Positions 1 through 57,699 are shown, counted from the first letter of the stretch. The stretch: DNA of 57,699 nt from Malacoraja senta (GCA_038087875.1 JAXLNO010003819.1:6302-64000); one strand, 5' to 3'. Notes: generated by a model from the letters alone, not told the origin. Numbers and translations are program-made.

Positions 1-73
1 TAGATCGTGAGACGGGATGTGATAGATTGGTAGAAAGATTGCTAGATGGGGCGAGAGCCAACGTGTAAGCCTG

Positions 74-156
74 AGTGAGAGAGTGAGAGAGAGAGTGCTG
101 GAGAAAGTGGGAGAGGGAGATAAGGAAAGAGAGGCGGGAGAAGTGAGAGGAGGAAA
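74..156. repeat. GA/purine-rich low-complexity tract
   Basis: gagtgagagagtgagagagagag...gggagagggaga...gaggaggaaaga. Confidence 0.6.
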
Positions 157-373
157 GAATGTTTACGGACTTTAAAAACAACAGCGTCGTTTAAATGTGC
201 AAAGGCAGCATCCGGTATGGAGAATTGTCCAATCAACAACAGTAACTGAGGGAAACACCCCCTTGTGGATAAAGTGATCAAACCGTTGTTCAACATTTCA
301 TTCACACAGAACACACGACGGAAGAATAGTAATGCCGCTCCAGTCTTTCAGCGTTCTGTCCAAATTTGGAGTC

Positions 374-809
374 ATGTTCTCCATTTGCTCCTTTTTGATC
401 ATTATTCTCGTGCAGCCAGGTGAGTTGGCATTTTAAACGGTTAGTGTCCGTCAACAGAGCCCGATCCTGTCCAGGAGTTATCACACGTCGTATTTATTGT
501 TACAGGAGTCGGTGAAGAGTCAGTGTCCCAGAGTCCGGCTGCGCTGAGGGTCGAGGAAGGGCAGGACGCAACGATAAACTGCAGCTACTCCACAAAGTTC
601 TCTTCTTACACCTTCTTCTGGTACATCCATTATCCCGGCCATGCACCGAGATACGTGCTGAAGGGATTCCGCGATGGATTAGCCCAACCAGCTCCAGATA
701 TTTCCAATAGATTCTCTGCCATTTTGCACGAAGTGAATAAGACCTTTCCGTTAAATATCTCCAGGATACACCTTTCGGACGCGGCGACATATTACTGCGC
801 CATGGCGCC
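374..809 (+). CDS. TRAV: TCR alpha/delta-type V gene segment, distinct family (V1), open
   Basis: Leader exon 374-419 (MFSICSFLIIILVQP-G|gtgag), intron 420-505, V exon 506-809: GVGEESVSQSPAALRVEEGQDATINC...FFWYIHYPG...DAATYYCAMAP. Cys23, Trp41 and Cys104 are present and a 23-RSS follows. Alpha versus delta usage cannot be decided from sequence. Confidence 0.9.
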
Positions 810-848
810 CACACTGTTGCAGAGAGATTGAGGGTCCAAACAAAACCT
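810..848 (+). other. 23-bp-spacer recombination signal sequence of V1
   Basis: CACACTG (810-816), 23-nt spacer, ACAAAACCT (840-848). Confidence 0.9.
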
Positions 849-871
849 TACGGCGGACCCCTTTCGAGAGG

Positions 872-885
872 CCACCAGAGGGCGC
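872..885 (+). promoter_or_regulatory. CTCF-binding element, RSS-proximal
   Basis: CCACCAGAGGGCGC matches the CTCF core consensus CCASYAGRKGGCRS with no mismatch, 23 bp after the nonamer. Confidence 0.7.
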
Positions 886-1135
886 GGTTGTGTGAGAAAT
901 CTGCAGCGTATCTGATGTAACCACGACCGCGAACATCTAGAGCGATCCACACCGTCCACAATATTCCAATCGTTTTCCACGTGAAACACACCATCTCCTC
1001 GGCAAAATTTCGCCAAACAGTTTCCCCACCCCTGTTATATCGAGTGTATTTATCGGTCTAGGTATTAGATGGAAAAAAACAACAATTTCCCATCCACACG
1101 ACTCTGTGTGGTTAACTTTGATCCGTTGAAAGTAA

Positions 1136-1273
1136 TAGCGGTCTTTAGATAGTCACAAGATATCCGGGAATGGAGGCATATTAATGAGATGCCGGCAGAG
1201 ATAATCAGTCTGGACATCATGTTCGGCACGGACATTGTGAGCGGATGGGTCTGTTGCACTGTTCTATGTTCTA
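1136..1273 (+). mobile_element. Degenerate 3' end of a CR1-type LINE or CR1-tailed SINE
   Basis: catcatgttcggcacggacattgtg...ctgttgcactgttctatgttcta with short tandem tail, typical of chondrichthyan CR1/HE1-type 3' ends (recognised by eye). Confidence 0.55.
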
Positions 1274-1366
1274 ATTATTTTACGCTGAGGTGCAACCCAA
1301 CAAATTTACACTGCTGAATCATGTCTCAAGTGTAAACATATTGAAATCATTCTGTTGATCTCCGTT

Positions 1367-2380
1367 CCATATAACCATATAACCATATAACAATTACAGC
1401 ACGGAAACAGGCCATCTTCGCCCTTCTAGTCCGTGCCGAACACCTATTCTCACCTAGTCCCATCTACCTGCTCTCAGACCATAACCCTCCATTCCTTTCC
1501 CGTCCATATACCTATCCAATTTATTTTTAAATGATAAAATCGAACCTTCTTCCACCACTTCCACTGGAAGCTCATTCCACACAGCTACCACACTGTGAGT
1601 GAAGAAGTTCCCCCTCATGTTACCACTAAACCTTCTGTCCCTTAATTCTCAAATCATGTCCTCTTGTTTGAATCTTCCCTACTCTCATTGGAAAAAGCTT
1701 ATCCACGTCAACTCTCTCTAACCCTCTCATCATTTTAAAGACCTCTATCAAGTCCCCCTTTAACCTTCTGTGCTCCAAAGAATAAAGACCTAGCTTGTTC
1801 AACCTTTCTCTGTAACTTAGTTGCTGAAACCCAGGAAACATTCTAGTAATTCTCCTCTGTACTCTCTCTATTTTGATGACATCTTTCCTATAATTCGGCG
1901 ACCAAAACTGTACACCATACTCCAGAATTAGCTTCACCAATGCCTTGTACTATTTTAACATTACCTCCCAACTTCTATACTCAATGCTCTGATTTATAAA
2001 GGCCAGCACACCAAAAGCTTTCTTTACCACCCTATCTACATGAGATTCCACATTCAGGGAACTACGCACAGTTATTCCTAGATCCCTATGTTCAACTGCA
2101 TCCCTCAATTCGCTACCATTTACCATGTACGTCCTATTTTGATTTGTCATGCCAAGATGTAGCATCTCACACTTATCAGCATTAAGCTCCATCTGCCATC
2201 TTTCAGCCCATTCTTCCAAATGGCCTCAATCTCTCTGTCGGCTTTGAAAATCTACTTCATTATCCACAACAACACATATCTTAGTATCATCTGCATACTT
2301 ACTAATCCAATTTACCACGCCATCATCCAGATCATTGATGTATTTGACAAACAATAGTGAACCCAACACAGATCCCCGTG
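1367..2380 (-). mobile_element. 5'-truncated, disrupted CR1-clade LINE (RT C-terminal part plus 3' tail)
   Basis: Minus-strand ORFs 1950-2219 (W..RWQMELNADKC...RDLGITV...VKKA) and 1626-1940 (LEYGVQFWSP...IERVQRR...RRLKGDLIEVFK). PRGSVLGSLLF at the truncation point (~2380). (CCATATAA)3 tail at 1367-1390. Confidence 0.9.
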
Positions 2381-2648
2381 GCTACGTACGAGCGCTCTAC
2401 GATTCCCCTTTTCCTTCCGGGACGCAATGATGACGAGCGGAGGGCGATGGAAAGGGTTGGATGATCTTTAAAGATAATTTCATTCGGTACTTGCCAGCGC
2501 CTACCCCCCCACCTTTATGTAGCTTTTAGGGGAGGGGTATCATTAATGCCATTACACCGCGAATCAGTACCAGGATAGGGGGTATTTTCGAGTATGAACA
2601 CAGTAAGGTGATGTTCTGTTGTTTAACTTCGTCCCCGGATTCTTGCAG

Positions 2649-2778
2649 GGCATTGTCGAGGCGACGCCCTTTCTCAGACCCCAGCAATGATAACAGTGAG
2701 TGAAGGCGATGACGCACCGTTGAAGTGCAACTACACAGCTACAATCACGAGCAATCTTGGACTAATCTGGTACCGTCA
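2649..2778 (+). pseudogene. V pseudogene, lineage E: leaderless and truncated after WYR
   Basis: Acceptor cttgcag at 2648, then GHCRGDALSQTPAMITVSEGDDAPLKCNYTATITSNLGLIWYR, then repeat DNA. The leader and 5' intron are replaced by the CR1. No RSS. Confidence 0.85.
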
Positions 2779-2779
2779 T

Positions 2780-3195
2780 GGCCCTGTCCCACGGTGCGAG
2801 TCCACCCACGTGTGATCTCGAGTTTAAAACAAATCAAACTCGTGGTAATCACGTAGCGGGAACGTCGGAACTCGTAACTCTAACGGCAGGTACTCGGGAA
2901 ACTTGTTAACTCGTGAAAATCTTTGAACATGCTGAAAGATTTCCACGAGTCAGAGTTATTCTTGAAGTAAAAAATCTAAACTTTTAAACTCGTTGTAAGA
3001 ACGTAGTAGCCCGTGAGTTTACCGTAGTGACTCGTGAGTCTACCGTGGGCACTCTTTAACTCAGCTGGACAGGCAGCATCTCTGCAGAGAAGGAATGGGT
3101 GACGGGATGACGTTTCCAAAATTCTGCTGCGTCTTCGTGTTACTCCAGCACTGTGTGTTCACTTTTCGTCAACCAGCATCTGCCCTTTCTTGTGT
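2780..3195. mobile_element. MITE-like element (2780-3049) plus fragment of a common chondrichthyan interspersed repeat (~3057-3195)
   Basis: Left end ggccctgtCCCACGGT and right end ACCGTGGG are inverted, with many internal ACTCGT motifs. Followed by aactcagctggacaggcagcatctctgcagagaaggaatgggtgacg...gttactccagca. Family not verified. Confidence 0.6.
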
Positions 3196-3652
3196 ATGAC
3201 ATTATTTGTATCCGTGGCAGTTGATTGTCGCTCAAAATACCAGGCTTTTAAACACGACACAACACTAACCTATGAACTATGAACTGTCTTTCGGTGCACT
3301 TAGCAATTCAAGCTTTTTAATGCACATGGATTACGTTATTAATTTATTGTATTTTGTTTATTATTTATCATACTTCAGGCCTTGTCTCTCCTGTGACTTC
3401 ATGAAACAGAAAACAAAGGAGGTTTGAGATGATTGGCAACTGAGAAGCAGTGAGTTGATTGGCGGAATTCAGCGAGTGAGGTAAGTCGGGGGGGTTGGAG
3501 AACACATTCGCTCTGTGCCGAGGGGATGTGCCGTCGTCAAAAATAAACCAATGAATTGAGAGCCTAGACCACAGCACTTTCACAATATCCGATTAAACAT
3601 ATTTCCCGATGAGAACATTTCAGTTCATATTCACTCTCAAAGCAATCACAAC

Positions 3653-4395
3653 ATGTTGGCCGTGATTATTTATTCTCTTCTTGCAGCTGCAGCTCTCTTA
3701 ACCGGTAGGTGCACGGCGTTTCCGACCCTGGATATTATATTACTACGGGGCATGATATTTAATCAATCAACTAGTTTGAATGCAATAGAATGACTTAAGA
3801 AAGGGAGTCACACCCATGTTCTACGGACGAGTGGTAAAAGATTCTCTTTTCTCCCTCCCAAGACAGAATGATGACGAGCAGAGGGCAATGGAAAGGGTTA
3901 CAAGATCTTTAAAGACAATTTAATTCAGTAATTCCTACTGCTTTCCCGCCACCTTGATGTGGGTTTTAGGGGAGAGTATTCTTTGCTGCCGTTGTGCCTC
4001 AGATCAGTATCAAGATATGCGGCATTTTCCAGTATCAACATATTGGGATAATGCAATGTAATTTAATTTCTTCCCCTGGCCCTTGCAGGACATTGTCGAG
4101 GCGATGCCGTTTCTCAGACACCAGTAGTGGAAACAGTAAATGAAGGGGATGATGCCCAGTTGAATTGCAACTATACAGCTACAAGCACGAGCGTCCCTGG
4201 ACTAATCTGGTACCGTCAGTATCCCGGCGGATCCCTTGAGTTTCTGCTGCTCAGAACGACATTCAAAGGCGGCCAGAAGAACAATGCCGGGGAACGTTTT
4301 TCTGCGGAGCTCAACCATTTGACAGGAACGGTCCCGCTGACCGTGTCACAAACGCGGCTCCGAGACTCGGCCATGTATTACTGCGCTCTGAACCC
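3653..4395 (+). CDS. TRAV: TCR V segment, lineage A, open
   Basis: Leader 3653-3704 (MLAVIIYSLLAAAALLT), V exon 4089-4395, CDR1 TATSTSVPG, CDR2 RTTFKGGQ, YYCALNP; 23-RSS 4396-4434 CACGGTG-N23-ACAAAAATT. Confidence 0.9.
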
Positions 4396-5007
4396 CACGG
4401 TGGCGCAGAATTGGGCTGAGCCTGTACAAAAATTATCTGAGAACCCCGTCAGGAATCAGCGCGTAAGTGCAGCTTTGTCAGCATCGGCGCGTCCTCGTTG
4501 ATTGCTGCACCCGTCCCAACGCCAGTGTGGTTGCTGCCATTAATACTCGATTTTTAAACATTAAAAACCCATGACAATTGAGTTGAAGAATAGCTTCTAA
4601 CAAACAGACATTAGGTTCGTGAACACTCCACAGCACTAACAGATGAACTATGAACTGTCTGTGGTTGCATTAAGCAGTTCATAACTTATGCACATTGACT
4701 AGGTTGTTAATTGATTGAATTGTGTTTATTATTTCTCATACTGCATACGATGACGCCATGGGACAGAACGCAAAGGAGGTTTGAGATGATTGGGCAACAA
4801 ATGCAGGAATGTGATTGGCGGAATTAAGAAACAATGTTAATTCGGGGAGTTGGAGAACAAATTAGCTCTGGGCTGAGGGGACATGACGCTGTCAAGAATA
4901 AGCCAATGAATAGAGAGCCGAGACCACAGCTCTTTCACAATATCAGATTAAACTTGTTTCCGGGTGAGACCATTTCAGTTCATATTCACTCTCAATGCAA
5001 TTACAAC

Positions 5008-5879
5008 ATGCTGCCCGTGACAATTTATTGTCTTCTTGCAGCTGCAGCTCTCTTAACGGGTAAGTTCAGGACGTTTCGAAGCCTGTACATTATATTACTG
5101 TAGGGCATGGCATTTAATCAATGAAATACCCGGCATGCAATAGAATGACTTTAGAATGGGAATCAGTGAGAGGACTAAACGAAGAGCACAATAAGAATAT
5201 AGATACTGTTCCCCACAAAGTGATGTTAGGAAATTTGAGGTGAATTCCCAGAAATATTGATGGAAACCAGCGCCTATGGTGAAGCATCGGAGAGTTAGAA
5301 AACTCCCTTGTGCTAAGTACTAGCGCTCAGCGATTCCTCTTCCCCTCTCGAGATCCAATGATGACGAGCAGATGGCGATGGAAAGGGGCGGATGATTTTT
5401 TAAAGATCATTTCATTCGGTTATTCACAGCGCCTTCCCCCCCCCATCTTTATTTAGCTTTTAGGGGAGGGAGATCTTTGTTGCCGTTCTACCTCAGATCA
5501 GTATAATTAATATGAATATGAGCAGAATGAGGTGATGTTGTGTTTTCTAACCTCGTACCCGGGCTCTTGCAGGATATTGTAGAGGCGACGCCGTTTCTCA
5601 GACACCATTAGTGGTAACAGTGAGTGAAGGGGAAGATGCACAGTTGAACTGCAACTATACAACTGCAAGCACGAGCATTCTTGGACTAATCTGGTACCGT
5701 CAGTATCCCGGTGGATCCCTTGAGTTTCTGCTGCTCAGAACGAAAATCGAAGCCGTCCAGAAGAACAATGCTGGAGAACGTTTTTCTGCGGAGCTGAACC
5801 ATTCGACAGGAACGGTCCCGCTGACGGTATCACAAACGCGGCTCCGAGACGCGGCAATGTATTACTGCGCCCAGAGCCC
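5008..5879 (+). CDS. TRAV: TCR V segment, lineage B, open
   Basis: Leader 5008-5059, V exon 5573-5879, CDR1 TTASTSILG, CDR2 RTKIEAVQ, YYCAQSP; 23-RSS 5880-5918 CACGGTG-N23-ACAAAAACT. Confidence 0.9.
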
Positions 5880-6239
5880 CACGGTGGCGCAGAATTGGGT
5901 TGAGCCTGCACAAAAACTACCAGTGCACCCACTCATGTATCACCGCGTAAACACAACTTTCTCAGCATCGGCGCGTCCTCGTTCATTGCTGCACCCGTCC
6001 CATCGCCAGTGTCATTAATACTCGATTTTTAAATATTAAAAAACCCATGACAATTGGGTTGAAGAATAGCTTCTAACAAACAAATATTAGGTTCTTGAAC
6101 ACTACACAGCACTAACAGAAGAACTATGAAATGTCTTCGGTTGCATTAAGCATTTCATGCATCTTATGCACATGGACTTGGTTGTTAATTTATTGAATTT
6201 TGTTTATTGTATATTATACTTCAGGCCTTGCCCCTCCTG

Positions 6240-6480
6240 TGACGCCATGGAACAGAAAAAAGGAGGGTTGAGATGATTGGCCAACAAAAGCAATGGTGTG
6301 ATTGGCGGAATTAAGAAACTGAGTTAATTCGGGGAGTTGGAGAACAAATTTGCTCCGCGCCGACAGGATGTGACGCTGTCACGAATAAGCCAATGAATGA
6401 AGAGCCTAGACCACAGCTCTTTCACAATATCAGATTAAACCTGTTTCCGGGTGAGCGCATTTCAGTTCATATTCACTCTC
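6240..6480 (+). promoter_or_regulatory. Putative V promoter (representative copy; repeated before every A-D unit)
   Basis: TGACGC 6240, ATTGG 6276 and 6301, GTGAC-GCT-GTCAC 6370-6382, CCAAT 6390, RUNX-type ACCACA 6410, ETS-type TTTCCGG 6444, Inr-like TTCAGTTC about 30 bp before the ATG. Confidence 0.55.
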
Positions 6481-6494
6481 ACTGCAATTACAAC

Positions 6495-7352
6495 ATGCTG
6501 GCCTTGACAATGTACTGGCTTCTTACAGCTGCAGCTCTCTTAACCGGTAAGTTCACGAGGTTTCCAATAATGTAGGGCATGATATTTAAGCAACCAAATA
6601 CCTTGAATGCAACAGAACGACTTTAGAAAAGGAGTCCGTCTGAGGACAGTAAACGATGAGCGCAGTAGGAAAAAAGATGCAGTTTCACAGTAATTGATGT
6701 TCGGAAATTTGATGTGAGTTTCCAGGTTAATTGTTGGAAAGCAGCGCCGACGGAGAAGCATTGAAGCGTTAGAACACACCGGTGGTCCCCGTACGAATGC
6801 TCTACGATTCCCCTTTTCCTCCCCGGAAGCAATAACAACGTCCAGTACGATGGAACGGGTTGGATTATCTTTAAAGATAAATTTATTCGGTAATTCCCAG
6901 CGCCTTTCCGCCCATCTTTATTTAGCTTTTAGGGGAGGGGTATGTTTGATGTCATTGTACCTCATATCAGTATGAGGATGAGGGGTATTCTGAAGTATGA
7001 GCTGAGTTAGGTGATGTTGTGTTATTTATCCCCGGACTCTTGCAGGGAATTGTCGAGGCGACGCCGTTTCTCAGACAACGGCAGCGGTTACAGTGAGTGA
7101 AGGGGATGATACAAAATTGAGCTGCAACTATACAGCTACAAGCACGGTCACTCCTGGACTGATCTGGTACCGTCGGTATCCCGGCGGATCCCTTGAGTTT
7201 CTTCTGCTGAGAACGACATTCAAAGGCGGCCAGAAGAGCAATGCCGGGGAACGTTTTTCTGCGGAGCTCAAACATTTGAGAGGAACGGTTCCGCTGACCG
7301 TGTCACAAACGCGGCACCGAGACTCGGCGATGCATTACTGCGCTCCGAACCC
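6495..7352 (+). CDS. TRAV: TCR V segment, lineage C, open frame with atypical HYCAP end
   Basis: Leader 6495-6546 (MLALTMYWLLTAAALLT), V exon 7046-7352, CDR1 TATSTVTPG, CDR2 RTTFKGGQKSN, AMHYCAPNP; RSS 7353-7391 with heptamer CACGGTA. Confidence 0.8.
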
Positions 7353-7964
7353 CACGGTAGCGCAGAATTGGGCTGAGCCTGTACAAAAATTATCTGAGAA
7401 CTCCGTCAGGAATCAGCGCGTAAGCGCAGCTTTGTCAGCATCGGCGCGTCCTCGTTGATTGCTGCACCCGTCCCAACGCCAGTGTGGTAGCTGCCATTAA
7501 TACTCGATTTTTAAACATTAAAAACCCATGACAATTGAGTTGAACAATAGCTTCTAACAAACAGACATTAGGTTCGTGAACACTCCACAGCACTAACAGA
7601 TGAACTATGAACAGTCTGTGGTTGCATTAAGCAGTTCATAACTTATGCACATGGACTAGGTTGTTAATTGATTGAATTGTGTTTATTATTTGTCATACTG
7701 CATACTATGACGCCATGGGACAGAAAACAAAGGAGGTTTGAGATGATTGGGCATCAAAAGCAATGATGCGATTGGCGGAATTAAGAAACAATGTTAATTC
7801 GGGGAGTTGGAGAACAAATTAGCTCTTCGCTGATGGGACGTGACGCTGTCAAGAATAAGCCAATGAATAGAGAGCCGAGACCACAGCTCTTTCACAATAT
7901 CAGATTAAACCTGTTTCCGTGTGAGACCATTTTGGTTCATATTCACTCTCAATGCAATTACAAC

Positions 7965-8836
7965 ATGCTGCCCGTGACAATTTATTGTCTTCTTGCAGCT
8001 GCAGCTCTCTTAACGGGTAAGTTCAGGACGTTTCGAAGCCTGTACATTATATTACTGTAGGGCATGGCATTTAATCAATGAAATACCCGGCATGCAATAG
8101 AATGACTTTAGAATGGGAATCAGTGAGAGGACTAAACGAAGAGCACAATAAAAATATAGATGCAGTTCCACACAAAGTGATGTTAGGAAATTTGAGGTGA
8201 ATTCCCAGAAATATTGTTGGAAACCAGCGCCTATGGTGAAGCATCGGAGAGTTAGAATACTCCCTTGTGCTAAGTACTAGCGCTCAGCGATTCCTCTTCC
8301 CATCTCGAGATCCAATGATGACGAGCAGATGGCGATGGAAAGGGGCGGATGATTTTTTAAAGATAATTTCATTCGGTTATTCACAGCCCCTTTCCCCCCC
8401 CATCTTTATTTAGCTTTTAGGGGAGGGAGATCTTTGTTGCCGTTCTACCTCAGATCAGTATAATCAATATGAATATGAGCAGAATGACGTGATGTTGTGT
8501 TTTCTAACCTCGTTCGCGGGCTCTTGCAGGATATTGTAGAGGCGACGCCGTTTCTCAGACACCAGTAGTGGTAACAGTGAGTGAAGGGGAAGATGCACAG
8601 TTGAACTGCAACTATACATCTGCAAGCACGAGCAATCTTCGACTAATCTGGTACCGTCAGTATCCCGGCGGATCCCTTGAGTTTCTGCTGCTCAGAACGA
8701 AAATCGAAGCCGTCCAGAAGAACAATGCTGGAGAACGTTTTTCTGCGGAGCTCAACCATTCGACAGGAACGGTCCCGCTGACGATATCACAAACGCGGCT
8801 CCGAGACGCGGCAATGTATTACTGCGCCCTGAGCCC
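7965..8836 (+). CDS. TRAV: TCR V segment, lineage B' (CDR1 TSASTSNLR), open
   Basis: Leader 7965-8016, V exon 8530-8836, YYCALSP; 23-RSS 8837-8875. Confidence 0.9.
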
Positions 8837-9460
8837 CACGGTGGCGCAGAATTGGGCTCAGCCTGCACAAAAACTACCAGCGCACTCAATCATGTATCAC
8901 CGCGTAAACACAACTTTCTCAGCATCGGCGCGTCCTCGTTGATTGCTGCACCCGTCCCATCGCCAGTGTGTTTGCTGTCATTAATACTCGATTTTTAAAT
9001 ATTAAAAAACCCATGACAATTGGGTTGAAGAATAGCTTCTAACAAACAAATATTAGGTTCTTGAACACTACACAGCACTAACAGAAGAACTATGAAATGT
9101 CTTCGGTTGCATTAAGCATTTCATGCATCTTATGCACATGGACTTGGTTGTTAATTTATTGAATTTTGTTTATTGTTTGTTATACTTCAGGCCTTGCCCC
9201 TCCTGTGACGCCATGGGACAGAAAAAAGGAGGGTTGAGATGATTGGCCAACAAAAGCAATGGTGTGATTGGCGGAATTAAGAAACTGAGTTAATTCGGGG
9301 AGTTGGAGAACAAATTAGCTCCGCGCCGACAGGATGTGACGCTGTCACGAATAAGCCAATGAATGAAGAGCCTAGACCACAGCTCTTTCACAATATCAGA
9401 TTAAACCTGTTTCCGGGTGAGCGCATTTCAGTTCATATTCACTCTCAATGCAATTGCAAC

Positions 9461-10317
9461 ATGCTGGCCTTGACAATGTATTGGCTTCTTACAGCTGCAG
9501 CTCTCTTAACCGGTAAGTTCACGAGGTTTCCAATAATGTAGGGCATGATATTTAAGCAACCAAATACCTTGAATGCAACAGAACGACTTTAGAAAAGGAG
9601 TCCGTCTGAGGACAGTAAACGATGAGCGCAGTAGGAAAAAAGATGCAGTTTCACAGTAATTGATGTTCGGAAATTTGAGGTGAGTTTCCAGGTTAATTGT
9701 TGGAAAGCAGCCCCGACGGAGAAGCATCGAAGCGTTAGAACACACCGGTGGTCCCCGTACGAATGCTCTACGATTCCCCTTTTCCTCCCCGGAAGCAATA
9801 ACGTCGTCCAGTACGATGAAACGGATTGGTTTATCTTTAAAGATAAATTACTCGGTAATTCCCAGCGCCTTTCCGCCCATCGTTATTTAGCTTTTAGGGG
9901 AGGGGTATGTTTGATGTCATTGTACCTCATATCAGTATGAGGATGAGGGGTATTCTGAAGTATGAGCTGAGCTAGGTTATATTGTGTTATTAATCCCCGG
10001 ACTCTTGCAGGGAATTGTCGAGGCGACGCCGTTTCTCAGACACCGGCAGCGGTTACAGTGAGTGAAGGGGATGATACAAAATTGAGCTGCAAGTATACAG
10101 CTACAAGCACGGTATCCCCTGGACTAATCTGGTACCGTCAGTATGCCGGCGGATGCCTTGAGTTTCTGCTGCTCAGAACGAAAATCGAAGCCGCCCAGAA
10201 GAACAGTGCAGGTGAACGTTTTTCTGCGGAGCTCAACCATTCGACAGGAACGGTCCCGCTGACCGTGTCACAAACGCGGCTCCGAGACTCGGCGATGTAT
10301 TACTGCGCACTGAACCC
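9461..10317 (+). CDS. TRAV: TCR V segment, lineage C' (extra Cys in FR2), open
   Basis: Leader 9461-9512, V exon 10011-10317, CKYTATSTVSPG, WYRQYAGGCLEF, RTKIEAAQKNS; 23-RSS 10318-10356. Confidence 0.9.
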
Positions 10318-10942
10318 CACGGTGGCGCAGTGGTGGGCTGAGCCTGCACAAAAACTGCCAGTGCACCCACTCATGTATCACCGCGTCAGCGCAGCTTTGT
10401 CAGCATCGGCGCGTCCTCGTTGATTGCTGCACCGTTCCCAACGCCAGTGTGTTTACTGTCATTAATACTCGATTTTTAAATATTAAAAACCCATGACAAT
10501 TGGGTTGAAGAATAGCTTCTAACAAACAAATATTAGGTTCTTGAACTCTACACAGCACTGAAAAATGAACTATGAAATGTCTTCGCTTGCATTAAGCACT
10601 TCATTCATCTTATGCACATGGACTAGGTTGTTAATTTATTGAATTTTGTTTATTGTATATTATACTTCAGGCCTTGCCCCTCCTGTGACGCCGTGGAACA
10701 GAAAACAAAGGAGGTTTGAAATGATTGGGCAACAAAAGCAATGACGTGATTGGCGGAATTAAGAAACTGAGTGAATTAGGGGAGTTGGAGAACAAATTAG
10801 CTCCGCGCCGACGGGATGTGACGCTGTCAAGAATAAGCCAACGAATGAAGAACCTAGACCACAGCCCTTTCACAATATCAGATTAAACCTGTTTCCGGGT
10901 GAGCGCATTTCAGTTCATATTCACTCTCAATGCAATTACAAC

Positions 10943-11774
10943 ATGCTGGCCGTGACAATTTATTGGCTTCTTACAGCTGCAGCTCTTTTAACGGGTAAGT
11001 ACAAGACGTTTCCAAGCCTGAATATTATATTACTGTGGGGCATGGTATTTAATCAATAAAATGCCTTGCATGCAATGGAATGACTTTAGAAAGTGAGTCA
11101 GTGAGGGTACAATAAACGAAGAGTACAATAAGAATATAGATGCAGTTCCGACCAAAGTGCTGTAAGGATTTTGAGATGAGTTTCCAGGTATATTAGACCA
11201 CGCTCGTGTTCTAAGGTCGTGCGCTCAGCAATTCCTCTCCTCCTCCCGAGATGCAATGATCACGAGCAGGTGGCGATGGAAAGGGGTGGATGATTTTTAA
11301 ATATAGTTTCATTCGGTAATTCACAGCGCGTTTTCTCCCACCTTCATTTAGGTTTGAGTGCAGGGAGATCTTTGTTGCCGTTCTACCTCAGATCAGTACC
11401 AGGATAAGGTGAGCGTGAGCAGAATGCGGTGATATTCTTGTTTTTAACTTCGTTCCCGGACTCTTGCAGAGCATTGTCGAGGCGACGCCGTTTCTCAGAC
11501 ACCAGTAGTGGTAACAATGAGCGAAGGGGATGATGCCCAGTTGAACTGCAACTATACAGCTACAAGCACGAACAATCTTGTATTAATGTGGTACCGGCAG
11601 TATCCCGGCGGATCCCTTCAATTTCTGGTTCAGAACGAAATTCGAAGCCGCCCAGAAGAACAGTGCTGGAGAACGTTTGGCTGCGGAGCTCAACCATTTG
11701 ACAGGAACAGTCCCGCTGACTGTGTCGCAAACGCGGCTCCGAGACGCGGCGATGTATTACTGCGCCCTGAGTCC
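10943..11774 (+). pseudogene. V pseudogene, lineage D (2-nt deletion in FR2/CDR2; RSS spacer shortened)
   Basis: Leader 10943-10994, V exon 11470-11774. tttctg-gttc-agaacg versus intact tttctg-ctgctc-agaacg (~11628) shifts the frame. RSS remnant 11775-11801 is CACGGAG-N11-ACATAAACT. Confidence 0.9.
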
Positions 11775-11848
11775 CACGGAGGCAGCGATTGTACATAAAC
11801 TACCATTTCCGGATTTCAGTTCATATTCACTCTCCATGTAATTGAAAC

Positions 11849-12549
11849 ATGCTGTCATTGACTATTTATTCGCTTCTTATAGCTGCAGCTCTCTTAACCG
11901 GTATGTTCACGACGTTTCCAAGCCTGTATATTATGTTACTTTAGGGCATGATATCTCATCAATCAAATACATTGAATGCAATGGAATCACGTTAGAAAGC
12001 CATTCAATGGGAGGATAGTAAGTGAAGAGTACAAAGAGAAATATAGATGCAGTTCCTCAATAGGGATGTGAGGGGATTTGAGGCGTTTCCAGGTTAATAG
12101 CTGGAAACTGGCCCCGGCTGGGTAGAGTCCTGCAGTTGGAACACACCGGTGTTCTACGTAGGAGCGCTCTACGATTCCCCTTTTCCTTCCGGGACGCAAT
12201 GATGACGAGCGGAGTGCGATGGAAAGGGTTGGATGATCTTTAAAGATAATTTCATTCGGTAATTGCCAGCGCCTACCCCCCACCTTTATGTAGCTTTTAG
12301 GGGAGGGGTATCATTAATGCCATTGCACCTCGAATCAGTACCAGGATAGGGGGTATTTTCGAATATGAACACAGTAAGGTGATGTTCCGTTGTTTAACTT
12401 CGTCCCCGGATTCTTGCAGGGCATTGTCGAGGCGACGCCGTTTCTCAGACCCCAGCAATGATAACAGTGAGTGAAGGCGATGACGCACCGTTGAAGTGCA
12501 ACTACACAGCTACAATCACGAGCAATCTTGGACTAATCTGGTACCGTCA
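11849..12549 (+). pseudogene. V pseudogene, lineage E (promoter deleted, V truncated after WYR)
   Basis: Intact leader 11849-11900 (MLSLTIYSLLIAAALLT), partial V exon 12420-12549, then MITE; no Cys104 and no RSS. Confidence 0.88.
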
Positions 12550-12550
12550 T

Positions 12551-12966
12551 GGCCCTGTCCCACGGTGCGAGTCCACCCACGTGTGATCCCGAGTTTAAAA
12601 CAAATCAAACTCGTGGTAATCACGTAGCGGGAACGTCGGAACTCGTAACTCTAACGGCAGGTACTCGGGAAACTTGTTAACTCGTGAAAATCTTTCAACA
12701 TGCTGAAAGATTTCCACGAGTCAGAGTTACACTTGAAGTAAAAAAATTAAACTTTTAAACTCGTTGTAAGAACGTAGTAGCCCGTGAGTTTACCGTAGTG
12801 ACTCGTGAGTCTACCGTGGGCACTCTTTAACTCAGCTGGACAGGCAGCATCTCTGCAGAGATGGAATGGGTGACGGGATGACGTTTCCAAAATTCTGCTG
12901 CGTCTTTGTGTTACTCCAGCACTGTGTGTTCACTTTTTGTCAACCAGCATCTGCCCTTTCTTGTGT
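12551..12966. mobile_element. MITE-like element plus repeat fragment (copy 2)
   Basis: Same sequence as 2780-3195. Confidence 0.6.
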
Positions 12967-13422
12967 ATGACATTATTTGTATCCGTGGCAGTTGATTGTC
13001 GCTCAAATACCAGGCTTTTAAACACGGCAGAACACTAACCTATGAACTATGAACTGTCTTTCGGTGCACTTAGCAATTCAAGCTTTTTAATGCACATGGA
13101 TTACGTTATTAATTTATTGTATTTTGTTTATTATTTATCATACTTCAGGCCTTGTCTCTCCTGTGACTTCATGAAACAGAAAACAAAGGAGGTTTGAGAT
13201 GATTGGCAACTGAGAAGCAGTGAGTTGATTGGCGGAATTCAGCGAGTGAGGTAAGTCGGGGGGGTTGGAGAACACATTCGCTCTGTGCCGAGGGGATGTG
13301 CCGTCGTCAAAAATAAACCAATGAATTGAGAACCTAGACCACAGCTCTTTCACAATATCCGATTAAACATATTTCCCGATGAGAACATTTCAGTTTATAT
13401 TCACTCTCAAAGCAATCACAAC

Positions 13423-14165
13423 ATGTTGGCCGTGATTATTTATTCTCTTCTTGCAGCTGCAGCTCTCTTAACCGGTAGGTGCACGGCGTTTCCGACCCTG
13501 GATATTATATTACTACGGGGCATGATATTTAATCAATCAACTAGTTTGAATGCAATAGAATGACTTAAGAAAGGGAGTCACACCCATGTTCTACGGACGA
13601 GTGCTGAAAGATTCTCTTTTCTCCCTCCCAAGACAGAATGATGACGAGCAGAGGGCAATGGAAAGGGTTACATGATCTTTAAAGACAATTTAATTCAGTA
13701 ATTCCCACTGCTTTCCCGCCACCTTGATGTGGGTTTTAGGGGAGGGTATTCTTTGCTGCCGTTGTGCCTCAGATCAGTATCAAGATATGCGGCATTTTCC
13801 AGTATCAACATATTGGGATAATGCAATGTAATTTAATTTCTTCCCCTGGCCCTTGCAGGACATTGTTGAGGCGAAGCCGTTTCTCAGACACCAGTAGTGG
13901 AAACAGTAAATGAAGGGGATGATGCCCAGTTGAATTGCAACTATACAGCTACAAGCACGAGCGTCCCTGGACTAATCTGGTACCGTCAGTATCCCGGCGG
14001 ATCCCTTGAGTTTCTGCTGCTCAGAACGACATTCAAAGGCGGCCAGAAGAACAATGCCGGGGAACGTTTTTCTGCGGAGCTCAACCATTTGACAGGAACG
14101 GTCCCGCTGACCGTGTCACAAACGCGGCTCCGAGACTCGGCCATGTATTACTGCGCTCTGAACCC
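13423..14165 (+). pseudogene. V segment, lineage A, with in-frame nonsense codon
   Basis: Leader 13423-13474. V exon from 13859 reads GA CAT TGT TGA (13867-13869; CGA in the other A copies). The rest and the 23-RSS 14166-14204 are intact. Confidence 0.85.
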
Positions 14166-14777
14166 CACGGTGGCGCAGAATTGGGCTGAGCCTGTACAAA
14201 AATTATCTGAGAACCCCGTCAGGAATCAGCGCGTAAGCGCAGCTTTGTCAGCATCGGCGCGTCCTCGTTGATTGCTGCACCCGTCCCAACGCCAGTGTGG
14301 TTGCTGCCATTAATACTCGATTTTTAAACATTAAAAACCCATGACAATTGAGTTGAAGAATAGCTTCTAACAAACAGACATTAGGTTCGTGAACACTCCA
14401 CAGCACTAACAGATGAACTATGAACTGTCTGTGGTTGCATTAAGCAGTTCATAACTTATGCACATGGACTAGGTTGTTAATTGATTGAATTGTGTTTATT
14501 ATTTCTCATACTGCATACGATGACGCCATGGGACAGAACGCAAAGGAGGTTTGAGATGATTGGGCAACAAATGCAGGAATGTGATTGGCGGAATTAAGAA
14601 ACAATGTTAATTCGGGGAGTTGGAGAACAAATTAGCTCTGGGCTGAGGGGACATGACGCTGTCAAGAATAAGCCAATGAATAGAGAGCCGAGACCACAGC
14701 TCTTTCACAATATCAGATGAAACTTGTTTCCGGGTGAGACCATTTCAGTTCATATTCACTCTCAATGCAATTACAAC

Positions 14778-15647
14778 ATGCTGCCCGTGACAATTTATTG
14801 TCTTCTTGCAGCTGCAGCTCTCTTAACGGGTAAGTTCAGGACGTTTCGAAGCCTGTACATTATATTACTGTAGGGCATGGTATTTAATCAATGAAATACC
14901 CTGCATGCAATAGAATGACTTTAGAATGGGAATCAGTGAGAGGACTAAACGAAGAGCACAATAAGAATATAGATGCAGTGCCACACAAAGTGATGTTAGG
15001 AAATTTGAGTAGAATTCCCAGAAATATTGTTGGAAACCAGCGCCTATGGTGAAGCATCGGAGAGTTAGAAAACTCCCGTGTGCTAAGTACGAGCGCTCAG
15101 CGATTCCTCTTCCCCTCTCGAGATCCAATGATGACGAGCAGATGGCGATGGAAAGGGGCGGATGATTTTTTAAAGATAATTTCATTCGGTTATTCACAGC
15201 GCCTTTCCCCCCATCTTTATTTAGCTTTTAGGGGAGGGAGATCTTTGTTGCCGTTCTACCTCAGATCAGTATAATTAATATGAATATGAGCAGAATGAGG
15301 TGATGTTGTGTTTTCTAACCTCGTACCCGGGCTCTTGCAGGATATTGTAGAGGCGACGCCGTTTCTCAGACACCAGTAGTGGTAACAGTGAGTGAAGGGG
15401 AAGATGCACAGTTGAAGTGCAACTATACAACTGCAAGCACGAGCATTCTTGGACTAATCTGGTACCGTCAGTCTCCCGGCGGATCCCTTGAGTTTCTGCT
15501 GCTCAGAACGAAAATCGAAGCCGTCCAGAAGAACAATGCTGGAGAACGTTTTTCTGCGGAGCTCAACCATTCGACAGGAACGGTCCCGCTGACGGTATCA
15601 CAAACGCGGCTCCGAGACGCGGCAATGTATTACTGCGCCCTGAACCC
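14778..15647 (+). CDS. TRAV: TCR V segment, lineage B, open
   Basis: Leader 14778-14829, V exon 15341-15647 (LKCNYTTASTSILG, WYRQSPG); 23-RSS 15648-15686. Confidence 0.9.
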
Positions 15648-16271
15648 CACGGTGGCGCAGAATTGGGCTGAGCCTGCACAAAAACTACCAGTGCACCCAC
15701 TCATGTATCACCGCGTAAACACAACTTTCTCAGCATCGGCGCGTCCTCGTTGATTGCTGCACCCGTCCCATCGCCAGTGTGTTTGCTGTCATTAATACTC
15801 GATTTTTAAATATTAAAAAACCCATGACAATTGGGTTGAAGAATAGCTTCTAACAAACAAATATTAGGTTCTTGAACACTACACAGCACTAACAGAAGAA
15901 CTATGAAATGTCTTCGGTTGCATTAAGCATTTCATGCATCTTATGCACATGGACTTGGTTGTTAATTTATTGAATTTTGTTTATTGTATATTATACTTCA
16001 GGCCTTGCCCCTCCTGTGACGCCATGGAACAGAAAAAAGGAGGGTTGAGATGATTGGCCAACAAAAGCAATGGTGTGATTGGCGGAATTAAGAAACTGAG
16101 TTAATTCGGGGAGTTGGAGAACAAATTAGCTCCGCGCCGACAGGATGTGACGCTGTCACGAATAAGCCAATGAATGAAGAGCCTAGACCACAGCTCTTTC
16201 ACAATATCAGATTAAACCTGTTTCCGGGTGAGCGCATTTCAGTTCATATTCACTCTCAATGCAATTACAAC

Positions 16272-17129
16272 ATGCTGGCCTTGACAATGTATTGGCTTCT
16301 TACAGCTGCAGCTCTCTTAACCGGTAAGTTCACGACGTTTCCAATAATGTAGGGCATGATATTTAAGCAACCAAATACCTTGAATGCAACAGAACGACTT
16401 TAGAAAAGGAGTCCGTCTGAGGACAGTAAACGATGAGCGCAGTAGGATAAAAGATGCAGTTTCACAGTAATTGATGTTCGGAAATTTGATGTGAGTTTCC
16501 ACGTTAATTGTTGGAAAGCAGCCCCGACGGAGAAGCATCGAAGCGTTAGAACACACCGGTGGTCCCCGTACGAGTGCTCTACGATTCCTCTTTTCCTCCC
16601 CGGAAGCAATAACAACGTCCAGTACGATGGAACGGGCTGGATTATCTTTAAAGATAAATTTATTCGGTAATTCCCAGCGCCTTTCCGCCCATCTTTATTT
16701 AGCTTTTAGGGGAGGGGTATGTTTGATGTCATTGTACCTCATATCAGTATTAGGATGAGGGGTATTCTGAAGTATGAGCTGAGTTAGGTGATGTTGTGTT
16801 ATTTATCCCCGGACTCTTGCAGGGAATTGTCGAGGCGACGCCGTTTCTCAGTCAACGGCAGCGGTTACAGTGAGTGAAGGGGATGATACAAAATTGAGCT
16901 GCAAGTATACAGCTACAAGCACGGTATCCCCTGGACTAATCTGGTACCGTCAGTATGCCGGCGGATGCCTTGAGTTTCTGCTGCTCAGAACGAAAATCGA
17001 AGCCGCCCAGAAGAACAGTGCCGGTGAACGTTTTTCTGCGGAGCTCAACCATTCGACAGGAACGGTCCCGCTGACCGTGTCACAAACGCGGCTCCGAGAC
17101 TCGGCGATGTATTACTGCGCACTGAATCC
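16272..17129 (+). CDS. TRAV: TCR V segment, lineage C' (extra Cys), open; 5' part of C''-type
   Basis: Leader 16272-16323, V exon 16823-17129; 23-RSS 17130-17168. Confidence 0.9.
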
Positions 17130-17754
17130 CACGGTGGCGCAGTGGTGGGCTGAGCCTGCACAAAAACTGCCAGTGCACCCACTCATGTATCACCGCGTAA
17201 GCGCAGCTTTGTCAGCATCGGCGCGTCCTCGTTGATTGCTGCACCGTTCCCAACGCCAGTGTGTTTGCTGTCATTAATACTCGATTTTTAAATATTAAAA
17301 ACCCATGACAATTGGGTTGAAGAATAGCTTCTAACAAACAAATATTAGGTTCTTGAACTCTACACAGCACTAAAAAATGAACTATGAAATGTCTTCGGTT
17401 GCATTAAGCACTTCATTCATCTTATGCACATGGACTAGGTTGTTAATTTATTGAATTTTGTTTATTGTATATTATACTTCAGGCCTTGCCCCTGCTGTGA
17501 CGCCGTGGAACAGAAAACAAAGGAGGTTTGAGATGATTGGGCAACAAAAGCAATGACGTGATTGGCGGAATTAAGAAACTGAGTTAATTCGGGGAGTTGG
17601 AGAACAAATTAGCTCCGCGCCGACGGGATGTGACGCTGTCAAGAATAAGCCAACGAATGAAGAACCAAGACCACAGCCCTTTCACAATATCAGATTAAAC
17701 CTGTTTCCGGGTGAGCGCATTTCAGTTCATATTCACTCTCAATGCAATTACAAC

Positions 17755-18586
17755 ATGGTGGCCGTGACAATTTATTGGCTTCTTACAGCTGCAGCTCTTT
17801 TAACGGGTAAGTACAAGACGTTTCCAAGCCTGAATATTATATTACTGTGGGGCATGGTATTTAATCAATAAAATGCCTTGCATGCAATGGAATGACTTTA
17901 GAAAGTGAGTCAGTGAGGGTACAATAAACGAAGAGTACAATAAGAATATAGATGCAGTTCCGACCAAAGTGCTGTAAGGATTTTGAGATGAGTTTCGAGG
18001 TATATTAGACCACGCTCGTGTTCTAAGGTCGTGCGCTCAGCAATTCCTCTCCTCCTCCCGAGATGCAATGATCACGAGCAGGTGGCGATGGAAAGGGGTG
18101 GATGATTTTTAAATATAGTTTCATTCGGTAATTCACAGCGCGTTTTCTCCCACCTTCATTTAGGTTTGAGTGCAGGGAGATCTTTGTTGCCGTTCTACCT
18201 CAGATCAGTACCAGGATAAGGTGAGCGTGAGCAGAATGCGGTGATATTCTTGTTTTTAACTTCGTTCCCGGACTCTTGCAGAGCATTGTCGAGGCGACGC
18301 CGTTTCTCAGACACCAGTAGTGGTAACAATGAGCGAAGGGGATGATGCCCAGTTGAACTGCAACTATACAGCTACAAGCACGAACAATCTTGTATTAATG
18401 TGGTACCGGCAGTATCCCGGCGGATCCCTTCAATTTCTGGTTCAGAACGAAATTCGAAGCCGCCCAGAAGAACAGTGCTGGAGAACGTTTGGCTGCGGAG
18501 CTCAACCATTTGACAGGAACAGTCCCGCTGACTGTGTCGCAAACGCGGCTCCGAGACGCGGCGATGTATTACTGCGCCCTGAGTCC
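17755..18586 (+). pseudogene. V pseudogene, lineage D
   Basis: Leader 17755-17806, V exon 18282-18586 with the same 2-nt deletion; 11-spacer RSS 18587-18613. Confidence 0.9.
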
Positions 18587-18660
18587 CACGGAGGCAGCGA
18601 TTGTACATAAACTACCATTTCCGGATTTCAGTTCATATTCACTCTCCATGTAATTGAAAC

Positions 18661-19361
18661 ATGCTGTCATTGACTATTTATTCGCTTCTTATAGCTGCAG
18701 CTCTCTTAACCGGTATGTTCACGACGTTTCCAAGCCTGTATATTATGTTACTTTAGGGCATGATATCTCATCAATCAAATACATTGAATGCAATGGAATC
18801 ACGTTAGAAAGCCATTCAATGGGAGGATAGTAAGTGAAGAGTACAAAGAGGAATATAGATGCAGTTCCTCAATAGGGATGTGAGGGGATTTGAGGCGTTT
18901 CCAGGTTAATAGCTGGAAACTGGCCCCGGCTGGGTAGAATCCTGCAGTTGGAACACACCGGTGTTCTACGTAGGAGCGCTCTACGATTCCCCTTTTCCTT
19001 CCGGGACGCAATGATGACGAGCGGAGTGCGATGGAAAGGGTTGGATGATCTTTAAAGATAATTTCATTCGGTAATTGCCAGCGCCTACCCCCCACCTTTA
19101 TGTAGCTTTTAGGGGAGGGGTATCATTAATGCCATTGCACCTCGAATCAGTACCAGGATAGGGGGTATTTTCGAATATGAACACAGTAAGGTGATGTTCC
19201 GTTGTTTAACTTCGTCCCCGGATTCTTGCAGGGCATTGTCGAGGCGACGCCGTTTCTCAGACCCCAGCAATGATAACAGTGAGTGAAGGCGATGACGCAC
19301 CGTTGAAGTGCAACTACACAGCTACAATCACGAGCAATGTTGGACTAATCTGGTACCGTCA
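18661..19361 (+). pseudogene. V pseudogene, lineage E
   Basis: Leader 18661-18712, partial V exon 19232-19361. Confidence 0.88.
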
Positions 19362-19362
19362 T

Positions 19363-19778
19363 GGCCCTGTCCCACGGTGCGAGTCCACCCACGTGTGATC
19401 CCGAGTTTAAAACAAATCAAACTCGTGGTAATCACGTAGCGGGAACGTCGGAACTCGTAACTCTAACGGCAGGTACTCGGGAAACTTGTTAACTCGTGAA
19501 AATCTTTCAACATGCTGAAAGATTTCCACGAGTCAGAGTTACTCTTGAAGTAAAAAAATTAAACTTTTAAACTCGTTGTAAGAACGTAGTAGCCCGTGAG
19601 TTTACCGTAGTGACTCGTGAGTCTACCGTGGGCACTCTTTAACTCAGCTGGACAGGCAGCATCTCTGCAGAGATGGAATGGGTGACGGGATGACGTTTCC
19701 AAAATTCTGCTGCGTCTTTGTGTTACTCCAGCACTGTGTGTTCACTTTTTGTCAACCAGCATCTGCCCTTTCTTGTGT
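19363..19778. mobile_element. MITE-like element plus repeat fragment (copy 3)
   Basis: Same sequence as 2780-3195. Confidence 0.6.
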
Positions 19779-20234
19779 ATGACATTATTTGTATCCGTGG
19801 CAGTTGATTGTCGCTCAAATACCAGGCTTTTAAACACGGCAGAACACTAACCTATGAACTATGAACTGTCTTTCGGTGCACTTAGCAATTCAAGCTTTTT
19901 AATGCACATGGATTACGTTATTAATTTATTGTATTTTGTTTATTATTTATCATACTTCAGGCCTTGTCTCTCCTGTGACTTCATGAAACAGAAAACAAAG
20001 GAGGTTTGAGATGATTGGCAACTGAGAAGCAGTGAGTTGATTGGCGGAATTCAGCGAGTGAGGTAAGTCGGGGGGGTTGGAGAACACATTCGCTCTGTGC
20101 CGAGGGGATGTGCCGTCGTCAAAAATAAACCAATGAATTGAGAACCTAGACCACAGCTCTTTCACAATATCCGATTAAACATATTTCCCGATGAGAACAT
20201 TTCAGTTTATATTCACTCTCAAAGCAATCACAAC

Positions 20235-20977
20235 ATGTTGGCCGTGATTATTTATTCTCTTCTTGCAGCTGCAGCTCTCTTAACCGGTAGGTGCACGGCG
20301 TTTCCGACCCTGGATATTATATTACTACGGGGCATGATATTTAATCAATCAACTAGTTTGAATGCAATAGAATGACTTAAGAAAGGGAGTCACACCCATG
20401 TTCTACGGACGAGTGCTGAAAGATTCTCTTTTCTCCCTCCCAAGACAGAATGATGACGAGCAGAGGGCAATGGAAAGGGTTACATGATCTTTAAAGACAA
20501 TTTAATTCAGTAATTCCCAGTGCTTTCCCGCCACCTTGATGTGGGTTTTAGGGGAGAGTATTCTTTGCTGCCGTTGTGCCTCAGATCAGTATCAAGATAT
20601 GCGGCATTTTCCAGTATCAACATATTGGGATAATGCAATGTAATTTAATTTCTTTCCCTGGCCCTTGCAGGACATTGTCGAGGCGATGCCGTTTCTCAGA
20701 CACCAGTAGTGGAAACAGTAAATGAAGGGGATGATGCCCAGTTGAATTGCAACTATACAGCTACAAGCACGAGCGTCCCTGGACTAATCTGGTACCGTCA
20801 GTATCCCGGCGGATCCCTTGAGTTTCTGCTGCTCAGAACGACATTCAAAGGCGGCCAGAAGAACAATGCCGGGGAACGTTTTTCTGCGGAGCTCAACCAT
20901 TTGACAGGAACGGTCCCGCTGACCGTGTCACAAACGCGGCTCCGAGACTCGGCTATGTATTACTGCGCTCTGAACCC
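20235..20977 (+). CDS. TRAV: TCR V segment, lineage A, open
   Basis: Leader 20235-20286, V exon 20671-20977; 23-RSS 20978-21016. Confidence 0.9.
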
Positions 20978-21589
20978 TACGGTGGCGCAGAATTGGGCTG
21001 AGCCTGTACAAAAATTATCTGAGAACCCCGTCAGGAATCAGCGCGTAAGCGCAGCTTTGTCAGCATCGGCGCGTCCTCGTTGATTGCTGCACCCGTCCCA
21101 ACGCCAGTGTGGTTGCTGCCATTAATACTCGATTTTTAAACATTAAAAACCCATGACAATTGAGTTGAAGAATAGCTTCTAACAAACAGACATTAGGTTC
21201 GTGAACACTCCACAGCACTAACAGATGAACTATGAACTGTCTGTGGTTGCATTAAGCAGTTCATAACTTATCCACATGGACTAGGTTGTTAATTTATTGA
21301 ATTGTGTTTATTATTTGTCATACTGCATACTATGACGCCATGGGACAGAAAACAAAGGAGGTTTGAGATGATTGGGCATCAAAAGCAATGATGCGATTGG
21401 CGGAATTAAGAAACAATGTTAATTCGGGGAGTTGGAGAACAAATTAGCTCTTCGCTGATGGGACGTGACGCTGTCAAGAATAAGCCAATGAATAGAGAGC
21501 CGAGACCACAGCTCTTTCACAATATCAGATTAAACCTGTTTCCGTGTGAGACCATTTTGGTTCATATTCACTCTCAATGCAATTACAAC

Positions 21590-22464
21590 ATGCTGACCGT
21601 GACAATTTATTGTCTTCTTGCAGCTGCAGCTCTCTTAACGGGTAAGTTCAGGACGTTTCGAAGCCTGTACATTATATTACTGTAGGGCATGGCATTTAAT
21701 CAATGAAATACCCGGCATGCAATAGAATGACTTTAGAATGGGAATCAGTGAGAGGACTAAACGAAGAGCATAATAAGAATATAGATGCTGTTCCCCACAA
21801 AGTGATGTTAGGAAATTTGAGGTGAATTCCCAGAAATATTGTTGGAAACCAGCGCCTATGGTGAAGCATCGGAGAGTTAGAAAACTCCCTTGTGCTAAGT
21901 ACTAGCGCTCAGCGATTCCTCTTCCCCTCTCGAGATTCAATGATGACGAGCAGATGGCGATGGAAAGGGGCGGATGATTTTTTAAAGATAATTTCATTCG
22001 GTTATTCACAGCGCCTTCCCCCCCCCCCCATCTTTATTTAGCTTTTAGGGGAGGGAGATCTTTGTTGCCGTTCTACCTCAGATCAGTATAATTAATATGA
22101 ATATGAGCAGAATGAGGTGATGTTGTGTTTTCTAACCTCGTACCCGGGCTCTTGCAGGATATTGTAGAGGCGACGCCGTTTCTCAGACACCAGTAGTGGT
22201 AACAGTGAGTGAAGGGGAAGATGCACAGTTGAACTGCAACTATACAACTGCAAGCACGAGCATTCTTGGACTAATCTGGTACCGTCAGTATCCCGGCGGA
22301 TCCCTTGAGTTTCTGCTGCTCAGAACGAAAATCGAAGCCGTCCAGAAGAACAATGCTGGAGAACGTTTTTCTGCGGAGCTCAACCATTCGACAGGAACGG
22401 TCCCGCTGACGGTATCACAAACGCGGCTCCGAGACGCGGCAATGTATTACTGCGCCCTGAACCC
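21590..22464 (+). CDS. TRAV: TCR V segment, lineage B, open
   Basis: Leader 21590-21641, V exon 22158-22464; 23-RSS 22465-22503. Confidence 0.9.
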
Positions 22465-23088
22465 CACGGTGGCGCAGAATTGGGCTGAGCCTGCACAAAA
22501 ACTACCAGTGCACCCACTCATGTATCACCGCGTAAACACAACTTTCTCAGCATCGGCGCGTCCTCGTTGATTGCTGCACCCGTCCCATCGCCAGTGTGTT
22601 TGCTGTCATTAATACTCGATTTTTAAATATTAAAAAACCCATGACAATTAGGTTGAAGAATAGCTTCTAACAAACAAATATTAGGTTCTTGAACACTCCA
22701 AAGCACTAACAGAAGAACTATGAAATGTCTTCGGTTGCATTAAGCATTTCATGCATCTTATGCACATGGACTTGGTTGTTAATTTATTGAATTTTGTTTA
22801 TTGTTTATTATACTTCAGGCCTTGCCCCTCCTGTGACGCCATGGAACAGAAAAAAGGAGGGTTGAGATGATTGGCCAACAAAAGCAATGGTGTGATTGGC
22901 GGAATTAAGAAACTGAGTTAATTCGGGGAGTTGGAGAACAAATTAGCTCCGCGCCAACAGGATGTGACGCTGTCACGAATAAGCCAATCAATGAAGAGCC
23001 TAGACCACAGCTCTTTCACAATATCAGATTAAACCTGTTTCCGGGTGAGCGCATTTCAGTTCATATTCACTCTCAATGCAATTACAAC

Positions 23089-23946
23089 ATGCTGGCCTTG
23101 ACAATGTATTGGCTTCTTACAGCTGCAGCTCTCTTAACCGGTAAGTTCACGACGTTTCCAATAATGTAGGGCATGATATTTAAGCAACCAAATACCTTGA
23201 ATGCAACAGAACGACTTTAGAAAAGGAGTCCGTCTGAGGACAGTAAACGATGAGCGCAGTAGGATAAAAGATGCAGTTTCACAGTAATTGATGTTCGGAA
23301 ATTTGAGGTGAGTTTCCACGTTAATTGTTGGAAAGCAGCCCCGACGGAGAAGCATCGAAGCGTTAGAACACACCGGTGGTCCCCGTACGAGTGCTCTCCG
23401 ATTCCCCTTTTCCTCCCCGGAAGCAATAACAACGTCCAGTACGATGGAACGGGTTGGATTATCTTTAAAGATAAATTTATTCGGTAATTCCCAGCGCCTT
23501 TCCGCCCATCTTTATTTAGCTTTTAGGGGAGGGGTATGTTTGATGTCATTGTACCTCATATCAGTATGAGGATGAGGGGTATTCTGAAGTATGAGCTGAG
23601 TTAGGTGATGTTGTGTTATTTATCCCCGGACTCTTGCAGGGAATTGTCGAGGCGACGCCGTTTCTCAGTCAACGGCAGCGGTTACAGTGAGTGAAGGGGA
23701 TGATACAAAATTGAGCTGCAACTATACAGCTACAAGCACGGTCACTCCTGGACTGATCTGGTACCGTCGGTATCCCGGCGGATCCCTTGAGTTTCTTCTG
23801 CTGAGAACGACATTCAAAGGCGGCCAGAAGAACAATGCTGGAGAACGTTTTTCTGCGGAGCTCAACCATTCGACAGGAACGGTCCCGCTGACGGTATCAC
23901 AAACGCGGCTCCGAGACGCGGCAATGTATTACTGCGCCCTGAGCCC
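23089..23946 (+). CDS. TRAV: TCR V segment, C/B chimera (C''), open
   Basis: Leader 23089-23140, V exon 23640-23946 with C-type CDR1/CDR2 and B-type FR3/RSS; 23-RSS 23947-23985. Confidence 0.9.
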
Positions 23947-24570
23947 CACGGTGGCGCAGAATTGGGCTGAGCCTGCACAAAAACTACCAGTGCACCCACT
24001 CATGTATCACCGCGTAAACACAACTTTCTCAGCATCGGCGCGTCCTCGTTGATTGCTGCACCCGTCCCATCGCCAGTGTGTTTGCTGTCATTAATACTCG
24101 ATTTTTAAATATTAAAAAACCCATGACAATTGGGTTGAAGAATAGCTTCTAACAAACAAATATTAGGTTCTTGAACACTACACAGCACTAACAGAAGAAC
24201 TATGAAATGTCTGCGGTTGCATTAAGCATTTCATGCATCTTATGCACATGGACCTGGTTGTTAATTTATTGAATTTTGTTTATTGTATATTATACTTCAG
24301 GCCTTGCCTGTCCTGTGACGCCATGGAACAGAAAAAAGGAGGTTTGAGATGATTGGCCAACAAAAGCAATGGTGTGATTGGCGGAATTAAGAAACTGAGT
24401 TAATTCGGGGAGTTGGAGAACAAATTTGCTCCGCGCCGACAGGATGTGACGCTGTCACGAATAAGCCAATGAACGAAGAGCCTAGACCACAGCTCTTTCA
24501 CAATATCAGATTAAACCTGTTTCCGGGTGAGCGCATTTCAGTTCATATTCACTCTCAATGCAATTACAAC

Positions 24571-25427
24571 ATGCTGGCCTTGACAATGTATTGGCTTCTT
24601 ACAGCTGCAGCTCTCTTAACCGGTAAGTTCACGAGGTTTCCAATAATGTAGGGCATGATATTTAAGCAACCAAATACCTTGAATGCAACAGAACGACTTT
24701 AGAAAAGGAGTCCGTCTGAGGACAGTAAACGATGAGCGCAGTAGGAAAAAAGATGCAGTTTCACAGTAATTGATGTTCGGAAATTTGAGGTGAGTTTCCA
24801 GGTTAATTGTTGGAAAGCAGCCCCGACGGAGAAGCATCGAAGCGTTAGAACACACCGGTGGTCCCCGTACGAATACTCTACGATTCCCCTTTTCCTCCCC
24901 GGAAGCAATAACGTCGTCCAGTACGATGAAACGGATTGGTTTATCTTTAAAGATAAATTACTCGGTAATTCCCAGCGCCTTTCCGCCCATCGTTATTTAG
25001 CTTTTAGGGGAGGGGTATGTTTGATGTCATTGTACCTCATATCAGTATGAGGATGAGGGGTATTCTGAAGTATGAGCTGAGCTAGGTTATATTGTGTTAT
25101 TAATCCCCGGACTCTTGCAGGGAATTGTCGAGGCGACGCCGTTTCTCAGACACCGGCAGCGGTTACAGTGAGTGAAGGGGATGATACAAAATTGAGCTGC
25201 AAATATACAGCTACAAGCACGGTATCCCCTGGACTAATCTGGTACCGTCAGTATGCCGGCGGATGCCTTGAGTTTCTGCTGCTCAGAACGAAAATCGAAG
25301 CCGCCCAGAAGAACAGTGCCGGTGAACGTTTTTCTGCGGAGCTCAACCATTCGACAGGAACGGTCCCGCTGACCGTGTCACAAACGCGGCTCCGAGACTC
25401 GGCGATGTATTACTGCGCACTGAACCC
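24571..25427 (+). CDS. TRAV: TCR V segment, lineage C' (extra Cys), open
   Basis: Leader 24571-24622, V exon 25121-25427; 23-RSS 25428-25466. Confidence 0.9.
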
Positions 25428-26052
25428 CACGGTGGCGCAGTGGTGGGCTGAGCCTGCACAAAAACTGCCAGTGCACCCACTCATGTATCACCGCGTCAGC
25501 GCAGCTTTGTCAGCATCGGCGCGTCCTCGTTGATTGCTGCACCGTTCCCAACGCCAGTGTGTTTACTGTCATTAATACTCGATTTTTAAATATTAAAAAC
25601 CCATGACAATTGGGTTGAAGAATAGCTTCTAACAAACAAATATTAGGTTCTTGAACTCTACACAGCACTGAAAAATGAACTATGAAATGTCTTCGCTTGC
25701 ATTAAGCACTTCATTCATCTTATGCACATGGACTAGGTTGTTAATTTATTGAATTTTGTTTATTGTATATTATACTTCAGGCCTTGCCCCTCCTGTGACG
25801 CCGTGGAACAGAAAACAAAGGAGGTTTGAAATGATTGGGCAACAAAAGCAATGACGTGATTGGCGGAATTAAGAAACTGAGTGAATTAGGGGAGTTGGAG
25901 AACAAATTAGCTCCGCGCCGACGGGATGTGACGCTGTCAAGAATAAGCCAACGAATGAAGAACCTAGACCACAGCCCTTTCACAATATCAGATTAAACCT
26001 GTTTCCGGGTGAGCGCATTTCAGTTCATATTCACTCTCAATGCAATTACAAC

Positions 26053-26884
26053 ATGCTGGCCGTGACAATTTATTGGCTTCTTACAGCTGCAGCTCTTTTA
26101 ACGGGTAAGTACAAGACGTTTCCAAGCCTGAATATTATATTACTGTGGGGCATGGTATTTAATCAATAAAATGCCTTGCATGCAATGGAATGACTTTAGA
26201 AAGTGAGTCAGTGAGGGTACAATAAACGAAGAGTACAATAAGAATATAGATGCAGTTCCGACCAAAGTGCTGTAAGGATTTTGAGATGAGTTTCCAGGTA
26301 TATTAGACCACGCTCGTGTTCTAAGGTCGTGCGCTCAGCAATTCCTCTCCTCCTCCCGAGATGCAATGATCACGAGCAGGTGGCGATGGAAAGGGGTGGA
26401 TGATTTTTAAATATAGTTTCATTCGGTAATTCACAGCGCGTTTTCTCCCACCTTCATTTAGGTTTGAGTGCAGGGAGATCTTTGTTGCCGTTCTACCTCA
26501 GATCAGTACCAGGATAAGGTGAGCGTGAGCAGAATGCGGTGATATTCTTGTTTTTAACTTCGTTCCCGGACTCTTGCAGAGCATTGTCGAGGCGACGCCG
26601 TTTCTCAGACACCAGTAGTGGTAACAATGAGCGAAGGGGATGATGCCCAGTTGAACTGCAACTATACAGCTACAAGCACGAACAATCTTGTATTAATGTG
26701 GTACCGGCAGTATCCCGGCGAATCCCTTCAATTTCTGGTTCAGAACGAAATTCGAAGCCGCCCAGAAGAACAGTGCTGGAGAACGTTTGGCTGCGGAGCT
26801 CAACCATTTGACAGGAACAGTCCCGCTGACTGTGTCGCAAACGCGGCTCCGAGACGCGGCGATGTATTACTGCGCCCTGAGTCC
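26053..26884 (+). pseudogene. V pseudogene, lineage D (PGES variant)
   Basis: Leader 26053-26104, V exon 26580-26884, frameshift; 11-spacer RSS 26885-26911. Confidence 0.9.
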
Positions 26885-26958
26885 CACGGAGGCAGCGATT
26901 GTACATAAACTACCATTTCCGGATTTCAGTTCATATTCACTCTCCATGTAATTGAAAC

Positions 26959-27659
26959 ATGCTGTCATTGACTATTTATTCGCTTCTTATAGCTGCAGCT
27001 CTCTTAACCGGTATGTTCACGACGTTTCCAAGCCTGTATATTATGTTACTTTAGGGCATGATATCTCATCAATCAAATACATTGAATGCAATGGAATCAC
27101 GTTAGAAAGCCATTCAATGGGAGGATAGTAAGTGAAGAGTACAAAGAGGAATATAGATGCAGTTCCTCAATAGGGATGTGAGGGGATTTGAGGCGTTTCC
27201 AGGTTAATAGCTGGAAACTGGCCCCGGCTGGGTAGAGTCCTGCAGTTGGAACACACCGGTGTTCTACGTAGGAGCGCTCTACGATTCCCCTTTTCCTTCC
27301 GGGACGCAATGATGACGAGCGGAGTGCGATGGAAAGGGTTGGATGATCTTTAAAGATAATTTCATTCGGTAATTGCCAGCGCCTACCCCCCACCTTTATG
27401 TAGCTTTTAGGGGAGGGGTATCATTAATGCCATTGCACCTCGAATCAGTACCAGGATAGGGGGTATTTTCGAATATGAACACAGTAAGGTGATGTTCCGT
27501 TGTTTAACTTCGTCCCCGGATTCTTGCAGGGCATTGTCGAGGCGACGCCGTTTCTCAGACCCCAGCAATGATAACAGTGAGTGAAGGCGATGACGCACCG
27601 TTGAAGTGCAACTACACAGCTACAATCACGAGCAATCTTGGACTAATCTGGTACCGTCA
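26959..27659 (+). pseudogene. V pseudogene, lineage E
   Basis: Leader 26959-27010, partial V exon 27530-27659. Confidence 0.88.
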
Positions 27660-27660
27660 T

Positions 27661-28076
27661 GGCCCTGTCCCACGGTGCGAGTCCACCCACGTGTGATCCC
27701 GAGTTTAAAACAAATCAAACTCGTGGTAATCACGTAGCGGGAACGTCGGAACTCGTAACTCTAACGGCAGGTACTCGGGAAACTTGTTAACTCGTGAAAA
27801 TCTTTCAACATGCTGAAAGATTTCCACGAGTCAGAGTTAAACTTGAAGTAAAAAAATTAAACTTTTAAACTCGTTGTAAGAACGTAGTAGCCCGTGAGTT
27901 TACCGTAGTGACTCGTGAGTCTACCGTGGGCACTCTTTAACTCAGCTGGACAGGCAGCATCTCTGCAGAGATGGAATGGGTGACGGGATGACGTTTCCAA
28001 AATTCTGCTGCGTCTTTGTGTTACTCCAGCACTGTGTGTTCACTTTTTGTCAACCAGCATCTGCCCTTTCTTGTGT
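27661..28076. mobile_element. MITE-like element plus repeat fragment (copy 4)
   Basis: Same sequence as 2780-3195. Confidence 0.6.
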
Positions 28077-28532
28077 ATGACATTATTTGTATCCGTGGCA
28101 GTTGATTGTCGCTCAAATACCAGGCTTTTAAACACGGCAGAACACTAACCTATGAACTATGAACTGTCTTTCGGTGCACTTAGCAATTCAAGCTTTTTAA
28201 TGCACATGGATTACGTTATTAATTTATTGTATTTTGTTTATTATTTATCATACTTCAGGCCTTGTCTCTCCTGTGACTTCATGAAACAGAAAACAAAGGA
28301 GGTTTGAGATGATTGGCAACTGAGAAGCAGTGAGTTGATTGGCGGAATTCAGCGAGTGAGGTAAGTCGGGGGGGTTGGAGAACACATTCGCTCTGTGCCG
28401 AGGGGATGTGCCGTCGTCAAAAATAAACCAATGAATTGAGAACCTAGACCACAGCTCTTTCACAATATCCGATTAAACATATTTCCCGATGAGAACATTT
28501 CAGTTCATATTCACTCTCAAAGCAATCACAAC

Positions 28533-29275
28533 ATGTTGGCCGTGATTATTTATTCTCTTCTTGCAGCTGCAGCTCTCTTAACCGGTAGGTGCACGGCGTT
28601 TCCGACCCTGGATATTATATTACTACGGGGCATGATATTTAATCAATCAACTAGTTTGAATGCAATAGAATGACTTAAGAAAGGGAGTCACACCCATGTT
28701 CTACGGACGAGTGCTGAAAGATTCTCTTTTCTCCCTCCCAAGACAGAATGATGACGAGCAGAGGGCAATGGAAAGGGTTACATGATCTTTAAAGACAATT
28801 TAATTCAGTAATTCCCAGTGCTTTCCCGCCACCTTGATGTGGGTTTTAGGGGAGAGTATTCTTTGCTGCCGTTGTGCCTCAGATCAGTATCAAGATATGC
28901 GGCATTTTCCAGTATCAACATATTGGGATAATGCAATGTAATTTAATTTCTTTCCCTGGCCCTTGCAGGACATTGTCGAGGCGATGCCGTTTCTCAGACA
29001 CCAGTAGTGGAAACAGTAAATGAAGGGGATGATGCCCAGTTGAATTGCAACTATACAGCTACAAGCACGAGCGTCCATGGACTAATCTGGTACCGTCAGT
29101 ATCCCGGCGGATCCCTTGAGTTTCTGCTGCTCAGAACGACATTCAAAGGCGGCCAGAAGAACAATGCCGGGGAACGTTTTTCTGCGGAGCTCAACCATTT
29201 GACAGGAACGGTCCCGCTGACCGTGTCACAAACGCGGCTCCGAGACTCGGCCATGTATTACTGCGCTCTGAACCC
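28533..29275 (+). CDS. TRAV: TCR V segment, lineage A (CDR1 TSVHG variant), open
   Basis: Leader 28533-28584, V exon 28969-29275; 23-RSS 29276-29314. Confidence 0.9.
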
Positions 29276-29887
29276 TACGGTGGCGCAGAATTGGGCTGAG
29301 CCTGTACAAAAATTATCTGAGAACCCCGTCAGGAATCAGCGCGTAAGCGCAGCTTTGTCAGCATCGGCGCGTCCTCGTTGATTGCTGCACCCGTCCCAAC
29401 GCCAGTGTGGTTGCTGCCATTAATACTCGATTTTTAAACATTAAAAACCCATGACAATTGAGTTGAAGAATAGCTTCTAACAAACAGACATTAGGTTCGT
29501 GAACACTCCACAGCACTAACAGATGAACTATGAACTGTCTGTGGTTGCATTAAGCAGTTCATAACTTATCCACATGGACTAGGTTGTTAATTTATTGAAT
29601 TGTGTTTATTATTTGTCATACTGCATACTATGACGCCATGGGACAGAAAACAAAGGAGGTTTGAGATGATTGGGCATCAAAAGCAATGATGCGATTGGCG
29701 GAATTAAGAAACAATGTTAATTCGGGGAGTTGGAGAACAAATTAGCTCTTCGCTGATGGGACGTGACGCTGTCAAGAATAAGCCAATGAATAGAGAGCCG
29801 AGACCACAGCTCTTTCACAATATCAGATTAAACCTGTTTCCGTGTGAGACCATTTTGGTTCATATTCACTCTCAATGCAATTACAAC

Positions 29888-30758
29888 ATGCTGACCGTGA
29901 CAATTTATTGTCTTCTTGCAGCTGCAGCTCTCTTAACGGGTAAGTTCAGGACGTTTCGAAGCCTGTACATTATATTACTGTAGGGCATGGTATTTAATCA
30001 ATGAAATACTCTGCATGCAATAGAATGACTTTAGAATGGGAATCAGCGAGAGGACTAAACGAAGAGCACAATAAGAATATGGATGCTGTTCCCCACAAAG
30101 TGATGTTAGGAAATTTGAGGTGAATTCCCAGAAATATTGTTGGAAACCAGCGCCTATGGTGAAGCATCGGAGAGTTAGAAAACTCCCTTGTGCTAAGTAC
30201 TAGCGCTCAGCGATTCCTCTTCCCCTCTCGAGATCCAATGATGACGAGCAGATGGCGATGGAAAGGGGCGGATGATTTTTTAAAGATAATTTCATTCGGT
30301 TATTCACAGCGCCTTTCCCCCCCATCTTTATTTAGCTTTTAGGGGAGGGAGATCTTTGTTGCCGTTCTACCTCAGATCAGTATAATTAATATGAATATGA
30401 GCAGAATGAGGTGATGTTGTGTTTTCTAACCTCGTACCCGGGCTCTTGCAGGATATTGTAGAGGCGACGCCGTTTCTCAGACACCAGTAGTGGTAACAGT
30501 GAGTGAAGGGGAAGATGCACAGTTGAACTGCAACTATACAACTGCAAGCACGAGTATTCTTGGACTAATCTGGTACCGTCAGTATCCCGGCGGATCCCTT
30601 GAGTTTCTGCTGCTCAGAACGAAAATCGAAGCCGTCCAGAAGAACAATGCTGGAGAACGTTTTTCTGCGGAGCTCAACCATTCGACAGGAACGGTCCCGC
30701 TGACGGTATCACAAACGCGGCTCCGAGACGCGGCAATGTATTACTGCGCCCTGAACCC
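29888..30758 (+). CDS. TRAV: TCR V segment, lineage B, open
   Basis: Leader 29888-29939, V exon 30452-30758; 23-RSS 30759-30797. Confidence 0.9.
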
Positions 30759-31382
30759 CACGGTGGCGCAGAATTGGGCTGAGCCTGCACAAAAACTACC
30801 AGTGCACCCACTCATGTATCACCGCGTAAACACAACTTTCTCAGCATCGGCGCGTCCTCGTTGATTGCTGCACCCGTCCCATCGCCAGTGTGTTTGCTGT
30901 CATTAATACTCGATTTTTAAATATTAAAAAACCCATGACAATTAGGTTGAAGAATAGCTTCTAACAAACAAATATTAGGTTCTTGAACACTACAAAGCAC
31001 TAACAGAAGAACTATGAAATGTCTTCGGTTGCATTAAGCATTTCATGCATCTTATGCACATGGACTTGGTTGTTAATTTATTGAATTTTGTTTATTGTTT
31101 ATTATACTTCAGGCCTTGCCCCTCCTGTGACGCCATGGAACAGAAAAAAGGAGGGTTGAGATGATTGGCCAACAAAAGCAATGGTGTGATTGGCGGAATT
31201 AAGAAACTGAGTTAATTCGGGGAGTTGGAGAACAAATTAGCTCCGCGCCAACAGGATGTGACGCTGTCACGAATAAGCCAATCAATGAAGAGCCTAGACC
31301 ACAGCTCTTTCACAATATCAGATTAAACCTGTTTCCGGGTGAGCGCATTTCAGTTCATATTCACTCTCAATGCAATTACAAC

Positions 31383-32240
31383 ATGCTGGCCTTGACAATG
31401 TATTGGCTTCTTACAGCTGCAGCTCTCTTAACCGGTAAGTTCACGACGTTTCCAATAATGTAGGGCATGATATTTAAGCAACCAAATACCTTGAATGCAA
31501 CAGAACGACTTTAGAAAAGGAGTCCGTCTGAGGACAGTAAACGATGAGCGCAGTAGGATAAAAGATGCTGTTTCACAGTAATTGATGTTCGGAAATTTGA
31601 GGTGAGTTTCCACGTTAATTGTTGGAAAGCAGCCCCGACGGAGAAGCATCGAAGCGTTAGAACACACCGGTGGTCCCCGTACGAGTGCTCTACGATTCCC
31701 CTTTTCCTCCCCGGAAGCAATAACAACGTCCAGTACGATGGAACGGGTTGGATTATCTTTAAAGATAAATTTATTCGGTAATTCCCAGCGCCTTTCCGCC
31801 CATCTTTATTTAGCTTTTAGGGGAGGGGTATGTTTGATGTCATTGTACCTCATATCAGTATGAGGATGAGGGGTATTCTGAAGTATGAGCTGAGTTAGGT
31901 GATGTTGTGTTATTTATCCCCGGACTCTTGCAGGGAATTGTCGAGGCGACGCCGTTTCTCAGTCAACGGCAGCGGTTACAGTGAGTGAAGGGGATGATAC
32001 AAAATTGAGCTGCAACTATACAGCTACAAGCACGGTCACTCCTGGACTGATCTGGTACCGTCGGTATCCCGGCGGATCCCTTGAGTTTCTTCTGCTGAGA
32101 ACGACATTCAAAGGCGGCCAGAAGAACAATGCTGGAGAACGTTTTTCTGCGGAGCTCAACCATTCGACAGGAACGGTCCCGCTGACGGTATCACAAACGC
32201 GGCTCCGAGACGCGGCAATGTATTACTGCGCCCTGAGCCC
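31383..32240 (+). CDS. TRAV: TCR V segment, C/B chimera (C''), open
   Basis: Leader 31383-31434, V exon 31934-32240; 23-RSS 32241-32279. Confidence 0.9.
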
Positions 32241-32864
32241 CACGGTGGCGCAGAATTGGGCTGAGCCTGCACAAAAACTACCAGTGCACCCACTCATGTA
32301 TCACCGCGTAAACACAACTTTCTCAGCATCGGCGCGTCCTCGTTGATTGCTGCACCCGTCCCATCGCCAGTGTGTTTGCTGTCATTAATACTCGATTTTT
32401 AAATATTAAAAAACCCATGACAATTGGGTTGAAGAATAGCTTCTAACAAACAAATATTAGGTTCTTGAACACTACACAGCACTAACAGAAGAACTATGAA
32501 ATGTCTGCGGTTGCATTAAGCATTTCATGCATCTTATGCACATGGACCTGGTTGTTAATTTATTGAATTTTGTTTATTGTATATTATACTTCAGGCCTTG
32601 CCTGTCCTGTGACGCCATGGAACAGAAAAAAGGAGGGTTGAGATGATTGGCCAACAAAAGCAATGGTGTGATTGGCGGAATTAAGAAACTGAGTTAATTC
32701 GGGGAGTTGGAGAACAAATTAGCTCCGCGCCGACAGGATGTGACGCTGTCACGAATAAGCCAATGAATGAAGAGCCTAGACCACAGCTCTTTCACAATAT
32801 CAGATTAAACCTGTTTCCGGGTGAGCGCATTTCAGTTCATATTCACTCTCAATGCAATTACAAC

Positions 32865-33722
32865 ATGCTGGCCTTGACAATGTATTGGCTTCTTACAGCT
32901 GCAGCTCTCTTAACCGGTAAGTTCCCGACGTTTCCAATAATGTAGGGCATGATATTTAAGCAACCAAATACCTTGAATGCAACAGAACGACTTTAGAAAA
33001 GGAGTCCGTCTGAGGACAGTAAACGATGAGCGCAGTAGGATAAAAGATGCAGTTTCACAGTAATTGATGTTCGGAAATTTGGTGTGAGTTTCCACGTTAA
33101 TTGTTGGAAAGCAGCCCCGACGGAGAAGCATCGAAGCGTTAGAACACACCGGTGGTCCCCGTACGAGTGCTCTACGATTCCCCTTTTCCTCCCCGGAAGC
33201 AATAACAACGTCCAGTACGATGGAACGGGTTGGATTATCTTTAAAGATAAATTTATTCGGTAATTCCCAGCGCCTTTCCGCCCAGCTTTATTTAGCTTTT
33301 AGGGGAGGGGTATGTTTGATGTCATTGTACCTCATATCAGTATGAGGATGAGGGGTATTCTGAAGTATGAGCTGAGTTAGGTGATGTTGTGTTATTTATC
33401 CCCGGACTCTTGCAGGGAATTGTCGAGGCGACGCCGTTTCTCAGTCAACGGCAGCGGTTACAGTGAGTGAAGGGGATGATACAAAATTGAGCTGCAACTA
33501 TACAGCTACAAGCACGGTCACTCCTGGACTGATCTGGTACCGTCGGTATCCCGGCGGATCCCTTGAGTTTCTGCTGCTCAGAACGAAAATCGAAGCCGTC
33601 CAGAAGAACAATGCTGGAGAACGTTTTTCTGCGGAGCTCAACCATTCGACAGGAACGGTCCCGCTGACGGTATCACAAACGCGGCTCCGAGACGCGGCAA
33701 TGTATTACTGCGCCCTGAACCC
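32865..33722 (+). CDS. TRAV: TCR V segment, C/B chimera (C''': C CDR1 with B CDR2), open
   Basis: Leader 32865-32916, V exon 33416-33722 (TVTPG...RTKIEAVQ); 23-RSS 33723-33761. Confidence 0.9.
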
Positions 33723-34337
33723 CACGGTGGCGCAGAATTGGGCTGAGCCTGCACAAAAACTACCAGTGCACCCACTCATGTATCACCGCGTAAACACAAC
33801 TTTCTCAGCATCGGCGCGTCCTCGTTGATTGCTGCACCCGTCCCATCGCCAGTGTCATTAATACTCGATTTTTAAATATTAAAAAACCCATGACAATTGG
33901 GTTGAAGAATAGCTTCTAACAAACAAATATTAGGTTCTTGAACACTACACAGCACTAACAGAAGAACTATGAAATGTCTTCGGTTGCATTAAGCATTTCA
34001 TGCATCTTATGCACATGGACTTGGTTGTTAATTTATTGAATTTTGTTTATTGTATATTATACTTCAGGCCTTGCCCCTCCTGTGACGCCATGGAACAGAA
34101 AAAAGGAGGGTTGAGATGATTGGCCAACAAAAGCAATGGTGTGATTGGCGGAATTAAGAAACTGAGTTAATTCGGGGAGTTGGAGAACAAATTAGCTCCG
34201 CGCCGACAGGATGAGACGCTGTCACGAATAAGCCAATGAATGAAGAGCCTAGACCACAGCTCTTTCACAATATCAGATTAAACCTGTTTCCGGGTGAGCG
34301 CATTTCAGTTCATATTCACTCTCAATGCAATTACAAC

Positions 34338-35178
34338 ATGCTGGCCTTGACAATGTATTGGCTTCTTACAGCTGCAGCTCTCTTAACCGGTAAGTTCACG
34401 ACGTTTCCAATAATGTAGGGCATGATATTTAAGCAACCAAATACCTTGAATGCAACAGAACGACTTTAGAAAAGGAGTCCGTCTGAGGACAGTAAACGAT
34501 GAGCGCAGTAGGATAAAAGATGCAGTTTCACAGTAATTGATGTTCGGAAATTTGATGTGAGTTTGCACGTTAATTGTTGGAAAGCAGCCCCGACGGAGAA
34601 GCATCGAAGCGTTAGAACACACCGGTGGTCCCCGTACGAGTGCTCTACGATTCCCCTTTTCCTCCCCGGAAGCAATAACAACGTCCAGTACGATGGAACG
34701 GGCTGGATTATCTTTAAAGATAAATTTATTCGGTAATTCCCAGCGCCTTTCCGCCCATCTTTATTTAGCTTTTAGGGGAGGGGTATGTTTGATGTCATTG
34801 TACCTCATATCAGTATGAGGATGAGGGGTATTCTGAAGTATGAGCTGAGTTAGGTGATGTTGTGTTATTTATCCCCGGACTCTTGCAGGGAATTGTCGAG
34901 GCGACGGCAGCGGTTACAGTGAGTGAAGGGGATGATACAAAATTGAGCTGCAACTATACAGCTACAAGCACGGTCACTCCTGGACTGATCTGGTACCGTC
35001 GGTATCCCGGCGGATCCCTTGAGTTTCTTCTGCTGAGAACGACATTCAAAGGCGGCCAGAAGAGCAATGCCGGGGAACGTTTTTCTGCGGAGCTCAAACA
35101 TTTGAGAGGAACGGTCCCGCTGACCGTGTCACAATTGCGGCTCCGAGACTCGGCGATGTATTACTGCGCTCCGAACCC
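34338..35178 (+). pseudogene. V segment, lineage C, with a 17-bp frameshifting deletion at the start of the V exon
   Basis: Leader 34338-34389. The exon from 34889 lacks ccgtttctcagacaacg, so the spliced frame reads GNCRGDGSGYSE-stop. RSS 35179-35217 with CACGGTA. Confidence 0.8.
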
Positions 35179-35790
35179 CACGGTAGCGCAGAAATGGGCT
35201 GAGCCTGTACAAAAATTATCTGAGAACCCCGTCAGGAATCAGCGCGTAAGCGCAGCTTTGTCAGCATCGGCGCGTCCTCGTTGATTGCTGCACCCGTCCC
35301 AACGCCAGTGTGGTTGCTGCCATTAATACTCGATTTTTAAACATTAAAAACCCATGACAATTGAGTTGAACAATAGCTTCTAACAAACAGACATTAGGTT
35401 CGTGAACACTCCACAGCACTAACAGATGAACTATGAACTGTCTGTGGTTGCATTAAGCAGTTCATAACTTATGCACATGGACTAGGTTGTTAATTGATTG
35501 AATTGTGTTTATTATTTCTCATACTGCATACGATGACGCCATGGGACAGAACGCAAAGGAGGTTTGAGATGATTGGGCAACAAATGCAGGGATGTGATTG
35601 GCGGAATTAAGAAACAATGTTAATTCGGGGAGTTGGAGAACAAATTAGCTCTGGGCTGAGGGGACGTGACGCTGTCAAGAATAAGCCAATGAATAGAGAG
35701 CCGAGACCACAGCTCTTTCACAATATCAGATTAAACTTGTTTCCGGGTGAGACCATTTCAGTTCATATTCACTCTCAATGCAATTACAAC

Positions 35791-36662
35791 ATGCTGACCG
35801 TGACAATTTATTGTCTTCTTGCAGCTGCAGCTCTCTTAACGGGTAAGTTCAGGACGTTTCGAAGCCTGTACATTATATTACTGTAGGGCATGGCATTTAA
35901 TCAATGAAATACCCGGCATGCAATAGAATGACTTTAGAATGGGAATCAGTGAGAGGACTAAACGAAGAGCACCATAAGAATATAGATGCTGTTCCCCACA
36001 AAGTGATGTTAGGAAATTTGAGGTGAATTCCCAGAAATATTGTTGGAAACCAGCGCCTATGGTGAAGCATCGGAGAGTTAGAAAACTCCCTTGTGCTAAG
36101 TACTAGCGCTCAGCGATTCCTCTTCCCCTCTCGAGATCCAATGATGACGAGCAGATGGCGATGGAAAGGGGCGGATGATTTTTTAAAGATCATTTCATTC
36201 GGTTATTCACAGCGCCTTCCCCCCCCCATCTTTATTTAGCTTTTAGGGGAGGGAGATCTTTGTTGCCGTTCTACCTCAGATCAGTATAATTAATATGAAT
36301 ATGAGCAGAATGAGGTGATGTTGTGTTTTCTAACCTCGTACCCGGGCTCTTGCAGGATATTGTAGAGGCGACGCCGTTTCTCAGACACCATTAGTGGTAA
36401 CAGTGAGTGAAGGGGAAGATGCACAGTTGAACTGCAACTATACAACTGCAAGCACGAGCATTCTTGGACTAATCTGGTACCGTCAGTATCCCGGCGGATC
36501 CCTTGAGTTTCTGCTGCTCAGAACGAAAATCGAAGCCGTCCAGAAGAACAATGCTGGAGAACGTTTTTCTGCGGAGCTCAACCATTCGACAGGAACGGTC
36601 CCGCTGACGGTATCACAAACGCGGCTCCGAGACGCGGCAATGTATTACTGCGCCCAGAGCCC
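35791..36662 (+). CDS. TRAV: TCR V segment, lineage B (CAQSP), open
   Basis: Leader 35791-35842, V exon 36356-36662; 23-RSS 36663-36701. Confidence 0.9.
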
Positions 36663-37277
36663 CACGGTGGCGCAGAATTGGGTTGAGCCTGCACAAAAAC
36701 TACCAGTGCACCCACTCATGTATCACCGCGTAAACACAACTTTCTCAGCATCGGCGCGTCCTCGTTCATTGCTGCACCCGTCCCATCGCCAGTGTCATTA
36801 ATACTCGATTTTTAAATATTAAAAAACCCATGACAATTGGGTTGAAGAATAGCTTCTAACAAACAAATATTAGGTTCTTGAACACTACACAGCACTAACA
36901 GAAGAACTATGAAATGTCTTCGGTTGCATTAAGCATTTCATGCATCTTATGCACATGGACTTGGTTGTTAATTTATTGAATTTTGTTTATTGTATATTAT
37001 ACTTCAGGCCTTGCCCCTCCTGTGACGCCATGGAACAGAAAAAAGGAGGGTTGAGATGATTGGCCAACAAAAGCAATGGTGTGATTGGCGGAATTAAGAA
37101 ACTGAGTTAATTCGGGGAGTTGGAGAACAAATTTGCTCCGCGCCGACAGGATGTGACGCTGTCACGAATAAGCCAATGAATGAAGAGCCTAGACCACAGC
37201 TCTTTCACAATATCAGATTAAACCTGTTTCCGGGTGAGCGCATTTCAGTTCATATTCACTCTCACTGCAATTACAAC

Positions 37278-38135
37278 ATGCTGGCCTTGACAATGTACTG
37301 GCTTCTTACAGCTGCAGCTCTCTTAACCGGTAAGTTCACGAGGTTTCCAATAATGTAGGGCATGATATTTAAGCAACCAAATACCTTGAATGCAACAGAA
37401 CGACTTTAGAAAAGGAGTCCGTCTGAGGACAGTAAACGATGAGCGCAGTAGGAAAAAAGATGCAGTTTCACAGTAATTGATGTTCGGAAATTTGATGTGA
37501 GTTTCCAGGTTAATTGTTGGAAAGCAGCGCCGACGGAGAAGCATCGAAGCGTTAGAACACACCGGTGGTCCCCGTACGAATGCTCTACGATTCCCCTTTT
37601 CCTCCCCGGAAGCAATAACAACGTCCAGTACGATGGAACGGGTTGGATTATCTTTAAAGATAAATTTATTCGGTAATTCCCAGCGCCTTTCCGCCCATCT
37701 TTATTTAGCTTTTAGGGGAGGGGTATGTTTGATGTCATTGTACCTCATATCAGTATGAGGATGAGGGGTATTCTGAAGTATGAGCTGAGTTAGGTGATGT
37801 TGTGTTATTTATCCCCGGACTCTTGCAGGGAATTGTCGAGGCGACGCCGTTTCTCAGACAACGGCAGCGGTTACAGAGAGTGAAGGGGATGATACAAAAT
37901 TGAGCTGCAACTATACAGCTACAAGCACGGTCACTCCTGGACTGATCTGGTACCGTCGGTATCCCGGCGGATCCCTTGAGTTTCTTCTGCTGAGAACGAC
38001 ATTCAAAGGCGGCCAGAAGAGCAATGCCGGGGAACGTTTTTCTGCGGAGCTCAAACATTTGAGAGGAACGGTTCCGCTGACCGTGTCACAAACGCGGCTC
38101 CGAGACTCGGCGATGCATTACTGCGCTCCGAACCC
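37278..38135 (+). CDS. TRAV: TCR V segment, lineage C, open frame with atypical HYCAP end and FR1 V-to-E change
   Basis: Leader 37278-37329, V exon 37829-38135 (VTESEG); RSS 38136-38174 with CACGGTA. Confidence 0.8.
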
Positions 38136-38747
38136 CACGGTAGCGCAGAATTGGGCTGAGCCTGTACAAAAATTATCTGAGAACTCCGTCAGGAATCAGC
38201 GCGTAAGCGCAGCTTTGTCAGCATCGGCGCGTCCTCGTTGATTGCTGCACCCGTCCCAACGCCAGTGTGGTAGCTGCCATTAATACTCGATTTTTAAACA
38301 TTAAAAACCCATGACAATTGAGTTGAACAATAGCTTCTAACAAACAGACATTAGGTTCGTGAACACTCCACAGCACTAACAGATGAACTATGAACAGTCT
38401 GTGGTTGCATTAAGCAGTTCATAACTTATGCACATGGACTAGGTTGTTAATTGATTGAATTGTGTTTATTATTTGTCATACTGCATACTATGACGCCATG
38501 GGACAGAAAACAAAGGAGGTTTGAGATGATTGGGCATCAAAAGCAATGATGCGATTGGCGGAATTAAGAAACAATGTTAATTCGGGGAGTTGGAGAACAA
38601 ATTAGGTCTTCGCTGATGGGACGTGACGCTGTCAAGAATAAGCCAATGAATAGAGAGCCGAGACCACAGCTCTTTCACAATATCAGATTAAACCTGTTTC
38701 CGTGTGAGACCATTTTGGTTCATATTCACTCTCAATGCAATTACAAC

Positions 38748-39619
38748 ATGCTGCCCGTGACAATTTATTGTCTTCTTGCAGCTGCAGCTCTCTTAACGGG
38801 TAAGTTCAGGACGTTTCGAAGCCTGTACATTATATTACTGTAGGGCATGGCATTTAATCAATGAAATACCCGGCATGCAATAGAATGACTTTAGAATGGG
38901 AATCAGTGAGAGGACTAAACGAAGAGCACAATAAAAATATAGATGCAGTTCCACACAAAGTGATGTTAGGAAATTTGAGGTGAATTCCCAGAAATATTGT
39001 TGGAAACCAGCGCCTATGGTGAAGCATCGGAGAGTTAGAATACTCCCTTGTGCTAAGTACTAGCGCTCAGCGATTCCTCTTCCCATCTCGAGATCCAATG
39101 ATGACGAGCAGATGGCGATGGAAAGGGGCGGATGATTTTTTAAAGATAATTTCATTCGGTTATTCACAGCCCCTTTCCCCCCCCATCTTTATTTAGCTTT
39201 TAGGGGAGGGAGATCTTTGTTGCCGTTCTACCTCAGATCAGTATAATCAATATGAATATGAGCAGAATGACGTGATGTTGTGTTTTCTAACCTCGTTCGC
39301 GGGCTCTTGCAGGATATTGTAGAGGCGACGCCGTTTCTCAGACACCAGTAGTGGTAACAGTGAGTGAAGGGGAAGATGCACAGTTGAACTGCAACTATAC
39401 ATCTGCAAGCACGAGCAATCTTCGACTAATCTGGTACCGTCAGTATCCCGGCGGATCCCTTGAGTTTCTGCTGCTCAGAACGAAAATCGAAGCCGTCCAG
39501 AAGAACAATGCTGGAGAACGTTTTTCTGCGGAGCTCAACCATTCGACAGGAACGGTCCCGCTGACGATATCACAAACGCGGCTCCGAGACGCGGCAATGT
39601 ATTACTGCGCCCTGAGCCC
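38748..39619 (+). CDS. TRAV: TCR V segment, lineage B', open
   Basis: Leader 38748-38799, V exon 39313-39619; 23-RSS 39620-39658. Confidence 0.9.
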
Positions 39620-40243
39620 CACGGTGGCGCAGAATTGGGCTCAGCCTGCACAAAAACTACCAGCGCACTCAATCATGTATCACCGCGTAAACACAACTTT
39701 CTCAGCATCGGCGCGTCCTCGTTGATTGCTGCACCCGTCCCATCGCCAGTGTGTTTGCTGTCATTAATACTCGATTTTTAAATATTAAAAAACCCATGAC
39801 AATTGGGTTGAAGAATAGCTTCTAACAAACAAATATTAGGTTCTTGAACACTACACAGCACTAACAGAAGAACTATGAAATGTCTTCGGTTGCATTAAGC
39901 ATTTCATGCATCTTATGCACATGGACTTGGTTGTTAATTTATTGAATTTTGTTTATTGTTTGTTATACTTCAGGCCTTGCCCCTCCTGTGATGCCATGGG
40001 ACAGAAAAAAGGAGGGTTGAGATGATTGGCCAACAAAAGCAATGGTGTGATTGGCGGAATTAAGAAACTGAGTTAATTCGGGGAGTTGGAGAACAAATTA
40101 GCTCCGCGCCGACAGGATGTGACGCTGTCACGAATAAGCCAATGAATGAAGAGCCTAGACCACAGCTCTTTCACAATATCAGATTAAACCTGTTTCCGGG
40201 TGAGCGCATTTCAGTTCATATTCACTCTCAATGCAATTGCAAC

Positions 40244-41100
40244 ATGCTGGCCTTGACAATGTATTGGCTTCTTACAGCTGCAGCTCTCTTAACCGGTAAG
40301 TTCACGAGGTTTCCAATAATGTAGGGCATGATATTTAAGCAACCAAATACCTTGAATGCAACAGAACGACTTTAGAAAAGGAGTCCGTCTGAGGACAGTA
40401 AACGATGAGCGCAGTAGGAAAAAAGATGCAGTTTCACAGTAATTGATGTTCGGAAATTTGAGGTGAGTTTCCAGGTTAATTGTTGGAAAGCAGCCCCGAC
40501 GGAGAAGCATGGAAGCGTTAGAACACACCGGTGGTCCCCGTACGAATGCTCTACGATTCCCCTTTTCCTCCCCGGAAGCAATAACGTCGTCCAGTACGAT
40601 GAAACGGATTGGTTTATCTTTAAAGATAAATTACTCGGTAATTCCCAGCGCCTTTCCGCCCATCGTTATTTAGCTTTAAGGGGAGGGGTATGTTTGATGT
40701 CATTGTACCTCATATCAGTATGAGGATGAGGGGTATTCTGAAGTATGAGCTGAGCTAGGTTATATTGTGTTATTAATCCCCGGACTCTTGCAGGGAATTG
40801 TCGAGGCGACGCCGTTTCTCAGACACCGGCAGCGGTTACAGTGAGTGAAGGGGATGATACAAAATTGAGCTGCAAGTATACAGCTACAAGCACGGTATCC
40901 CCTGGACTAATCTGGTACCGTCAGTATGCCGGCGGATGCCTTGAGTTTCTGCTGCTCAGAACGAAAATCGAAGCCGCCCAGAAGAACAGTGCCGGTGAAC
41001 GTTTTTCTGCGGAGCTCAACCATTCGACAGGAACGGTCCCGCTGACCGTGTCACAAACGCGGCTCCGAGACTCGGCGATGTATTACTGCGCACTGAACCC
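40244..41100 (+). CDS. TRAV: TCR V segment, lineage C' (extra Cys), open
   Basis: Leader 40244-40295, V exon 40794-41100; 23-RSS 41101-41139. Confidence 0.9.
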
Positions 41101-41725
41101 CACGGTGGCGCAGTGGTGGGCTGAGCCTGCACAAAAACTGCCAGTGCACCCACTCATGTATCACCGCGTCAGCGCAGCTTTGTCAGCATCGGCGCGTCCT
41201 CGTTGATTGCTGCACCGTTCCCAACGCCAGTGTGTTTACTGTCATTAATACTCGATTTTTAAATATTAAAAACCCATGACAATTGGGTTGAAGAATAGCT
41301 TCTAACAAACAAATATTAGGTTCTTGAACTCTACACAGCACTGAAAAATGAACTATGAAATGTCTTCGCTTGCATTAAGCACTTCATTCATCTTATGCAC
41401 ATGGACTAGGTTGTTAATTTATTGAATTTTGTTTATTGTATATTATACTTCAGGCCTTGCCCCTCCTGTGACGCCGTGGAACAGAAAACAAAGGAGGTTT
41501 GAAATGATTGGGCAACAAAAGCAATGACGTGATTGGCGGAATTAAGAAACTGAGTGAATTAGGGGAGTTGGAGAACAAATTAGCTCCGCGCCGACGGGAT
41601 GTGACGCTGTCAAGAATAAGCCAACGAATGAAGAACCTAGACCACAGCCCTTTCACAATATCAGATTAAACCTGTTTCCGGGTGAGCGCATTTCAGTTCA
41701 TATTCACTCTCAATGCAATTACAAC

Positions 41726-42557
41726 ATGCTGGCCGTGACAATTTATTGGCTTCTTACAGCTGCAGCTCTTTTAACGGGTAAGTACAAGACGTTTCCAAGC
41801 CTGAATATTATATTACTGTGGGGCATGGTATTTAATCAATAAAATGCCTTGCATGCAATGGAATGACTTTAGAAAGTGAGTCAGTGAGGGTACAATAAAC
41901 GAAGAGTACAATAAGAATATAGATGCAGTTCCGACCAAAGTGCTGTAAGGATTTTGAGATGAGTTTCCAGGTATATTAGACCACGCTCGTGTTCTAAGGT
42001 CGTGCGCTCAGCAATTCCTCTCCTCCTCCCGAGATGCAATGATCACGAGCAGGTGGCGATGGAAAGGGGTGGATGATTTTTAAATATAGTTTCATTCGGT
42101 AATTCACAGCGCGTTTTCTCCCACCTTCATTTAGGTTTGAGTGCAGGGAGATCTTTGTTGCCGTTCTACCTCAGATCAGTACCAGGATAAGGTGAGCGTG
42201 AGCAGAATGCGGTGATATTCTTGTTTTTAACTTCGTTCCCGGACTCTTGCAGAGCATTGTCGAGGCGACGCCGTTTCTCAGACACCAGTAGTGGTAACAA
42301 TGAGCGAAGGGGATGATGCCCAGTTGAACTGCAACTATACAGCTACAAGCACGAACAATCTTGTATTAATGTGGTACCGGCAGTATCCCGGCGGATCCCT
42401 TCAATTTCTGGTTCAGAACGAAATTCGAAGCCGCCCAGAAGAACAGTGCTGGAGAACGTTTGGCTGCGGAGCTCAACCATTTGACAGGAACAGTCCCGCT
42501 GACTGTGTCGCAAACGCGGCTCCGAGACGCGGCGATGTATTACTGCGCCCTGAGTCC
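41726..42557 (+). pseudogene. V pseudogene, lineage D
   Basis: Leader 41726-41777, V exon 42253-42557, frameshift; 11-spacer RSS 42558-42584. Confidence 0.9.
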
Positions 42558-42631
42558 CACGGAGGCAGCGATTGTACATAAACTACCATTTCCGGATTTC
42601 AGTTCATATTCACTCTCCATGTAATTGAAAC

Positions 42632-43332
42632 ATGCTGTCATTGACTATTTATTCGCTTCTTATAGCTGCAGCTCTCTTAACCGGTATGTTCACGACGTTT
42701 CCAAGCCTGTATATTATGTTACTTTAGGGCATGATATCTCATCAATCAAATACATTGAATGCAATGGAATCACGTTAGAAAGCCATTCAATGGGAGGATA
42801 GTAAGTGAAGAGTACAAAGAGGAATATAGATGCAGTTCCTCAATAGGGATGTGAGGGGATTTGAGGCGTTTCCAGGTTAATAGCTGGAAACTGGCCCCGG
42901 CTGGGTAGAGTCCTGCAGTTGGAACACACCGGTGTTCTACGTAGGAGCGCTCTACGATTCCCCTTTTCCTTCCGGGACGCAATGATGACGAGCGGAGTGC
43001 GATGGAAAGGGTTGGATGATCTTTAAAGATAATTTCATTCGGTAATTGCCAGCGCCTACCCCCCACCTTTATGTAGCTTTTAGGGGAGGGGTATCATTAA
43101 TGCCATTGCACCTCGAATCAGTACCAGGATAGGGGGTATTTTCGAATATGAACACAGTAAGGTGATGTTCCGTTGTTTAACTTCGTCCCCGGATTCTTGC
43201 AGGGCATTGTCGAGGCGACGCCGTTTCTCAGACCCCAGCAATGATAACAGTGAGTGAAGGCGATGACGCACCGTTGAAGTGCAACTACACAGCTACAATC
43301 ACGAGCAATCTTGGACTAATCTGGTACCGTCA
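42632..43332 (+). pseudogene. V pseudogene, lineage E
   Basis: Leader 42632-42683, partial V exon 43203-43332. Confidence 0.88.
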
Positions 43333-43333
43333 T

Positions 43334-43749
43334 GGCCCTGTCCCACGGTGCGAGTCCACCCACGTGTGATCCCGAGTTTAAAACAAATCAAACTCGTGGT
43401 AATCACGTAGCGGGAACGTCGGAACTCGTAACTCTAACGGCAGGTACTCGGGAAACTTGTTAACTCGTGAAAATCTTTCAACATGCTGAAAGATTTCCAC
43501 GAGTCAGAGTTACTCTTGAAGTAAAAAAATTAAACTTTTAAACTCGTTGTAAGAACGTAGTAGCCCGTGAGTTTACCGTAGTGACTCGTGAGTCTACCGT
43601 GGGCACTCTTTAACTCAGCTGGACAGGCAGCATCTCTGCAGAGATGGAATGGGTGACGGGATGACGTTTCCAAAATTCTGCTGCGTCTTTGTGTTACTCC
43701 AGCACTGTGTGTTCACTTTTTGTCAACCAGCATCTGCCCTTTCTTGTGT
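43334..43749. mobile_element. MITE-like element plus repeat fragment (copy 5)
   Basis: Same sequence as 2780-3195. Confidence 0.6.
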
Positions 43750-44205
43750 ATGACATTATTTGTATCCGTGGCAGTTGATTGTCGCTCAAATACCAGGCTT
43801 TTAAACACGGCAGAACACTAACCTATGAACTATGAACTGTCTTTCGGTGCACTTAGCAATTCAAGCTTTTTAATGCACATGGATTACGTTATTAATTTAT
43901 TGTATTTTGTTTATTATTTATCATACTTCAGGCCTTGTCTCTCCTGTGACTTCATGAAACAGAAAACAAAGGAGGTTTGAGATGATTGGCAACTGAGAAG
44001 CAGTGAGTTGATTGGCGGAATTCAGCGAGTGAGGTAAGTCGGGGGGGTTGGAGAACACATTCGCTCTGTGCCGAGGGGATGTGCCGTCGTCAAAAATAAA
44101 CCAATGAATTGAGAACCTAGACCACAGCTCTTTCACAATATCCGATTAAACATATTTCCCGATGAGAACATTTCAGTTTATATTCACTCTCAAAGCAATC
44201 ACAAC

Positions 44206-44948
44206 ATGTTGGCCGTGATTATTTATTCTCTTCTTGCAGCTGCAGCTCTCTTAACCGGTAGGTGCACGGCGTTTCCGACCCTGGATATTATATTACTACG
44301 GGGCATGATATTTAATCAATCAACTAGTTTGAATGCAATAGAATGACTTAAGAAAGGGAGTCACACCCATGTTCTACGGACGAGTGCTGAAAGATTCTCT
44401 TTTCTCCCTCCCAAGACAGAATGATGACGAGCAGAGGGCAATGGAAAGGGTTACATGATCTTTAAAGACAATTTAATTCAGTAATTCCCAGTGCTTTCCC
44501 GCCACCTTGATGTGGGTTTTAGGGGAGAGTATTCTTTGCTGCCGTTGTGCCTCAGATCAGTATCAAGATATGCGGCATTTTCCAGTATCAACATATTGGG
44601 ATAATGCAATGTAATTTAATTTCTTTCCCTGGCCCTTGCAGGACATTGTCGAGGCGATGCCGTTTCTCAGACACCAGTAGTGGAAACAGTAAATGAAGGG
44701 GATGATGCCCAGTTGAATTGCAACTATACAGCTACAAGCACGAGCGTCCCTGGACTAATCTGGTACCGTCAGTATCCCGGCGGATCCCTTGAGTTTCTGC
44801 TGCTCAGAACGACATTCAAAGGCGGCCAGAAGAACAATGCCGGGGAACGTTTTTCTGCGGAGCTCAACCATTTGACAGGAACGGTCCCGCTGACCGTGTC
44901 ACAAACGCGGCTCCGAGACTCGGCCATGTATTACTGCGCTCTGAACCC
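44206..44948 (+). CDS. TRAV: TCR V segment, lineage A, open
   Basis: Leader 44206-44257, V exon 44642-44948; 23-RSS 44949-44987. Confidence 0.9.
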
Positions 44949-45560
44949 TACGGTGGCGCAGAATTGGGCTGAGCCTGTACAAAAATTATCTGAGAACCCC
45001 GTCAGGAATCAGCGCGTAAGCGCAGCTTTGTCAGCATCGGCGCGTCCTCGTTGATTGCTGCACCCGTCCCAACGCCAGTGTGGTTGCTGCCATTAATACT
45101 CGATTTTTAAACATTAAAAACCCATGACAATTGAGTTGAAGAATAGCTTCTAACAAACAGACATTAGGTTCGTGAACACTCCACAGCACTAACAGATGAA
45201 CTATGAACTGTCTGTGGTTGCATTAAGCAGTTCATAACTTATCCACATGGACTAGGTTGTTAATTTATTGAATTGTGTTTATTATTTGTCATACTGCATA
45301 CTATGACGCCATGGGACAGAAAACAAAGGAGGTTTGAGATGATTGGGCATCAAAAGCAATGATGCGATTGGCGGAATTAAGAAACAATGTTAATTCGGGG
45401 AGTTGGAGAACAAATTAGCTCTTCGCTGATGGGACGTGACGCTGTCAAGAATAAGCCAATGAATAGAGAGCCGAGACCACAGCTCTTTCACAATATCAGA
45501 TTAAACCTGTTTCCGTGTGAGACCATTTTGGTTCATATTCACTCTCAATGCAATTACAAC

Positions 45561-46432
45561 ATGCTGACCGTGACAATTTATTGTCTTCTTGCAGCTGCAG
45601 CTCTCTTAACGGGTAAGTTCAGGACGTTTCGAAGCCTGTACATTATATTACTGTAGGGCATGGTATTTAATCAATGAAATACTCTGCATGCAATAGAATG
45701 ACTTTAGAATGGGAATCAGCGAGAGGACTAAACGAAGAGCACAATAAGAATATAGATGCTGTTCCCCACAAATTGATGTTAGGAAATTTGAGGTGAATTC
45801 CCAGAAATATTGTTGGAAACCAGCGCCTATGGTGAAGCATCGGAGAGTTAGAAAACTCCCTTGTGCTAAGTACTAGCGCTCAGCGATTCCTCTTCCCCTC
45901 TCGAGATCCAATGATGACGAGCAGATGGCGATGGAAAGGGGCGGATGATTTTTTAAAGATAATTTCATTCGGTTATTCACAGCGCCTTTCCCCCCCCATC
46001 TTTATTTAGCTTTTAGGGGAGGGAGATCTTTGTTGCCGTTCTACCTCAGATCAGTATAATTAATATGAATATGAGCAGAATGAGGTGATGTTGTGTTTTC
46101 TAACCTCGTACCCGGGCTCTTGCAGGATATTGTAGAGGCGACGCCGTTTCTCAGACACCAGTAGTGGTAACAGTGAGTGAAGGGGAAGATGCACAGTTGA
46201 ACTGCAACTATACAACTGCAAGCACGAGCATTCTTGGACTAATCTGGTACCGTCAGTATCCCGGCGGATCCCTTGAGTTTCTGCTGCTCAGAACGAAAAT
46301 CGAAGCCGTCCAGAAGAACAATGCTGGAGAACGTTTTTCTGCGGAGCTCAACCATTCGACAGGAACGGTCCCGCTGACGGTATCACAAACGCGGCTCCGA
46401 GACGCGGCAATGTATTACTGCGCCCTGAACCC
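45561..46432 (+). CDS. TRAV: TCR V segment, lineage B, open
   Basis: Leader 45561-45612, V exon 46126-46432; 23-RSS 46433-46471. Confidence 0.9.
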
Positions 46433-47056
46433 CACGGTGGCGCAGAATTGGGCTGAGCCTGCACAAAAACTACCAGTGCACCCACTCATGTATCACCGCG
46501 TAAACACAACTTTCTCAGCATCGGCGCGTCCTCGTTGATTGCTGCACCCGTCCCATCGCCAGTGTGTTTGCTGTCATTAATACTCGATTTTTAAATATTA
46601 AAAAACCCATGACAATTAGGTTGAAGAATAGCTTCTAACAAACAAATATTAGGTTCTTGAACACTACAAAGCACTAACAGAAGAACTATGAAATGTCTTC
46701 GGTTGCATTAAGCATTTCATGCATCTTATGCACATGGACTTGGTTGTTAATTTATTGAATTTTGTTTATTGTTTATTATACTTCAGGCCTTGCCCCTCCT
46801 GTGACGCCATGGAACAGAAAAAAGGAGGGTTGAGATGATTGGCCAACAAAAGCAATGGTGTGATTGGCGGAATTAAGAAACTGAGTTAATTCGGGGAGTT
46901 GGAGAACAAATTAGCTCCGCGCCAACAGGATGTGACGCTGTCACGAATAAGCCAATCAATGAAGAGCCTAGACCACAGCTCTTTCACAATATCAGATTAA
47001 ACCTGTTTCCGGGTGAGCGCATTTCAGTTCATATTCACTCTCAATGCAATTACAAC

Positions 47057-47914
47057 ATGCTGGCCTTGACAATGTATTGGCTTCTTACAGCTGCAGCTCT
47101 CTTAACCGGTAAGTTCACGACGTTTCCAATAATGTAGGGCATGATATTTAAGCAACCAAATACCTTGAATGCAACAGAACGACTTTAGAAAAGGAGTCCG
47201 TCTGAGGACAGTAAACGATGAGCGCAGTAGGATAAAAGATGCAGTTTCACAGTAATTGATGTTCGGAAATTTGAGGTGAGTTTCCACGTTAATTGTTGGA
47301 AAGCAGCCCCGACGGAGAAGCATCGAAGCGTTAGAACACACCGGTGGTCCCCGTACGAGTGCTCTACGATTCCCCTTTTCCTCCCCGGAAGCAATAACAA
47401 CGTCCAGTACGATGGAACGGGTTGGATTATCTTTAAAGATAAATTTATTCGGTAATTCCCAGCGCCTTTCCGCCCATCTTTATTTAGCTTTTAGGGGAGG
47501 GGTATGTTTGATGTCATTGTACCTCATATCAGTATGAGGATGAGGGGTATTCTGAAGTATGAGCTGAGTTAGGTGATGTTGTGTTATTTATCCCCGGACT
47601 CTTGCAGGGAATTGTCGAGGCGACGCCGTTTCTCAGTCAACGGCAGCGGTTACAGTGAGTGAAGGGGATGATACAAAATTGAGCTGCAACTATACAGCTA
47701 CAAGCACGGTCACTCCTGGACTGATCTGGTACCGTCGGTATCCCGGCGGATCCCTTGAGTTTCTTCTGCTGAGAACGACATTCAAAGGCGGCCAGAAGAA
47801 CAATGCTGGAGAACGTTTTTCTGCGGAGCTCAACCATTCGACAGGAACGGTCCCGCTGACGGTATCACAAACGCGGCTCCGAGACGCGGCAATGTATTAC
47901 TGCGCCCTGAGCCC
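47057..47914 (+). CDS. TRAV: TCR V segment, C/B chimera (C''), open
   Basis: Leader 47057-47108, V exon 47608-47914; 23-RSS 47915-47953. Confidence 0.9.
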
Positions 47915-48538
47915 CACGGTGGCGCAGAATTGGGCTGAGCCTGCACAAAAACTACCAGTGCACCCACTCATGTATCACCGCGTAAACACAACTTTCTCAG
48001 CATCGGCGCGTCCTCGTTGATTGCTGCACCCGTCCCATCGCCAGTGTGTTTGCTGTCATTAATACTCGATTTTTAAATATTAAAAAACCCATGACAATTG
48101 GGTTGAAGAATAGCTTCTAACAAACAAATATTAGGTTCTTGAACACTACACAGCACTAACAGAAGAACTATGAAATGTCTGCGGTTGCATTAAGCATTTC
48201 ATGCATCTTATGCACATGGACCTGGTTGTTAATTTATTGAATTTTGTTTATTGTATATTATACTTCAGGCCTTGCCTGTCCTGTGACGCCATGGAACAGA
48301 AAAAAGGAGGTTTGAGATGATTGGCCAACAAAAGCAATGGTGTGATTGGCGGAATTAAGAAACTGAGTTAATTCGGGGAGTTGGAGAACAAATTTGCTCC
48401 GCGCCGACAGGATGTGACGCTGTCACGAATAAGCCAATGAACGAAGAGCCTAGACCACAGCTCTTTCACAATATCAGATTAAACCTGTTTCCGGGTGAGC
48501 GCATTTCAGTTCATATTCACTCTCAATGCAATTACAAC

Positions 48539-49395
48539 ATGCTGGCCTTGACAATGTATTGGCTTCTTACAGCTGCAGCTCTCTTAACCGGTAAGTTCAC
48601 GAGGTTTCCAATAATGTAGGGCATGATATTTAAGCAACCAAATACCTTGAATGCAACAGAACGACTTTAGAAAAGGAGTCCGTCTGAGGACAGTAAACGA
48701 TGAGCGCAGTAGGAAAAAAGATGCAGTTTCACAGTAATTGATGTTCGGAAATTTGAGGTGAGTTTCCAGGTTAATTGTTGGAAAGCAGCCCCGACGGAGA
48801 AGCATCGAAGCGTTAGAACACACCGGTGGTCCCCGTACGAATGCTCTACGATTCCCCTTTTCCTCCCCGGAAGCAATAACGTCGTCCAGTACGATGAAAC
48901 GGATTGGTTTATCTTTAAAGATAAATTACTCGGTAATTCCCAGCGCCTTTCCGCCCATCGTTATTTAGCTTTTAGGGGAGGGGTATGTTTGATGTCATTG
49001 TACCTCATATCAGTATGAGGATGAGGGGTATTCTGAAGTATGAGCTGAGCTAGGTTATATTGTGTTATTAATCCCCGGACTCTTGCAGGGAATTGTCGAG
49101 GCGACGCCGTTTCTCAGACACCGGCAGCGGTTACAGTGAGTGAAGGGGATGATACAAAATTGAGCTGCAAATATACAGCTACAAGCACGGTATCCCCTGG
49201 ACTAATCTGGTACCGTCAGTATGCCGGCGGATGCCTTGAGTTTCTGCTGCTCAGAACGAAAATCGAAGCCGCCCAGAAGAACAGTGCCGGTGAACGTTTT
49301 TCTGCGGAGCTCAACCATTCGACAGGAACGGTCCCGCTGACCGTGTCACAAACGCGGCTCCGAGACTCGGCGATGTATTACTGCGCACTGAACCC
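48539..49395 (+). CDS. TRAV: TCR V segment, lineage C' (extra Cys), open
   Basis: Leader 48539-48590, V exon 49089-49395; 23-RSS 49396-49434. Confidence 0.9.
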
Positions 49396-50020
49396 CACGG
49401 TGGCGCAGTGGTGGGCTGAGCCTGCACAAAAACTGCCAGTGCACCCACTCATGTATCACCGCGTCAGCGCAGCTTTGTCAGCATCGGCGCGTCCTCGTTG
49501 ATTGCTGCACCGTTCCCAACGCCAGTGTGTTTACTGTCATTAATACTCGATTTTTAAATATTAAAAACCCATGACAATTGGGTTGAAGAATAGCTTCTAA
49601 CAAACAAATATTAGGTTCTTGAACTCTACACAGCACTGAAAAATGAACTATGAAATGTCTTCGCTTGCATTAAGCACTTCATTCATCTTATGCACATGGA
49701 CTAGGTTGTTAATTTATTGAATTTTGTTTATTGTATATTATACTTCAGGCCTTGCCCCTCCTGTGACGCCGTGGAACAGAAAACAAAGGAGGTTTGAAAT
49801 GATTGGGCAACAAAAGCAATGACGTGATTGGCGGAATTAAGAAACTGAGTGAATTAGGGGAGTTGGAGAACAAATTAGCTCCGCGCCGACGGGATGTGAC
49901 GCTGTCAAGAATAAGCCAACGAATGAAGAACCTAGACCACAGCCCTTTCACAATATCAGATTAAACCTGTTTCCGGGTGAGCGCATTTCAGTTCATATTC
50001 ACTCTCAATGCAATTACAAC

Positions 50021-50852
50021 ATGCTGGCCGTGACAATTTATTGGCTTCTTACAGCTGCAGCTCTTTTAACGGGTAAGTACAAGACGTTTCCAAGCCTGAA
50101 TATTATATTACTGTGGGGCATGGTATTTAATCAATAAAATGCCTTGCATGCAATGGAATGACTTTAGAAAGTGAGTCAGTGAGGGTACAATAAACGAAGA
50201 GTACAATAAGAATATAGATGCAGTTCCGACCAAAGTGCTGTAAGGATTTTGAGATGAGTTTCCAGGTATATTAGACCACGCTCGTGTTCTAAGGTCGTGC
50301 GCTCAGCAATTCCTCTCCTCCTCCCGAGATGCAATGATCACGAGCAGGTGGCGAAGGAAAGGGGTGGATGATTTTTAAATATAGTTTCATTCGGTAATTC
50401 ACAGCGCGTTTTCTCCCACCTTCATTTAGGTTTGAGTGCAGGGAGATCTTTGTTGCCGTTCTACCTCAGATCAGTACCAGGATAAGGTGAGCGTGAGCAG
50501 AATGCGGTGATATTCTTGTTTTTAACTTCGTTCCCGGACTCTTGCAGAGCATTGTCGAGGCGACGCCGTTTCTCAGACACCAGTAGTGGTAACAATGAGC
50601 GAAGGGGATGATGCCCAGTTGAACTGCAACTATACAGCTACAAGCACGAACAATCTTGTATTAATGTGGTACCGGCAGTATCCCGGCGAATCCCTTCAAT
50701 TTCTGGTTCAGAACGAAATTCGAAGCCGCCCAGAAGAACAGTGCTGGAGAACGTTTGGCTGCGGAGCTCAACCATTTGACAGGAACAGTCCCGCTGACTG
50801 TGTCGCAAACGCGGCTCCGAGACGCGGCGATGTATTACTGCGCCCTGAGTCC
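50021..50852 (+). pseudogene. V pseudogene, lineage D (PGES variant)
   Basis: Leader 50021-50072, V exon 50548-50852, frameshift; 11-spacer RSS 50853-50879. Confidence 0.9.
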
Positions 50853-50926
50853 CACGGAGGCAGCGATTGTACATAAACTACCATTTCCGGATTTCAGTTC
50901 ATATTCACTCTCCATGTAATTGAAAC

Positions 50927-51627
50927 ATGCTGTCATTGACTATTTATTCGCTTCTTATAGCTGCAGCTCTCTTAACCGGTGTGTTCACGACGTTTCCAAG
51001 CCTGTATATTATGTTACTTTAGGGCATGATATCTCATCAATCAAATACATTGAATGCAATGGAATCACGTTAGAAAGCCATTCAATGGGAGGATAGTAAG
51101 TGAAGAGTACAAAGAGGAATATAGATGCAGTTCCTCAATAGGGATGTGAGGGGATTTGAGGCGTTTCCAGGTTAATAGCTGGAAACTGGCCCCGGCTGGG
51201 TAGAGTCCTGCAGTTGGAACACACCGGTGTTCTACGTAGGAGCGCTCTACGATTCCCCTTTTCCTTCCGGGACGCAATGATGACGAGCGGAGTGCGATGG
51301 AAAGGGTTGGATGATCTTTAAAGATAATTTCATTCGGTAATTGCCAGCGCCTACCCCCCACCTTTATGTAGCTTTTAGGGGAGGGGTATCATTAATGCCA
51401 TTGCACCTCGAATCAGTACCAGGATAGGGGGTATTTTCGAATATGAACACAGTAAGGTGATGTTCCGTTGTTTAACTTCGTCCCCGGATTCTTGCAGGGC
51501 ATTGTCGAGGCGACGCCGTTTCTCAGACCCCAGCAATGATAACAGTGAGTGAAGGCGATGACGCACCGTTGAAGTGCAACTACACAGCTACAATCACGAG
51601 CAATCTTGGACTAATCTGGTACCGTCA
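50927..51627 (+). pseudogene. V pseudogene, lineage E
   Basis: Leader 50927-50978 (donor gtgtgt), partial V exon 51498-51627. Confidence 0.88.
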
Positions 51628-51628
51628 T

Positions 51629-52044
51629 GGCCCTGTCCCACGGTGCGAGTCCACCCACGTGTGATCCCGAGTTTAAAACAAATCAAACTCGTGGTAATCA
51701 CGTAGCGGGAACGTCGGAACTCGTAACTCTAACGGCAGGTACTCGGGAAACTTGTTAACTCGTGAAAATCTTTCAACATGCTGAAAGATTTCCACGAGTC
51801 AGAGTTACTCTTGAAGTAAAAAAATTAAACTTTTAAACTCGTTGTAAGAACGTAGTAGCCCGTGAGTTTACCGTAGTGACTCGTGAGTCTACCGTGGGCA
51901 CTCTTTAACTCAGCTGGACAGGCAGCATCTCTGCAGAGATGGAATGGGTGACGGGATGACGTTTCCAAAATTCTGCTGCGTCTTTGTGTTACTCCAGCAC
52001 TGTGTGTTCACTTTTTGTCAACCAGCATCTGCCCTTTCTTGTGT
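51629..52044. mobile_element. MITE-like element plus repeat fragment (copy 6)
   Basis: Same sequence as 2780-3195. Confidence 0.6.
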
Positions 52045-52500
52045 ATGACATTATTTGTATCCGTGGCAGTTGATTGTCGCTCAAATACCAGGCTTTTAAA
52101 CACGGCAGAACACTAACCTATGAACTATGAACTGTCTTTCGGTGCACTTAGCAATTCAAGCTTTTTAATGCACATGGATTACGTTATTAATTTATTGTAT
52201 TTTGTTTATTATTTATCATACTTCAGGCCTTGTCTCTCCTGTGACTTCATGAAACAGAAAACAAAGGAGGTTTGAGATGATTGGCAACTGAGAAGCAGTG
52301 AGTTGATTGGCGGAATTCAGCGAGTGAGGTAAGTCGGGGGGGTTGGAGAACACATTCGCTCTGTGCCGAGGGGATGTGCCGTCGTCAAAAATAAACCAAT
52401 GAATTGAGAACCTAGACCACAGCTCTTTCACAATATCCGATTAAACATATTTCCCGATGAGAACATTTCAGTTCATATTCACTCTCAAAGCAATCACAAC

Positions 52501-53243
52501 ATGTTGGCCGTGATTATTTATTCTCTTCTTGCAGCTGCAGCTCTCTTAACCGGTAGGTGCACGGCGTTTCCGACCCTGGATATTATATTACTACGGGGCA
52601 TGATATTTAATCAATCAACTAGTTTGAATGCAATAGAATGACTTAAGAAAGGGAGTCACACCCATGTTCTACGGACGAGTGCTGAAAGATTCTCTTTTCT
52701 CCCTCCCAAGACAGAATGATGACGAGCAGAGGGCAATGGAAAGGGTTACATGATCTTTAAAGACAATTTAATTCAGTAATTCCCAGTGCTTTCCCGCCAC
52801 CTTGATGTGGGTTTTAGGGGAGAGTATTCTTTGCTGCCGTTGTGCCTCAGATCAGTATCAAGATATGCGGCATTTTCCAGTATCAACATATTGGGATAAT
52901 GCAATGTAATTTAATTTCTTTCCCTGGCCCTTGCAGGACATTGTCGAGGCGATGCCGTTTCTCAGACACCAGTAGTGGAAACAGTAAATGAAGGGGATGA
53001 TGCCCAGTTGAATTGCAACTATACAGCTACAAGCACGAGCGTCCCTGGACTAATCTGGTACCGTCAGTATCCCGGCGGATCCCTTGAGTTTCTGCTGCTC
53101 AGAACGACATTCAAAGGCGGCCAGAAGAACAATGCCGGGGAACGTTTTTCTGCGGAGCTCAACCATTTGACAGGAACGGTCCCGCTGACCGTGTCACAAA
53201 CGCGGCTCCGAGACTCGGCCATGTATTACTGCGCTCTGAACCC
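52501..53243 (+). CDS. TRAV: TCR V segment, lineage A, open
   Basis: Leader 52501-52552, V exon 52937-53243; 23-RSS 53244-53282. Confidence 0.9.
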
Positions 53244-53855
53244 TACGGTGGCGCAGAATTGGGCTGAGCCTGTACAAAAATTATCTGAGAACCCCGTCAG
53301 GAATCAGCGCGTAAGCGCAGCTTTGTCAGCATCGGCGCGTCCTCGTTGATTGCTGCACCCGTCCCAACGCCAGTGTGGTTGCTGCCATTAATACTCGATT
53401 TTTAAACATTAAAAACCCATGACAATTGAGTTGAAGAATAGCTTCTAACAAACAGACATTAGGTTCGTGAACACTCCACAGCACTAACAGATGAACTATG
53501 AACTGTCTGTGGTTGCATTAAGCAGTTCATAACTTATCCACATGGACTAGGTTGTTAATTTATTGAATTGTGTTTATTATTTGTCATACTGCATACTATG
53601 ACGCCATGGGACAGAAAACAAAGGAGGTTTGAGATGATTGGGCATCAAAAGCAATGATGCGATTGGCGGAATTAAGAAACAATGTTAATTCGGGGAGTTG
53701 GAGAACAAATTAGCTCTTCGCTGATGGGACGTGACGCTGTCAAGAATAAGCCAATGAATAGAGAGCCGAGACCACAGCTCTTTCACAATATCAGATTAAA
53801 CCTGTTTCCGTGTGAGACCATTTTGGTTCATATTCACTCTCAATGCAATTACAAC

Positions 53856-54727
53856 ATGCTGACCGTGACAATTTATTGTCTTCTTGCAGCTGCAGCTCTC
53901 TTAACGGGTAAGTTCAGGACGTTTCGAAGCCTGTACATTATATTACTGTAGGGCATGGTATTTAATCAATGAAATACTCTGCATGCAATAGAATGACTTT
54001 AGAATGGGAATCAGCGAGAGGACTAAACGAAGAGCACAATAAGAATATAGATGCTGTTCCCCACAAAGTGATGTTAGGAAATTTGAGGTGAATTCCCAGA
54101 AATATTGTTGGAAACCAGCGCCTATGGTGAAGCATCGGAGAGTTAGAAAACTCCCTTGTGCTAAGTACTAGCGCTCAGCGATTCCTCTTCCCCTCTCGAG
54201 ATCCAATGATGACGAGCAGATGGCGATGGAAAGGGGCGGATGATTTTTTAAAGATAATTTCATTCGGTTATTCACAGCGCCTTTCCCCCCCCATCTTTAT
54301 TTAGCTTTTAGGGGAGGGAGATCTTTGTTGCCGTTCTACCTCAGATCAGTATAATTAATATGAATATGAGCAGAATGAGGTGATGTTGTGTTTTCTAACC
54401 TCGTACCCGGGCTCTTGCAGGATATTGTAGAGGCGACGCCGTTTCTCAGACACCAGTAGTGGTAACAGTGAGTGAAGGGGAAGATGCACAGTTGAACTGC
54501 AACTATACAACTGCAAGCACGAGCATTCTTGGACTAATCTGGTACCGTCAGTATCCCGGCGGATCCCTTGAGTTTCTGCTGCTCAGAACGAAAATCGAAG
54601 CCGTCCAGAAGAACAATGCTGGAGAACGTTTTTCTGCGGAGCTCAACCATTCGACAGGAACGGTCCCGCTGACGGTATCACAAACGCGGCTCCGAGACGC
54701 GGCAATGTATTACTGCGCCCTGAACCC
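53856..54727 (+). CDS. TRAV: TCR V segment, lineage B, open
   Basis: Leader 53856-53907, V exon 54421-54727; 23-RSS 54728-54766. Confidence 0.9.
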
Positions 54728-55351
54728 CACGGTGGCGCAGAATTGGGCTGAGCCTGCACAAAAACTACCAGTGCACCCACTCATGTATCACCGCGTAAAC
54801 ACAACTTTCTCAGCATCGGCGCGTCCTCGTTGATTGCTGCACCCGTCCCATCGCCAGTGTGTTTGCTGTCATTAATACTCGATTTTTAAATATTAAAAAA
54901 CCCATGACAATTAGGTTGAAGAATAGCTTCTAACAAACAAATATTAGGTTCTTGAACACTACAAAGCACTAACAGAAGAACTATGAAATGTCTTCGGTTG
55001 CATTAAGCATTTCATGCATCTTATGCACATGGACTTGGTTGTTAATTTATTGAATTTTGTTTATTGTTTATTATACTTCAGGCCTTGCCCCTCCTGTGAC
55101 GCCATGGAACAGAAAAAAGGAGGGTTGAGATGATTGGCCAACAAAAGCAATGGTGTGATTGGCGGAATTAAGAAACTGAGTTAATTCGGGGAGTTGGAGA
55201 ACAAATTAGCTCCGCGCCAACAGGATGTGACGCTGTCACGAATAAGCCAATCAATGAAGAGCCTAGACCACAGCTCTTTCACAATATCAGATTAAACCTG
55301 TTTCCGGGTGAGCGCATTTCAGTTCATATTCACTCTCAATGCAATTACAAC

Positions 55352-56209
55352 ATGCTGGCCTTGACAATGTATTGGCTTCTTACAGCTGCAGCTCTCTTAA
55401 CCGGTAAGTTCACGACGTTTCCAATAATGTAGGGCATGATATTTAAGCAACCAAATACCTTGAATGCAACAGAACGACTTTAGAAAAGGAGTCCGTCTGA
55501 GGACAGTAAACGATGAGCGCAGTAGGATAAAAGATGCAGTTTCACAGTAATTGATGTTCGGAAATTTGAGGTGAGTTTCCACGTTAATTGTTGGAAAGCA
55601 GCCCCGACGGAGAAGCATCGAAGCGTTAGAACACACCGGTGGTCCCCGTACGAGTGCTCTACGATTCCCCTTTTCCTCCCCGGAAGCAATAACAACGTCC
55701 AGTACGATGGAACGGGTTGGATTATCTTTAAAGATAAATTTATTCGGTAATTCCCAGCGCCTTTCCGCCCATCTTTATTTAGCTTTTAGGGGAGGGGTAT
55801 GTTTGATGTCATTGTACCTCATATCAGTATGAGGATGAGGGGTATTCTGAAGTATGAGCTGAGTTAGGTGATGTTGTGTTATTTATCCCCGGACTCTTGC
55901 AGGGAATTGTCGAGGCGACGCCGTTTCTCAGTCAACGGCAGCGGTTACAGTGAGTGAAGGGGATGATACAAAATTGAGCTGCAACTATACAGCTACAAGC
56001 ACGGTCACTCCTGGACTGATCTGGTACCGTCGGTATCCCGGCGGATCCCTTGAGTTTCTTCTGCTGAGAACGACATTCAAAGGCGGCCAGAAGAACAATG
56101 CTGGAGAACGTTTTTCTGCGGAGCTCAACCATTCGACAGGAACGGTCCCGCTGACGGTATCACAAACGCGGCTCCGAGACGCGGCAATGTATTACTGCGC
56201 CCTGAGCCC
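55352..56209 (+). CDS. TRAV: TCR V segment, C/B chimera (C''), open
   Basis: Leader 55352-55403, V exon 55903-56209; 23-RSS 56210-56248. Confidence 0.9.
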
Positions 56210-56833
56210 CACGGTGGCGCAGAATTGGGCTGAGCCTGCACAAAAACTACCAGTGCACCCACTCATGTATCACCGCGTAAACACAACTTTCTCAGCATCG
56301 GCGCGTCCTCGTTGATTGCTGCACCCGTCCCATCGCCAGTGTGTTTGCTGTCATTAATACTCGATTTTTAAATATTAAAAAACCCATGACAATTGGGTTG
56401 AAGAATAGCTTCTAACAAACAAATATTAGGTTCTTGAACACTACACAGCACTAACAGAAGAACTATGAAATGTCTGCGGTTGCATTAAGCATTTCATGCA
56501 TCTTATGCACATGGACCTGGTTGTTAATTTATTGAATTTTGTTTATTGTATATTATACTTCAGGCCTTGCCTGTCCTGTGACGCCATGGAACAGAAAAAA
56601 GGAGGGTTGAGATGATTGGCCAACAAAAGCAATGGTGTGATTGGCGGAATTAAGAAACTGAGTTAATTCGGGGAGTTGGAGAACAAATTAGCTCCGCGCC
56701 GACAGGATGTGACGCTGTCACGAATAAGCCAATGAATGAAGAGCCTAGACCACAGCTCTTTCACAATATCAGATTAAACCTGTTTCCGGGTGAGCGCATT
56801 TCAGTTCATATTCACTCTCAATGCAATTACAAC

Positions 56834-57691
56834 ATGCTGGCCTTGACAATGTATTGGCTTCTTACAGCTGCAGCTCTCTTAACCGGTAAGTTCCCGACGT
56901 TTCCAATAATGTAGGGCATGATATTTAAGCAACCAAATACCTTGAATGCAACAGAACGACTTTAGAAAAGGAGTCCGTCTGAGGACAGTAAACGATGAGC
57001 GCAGTAGGATAAAAGATGCAGTTTCACAGTAATTGATGTTCGGAAATTTGATGTGAGTTTCCACGTTAATTGTTGGAAAGCAGCCCCGACGGAGAAGCAT
57101 CGAAGCGTTAGAACCCACCGGTGGTCCCCGTACGAGTGCTCTACGATTCCCCTTTTCCTCCCCGGAAGCAATAACAACGTCCAGTACGATGGAACGGGTT
57201 GGATTATCTTTAAAGATAAATTTATTCGGTAATTCCCAGCGCCTTTCCGCCCAGCTTTATTTAGCTTTTAGGGGAGGGGTATGTTTGATGTCATTGTACC
57301 TCATATCAGTATGAGGATGAGGGGTATTCTGAAGTATGAGCTGAGTTAGGTGATGTTGTGTTATTTATCCCCGGACTCTTGCAGGGAATTGTCGAGGCGA
57401 CGCCGTTTCTCAGTCAACGGCAGCGGTTACAGTGAGTGAAGGGGATGATACAAAATTGAGCTGCAACTATACAGCTACAAGCACGGTCACTCCTGGACTG
57501 ATCTGGTACCGTCGGTATCCCGGCGGATCCCTTGAGTTTCTGCTGCTCAGAACGAAAATCGAAGCCGTCCAGAAGAACAATGCTGGAGAACGTTTTTCTG
57601 CGGAGCTCAACCATTCGACAGGAACGGTCCCGCTGACGGTATCACAAACGCGGCTCCGAGACGCGGCAATGTATTACTGCGCCCTGAACCC
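56834..57691 (+). CDS. TRAV: TCR V segment, C/B chimera (C'''), open; RSS cut by window end
   Basis: Leader 56834-56885, V exon 57385-57691, heptamer CACGGTG 57692-57698. Confidence 0.85.
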
Positions 57692-57699
57692 CACGGTGG

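Follow-up and report, generated by a model that had tools for sequence, protein, structure and literature searches.

Nested tandem repeats of one T-cell receptor V family in the skate Malacoraja senta

How does a single V family come to fill tens of kilobases of a skate genome, and how many of its copies still look like usable segments? The question is raised by one stretch of Malacoraja senta DNA (GCA_038087875.1, JAXLNO010003819.1:6302-64000; 57,699 nucleotides, referred to here as the window), which a sequence-only reading had described as a T-cell receptor (TCR) V locus built like a satellite, with 40 V genes of one family expanded very recently. The organization of the array, the status of its genes and the depth of public contigs were analyzed and compared with known V loci.

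Organization of the array

The window is one gap-free contig (N count = 0). The array was delimited by self-BLAST, 500-bp tiles and 40 V-exon splice acceptors, all of which lie on the plus strand between 2649 and 57385. The resulting density (40 units in 55.3 kb, 0.72 V units per kb) agrees with the earlier figure of about 0.7. The analysis reproduced the proposed monomers of about 1.48 kb (1439-1487 bp, with the exception of five D units of 950 bp each), grouped in A-B-(C'')-C'-D-E cassettes. The monomers belong to five or six classes with a between-class identity of 66-88%. Same-class monomers are 97-100% identical across cassettes, whereas neighbours within a cassette are 66-88% identical, and the grouping in the tree follows class, not neighbour. 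One pair (units 32 and 38) is 100% identical over 1482 bp. The most diverged member of class E is the copy at the array edge (E1, unit 1), which is about 98% identical to the other E units, themselves 99.6-100% identical to each other.

The main repeat features are as follows (coordinates, strand, feature):

2382-57699, +, entire V array, continuing past the window end
12420-19231, +, cassette c2, E-A-B-C'-D, 6812 bp, period 6812
19232-27529, +, cassette c3, E-A-B-C''-C'-D, 8298 bp, 99.78% identical to c5
43203-51497, cassette c5, 8295 bp, 99.78% identical to c3
4400-35182, +, super-repeat copy S1, 30,783 bp, units 2-23, with offset matches to S2
35183-57699, +, super-repeat copy S2, units 24-40, cut at the window end and lacking one 6.8-kb cassette relative to S1

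Written from its E unit, the ordered motif is E-A-B-(C'')-C'-D and recurs six times. The cassette periods, previously given as 6812 and 8294-8298 bp, are exact at 6812 and 8295/8298 bp. Cassettes can be told apart by structure (5, 6, 7 and 11 units) and by diagnostic substitutions. A higher level that the earlier reading had missed is a super-repeat of 30,783 bp at 99.7% identity. Positions 4400-14400 match the sequence 30,783 bp downstream at 99.71% identity in an ungapped alignment of 10.0 kb (29 substitutions per 10 kb), and positions 16900-33400 match at an offset of 23,970 bp with 99.76% identity over 16.5 kb. Between these offsets there is a difference of 6813 bp, which corresponds to one c2 cassette; S1 and S2 are separated by about 0.25-0.3% divergence plus one cassette. 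In the tree, S1 and S2 monomers form sister pairs (units 3/25, 4/26, 5/27, 6/28, 7/29 and 13/30 to 18/35). Unit 24 lies at the seam between S1 and S2 and may mark the junction newly created by the 31-kb duplication, but its C/A hybrid structure is also found in units 4 and 26.

The V segments stand alone, with no J or C segments within the window. Upstream of the array are two LINE-like ORFs (1626-2219) with no match in a Pfam search; their C-terminal motif suggests a CR1-like 3' end. The E units carry a high-copy, transposon-derived repeat fragment after the truncated V, in which a search for a tRNA-like part found none. Tandem Repeats Finder reported no repeats in the window because the longest period that it handles is 500.

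Gene status and chain type

In a typical unit, leader and intron are followed by a 307-nt V exon and then by a recombination signal sequence (RSS) with a 23-nt spacer. According to the predicted splicing, the leader is 52 nt long and hydrophobic with a GT donor, the phase 1 intron measures 384-519 nt and ends in a TTGCAG acceptor, and the frame is continuous from leader to V in 39 out of 40 units. The individual units are:

2649-2778, +, unit 1, class E, leaderless 128-nt V-exon relic, array-edge copy
3653-4434, +, unit 2, class A, open, RSS CACGGTG-23-ACAAAAATT
5008-5918, +, unit 3, class B, open, RSS good
6495-7391, +, unit 4, C/A hybrid, open, heptamer CACGGTA, YYC replaced by HYC
7965-8875, +, unit 5, class B, open, RSS good
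9461-10356, +, unit 6, class C', open, RSS good
10943-11801, +, unit 7, class D pseudogene, FR2 2-nt deletion, RSS 12-nt deletion
11849-12549, +, unit 8, class E, leader and truncated V, then high-copy repeat fragment
13423-14204, +, unit 9, class A pseudogene, in-frame stop at V-exon start
14778-15686, +, unit 10, class B, open, RSS good
16272-17168, +, unit 11, class C', open, RSS good
17755-18613, +, unit 12, class D pseudogene
18661-19361, +, unit 13, class E relic
20235-21016, +, unit 14, class A, open, heptamer TACGGTG
21590-22503, +, unit 15, class B, open, RSS good
23089-23985, +, unit 16, class C'' (5' part C, CDR2 A-like, 3' part B-like), open, RSS good
24571-25466, +, unit 17, class C', open, RSS good
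26053-26911, +, unit 18, class D pseudogene
26959-27659, +, unit 19, class E relic
28533-29314, +, unit 20, class A, open, heptamer TACGGTG
29888-30797, +, unit 21, class B, open, RSS good
31383-32279, +, unit 22, class C'', open, RSS good
32865-33761, +, unit 23, C/B hybrid, open, RSS good
34338-35217, +, unit 24, C/A hybrid pseudogene, 17-nt deletion near V-exon start, super-repeat seam
35791-36701, +, unit 25, class B, open, RSS good
37278-38174, +, unit 26, C/A hybrid, open, heptamer CACGGTA
38748-39658, +, unit 27, class B, open, RSS good
40244-41139, +, unit 28, class C', open, RSS good
41726-42584, +, unit 29, class D pseudogene
42632-43332, +, unit 30, class E relic
44206-44987, +, unit 31, class A, open, heptamer TACGGTG
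45561-46471, +, unit 32, class B, open, RSS good
47057-47953, +, unit 33, class C'', open, RSS good
48539-49434, +, unit 34, class C', open, RSS good
50021-50879, +, unit 35, class D pseudogene
50927-51627, +, unit 36, class E relic
52501-53282, +, unit 37, class A, open, heptamer TACGGTG
53856-54766, +, unit 38, class B, open, RSS good
55352-56248, +, unit 39, class C'', open, RSS good
56834-57699, +, unit 40, C/B hybrid, open, window stops just past heptamer

The leader and V frame are open, with Cys23, Trp41 and Cys104 conserved, in 27 out of 40 units, and the pattern LNC...WYRQ...YYC was found in 27 units. The open units encode 12 distinct V-exon proteins (13 if leaders are counted), which bears out the earlier estimate of about a dozen. 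The five identical proteins reported before exist as a partial in-exon ORF (units 6, 11, 17, 28 and 34), but a whole V domain is repeated at most four times; an exact look-up of one in-exon ORF product returned no gene call. A complete RSS (CACGGTG-23-ACAAAAACT or CACGGTG-23-ACAAAAATT) follows 20 open units and two more have the heptamer CACGGTA. In unit 40 the heptamer CACGGTG is present and the window ends before the spacer and nonamer. A strict scan for CACAGTG or CACTGTG gave no sites because the family heptamer is CACGGTG, and a looser scan located them. Overall, 23 out of 40 units appear usable (leader, splice sites, open frame and CAC heptamer), representing 11 distinct V domains, and all of them except unit 40 have a complete 23-RSS. 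The description as 40 V genes thus holds for 40 same-strand units but not for 40 intact genes: six are half-V relics with a 128-nt V fragment, five are frameshifted with a damaged RSS, two are other pseudogenes (one stop, one 17-nt deletion) and four open units have the crippled heptamer TACGGTG. About 40% of the units (17/40) are dead or probably unusable. The lesions are shared within classes, with an identical 2-nt FR2 deletion and 12-nt RSS deletion in all five D units and a common truncation point in all six E units. Between classes, pN/pS is 0.2-0.5 in the framework and 0.9-2.1 in the CDRs.

The identification as TCR V segments was upheld by the V-set domain (Pfam, 1.3e-15), the split leader, the 23-RSS and two types of protein match. 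In a PDB search, the best matches among single-V-domain chains were TCR alpha chains (E from 1.6e-14), with no beta, gamma or delta chains in the best 60. Two word-index protein searches, with full-length chains outside their length filter, returned almost solely one public V-J protein (P0001, UniParc UPI000011ADCA), in which a V region 89% identical to class A is followed by a long J carrying the motif FGKGTKL, and no D is evident. V segments are seldom deposited as proteins. None of the public runs that hold the stretch is on record as RNA. The V similarity suggests an alpha/delta-like V type and placement in an alpha/delta locus. Judged by their sequence features, the approximately 23 units in which the frame is open and the 23-RSS is of CAC type would be ordinary V segments for RAG-mediated joining, and the pseudogenes and the four TACGGTG units would be passive passengers.

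Copy number and origin of the array

The array is most probably the germline V region of a skate alpha/delta-type TCR locus in which unequal homologous crossing-over, acting repeatedly between gene-sized monomers of 1.48 kb, multiplied one family. An assembly artefact, with S1 and S2 or the cassettes representing alleles or mis-looped reads placed in tandem and a true array of about half the size, is unlikely. The difference between S1 and S2 (29 substitutions per 10 kb and one cassette indel) is in a haplotype-like range for an unstable array, and the monomer pair that is identical over its full 1482 bp would also fit. However, the window is a single gap-free contig, and its cassettes differ in unit number and in diagnostic substitutions. 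Independent sequence support comes from an 821-nt public contig, which matches unit 37 exactly. Furthermore, the k-mer depth of public Logan contigs from two samples (X1 and X2), which is not itself a measure of copy number, is about 7-15 times higher on the array than on the flank (145-314 vs 21-27 in X1; 21-58 vs 3 in X2, where the flank value comes from a single 160-nt contig). For class A the ratio is about 8-10 in both runs, where 6 is expected for the array as assembled and about 3 for half of it. The excess over the flank suggests that the assembly is not inflated; contig depth does not point to a copy number below the assembled one, let alone to the far fewer copies that would have counted against the sequence-only reading. 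The same depth suggests a genome total of at most about 1.7 times the 40 copies in the window. The X1/X2 ratio is similar on the flank (about 7) and on the array (7.5-8.7), giving no sign of a copy-number difference between these two samples in the Logan contigs.

Rather unlikely, too, is an old array held uniform by ongoing gene conversion, a form of concerted evolution that could mimic recent duplication and in which near-identity would not date the copies. The mosaic V exons demonstrate exchange, divergence is greater in the edge unit E1 than in the interior copies, and flank and family sequences are both present at 92-95% in related species, which makes the family older than Malacoraja senta. 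Yet block duplication accounts better than short conversion tracts for a collinear identity that extends over 10-16 kb and takes in introns, spacers, transposon relics and pseudogenes, and the classes within a cassette, still only 66-88% alike, were not homogenized. That the array is instead a donor bank of the chicken type, serving chiefly as a source of sequence for gene conversion of a small number of rearranging V genes without rearranging itself, is highly improbable. A dense single family with a pseudogene or crippled RSS in 17 out of 40 units would suit such a bank, but 23 units retain a leader, splice sites, an open frame and a CAC heptamer, all units share a single orientation, and in sharks the published mechanism of TCR alpha diversification is somatic hypermutation (PMC5931798).

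Repeated unequal crossing-over could have built the array in four steps. First, five or six diverged monomers that made up an old set (66-88% alike) would have become a cassette in which the D unit (frameshift, damaged RSS) and the E unit (truncated beside a transposon fragment) were already dead. Copying of whole 6.8-8.3 kb cassettes would have followed, the 30.8-kb cassette block would then have undergone one further duplication, whose two copies differ by only about 0.25%, and out-of-register exchanges may have altered the number of units per cassette. Hybrid units switch class within the V exon near FR2, and these breakpoints point to between-class exchange at some stage. The proposed very recent block amplification of one family is consistent with the nested collinear blocks at 99.7-100% identity, the hybrid monomers and the shared lesions.

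More tentatively, batoid TCR V regions may hold gene-sized higher-order-repeat arrays with a turnover fast enough for copy-number differences between individuals. Possibly, FR2 exchanges would then keep reshuffling germline CDR1 and CDR2 modules, family usage would scale with dosage, and somatic hypermutation in elasmobranch TCRs would be harder to call because of near-identical germline copies.

Comparison with known V loci and repeat arrays

The array provides a concrete gap-free map of one expanded skate TCR V family and an extreme case of V birth-and-death at single-gene scale (1.5-kb monomers, 7-8-kb cassettes, a 31-kb super-repeat), with pseudogenes as passengers. In the literature searched there was neither an annotated skate or shark TRA/TRD V region nor an assembled skate alpha/delta V region. 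In the nurse shark, 17 germline V segments of alpha/delta type and of a single family were obtained from a draft genome; 12 of them are >93% identical, and the set includes two groups of three identical segments (PMC5931798). This set hints at a similar near-identical multi-copy family in an elasmobranch, although it concerns another species and V family in an unassembled locus. Inferring somatic hypermutation or clonality from elasmobranch TCR transcripts requires prior knowledge of germline copies that are 0-3 bases apart, a concern raised earlier for the nurse shark (PMC5931798), and short-read mapping and V-usage counts will be ambiguous for the skate family.

The comparison with a satellite is apt for the architecture only. 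Like alpha-satellite higher-order repeats, the array combines diverged monomers with near-identical multimers, has diverged edge copies and a monomer number probably changed by unequal exchange, but it is neither non-coding nor of very high copy number: its monomers are V genes or V relics, present in tens of copies and not thousands, and the skate array offers no evidence of a heterochromatin or centromere role. Chicken pseudo-V genes, located upstream of the single functional V, have neither leaders nor RSSs, occur in either orientation and serve as donors for gene conversion. Reynaud and colleagues reportedly described, in 1987, about 25 pseudo-V-lambda genes in about 19 kb. The single-family density of that array is comparable or higher, but most skate units are complete V segments, and their orientation is uniform.

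Other TRA/TRD loci provide well-documented cases of V-gene expansion through duplication of multi-gene units (PMC4289303, PMC8656973). Homology units span 15-157 kb with several subgroups each in cattle TRAV/TRDV (PMC4289303), a 410-kb duplication in mouse TRAV/TRDV is cited in the same paper, and the repeats of catfish TRAD measure 5-12 kb with 1-3 V genes each (PMC8656973). There, likewise, an ordered multi-V motif was copied repeatedly with content varying between replicates, pseudogenes with identical lesions were expanded 'collaterally', and unequal crossing-over was proposed. The skate is not alone in having a compact V region, since the catfish TRB locus (112 TRBV in 214 kb, 30 subgroups; PMC8656973) approaches one TRBV per 2 kb, with homology units that are fewer, shorter and less conserved (PMC8656973). 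What sets the skate cassettes apart is their size (6.8-8.3 kb, nested in 30.8 kb), a V every 1.48 kb, a single family and 99.7-100% identity. The skate array is a miniature, single-family 'homology unit' duplication, an unusually dense case of a known mode of growth.

Organization and identity of the V array

The window contains 57,699 bases with zero N. Compared with itself, it matches in very long same-strand stretches that begin at 2382 and run to the window end. A V-exon probe matched 40 sites and a leader probe 39, every one on the + strand, and 40 TTGCAG acceptors, each leading into the same V-exon start, were located between 2649 and 57385. The spacing from acceptor to acceptor is 1439–1487 bp, with the exception of five short units (950 bp). 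Tandem Repeats Finder missed the array because only periods up to 500 were allowed. Direct sequence reading resolved the exons and intron of a unit, all parts of which lie on the + strand:

Leader exon: 52 nt, hydrophobic, e.g. MLTVTIYCLLAAAALLT
Intron: 384–519 nt, GT donor after the leader exon
V exon: 307 nt, phase 1 join to the leader
RSS, 3' of the V exon: CACGGTG, 23-nt spacer, ACAAAAACT or ACAAAAATT

The distance from the RSS to the next leader is ~570 nt. Pfam assigned a V-set domain to the V exon (1.3e-15). A scan of the window for strict consensus heptamers returned zero matches, because the heptamer of this family carries G at position 4.

A search of solved structures gave TCR alpha chains as the best matches with a single V domain, and no beta, gamma or delta chain was present among the best 60 structure matches. 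Protein databases yielded a single close match, the old entry UniParc UPI000011ADCA, in which V and J are already rearranged. Its V region shares 89% identity with class A; a J of 19 residues containing FGKGTKL follows, and a D is not evident, an arrangement seen in alpha chains. The entry probably represents a TCR alpha clone from a different skate. The pN/pS ratio between monomer classes is 0.2–0.5 in the framework and 0.9–2.1 in the CDRs, which, on small counts, is the usual V-gene pattern.

Three levels of repetition

The 40 units, numbered from left to right, were compared in an all-against-all monomer alignment. Units of the same class in different cassettes share 97–100% identity and adjacent units 66–88%. 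A maximum-likelihood tree clusters the units by class with strong support; its median terminal branch is 0.0007, and no difference separates units 32 and 38 across 1482 bp. The unit order in the six cassettes is:

Cassette 1: E A B C B C D
Cassette 2: E A B C D
Cassette 3: E A B C C D
Cassette 4: E A B C C C B C B C D
Cassette 5: E A B C C D
Cassette 6: E A B C C ...

The cassettes recur with exact periods of 6812 and 8295/8298 bp. At a larger scale, positions 4400–14400 recur further downstream at an offset of 30,783 bp with 99.71% identity (29 mismatches, 0 gaps), and positions 16900–33400 recur downstream at an offset of 23,970 bp with 99.76% identity. The difference between the offsets is 6813 bp, the length of one five-unit cassette. 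The window therefore contains a ~31-kb block twice in tandem, and one copy is shorter by a cassette. The nearest paralogue of most 500-bp tiles is 99.6–100% identical. Unit 1, the class E copy at the array edge, has diverged further than any other E unit (~98% identity).

Usable, doubtful and dead units

In the six E units the V exon breaks off after its first 128 nt and gives way to unrelated sequence. Two recurrent alterations were mapped in the window:

2800–3104 and the corresponding position in the other E units: interspersed-repeat fragment of very high copy number after the truncated V exon
20978, 29276, 44949 and 53244: C-to-T at heptamer position 1 in units 14, 20, 31 and 37, otherwise open

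The E-unit fragment has a k-mer depth of 10^5–10^6 in 4/4 runs, and its genomic copies extend beyond 3104, the point where the window sequence departs; no tRNA-like part was found in the fragment. All five D units (7, 12, 18, 29 and 35) share a 2-nt deletion in FR2 and a 12-nt deletion that removes the heptamer end and half of the spacer. Their RSS (11470–11801 and units 12, 18, 29 and 35) reads CACGGAG, an 11-nt spacer and ACATAAACT, and is a 12-RSS-like relic of a 23-spacer RSS on a frameshifted V. Unit 9 contains an in-frame stop and unit 24 a 17-nt deletion.

The class A units 14, 20, 31 and 37 combine an open frame with the heptamer TACGGTG and are probably unusable for rearrangement, because RAG cleavage depends most critically on bases 1–3 of the heptamer. 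In Logan contigs from two sequencing runs of M. senta (X1 and X2), the X1 contig has T at this site and the X2 contigs have C, which may stem from contigs of other classes. Units 4 and 26 have CACGGTA as heptamer, and their YYC is replaced by HYC.

The remaining 23 candidate V genes, including unit 40, which the window end truncates, have 15 different nucleotide sequences in the V exon and encode 11 different V domains. The 27 open members counted in the sequence-only reading were recovered when all open frames were included, with 12 distinct V-exon proteins. Its fivefold repetition of an identical protein holds over a partial in-exon ORF (units 6, 11, 17, 28 and 34); full V domains occur in at most four identical copies. 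The V domains of these five units, which form class C' (e.g., 25121–25427), contain an extra FR2 cysteine (GGCLEF vs GGSLEF elsewhere).

All C-type units are alike from the upstream region through leader and intron to the end of the first V-exon third and are distinguished by the 3' part:

Units 4, 24, 26: A-like
Units 16, 22, 33, 39: A-then-B-like
Units 23, 40: B-like
Units 6, 11, 17, 28, 34: own type

The class switch lies near FR2, and the point at which the E units are truncated and the frameshift of the D units are also located in or beside FR2. In units 4, 16, 22, 23, 24, 26, 33, 39 and 40, a mosaic V exon takes its CDR1 from one class and its CDR2/FR3 from another.

Copy number, origin and comparison with known loci

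Two features lie to the left of the array:

333–848, + strand: intact V segment of a different family, with leader, V exon (505–809) and RSS CACACTG-23-ACAAAACCT
~1300–2381, − strand: LINE-like fragment of very high copy, adjoining the exact left array edge

The flank V segment appears single-copy by contig depth and has matching contigs in two other species (~5–8% differences). The ORFs of the LINE-like fragment contain what we take to be a CR1-type C-terminal motif; Pfam returned no match for them.

Copy number was approached through the k-mer depth of Logan contigs, which carries a warning that it is no copy-number measure; none of the runs that match the window is catalogued as RNA. In X1, two flank contigs (297–499 and 549–1394) have depths of 27.4 and 20.8 and the array contigs 142.7–314.4, and in X2, the second M. 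senta sample, the depth is 3 on the flank and 20.9–58.3 on the array. Class A sequence has ~8–10 times the flank depth, compared with six class A units in the window. An 821-nt contig that equals copy 37 exactly occurs in X1 and X2 (depth 205.5 and 24); most of its k-mers are common to all class A copies. Contig depth is suggestive evidence against far fewer copies than assembled and, at the same strength, is consistent with an array running past the window. The V family and its neighbour predate M. senta, since the runs of two other species contain pieces of flank and array at 92–95% identity; the block copies would be far younger.

The array most likely grew through unequal homologous crossing-over on the scales of monomer, cassette and super-repeat, by which dead units would have been amplified as passengers. 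Contig depth argues against two haplotypes laid in tandem as the source of the block copies. The long collinear blocks speak against an old array kept uniform by gene conversion, and the 23 complete segments against a donor bank of the chicken type.

The history proposed here agrees with the "collateral" expansion of the cattle homology units (PMC4289303) and with the proposal for catfish TRAD (PMC8656973). V-gene expansion via duplicated multi-gene units is already established. Teleost V regions reach a density of up to about one V per 2 kb (PMC8656973), and a draft genome of the nurse shark has provided alpha/delta V segments in identical sets and in sets that are >93% identical (PMC5931798). 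A literature search turned up no TRA/TRD V map assembled for a skate or shark. The array described here is unusual in degree: a single family with one gene per 1.48 kb, three nested levels and copies that are 99.7–100% alike.
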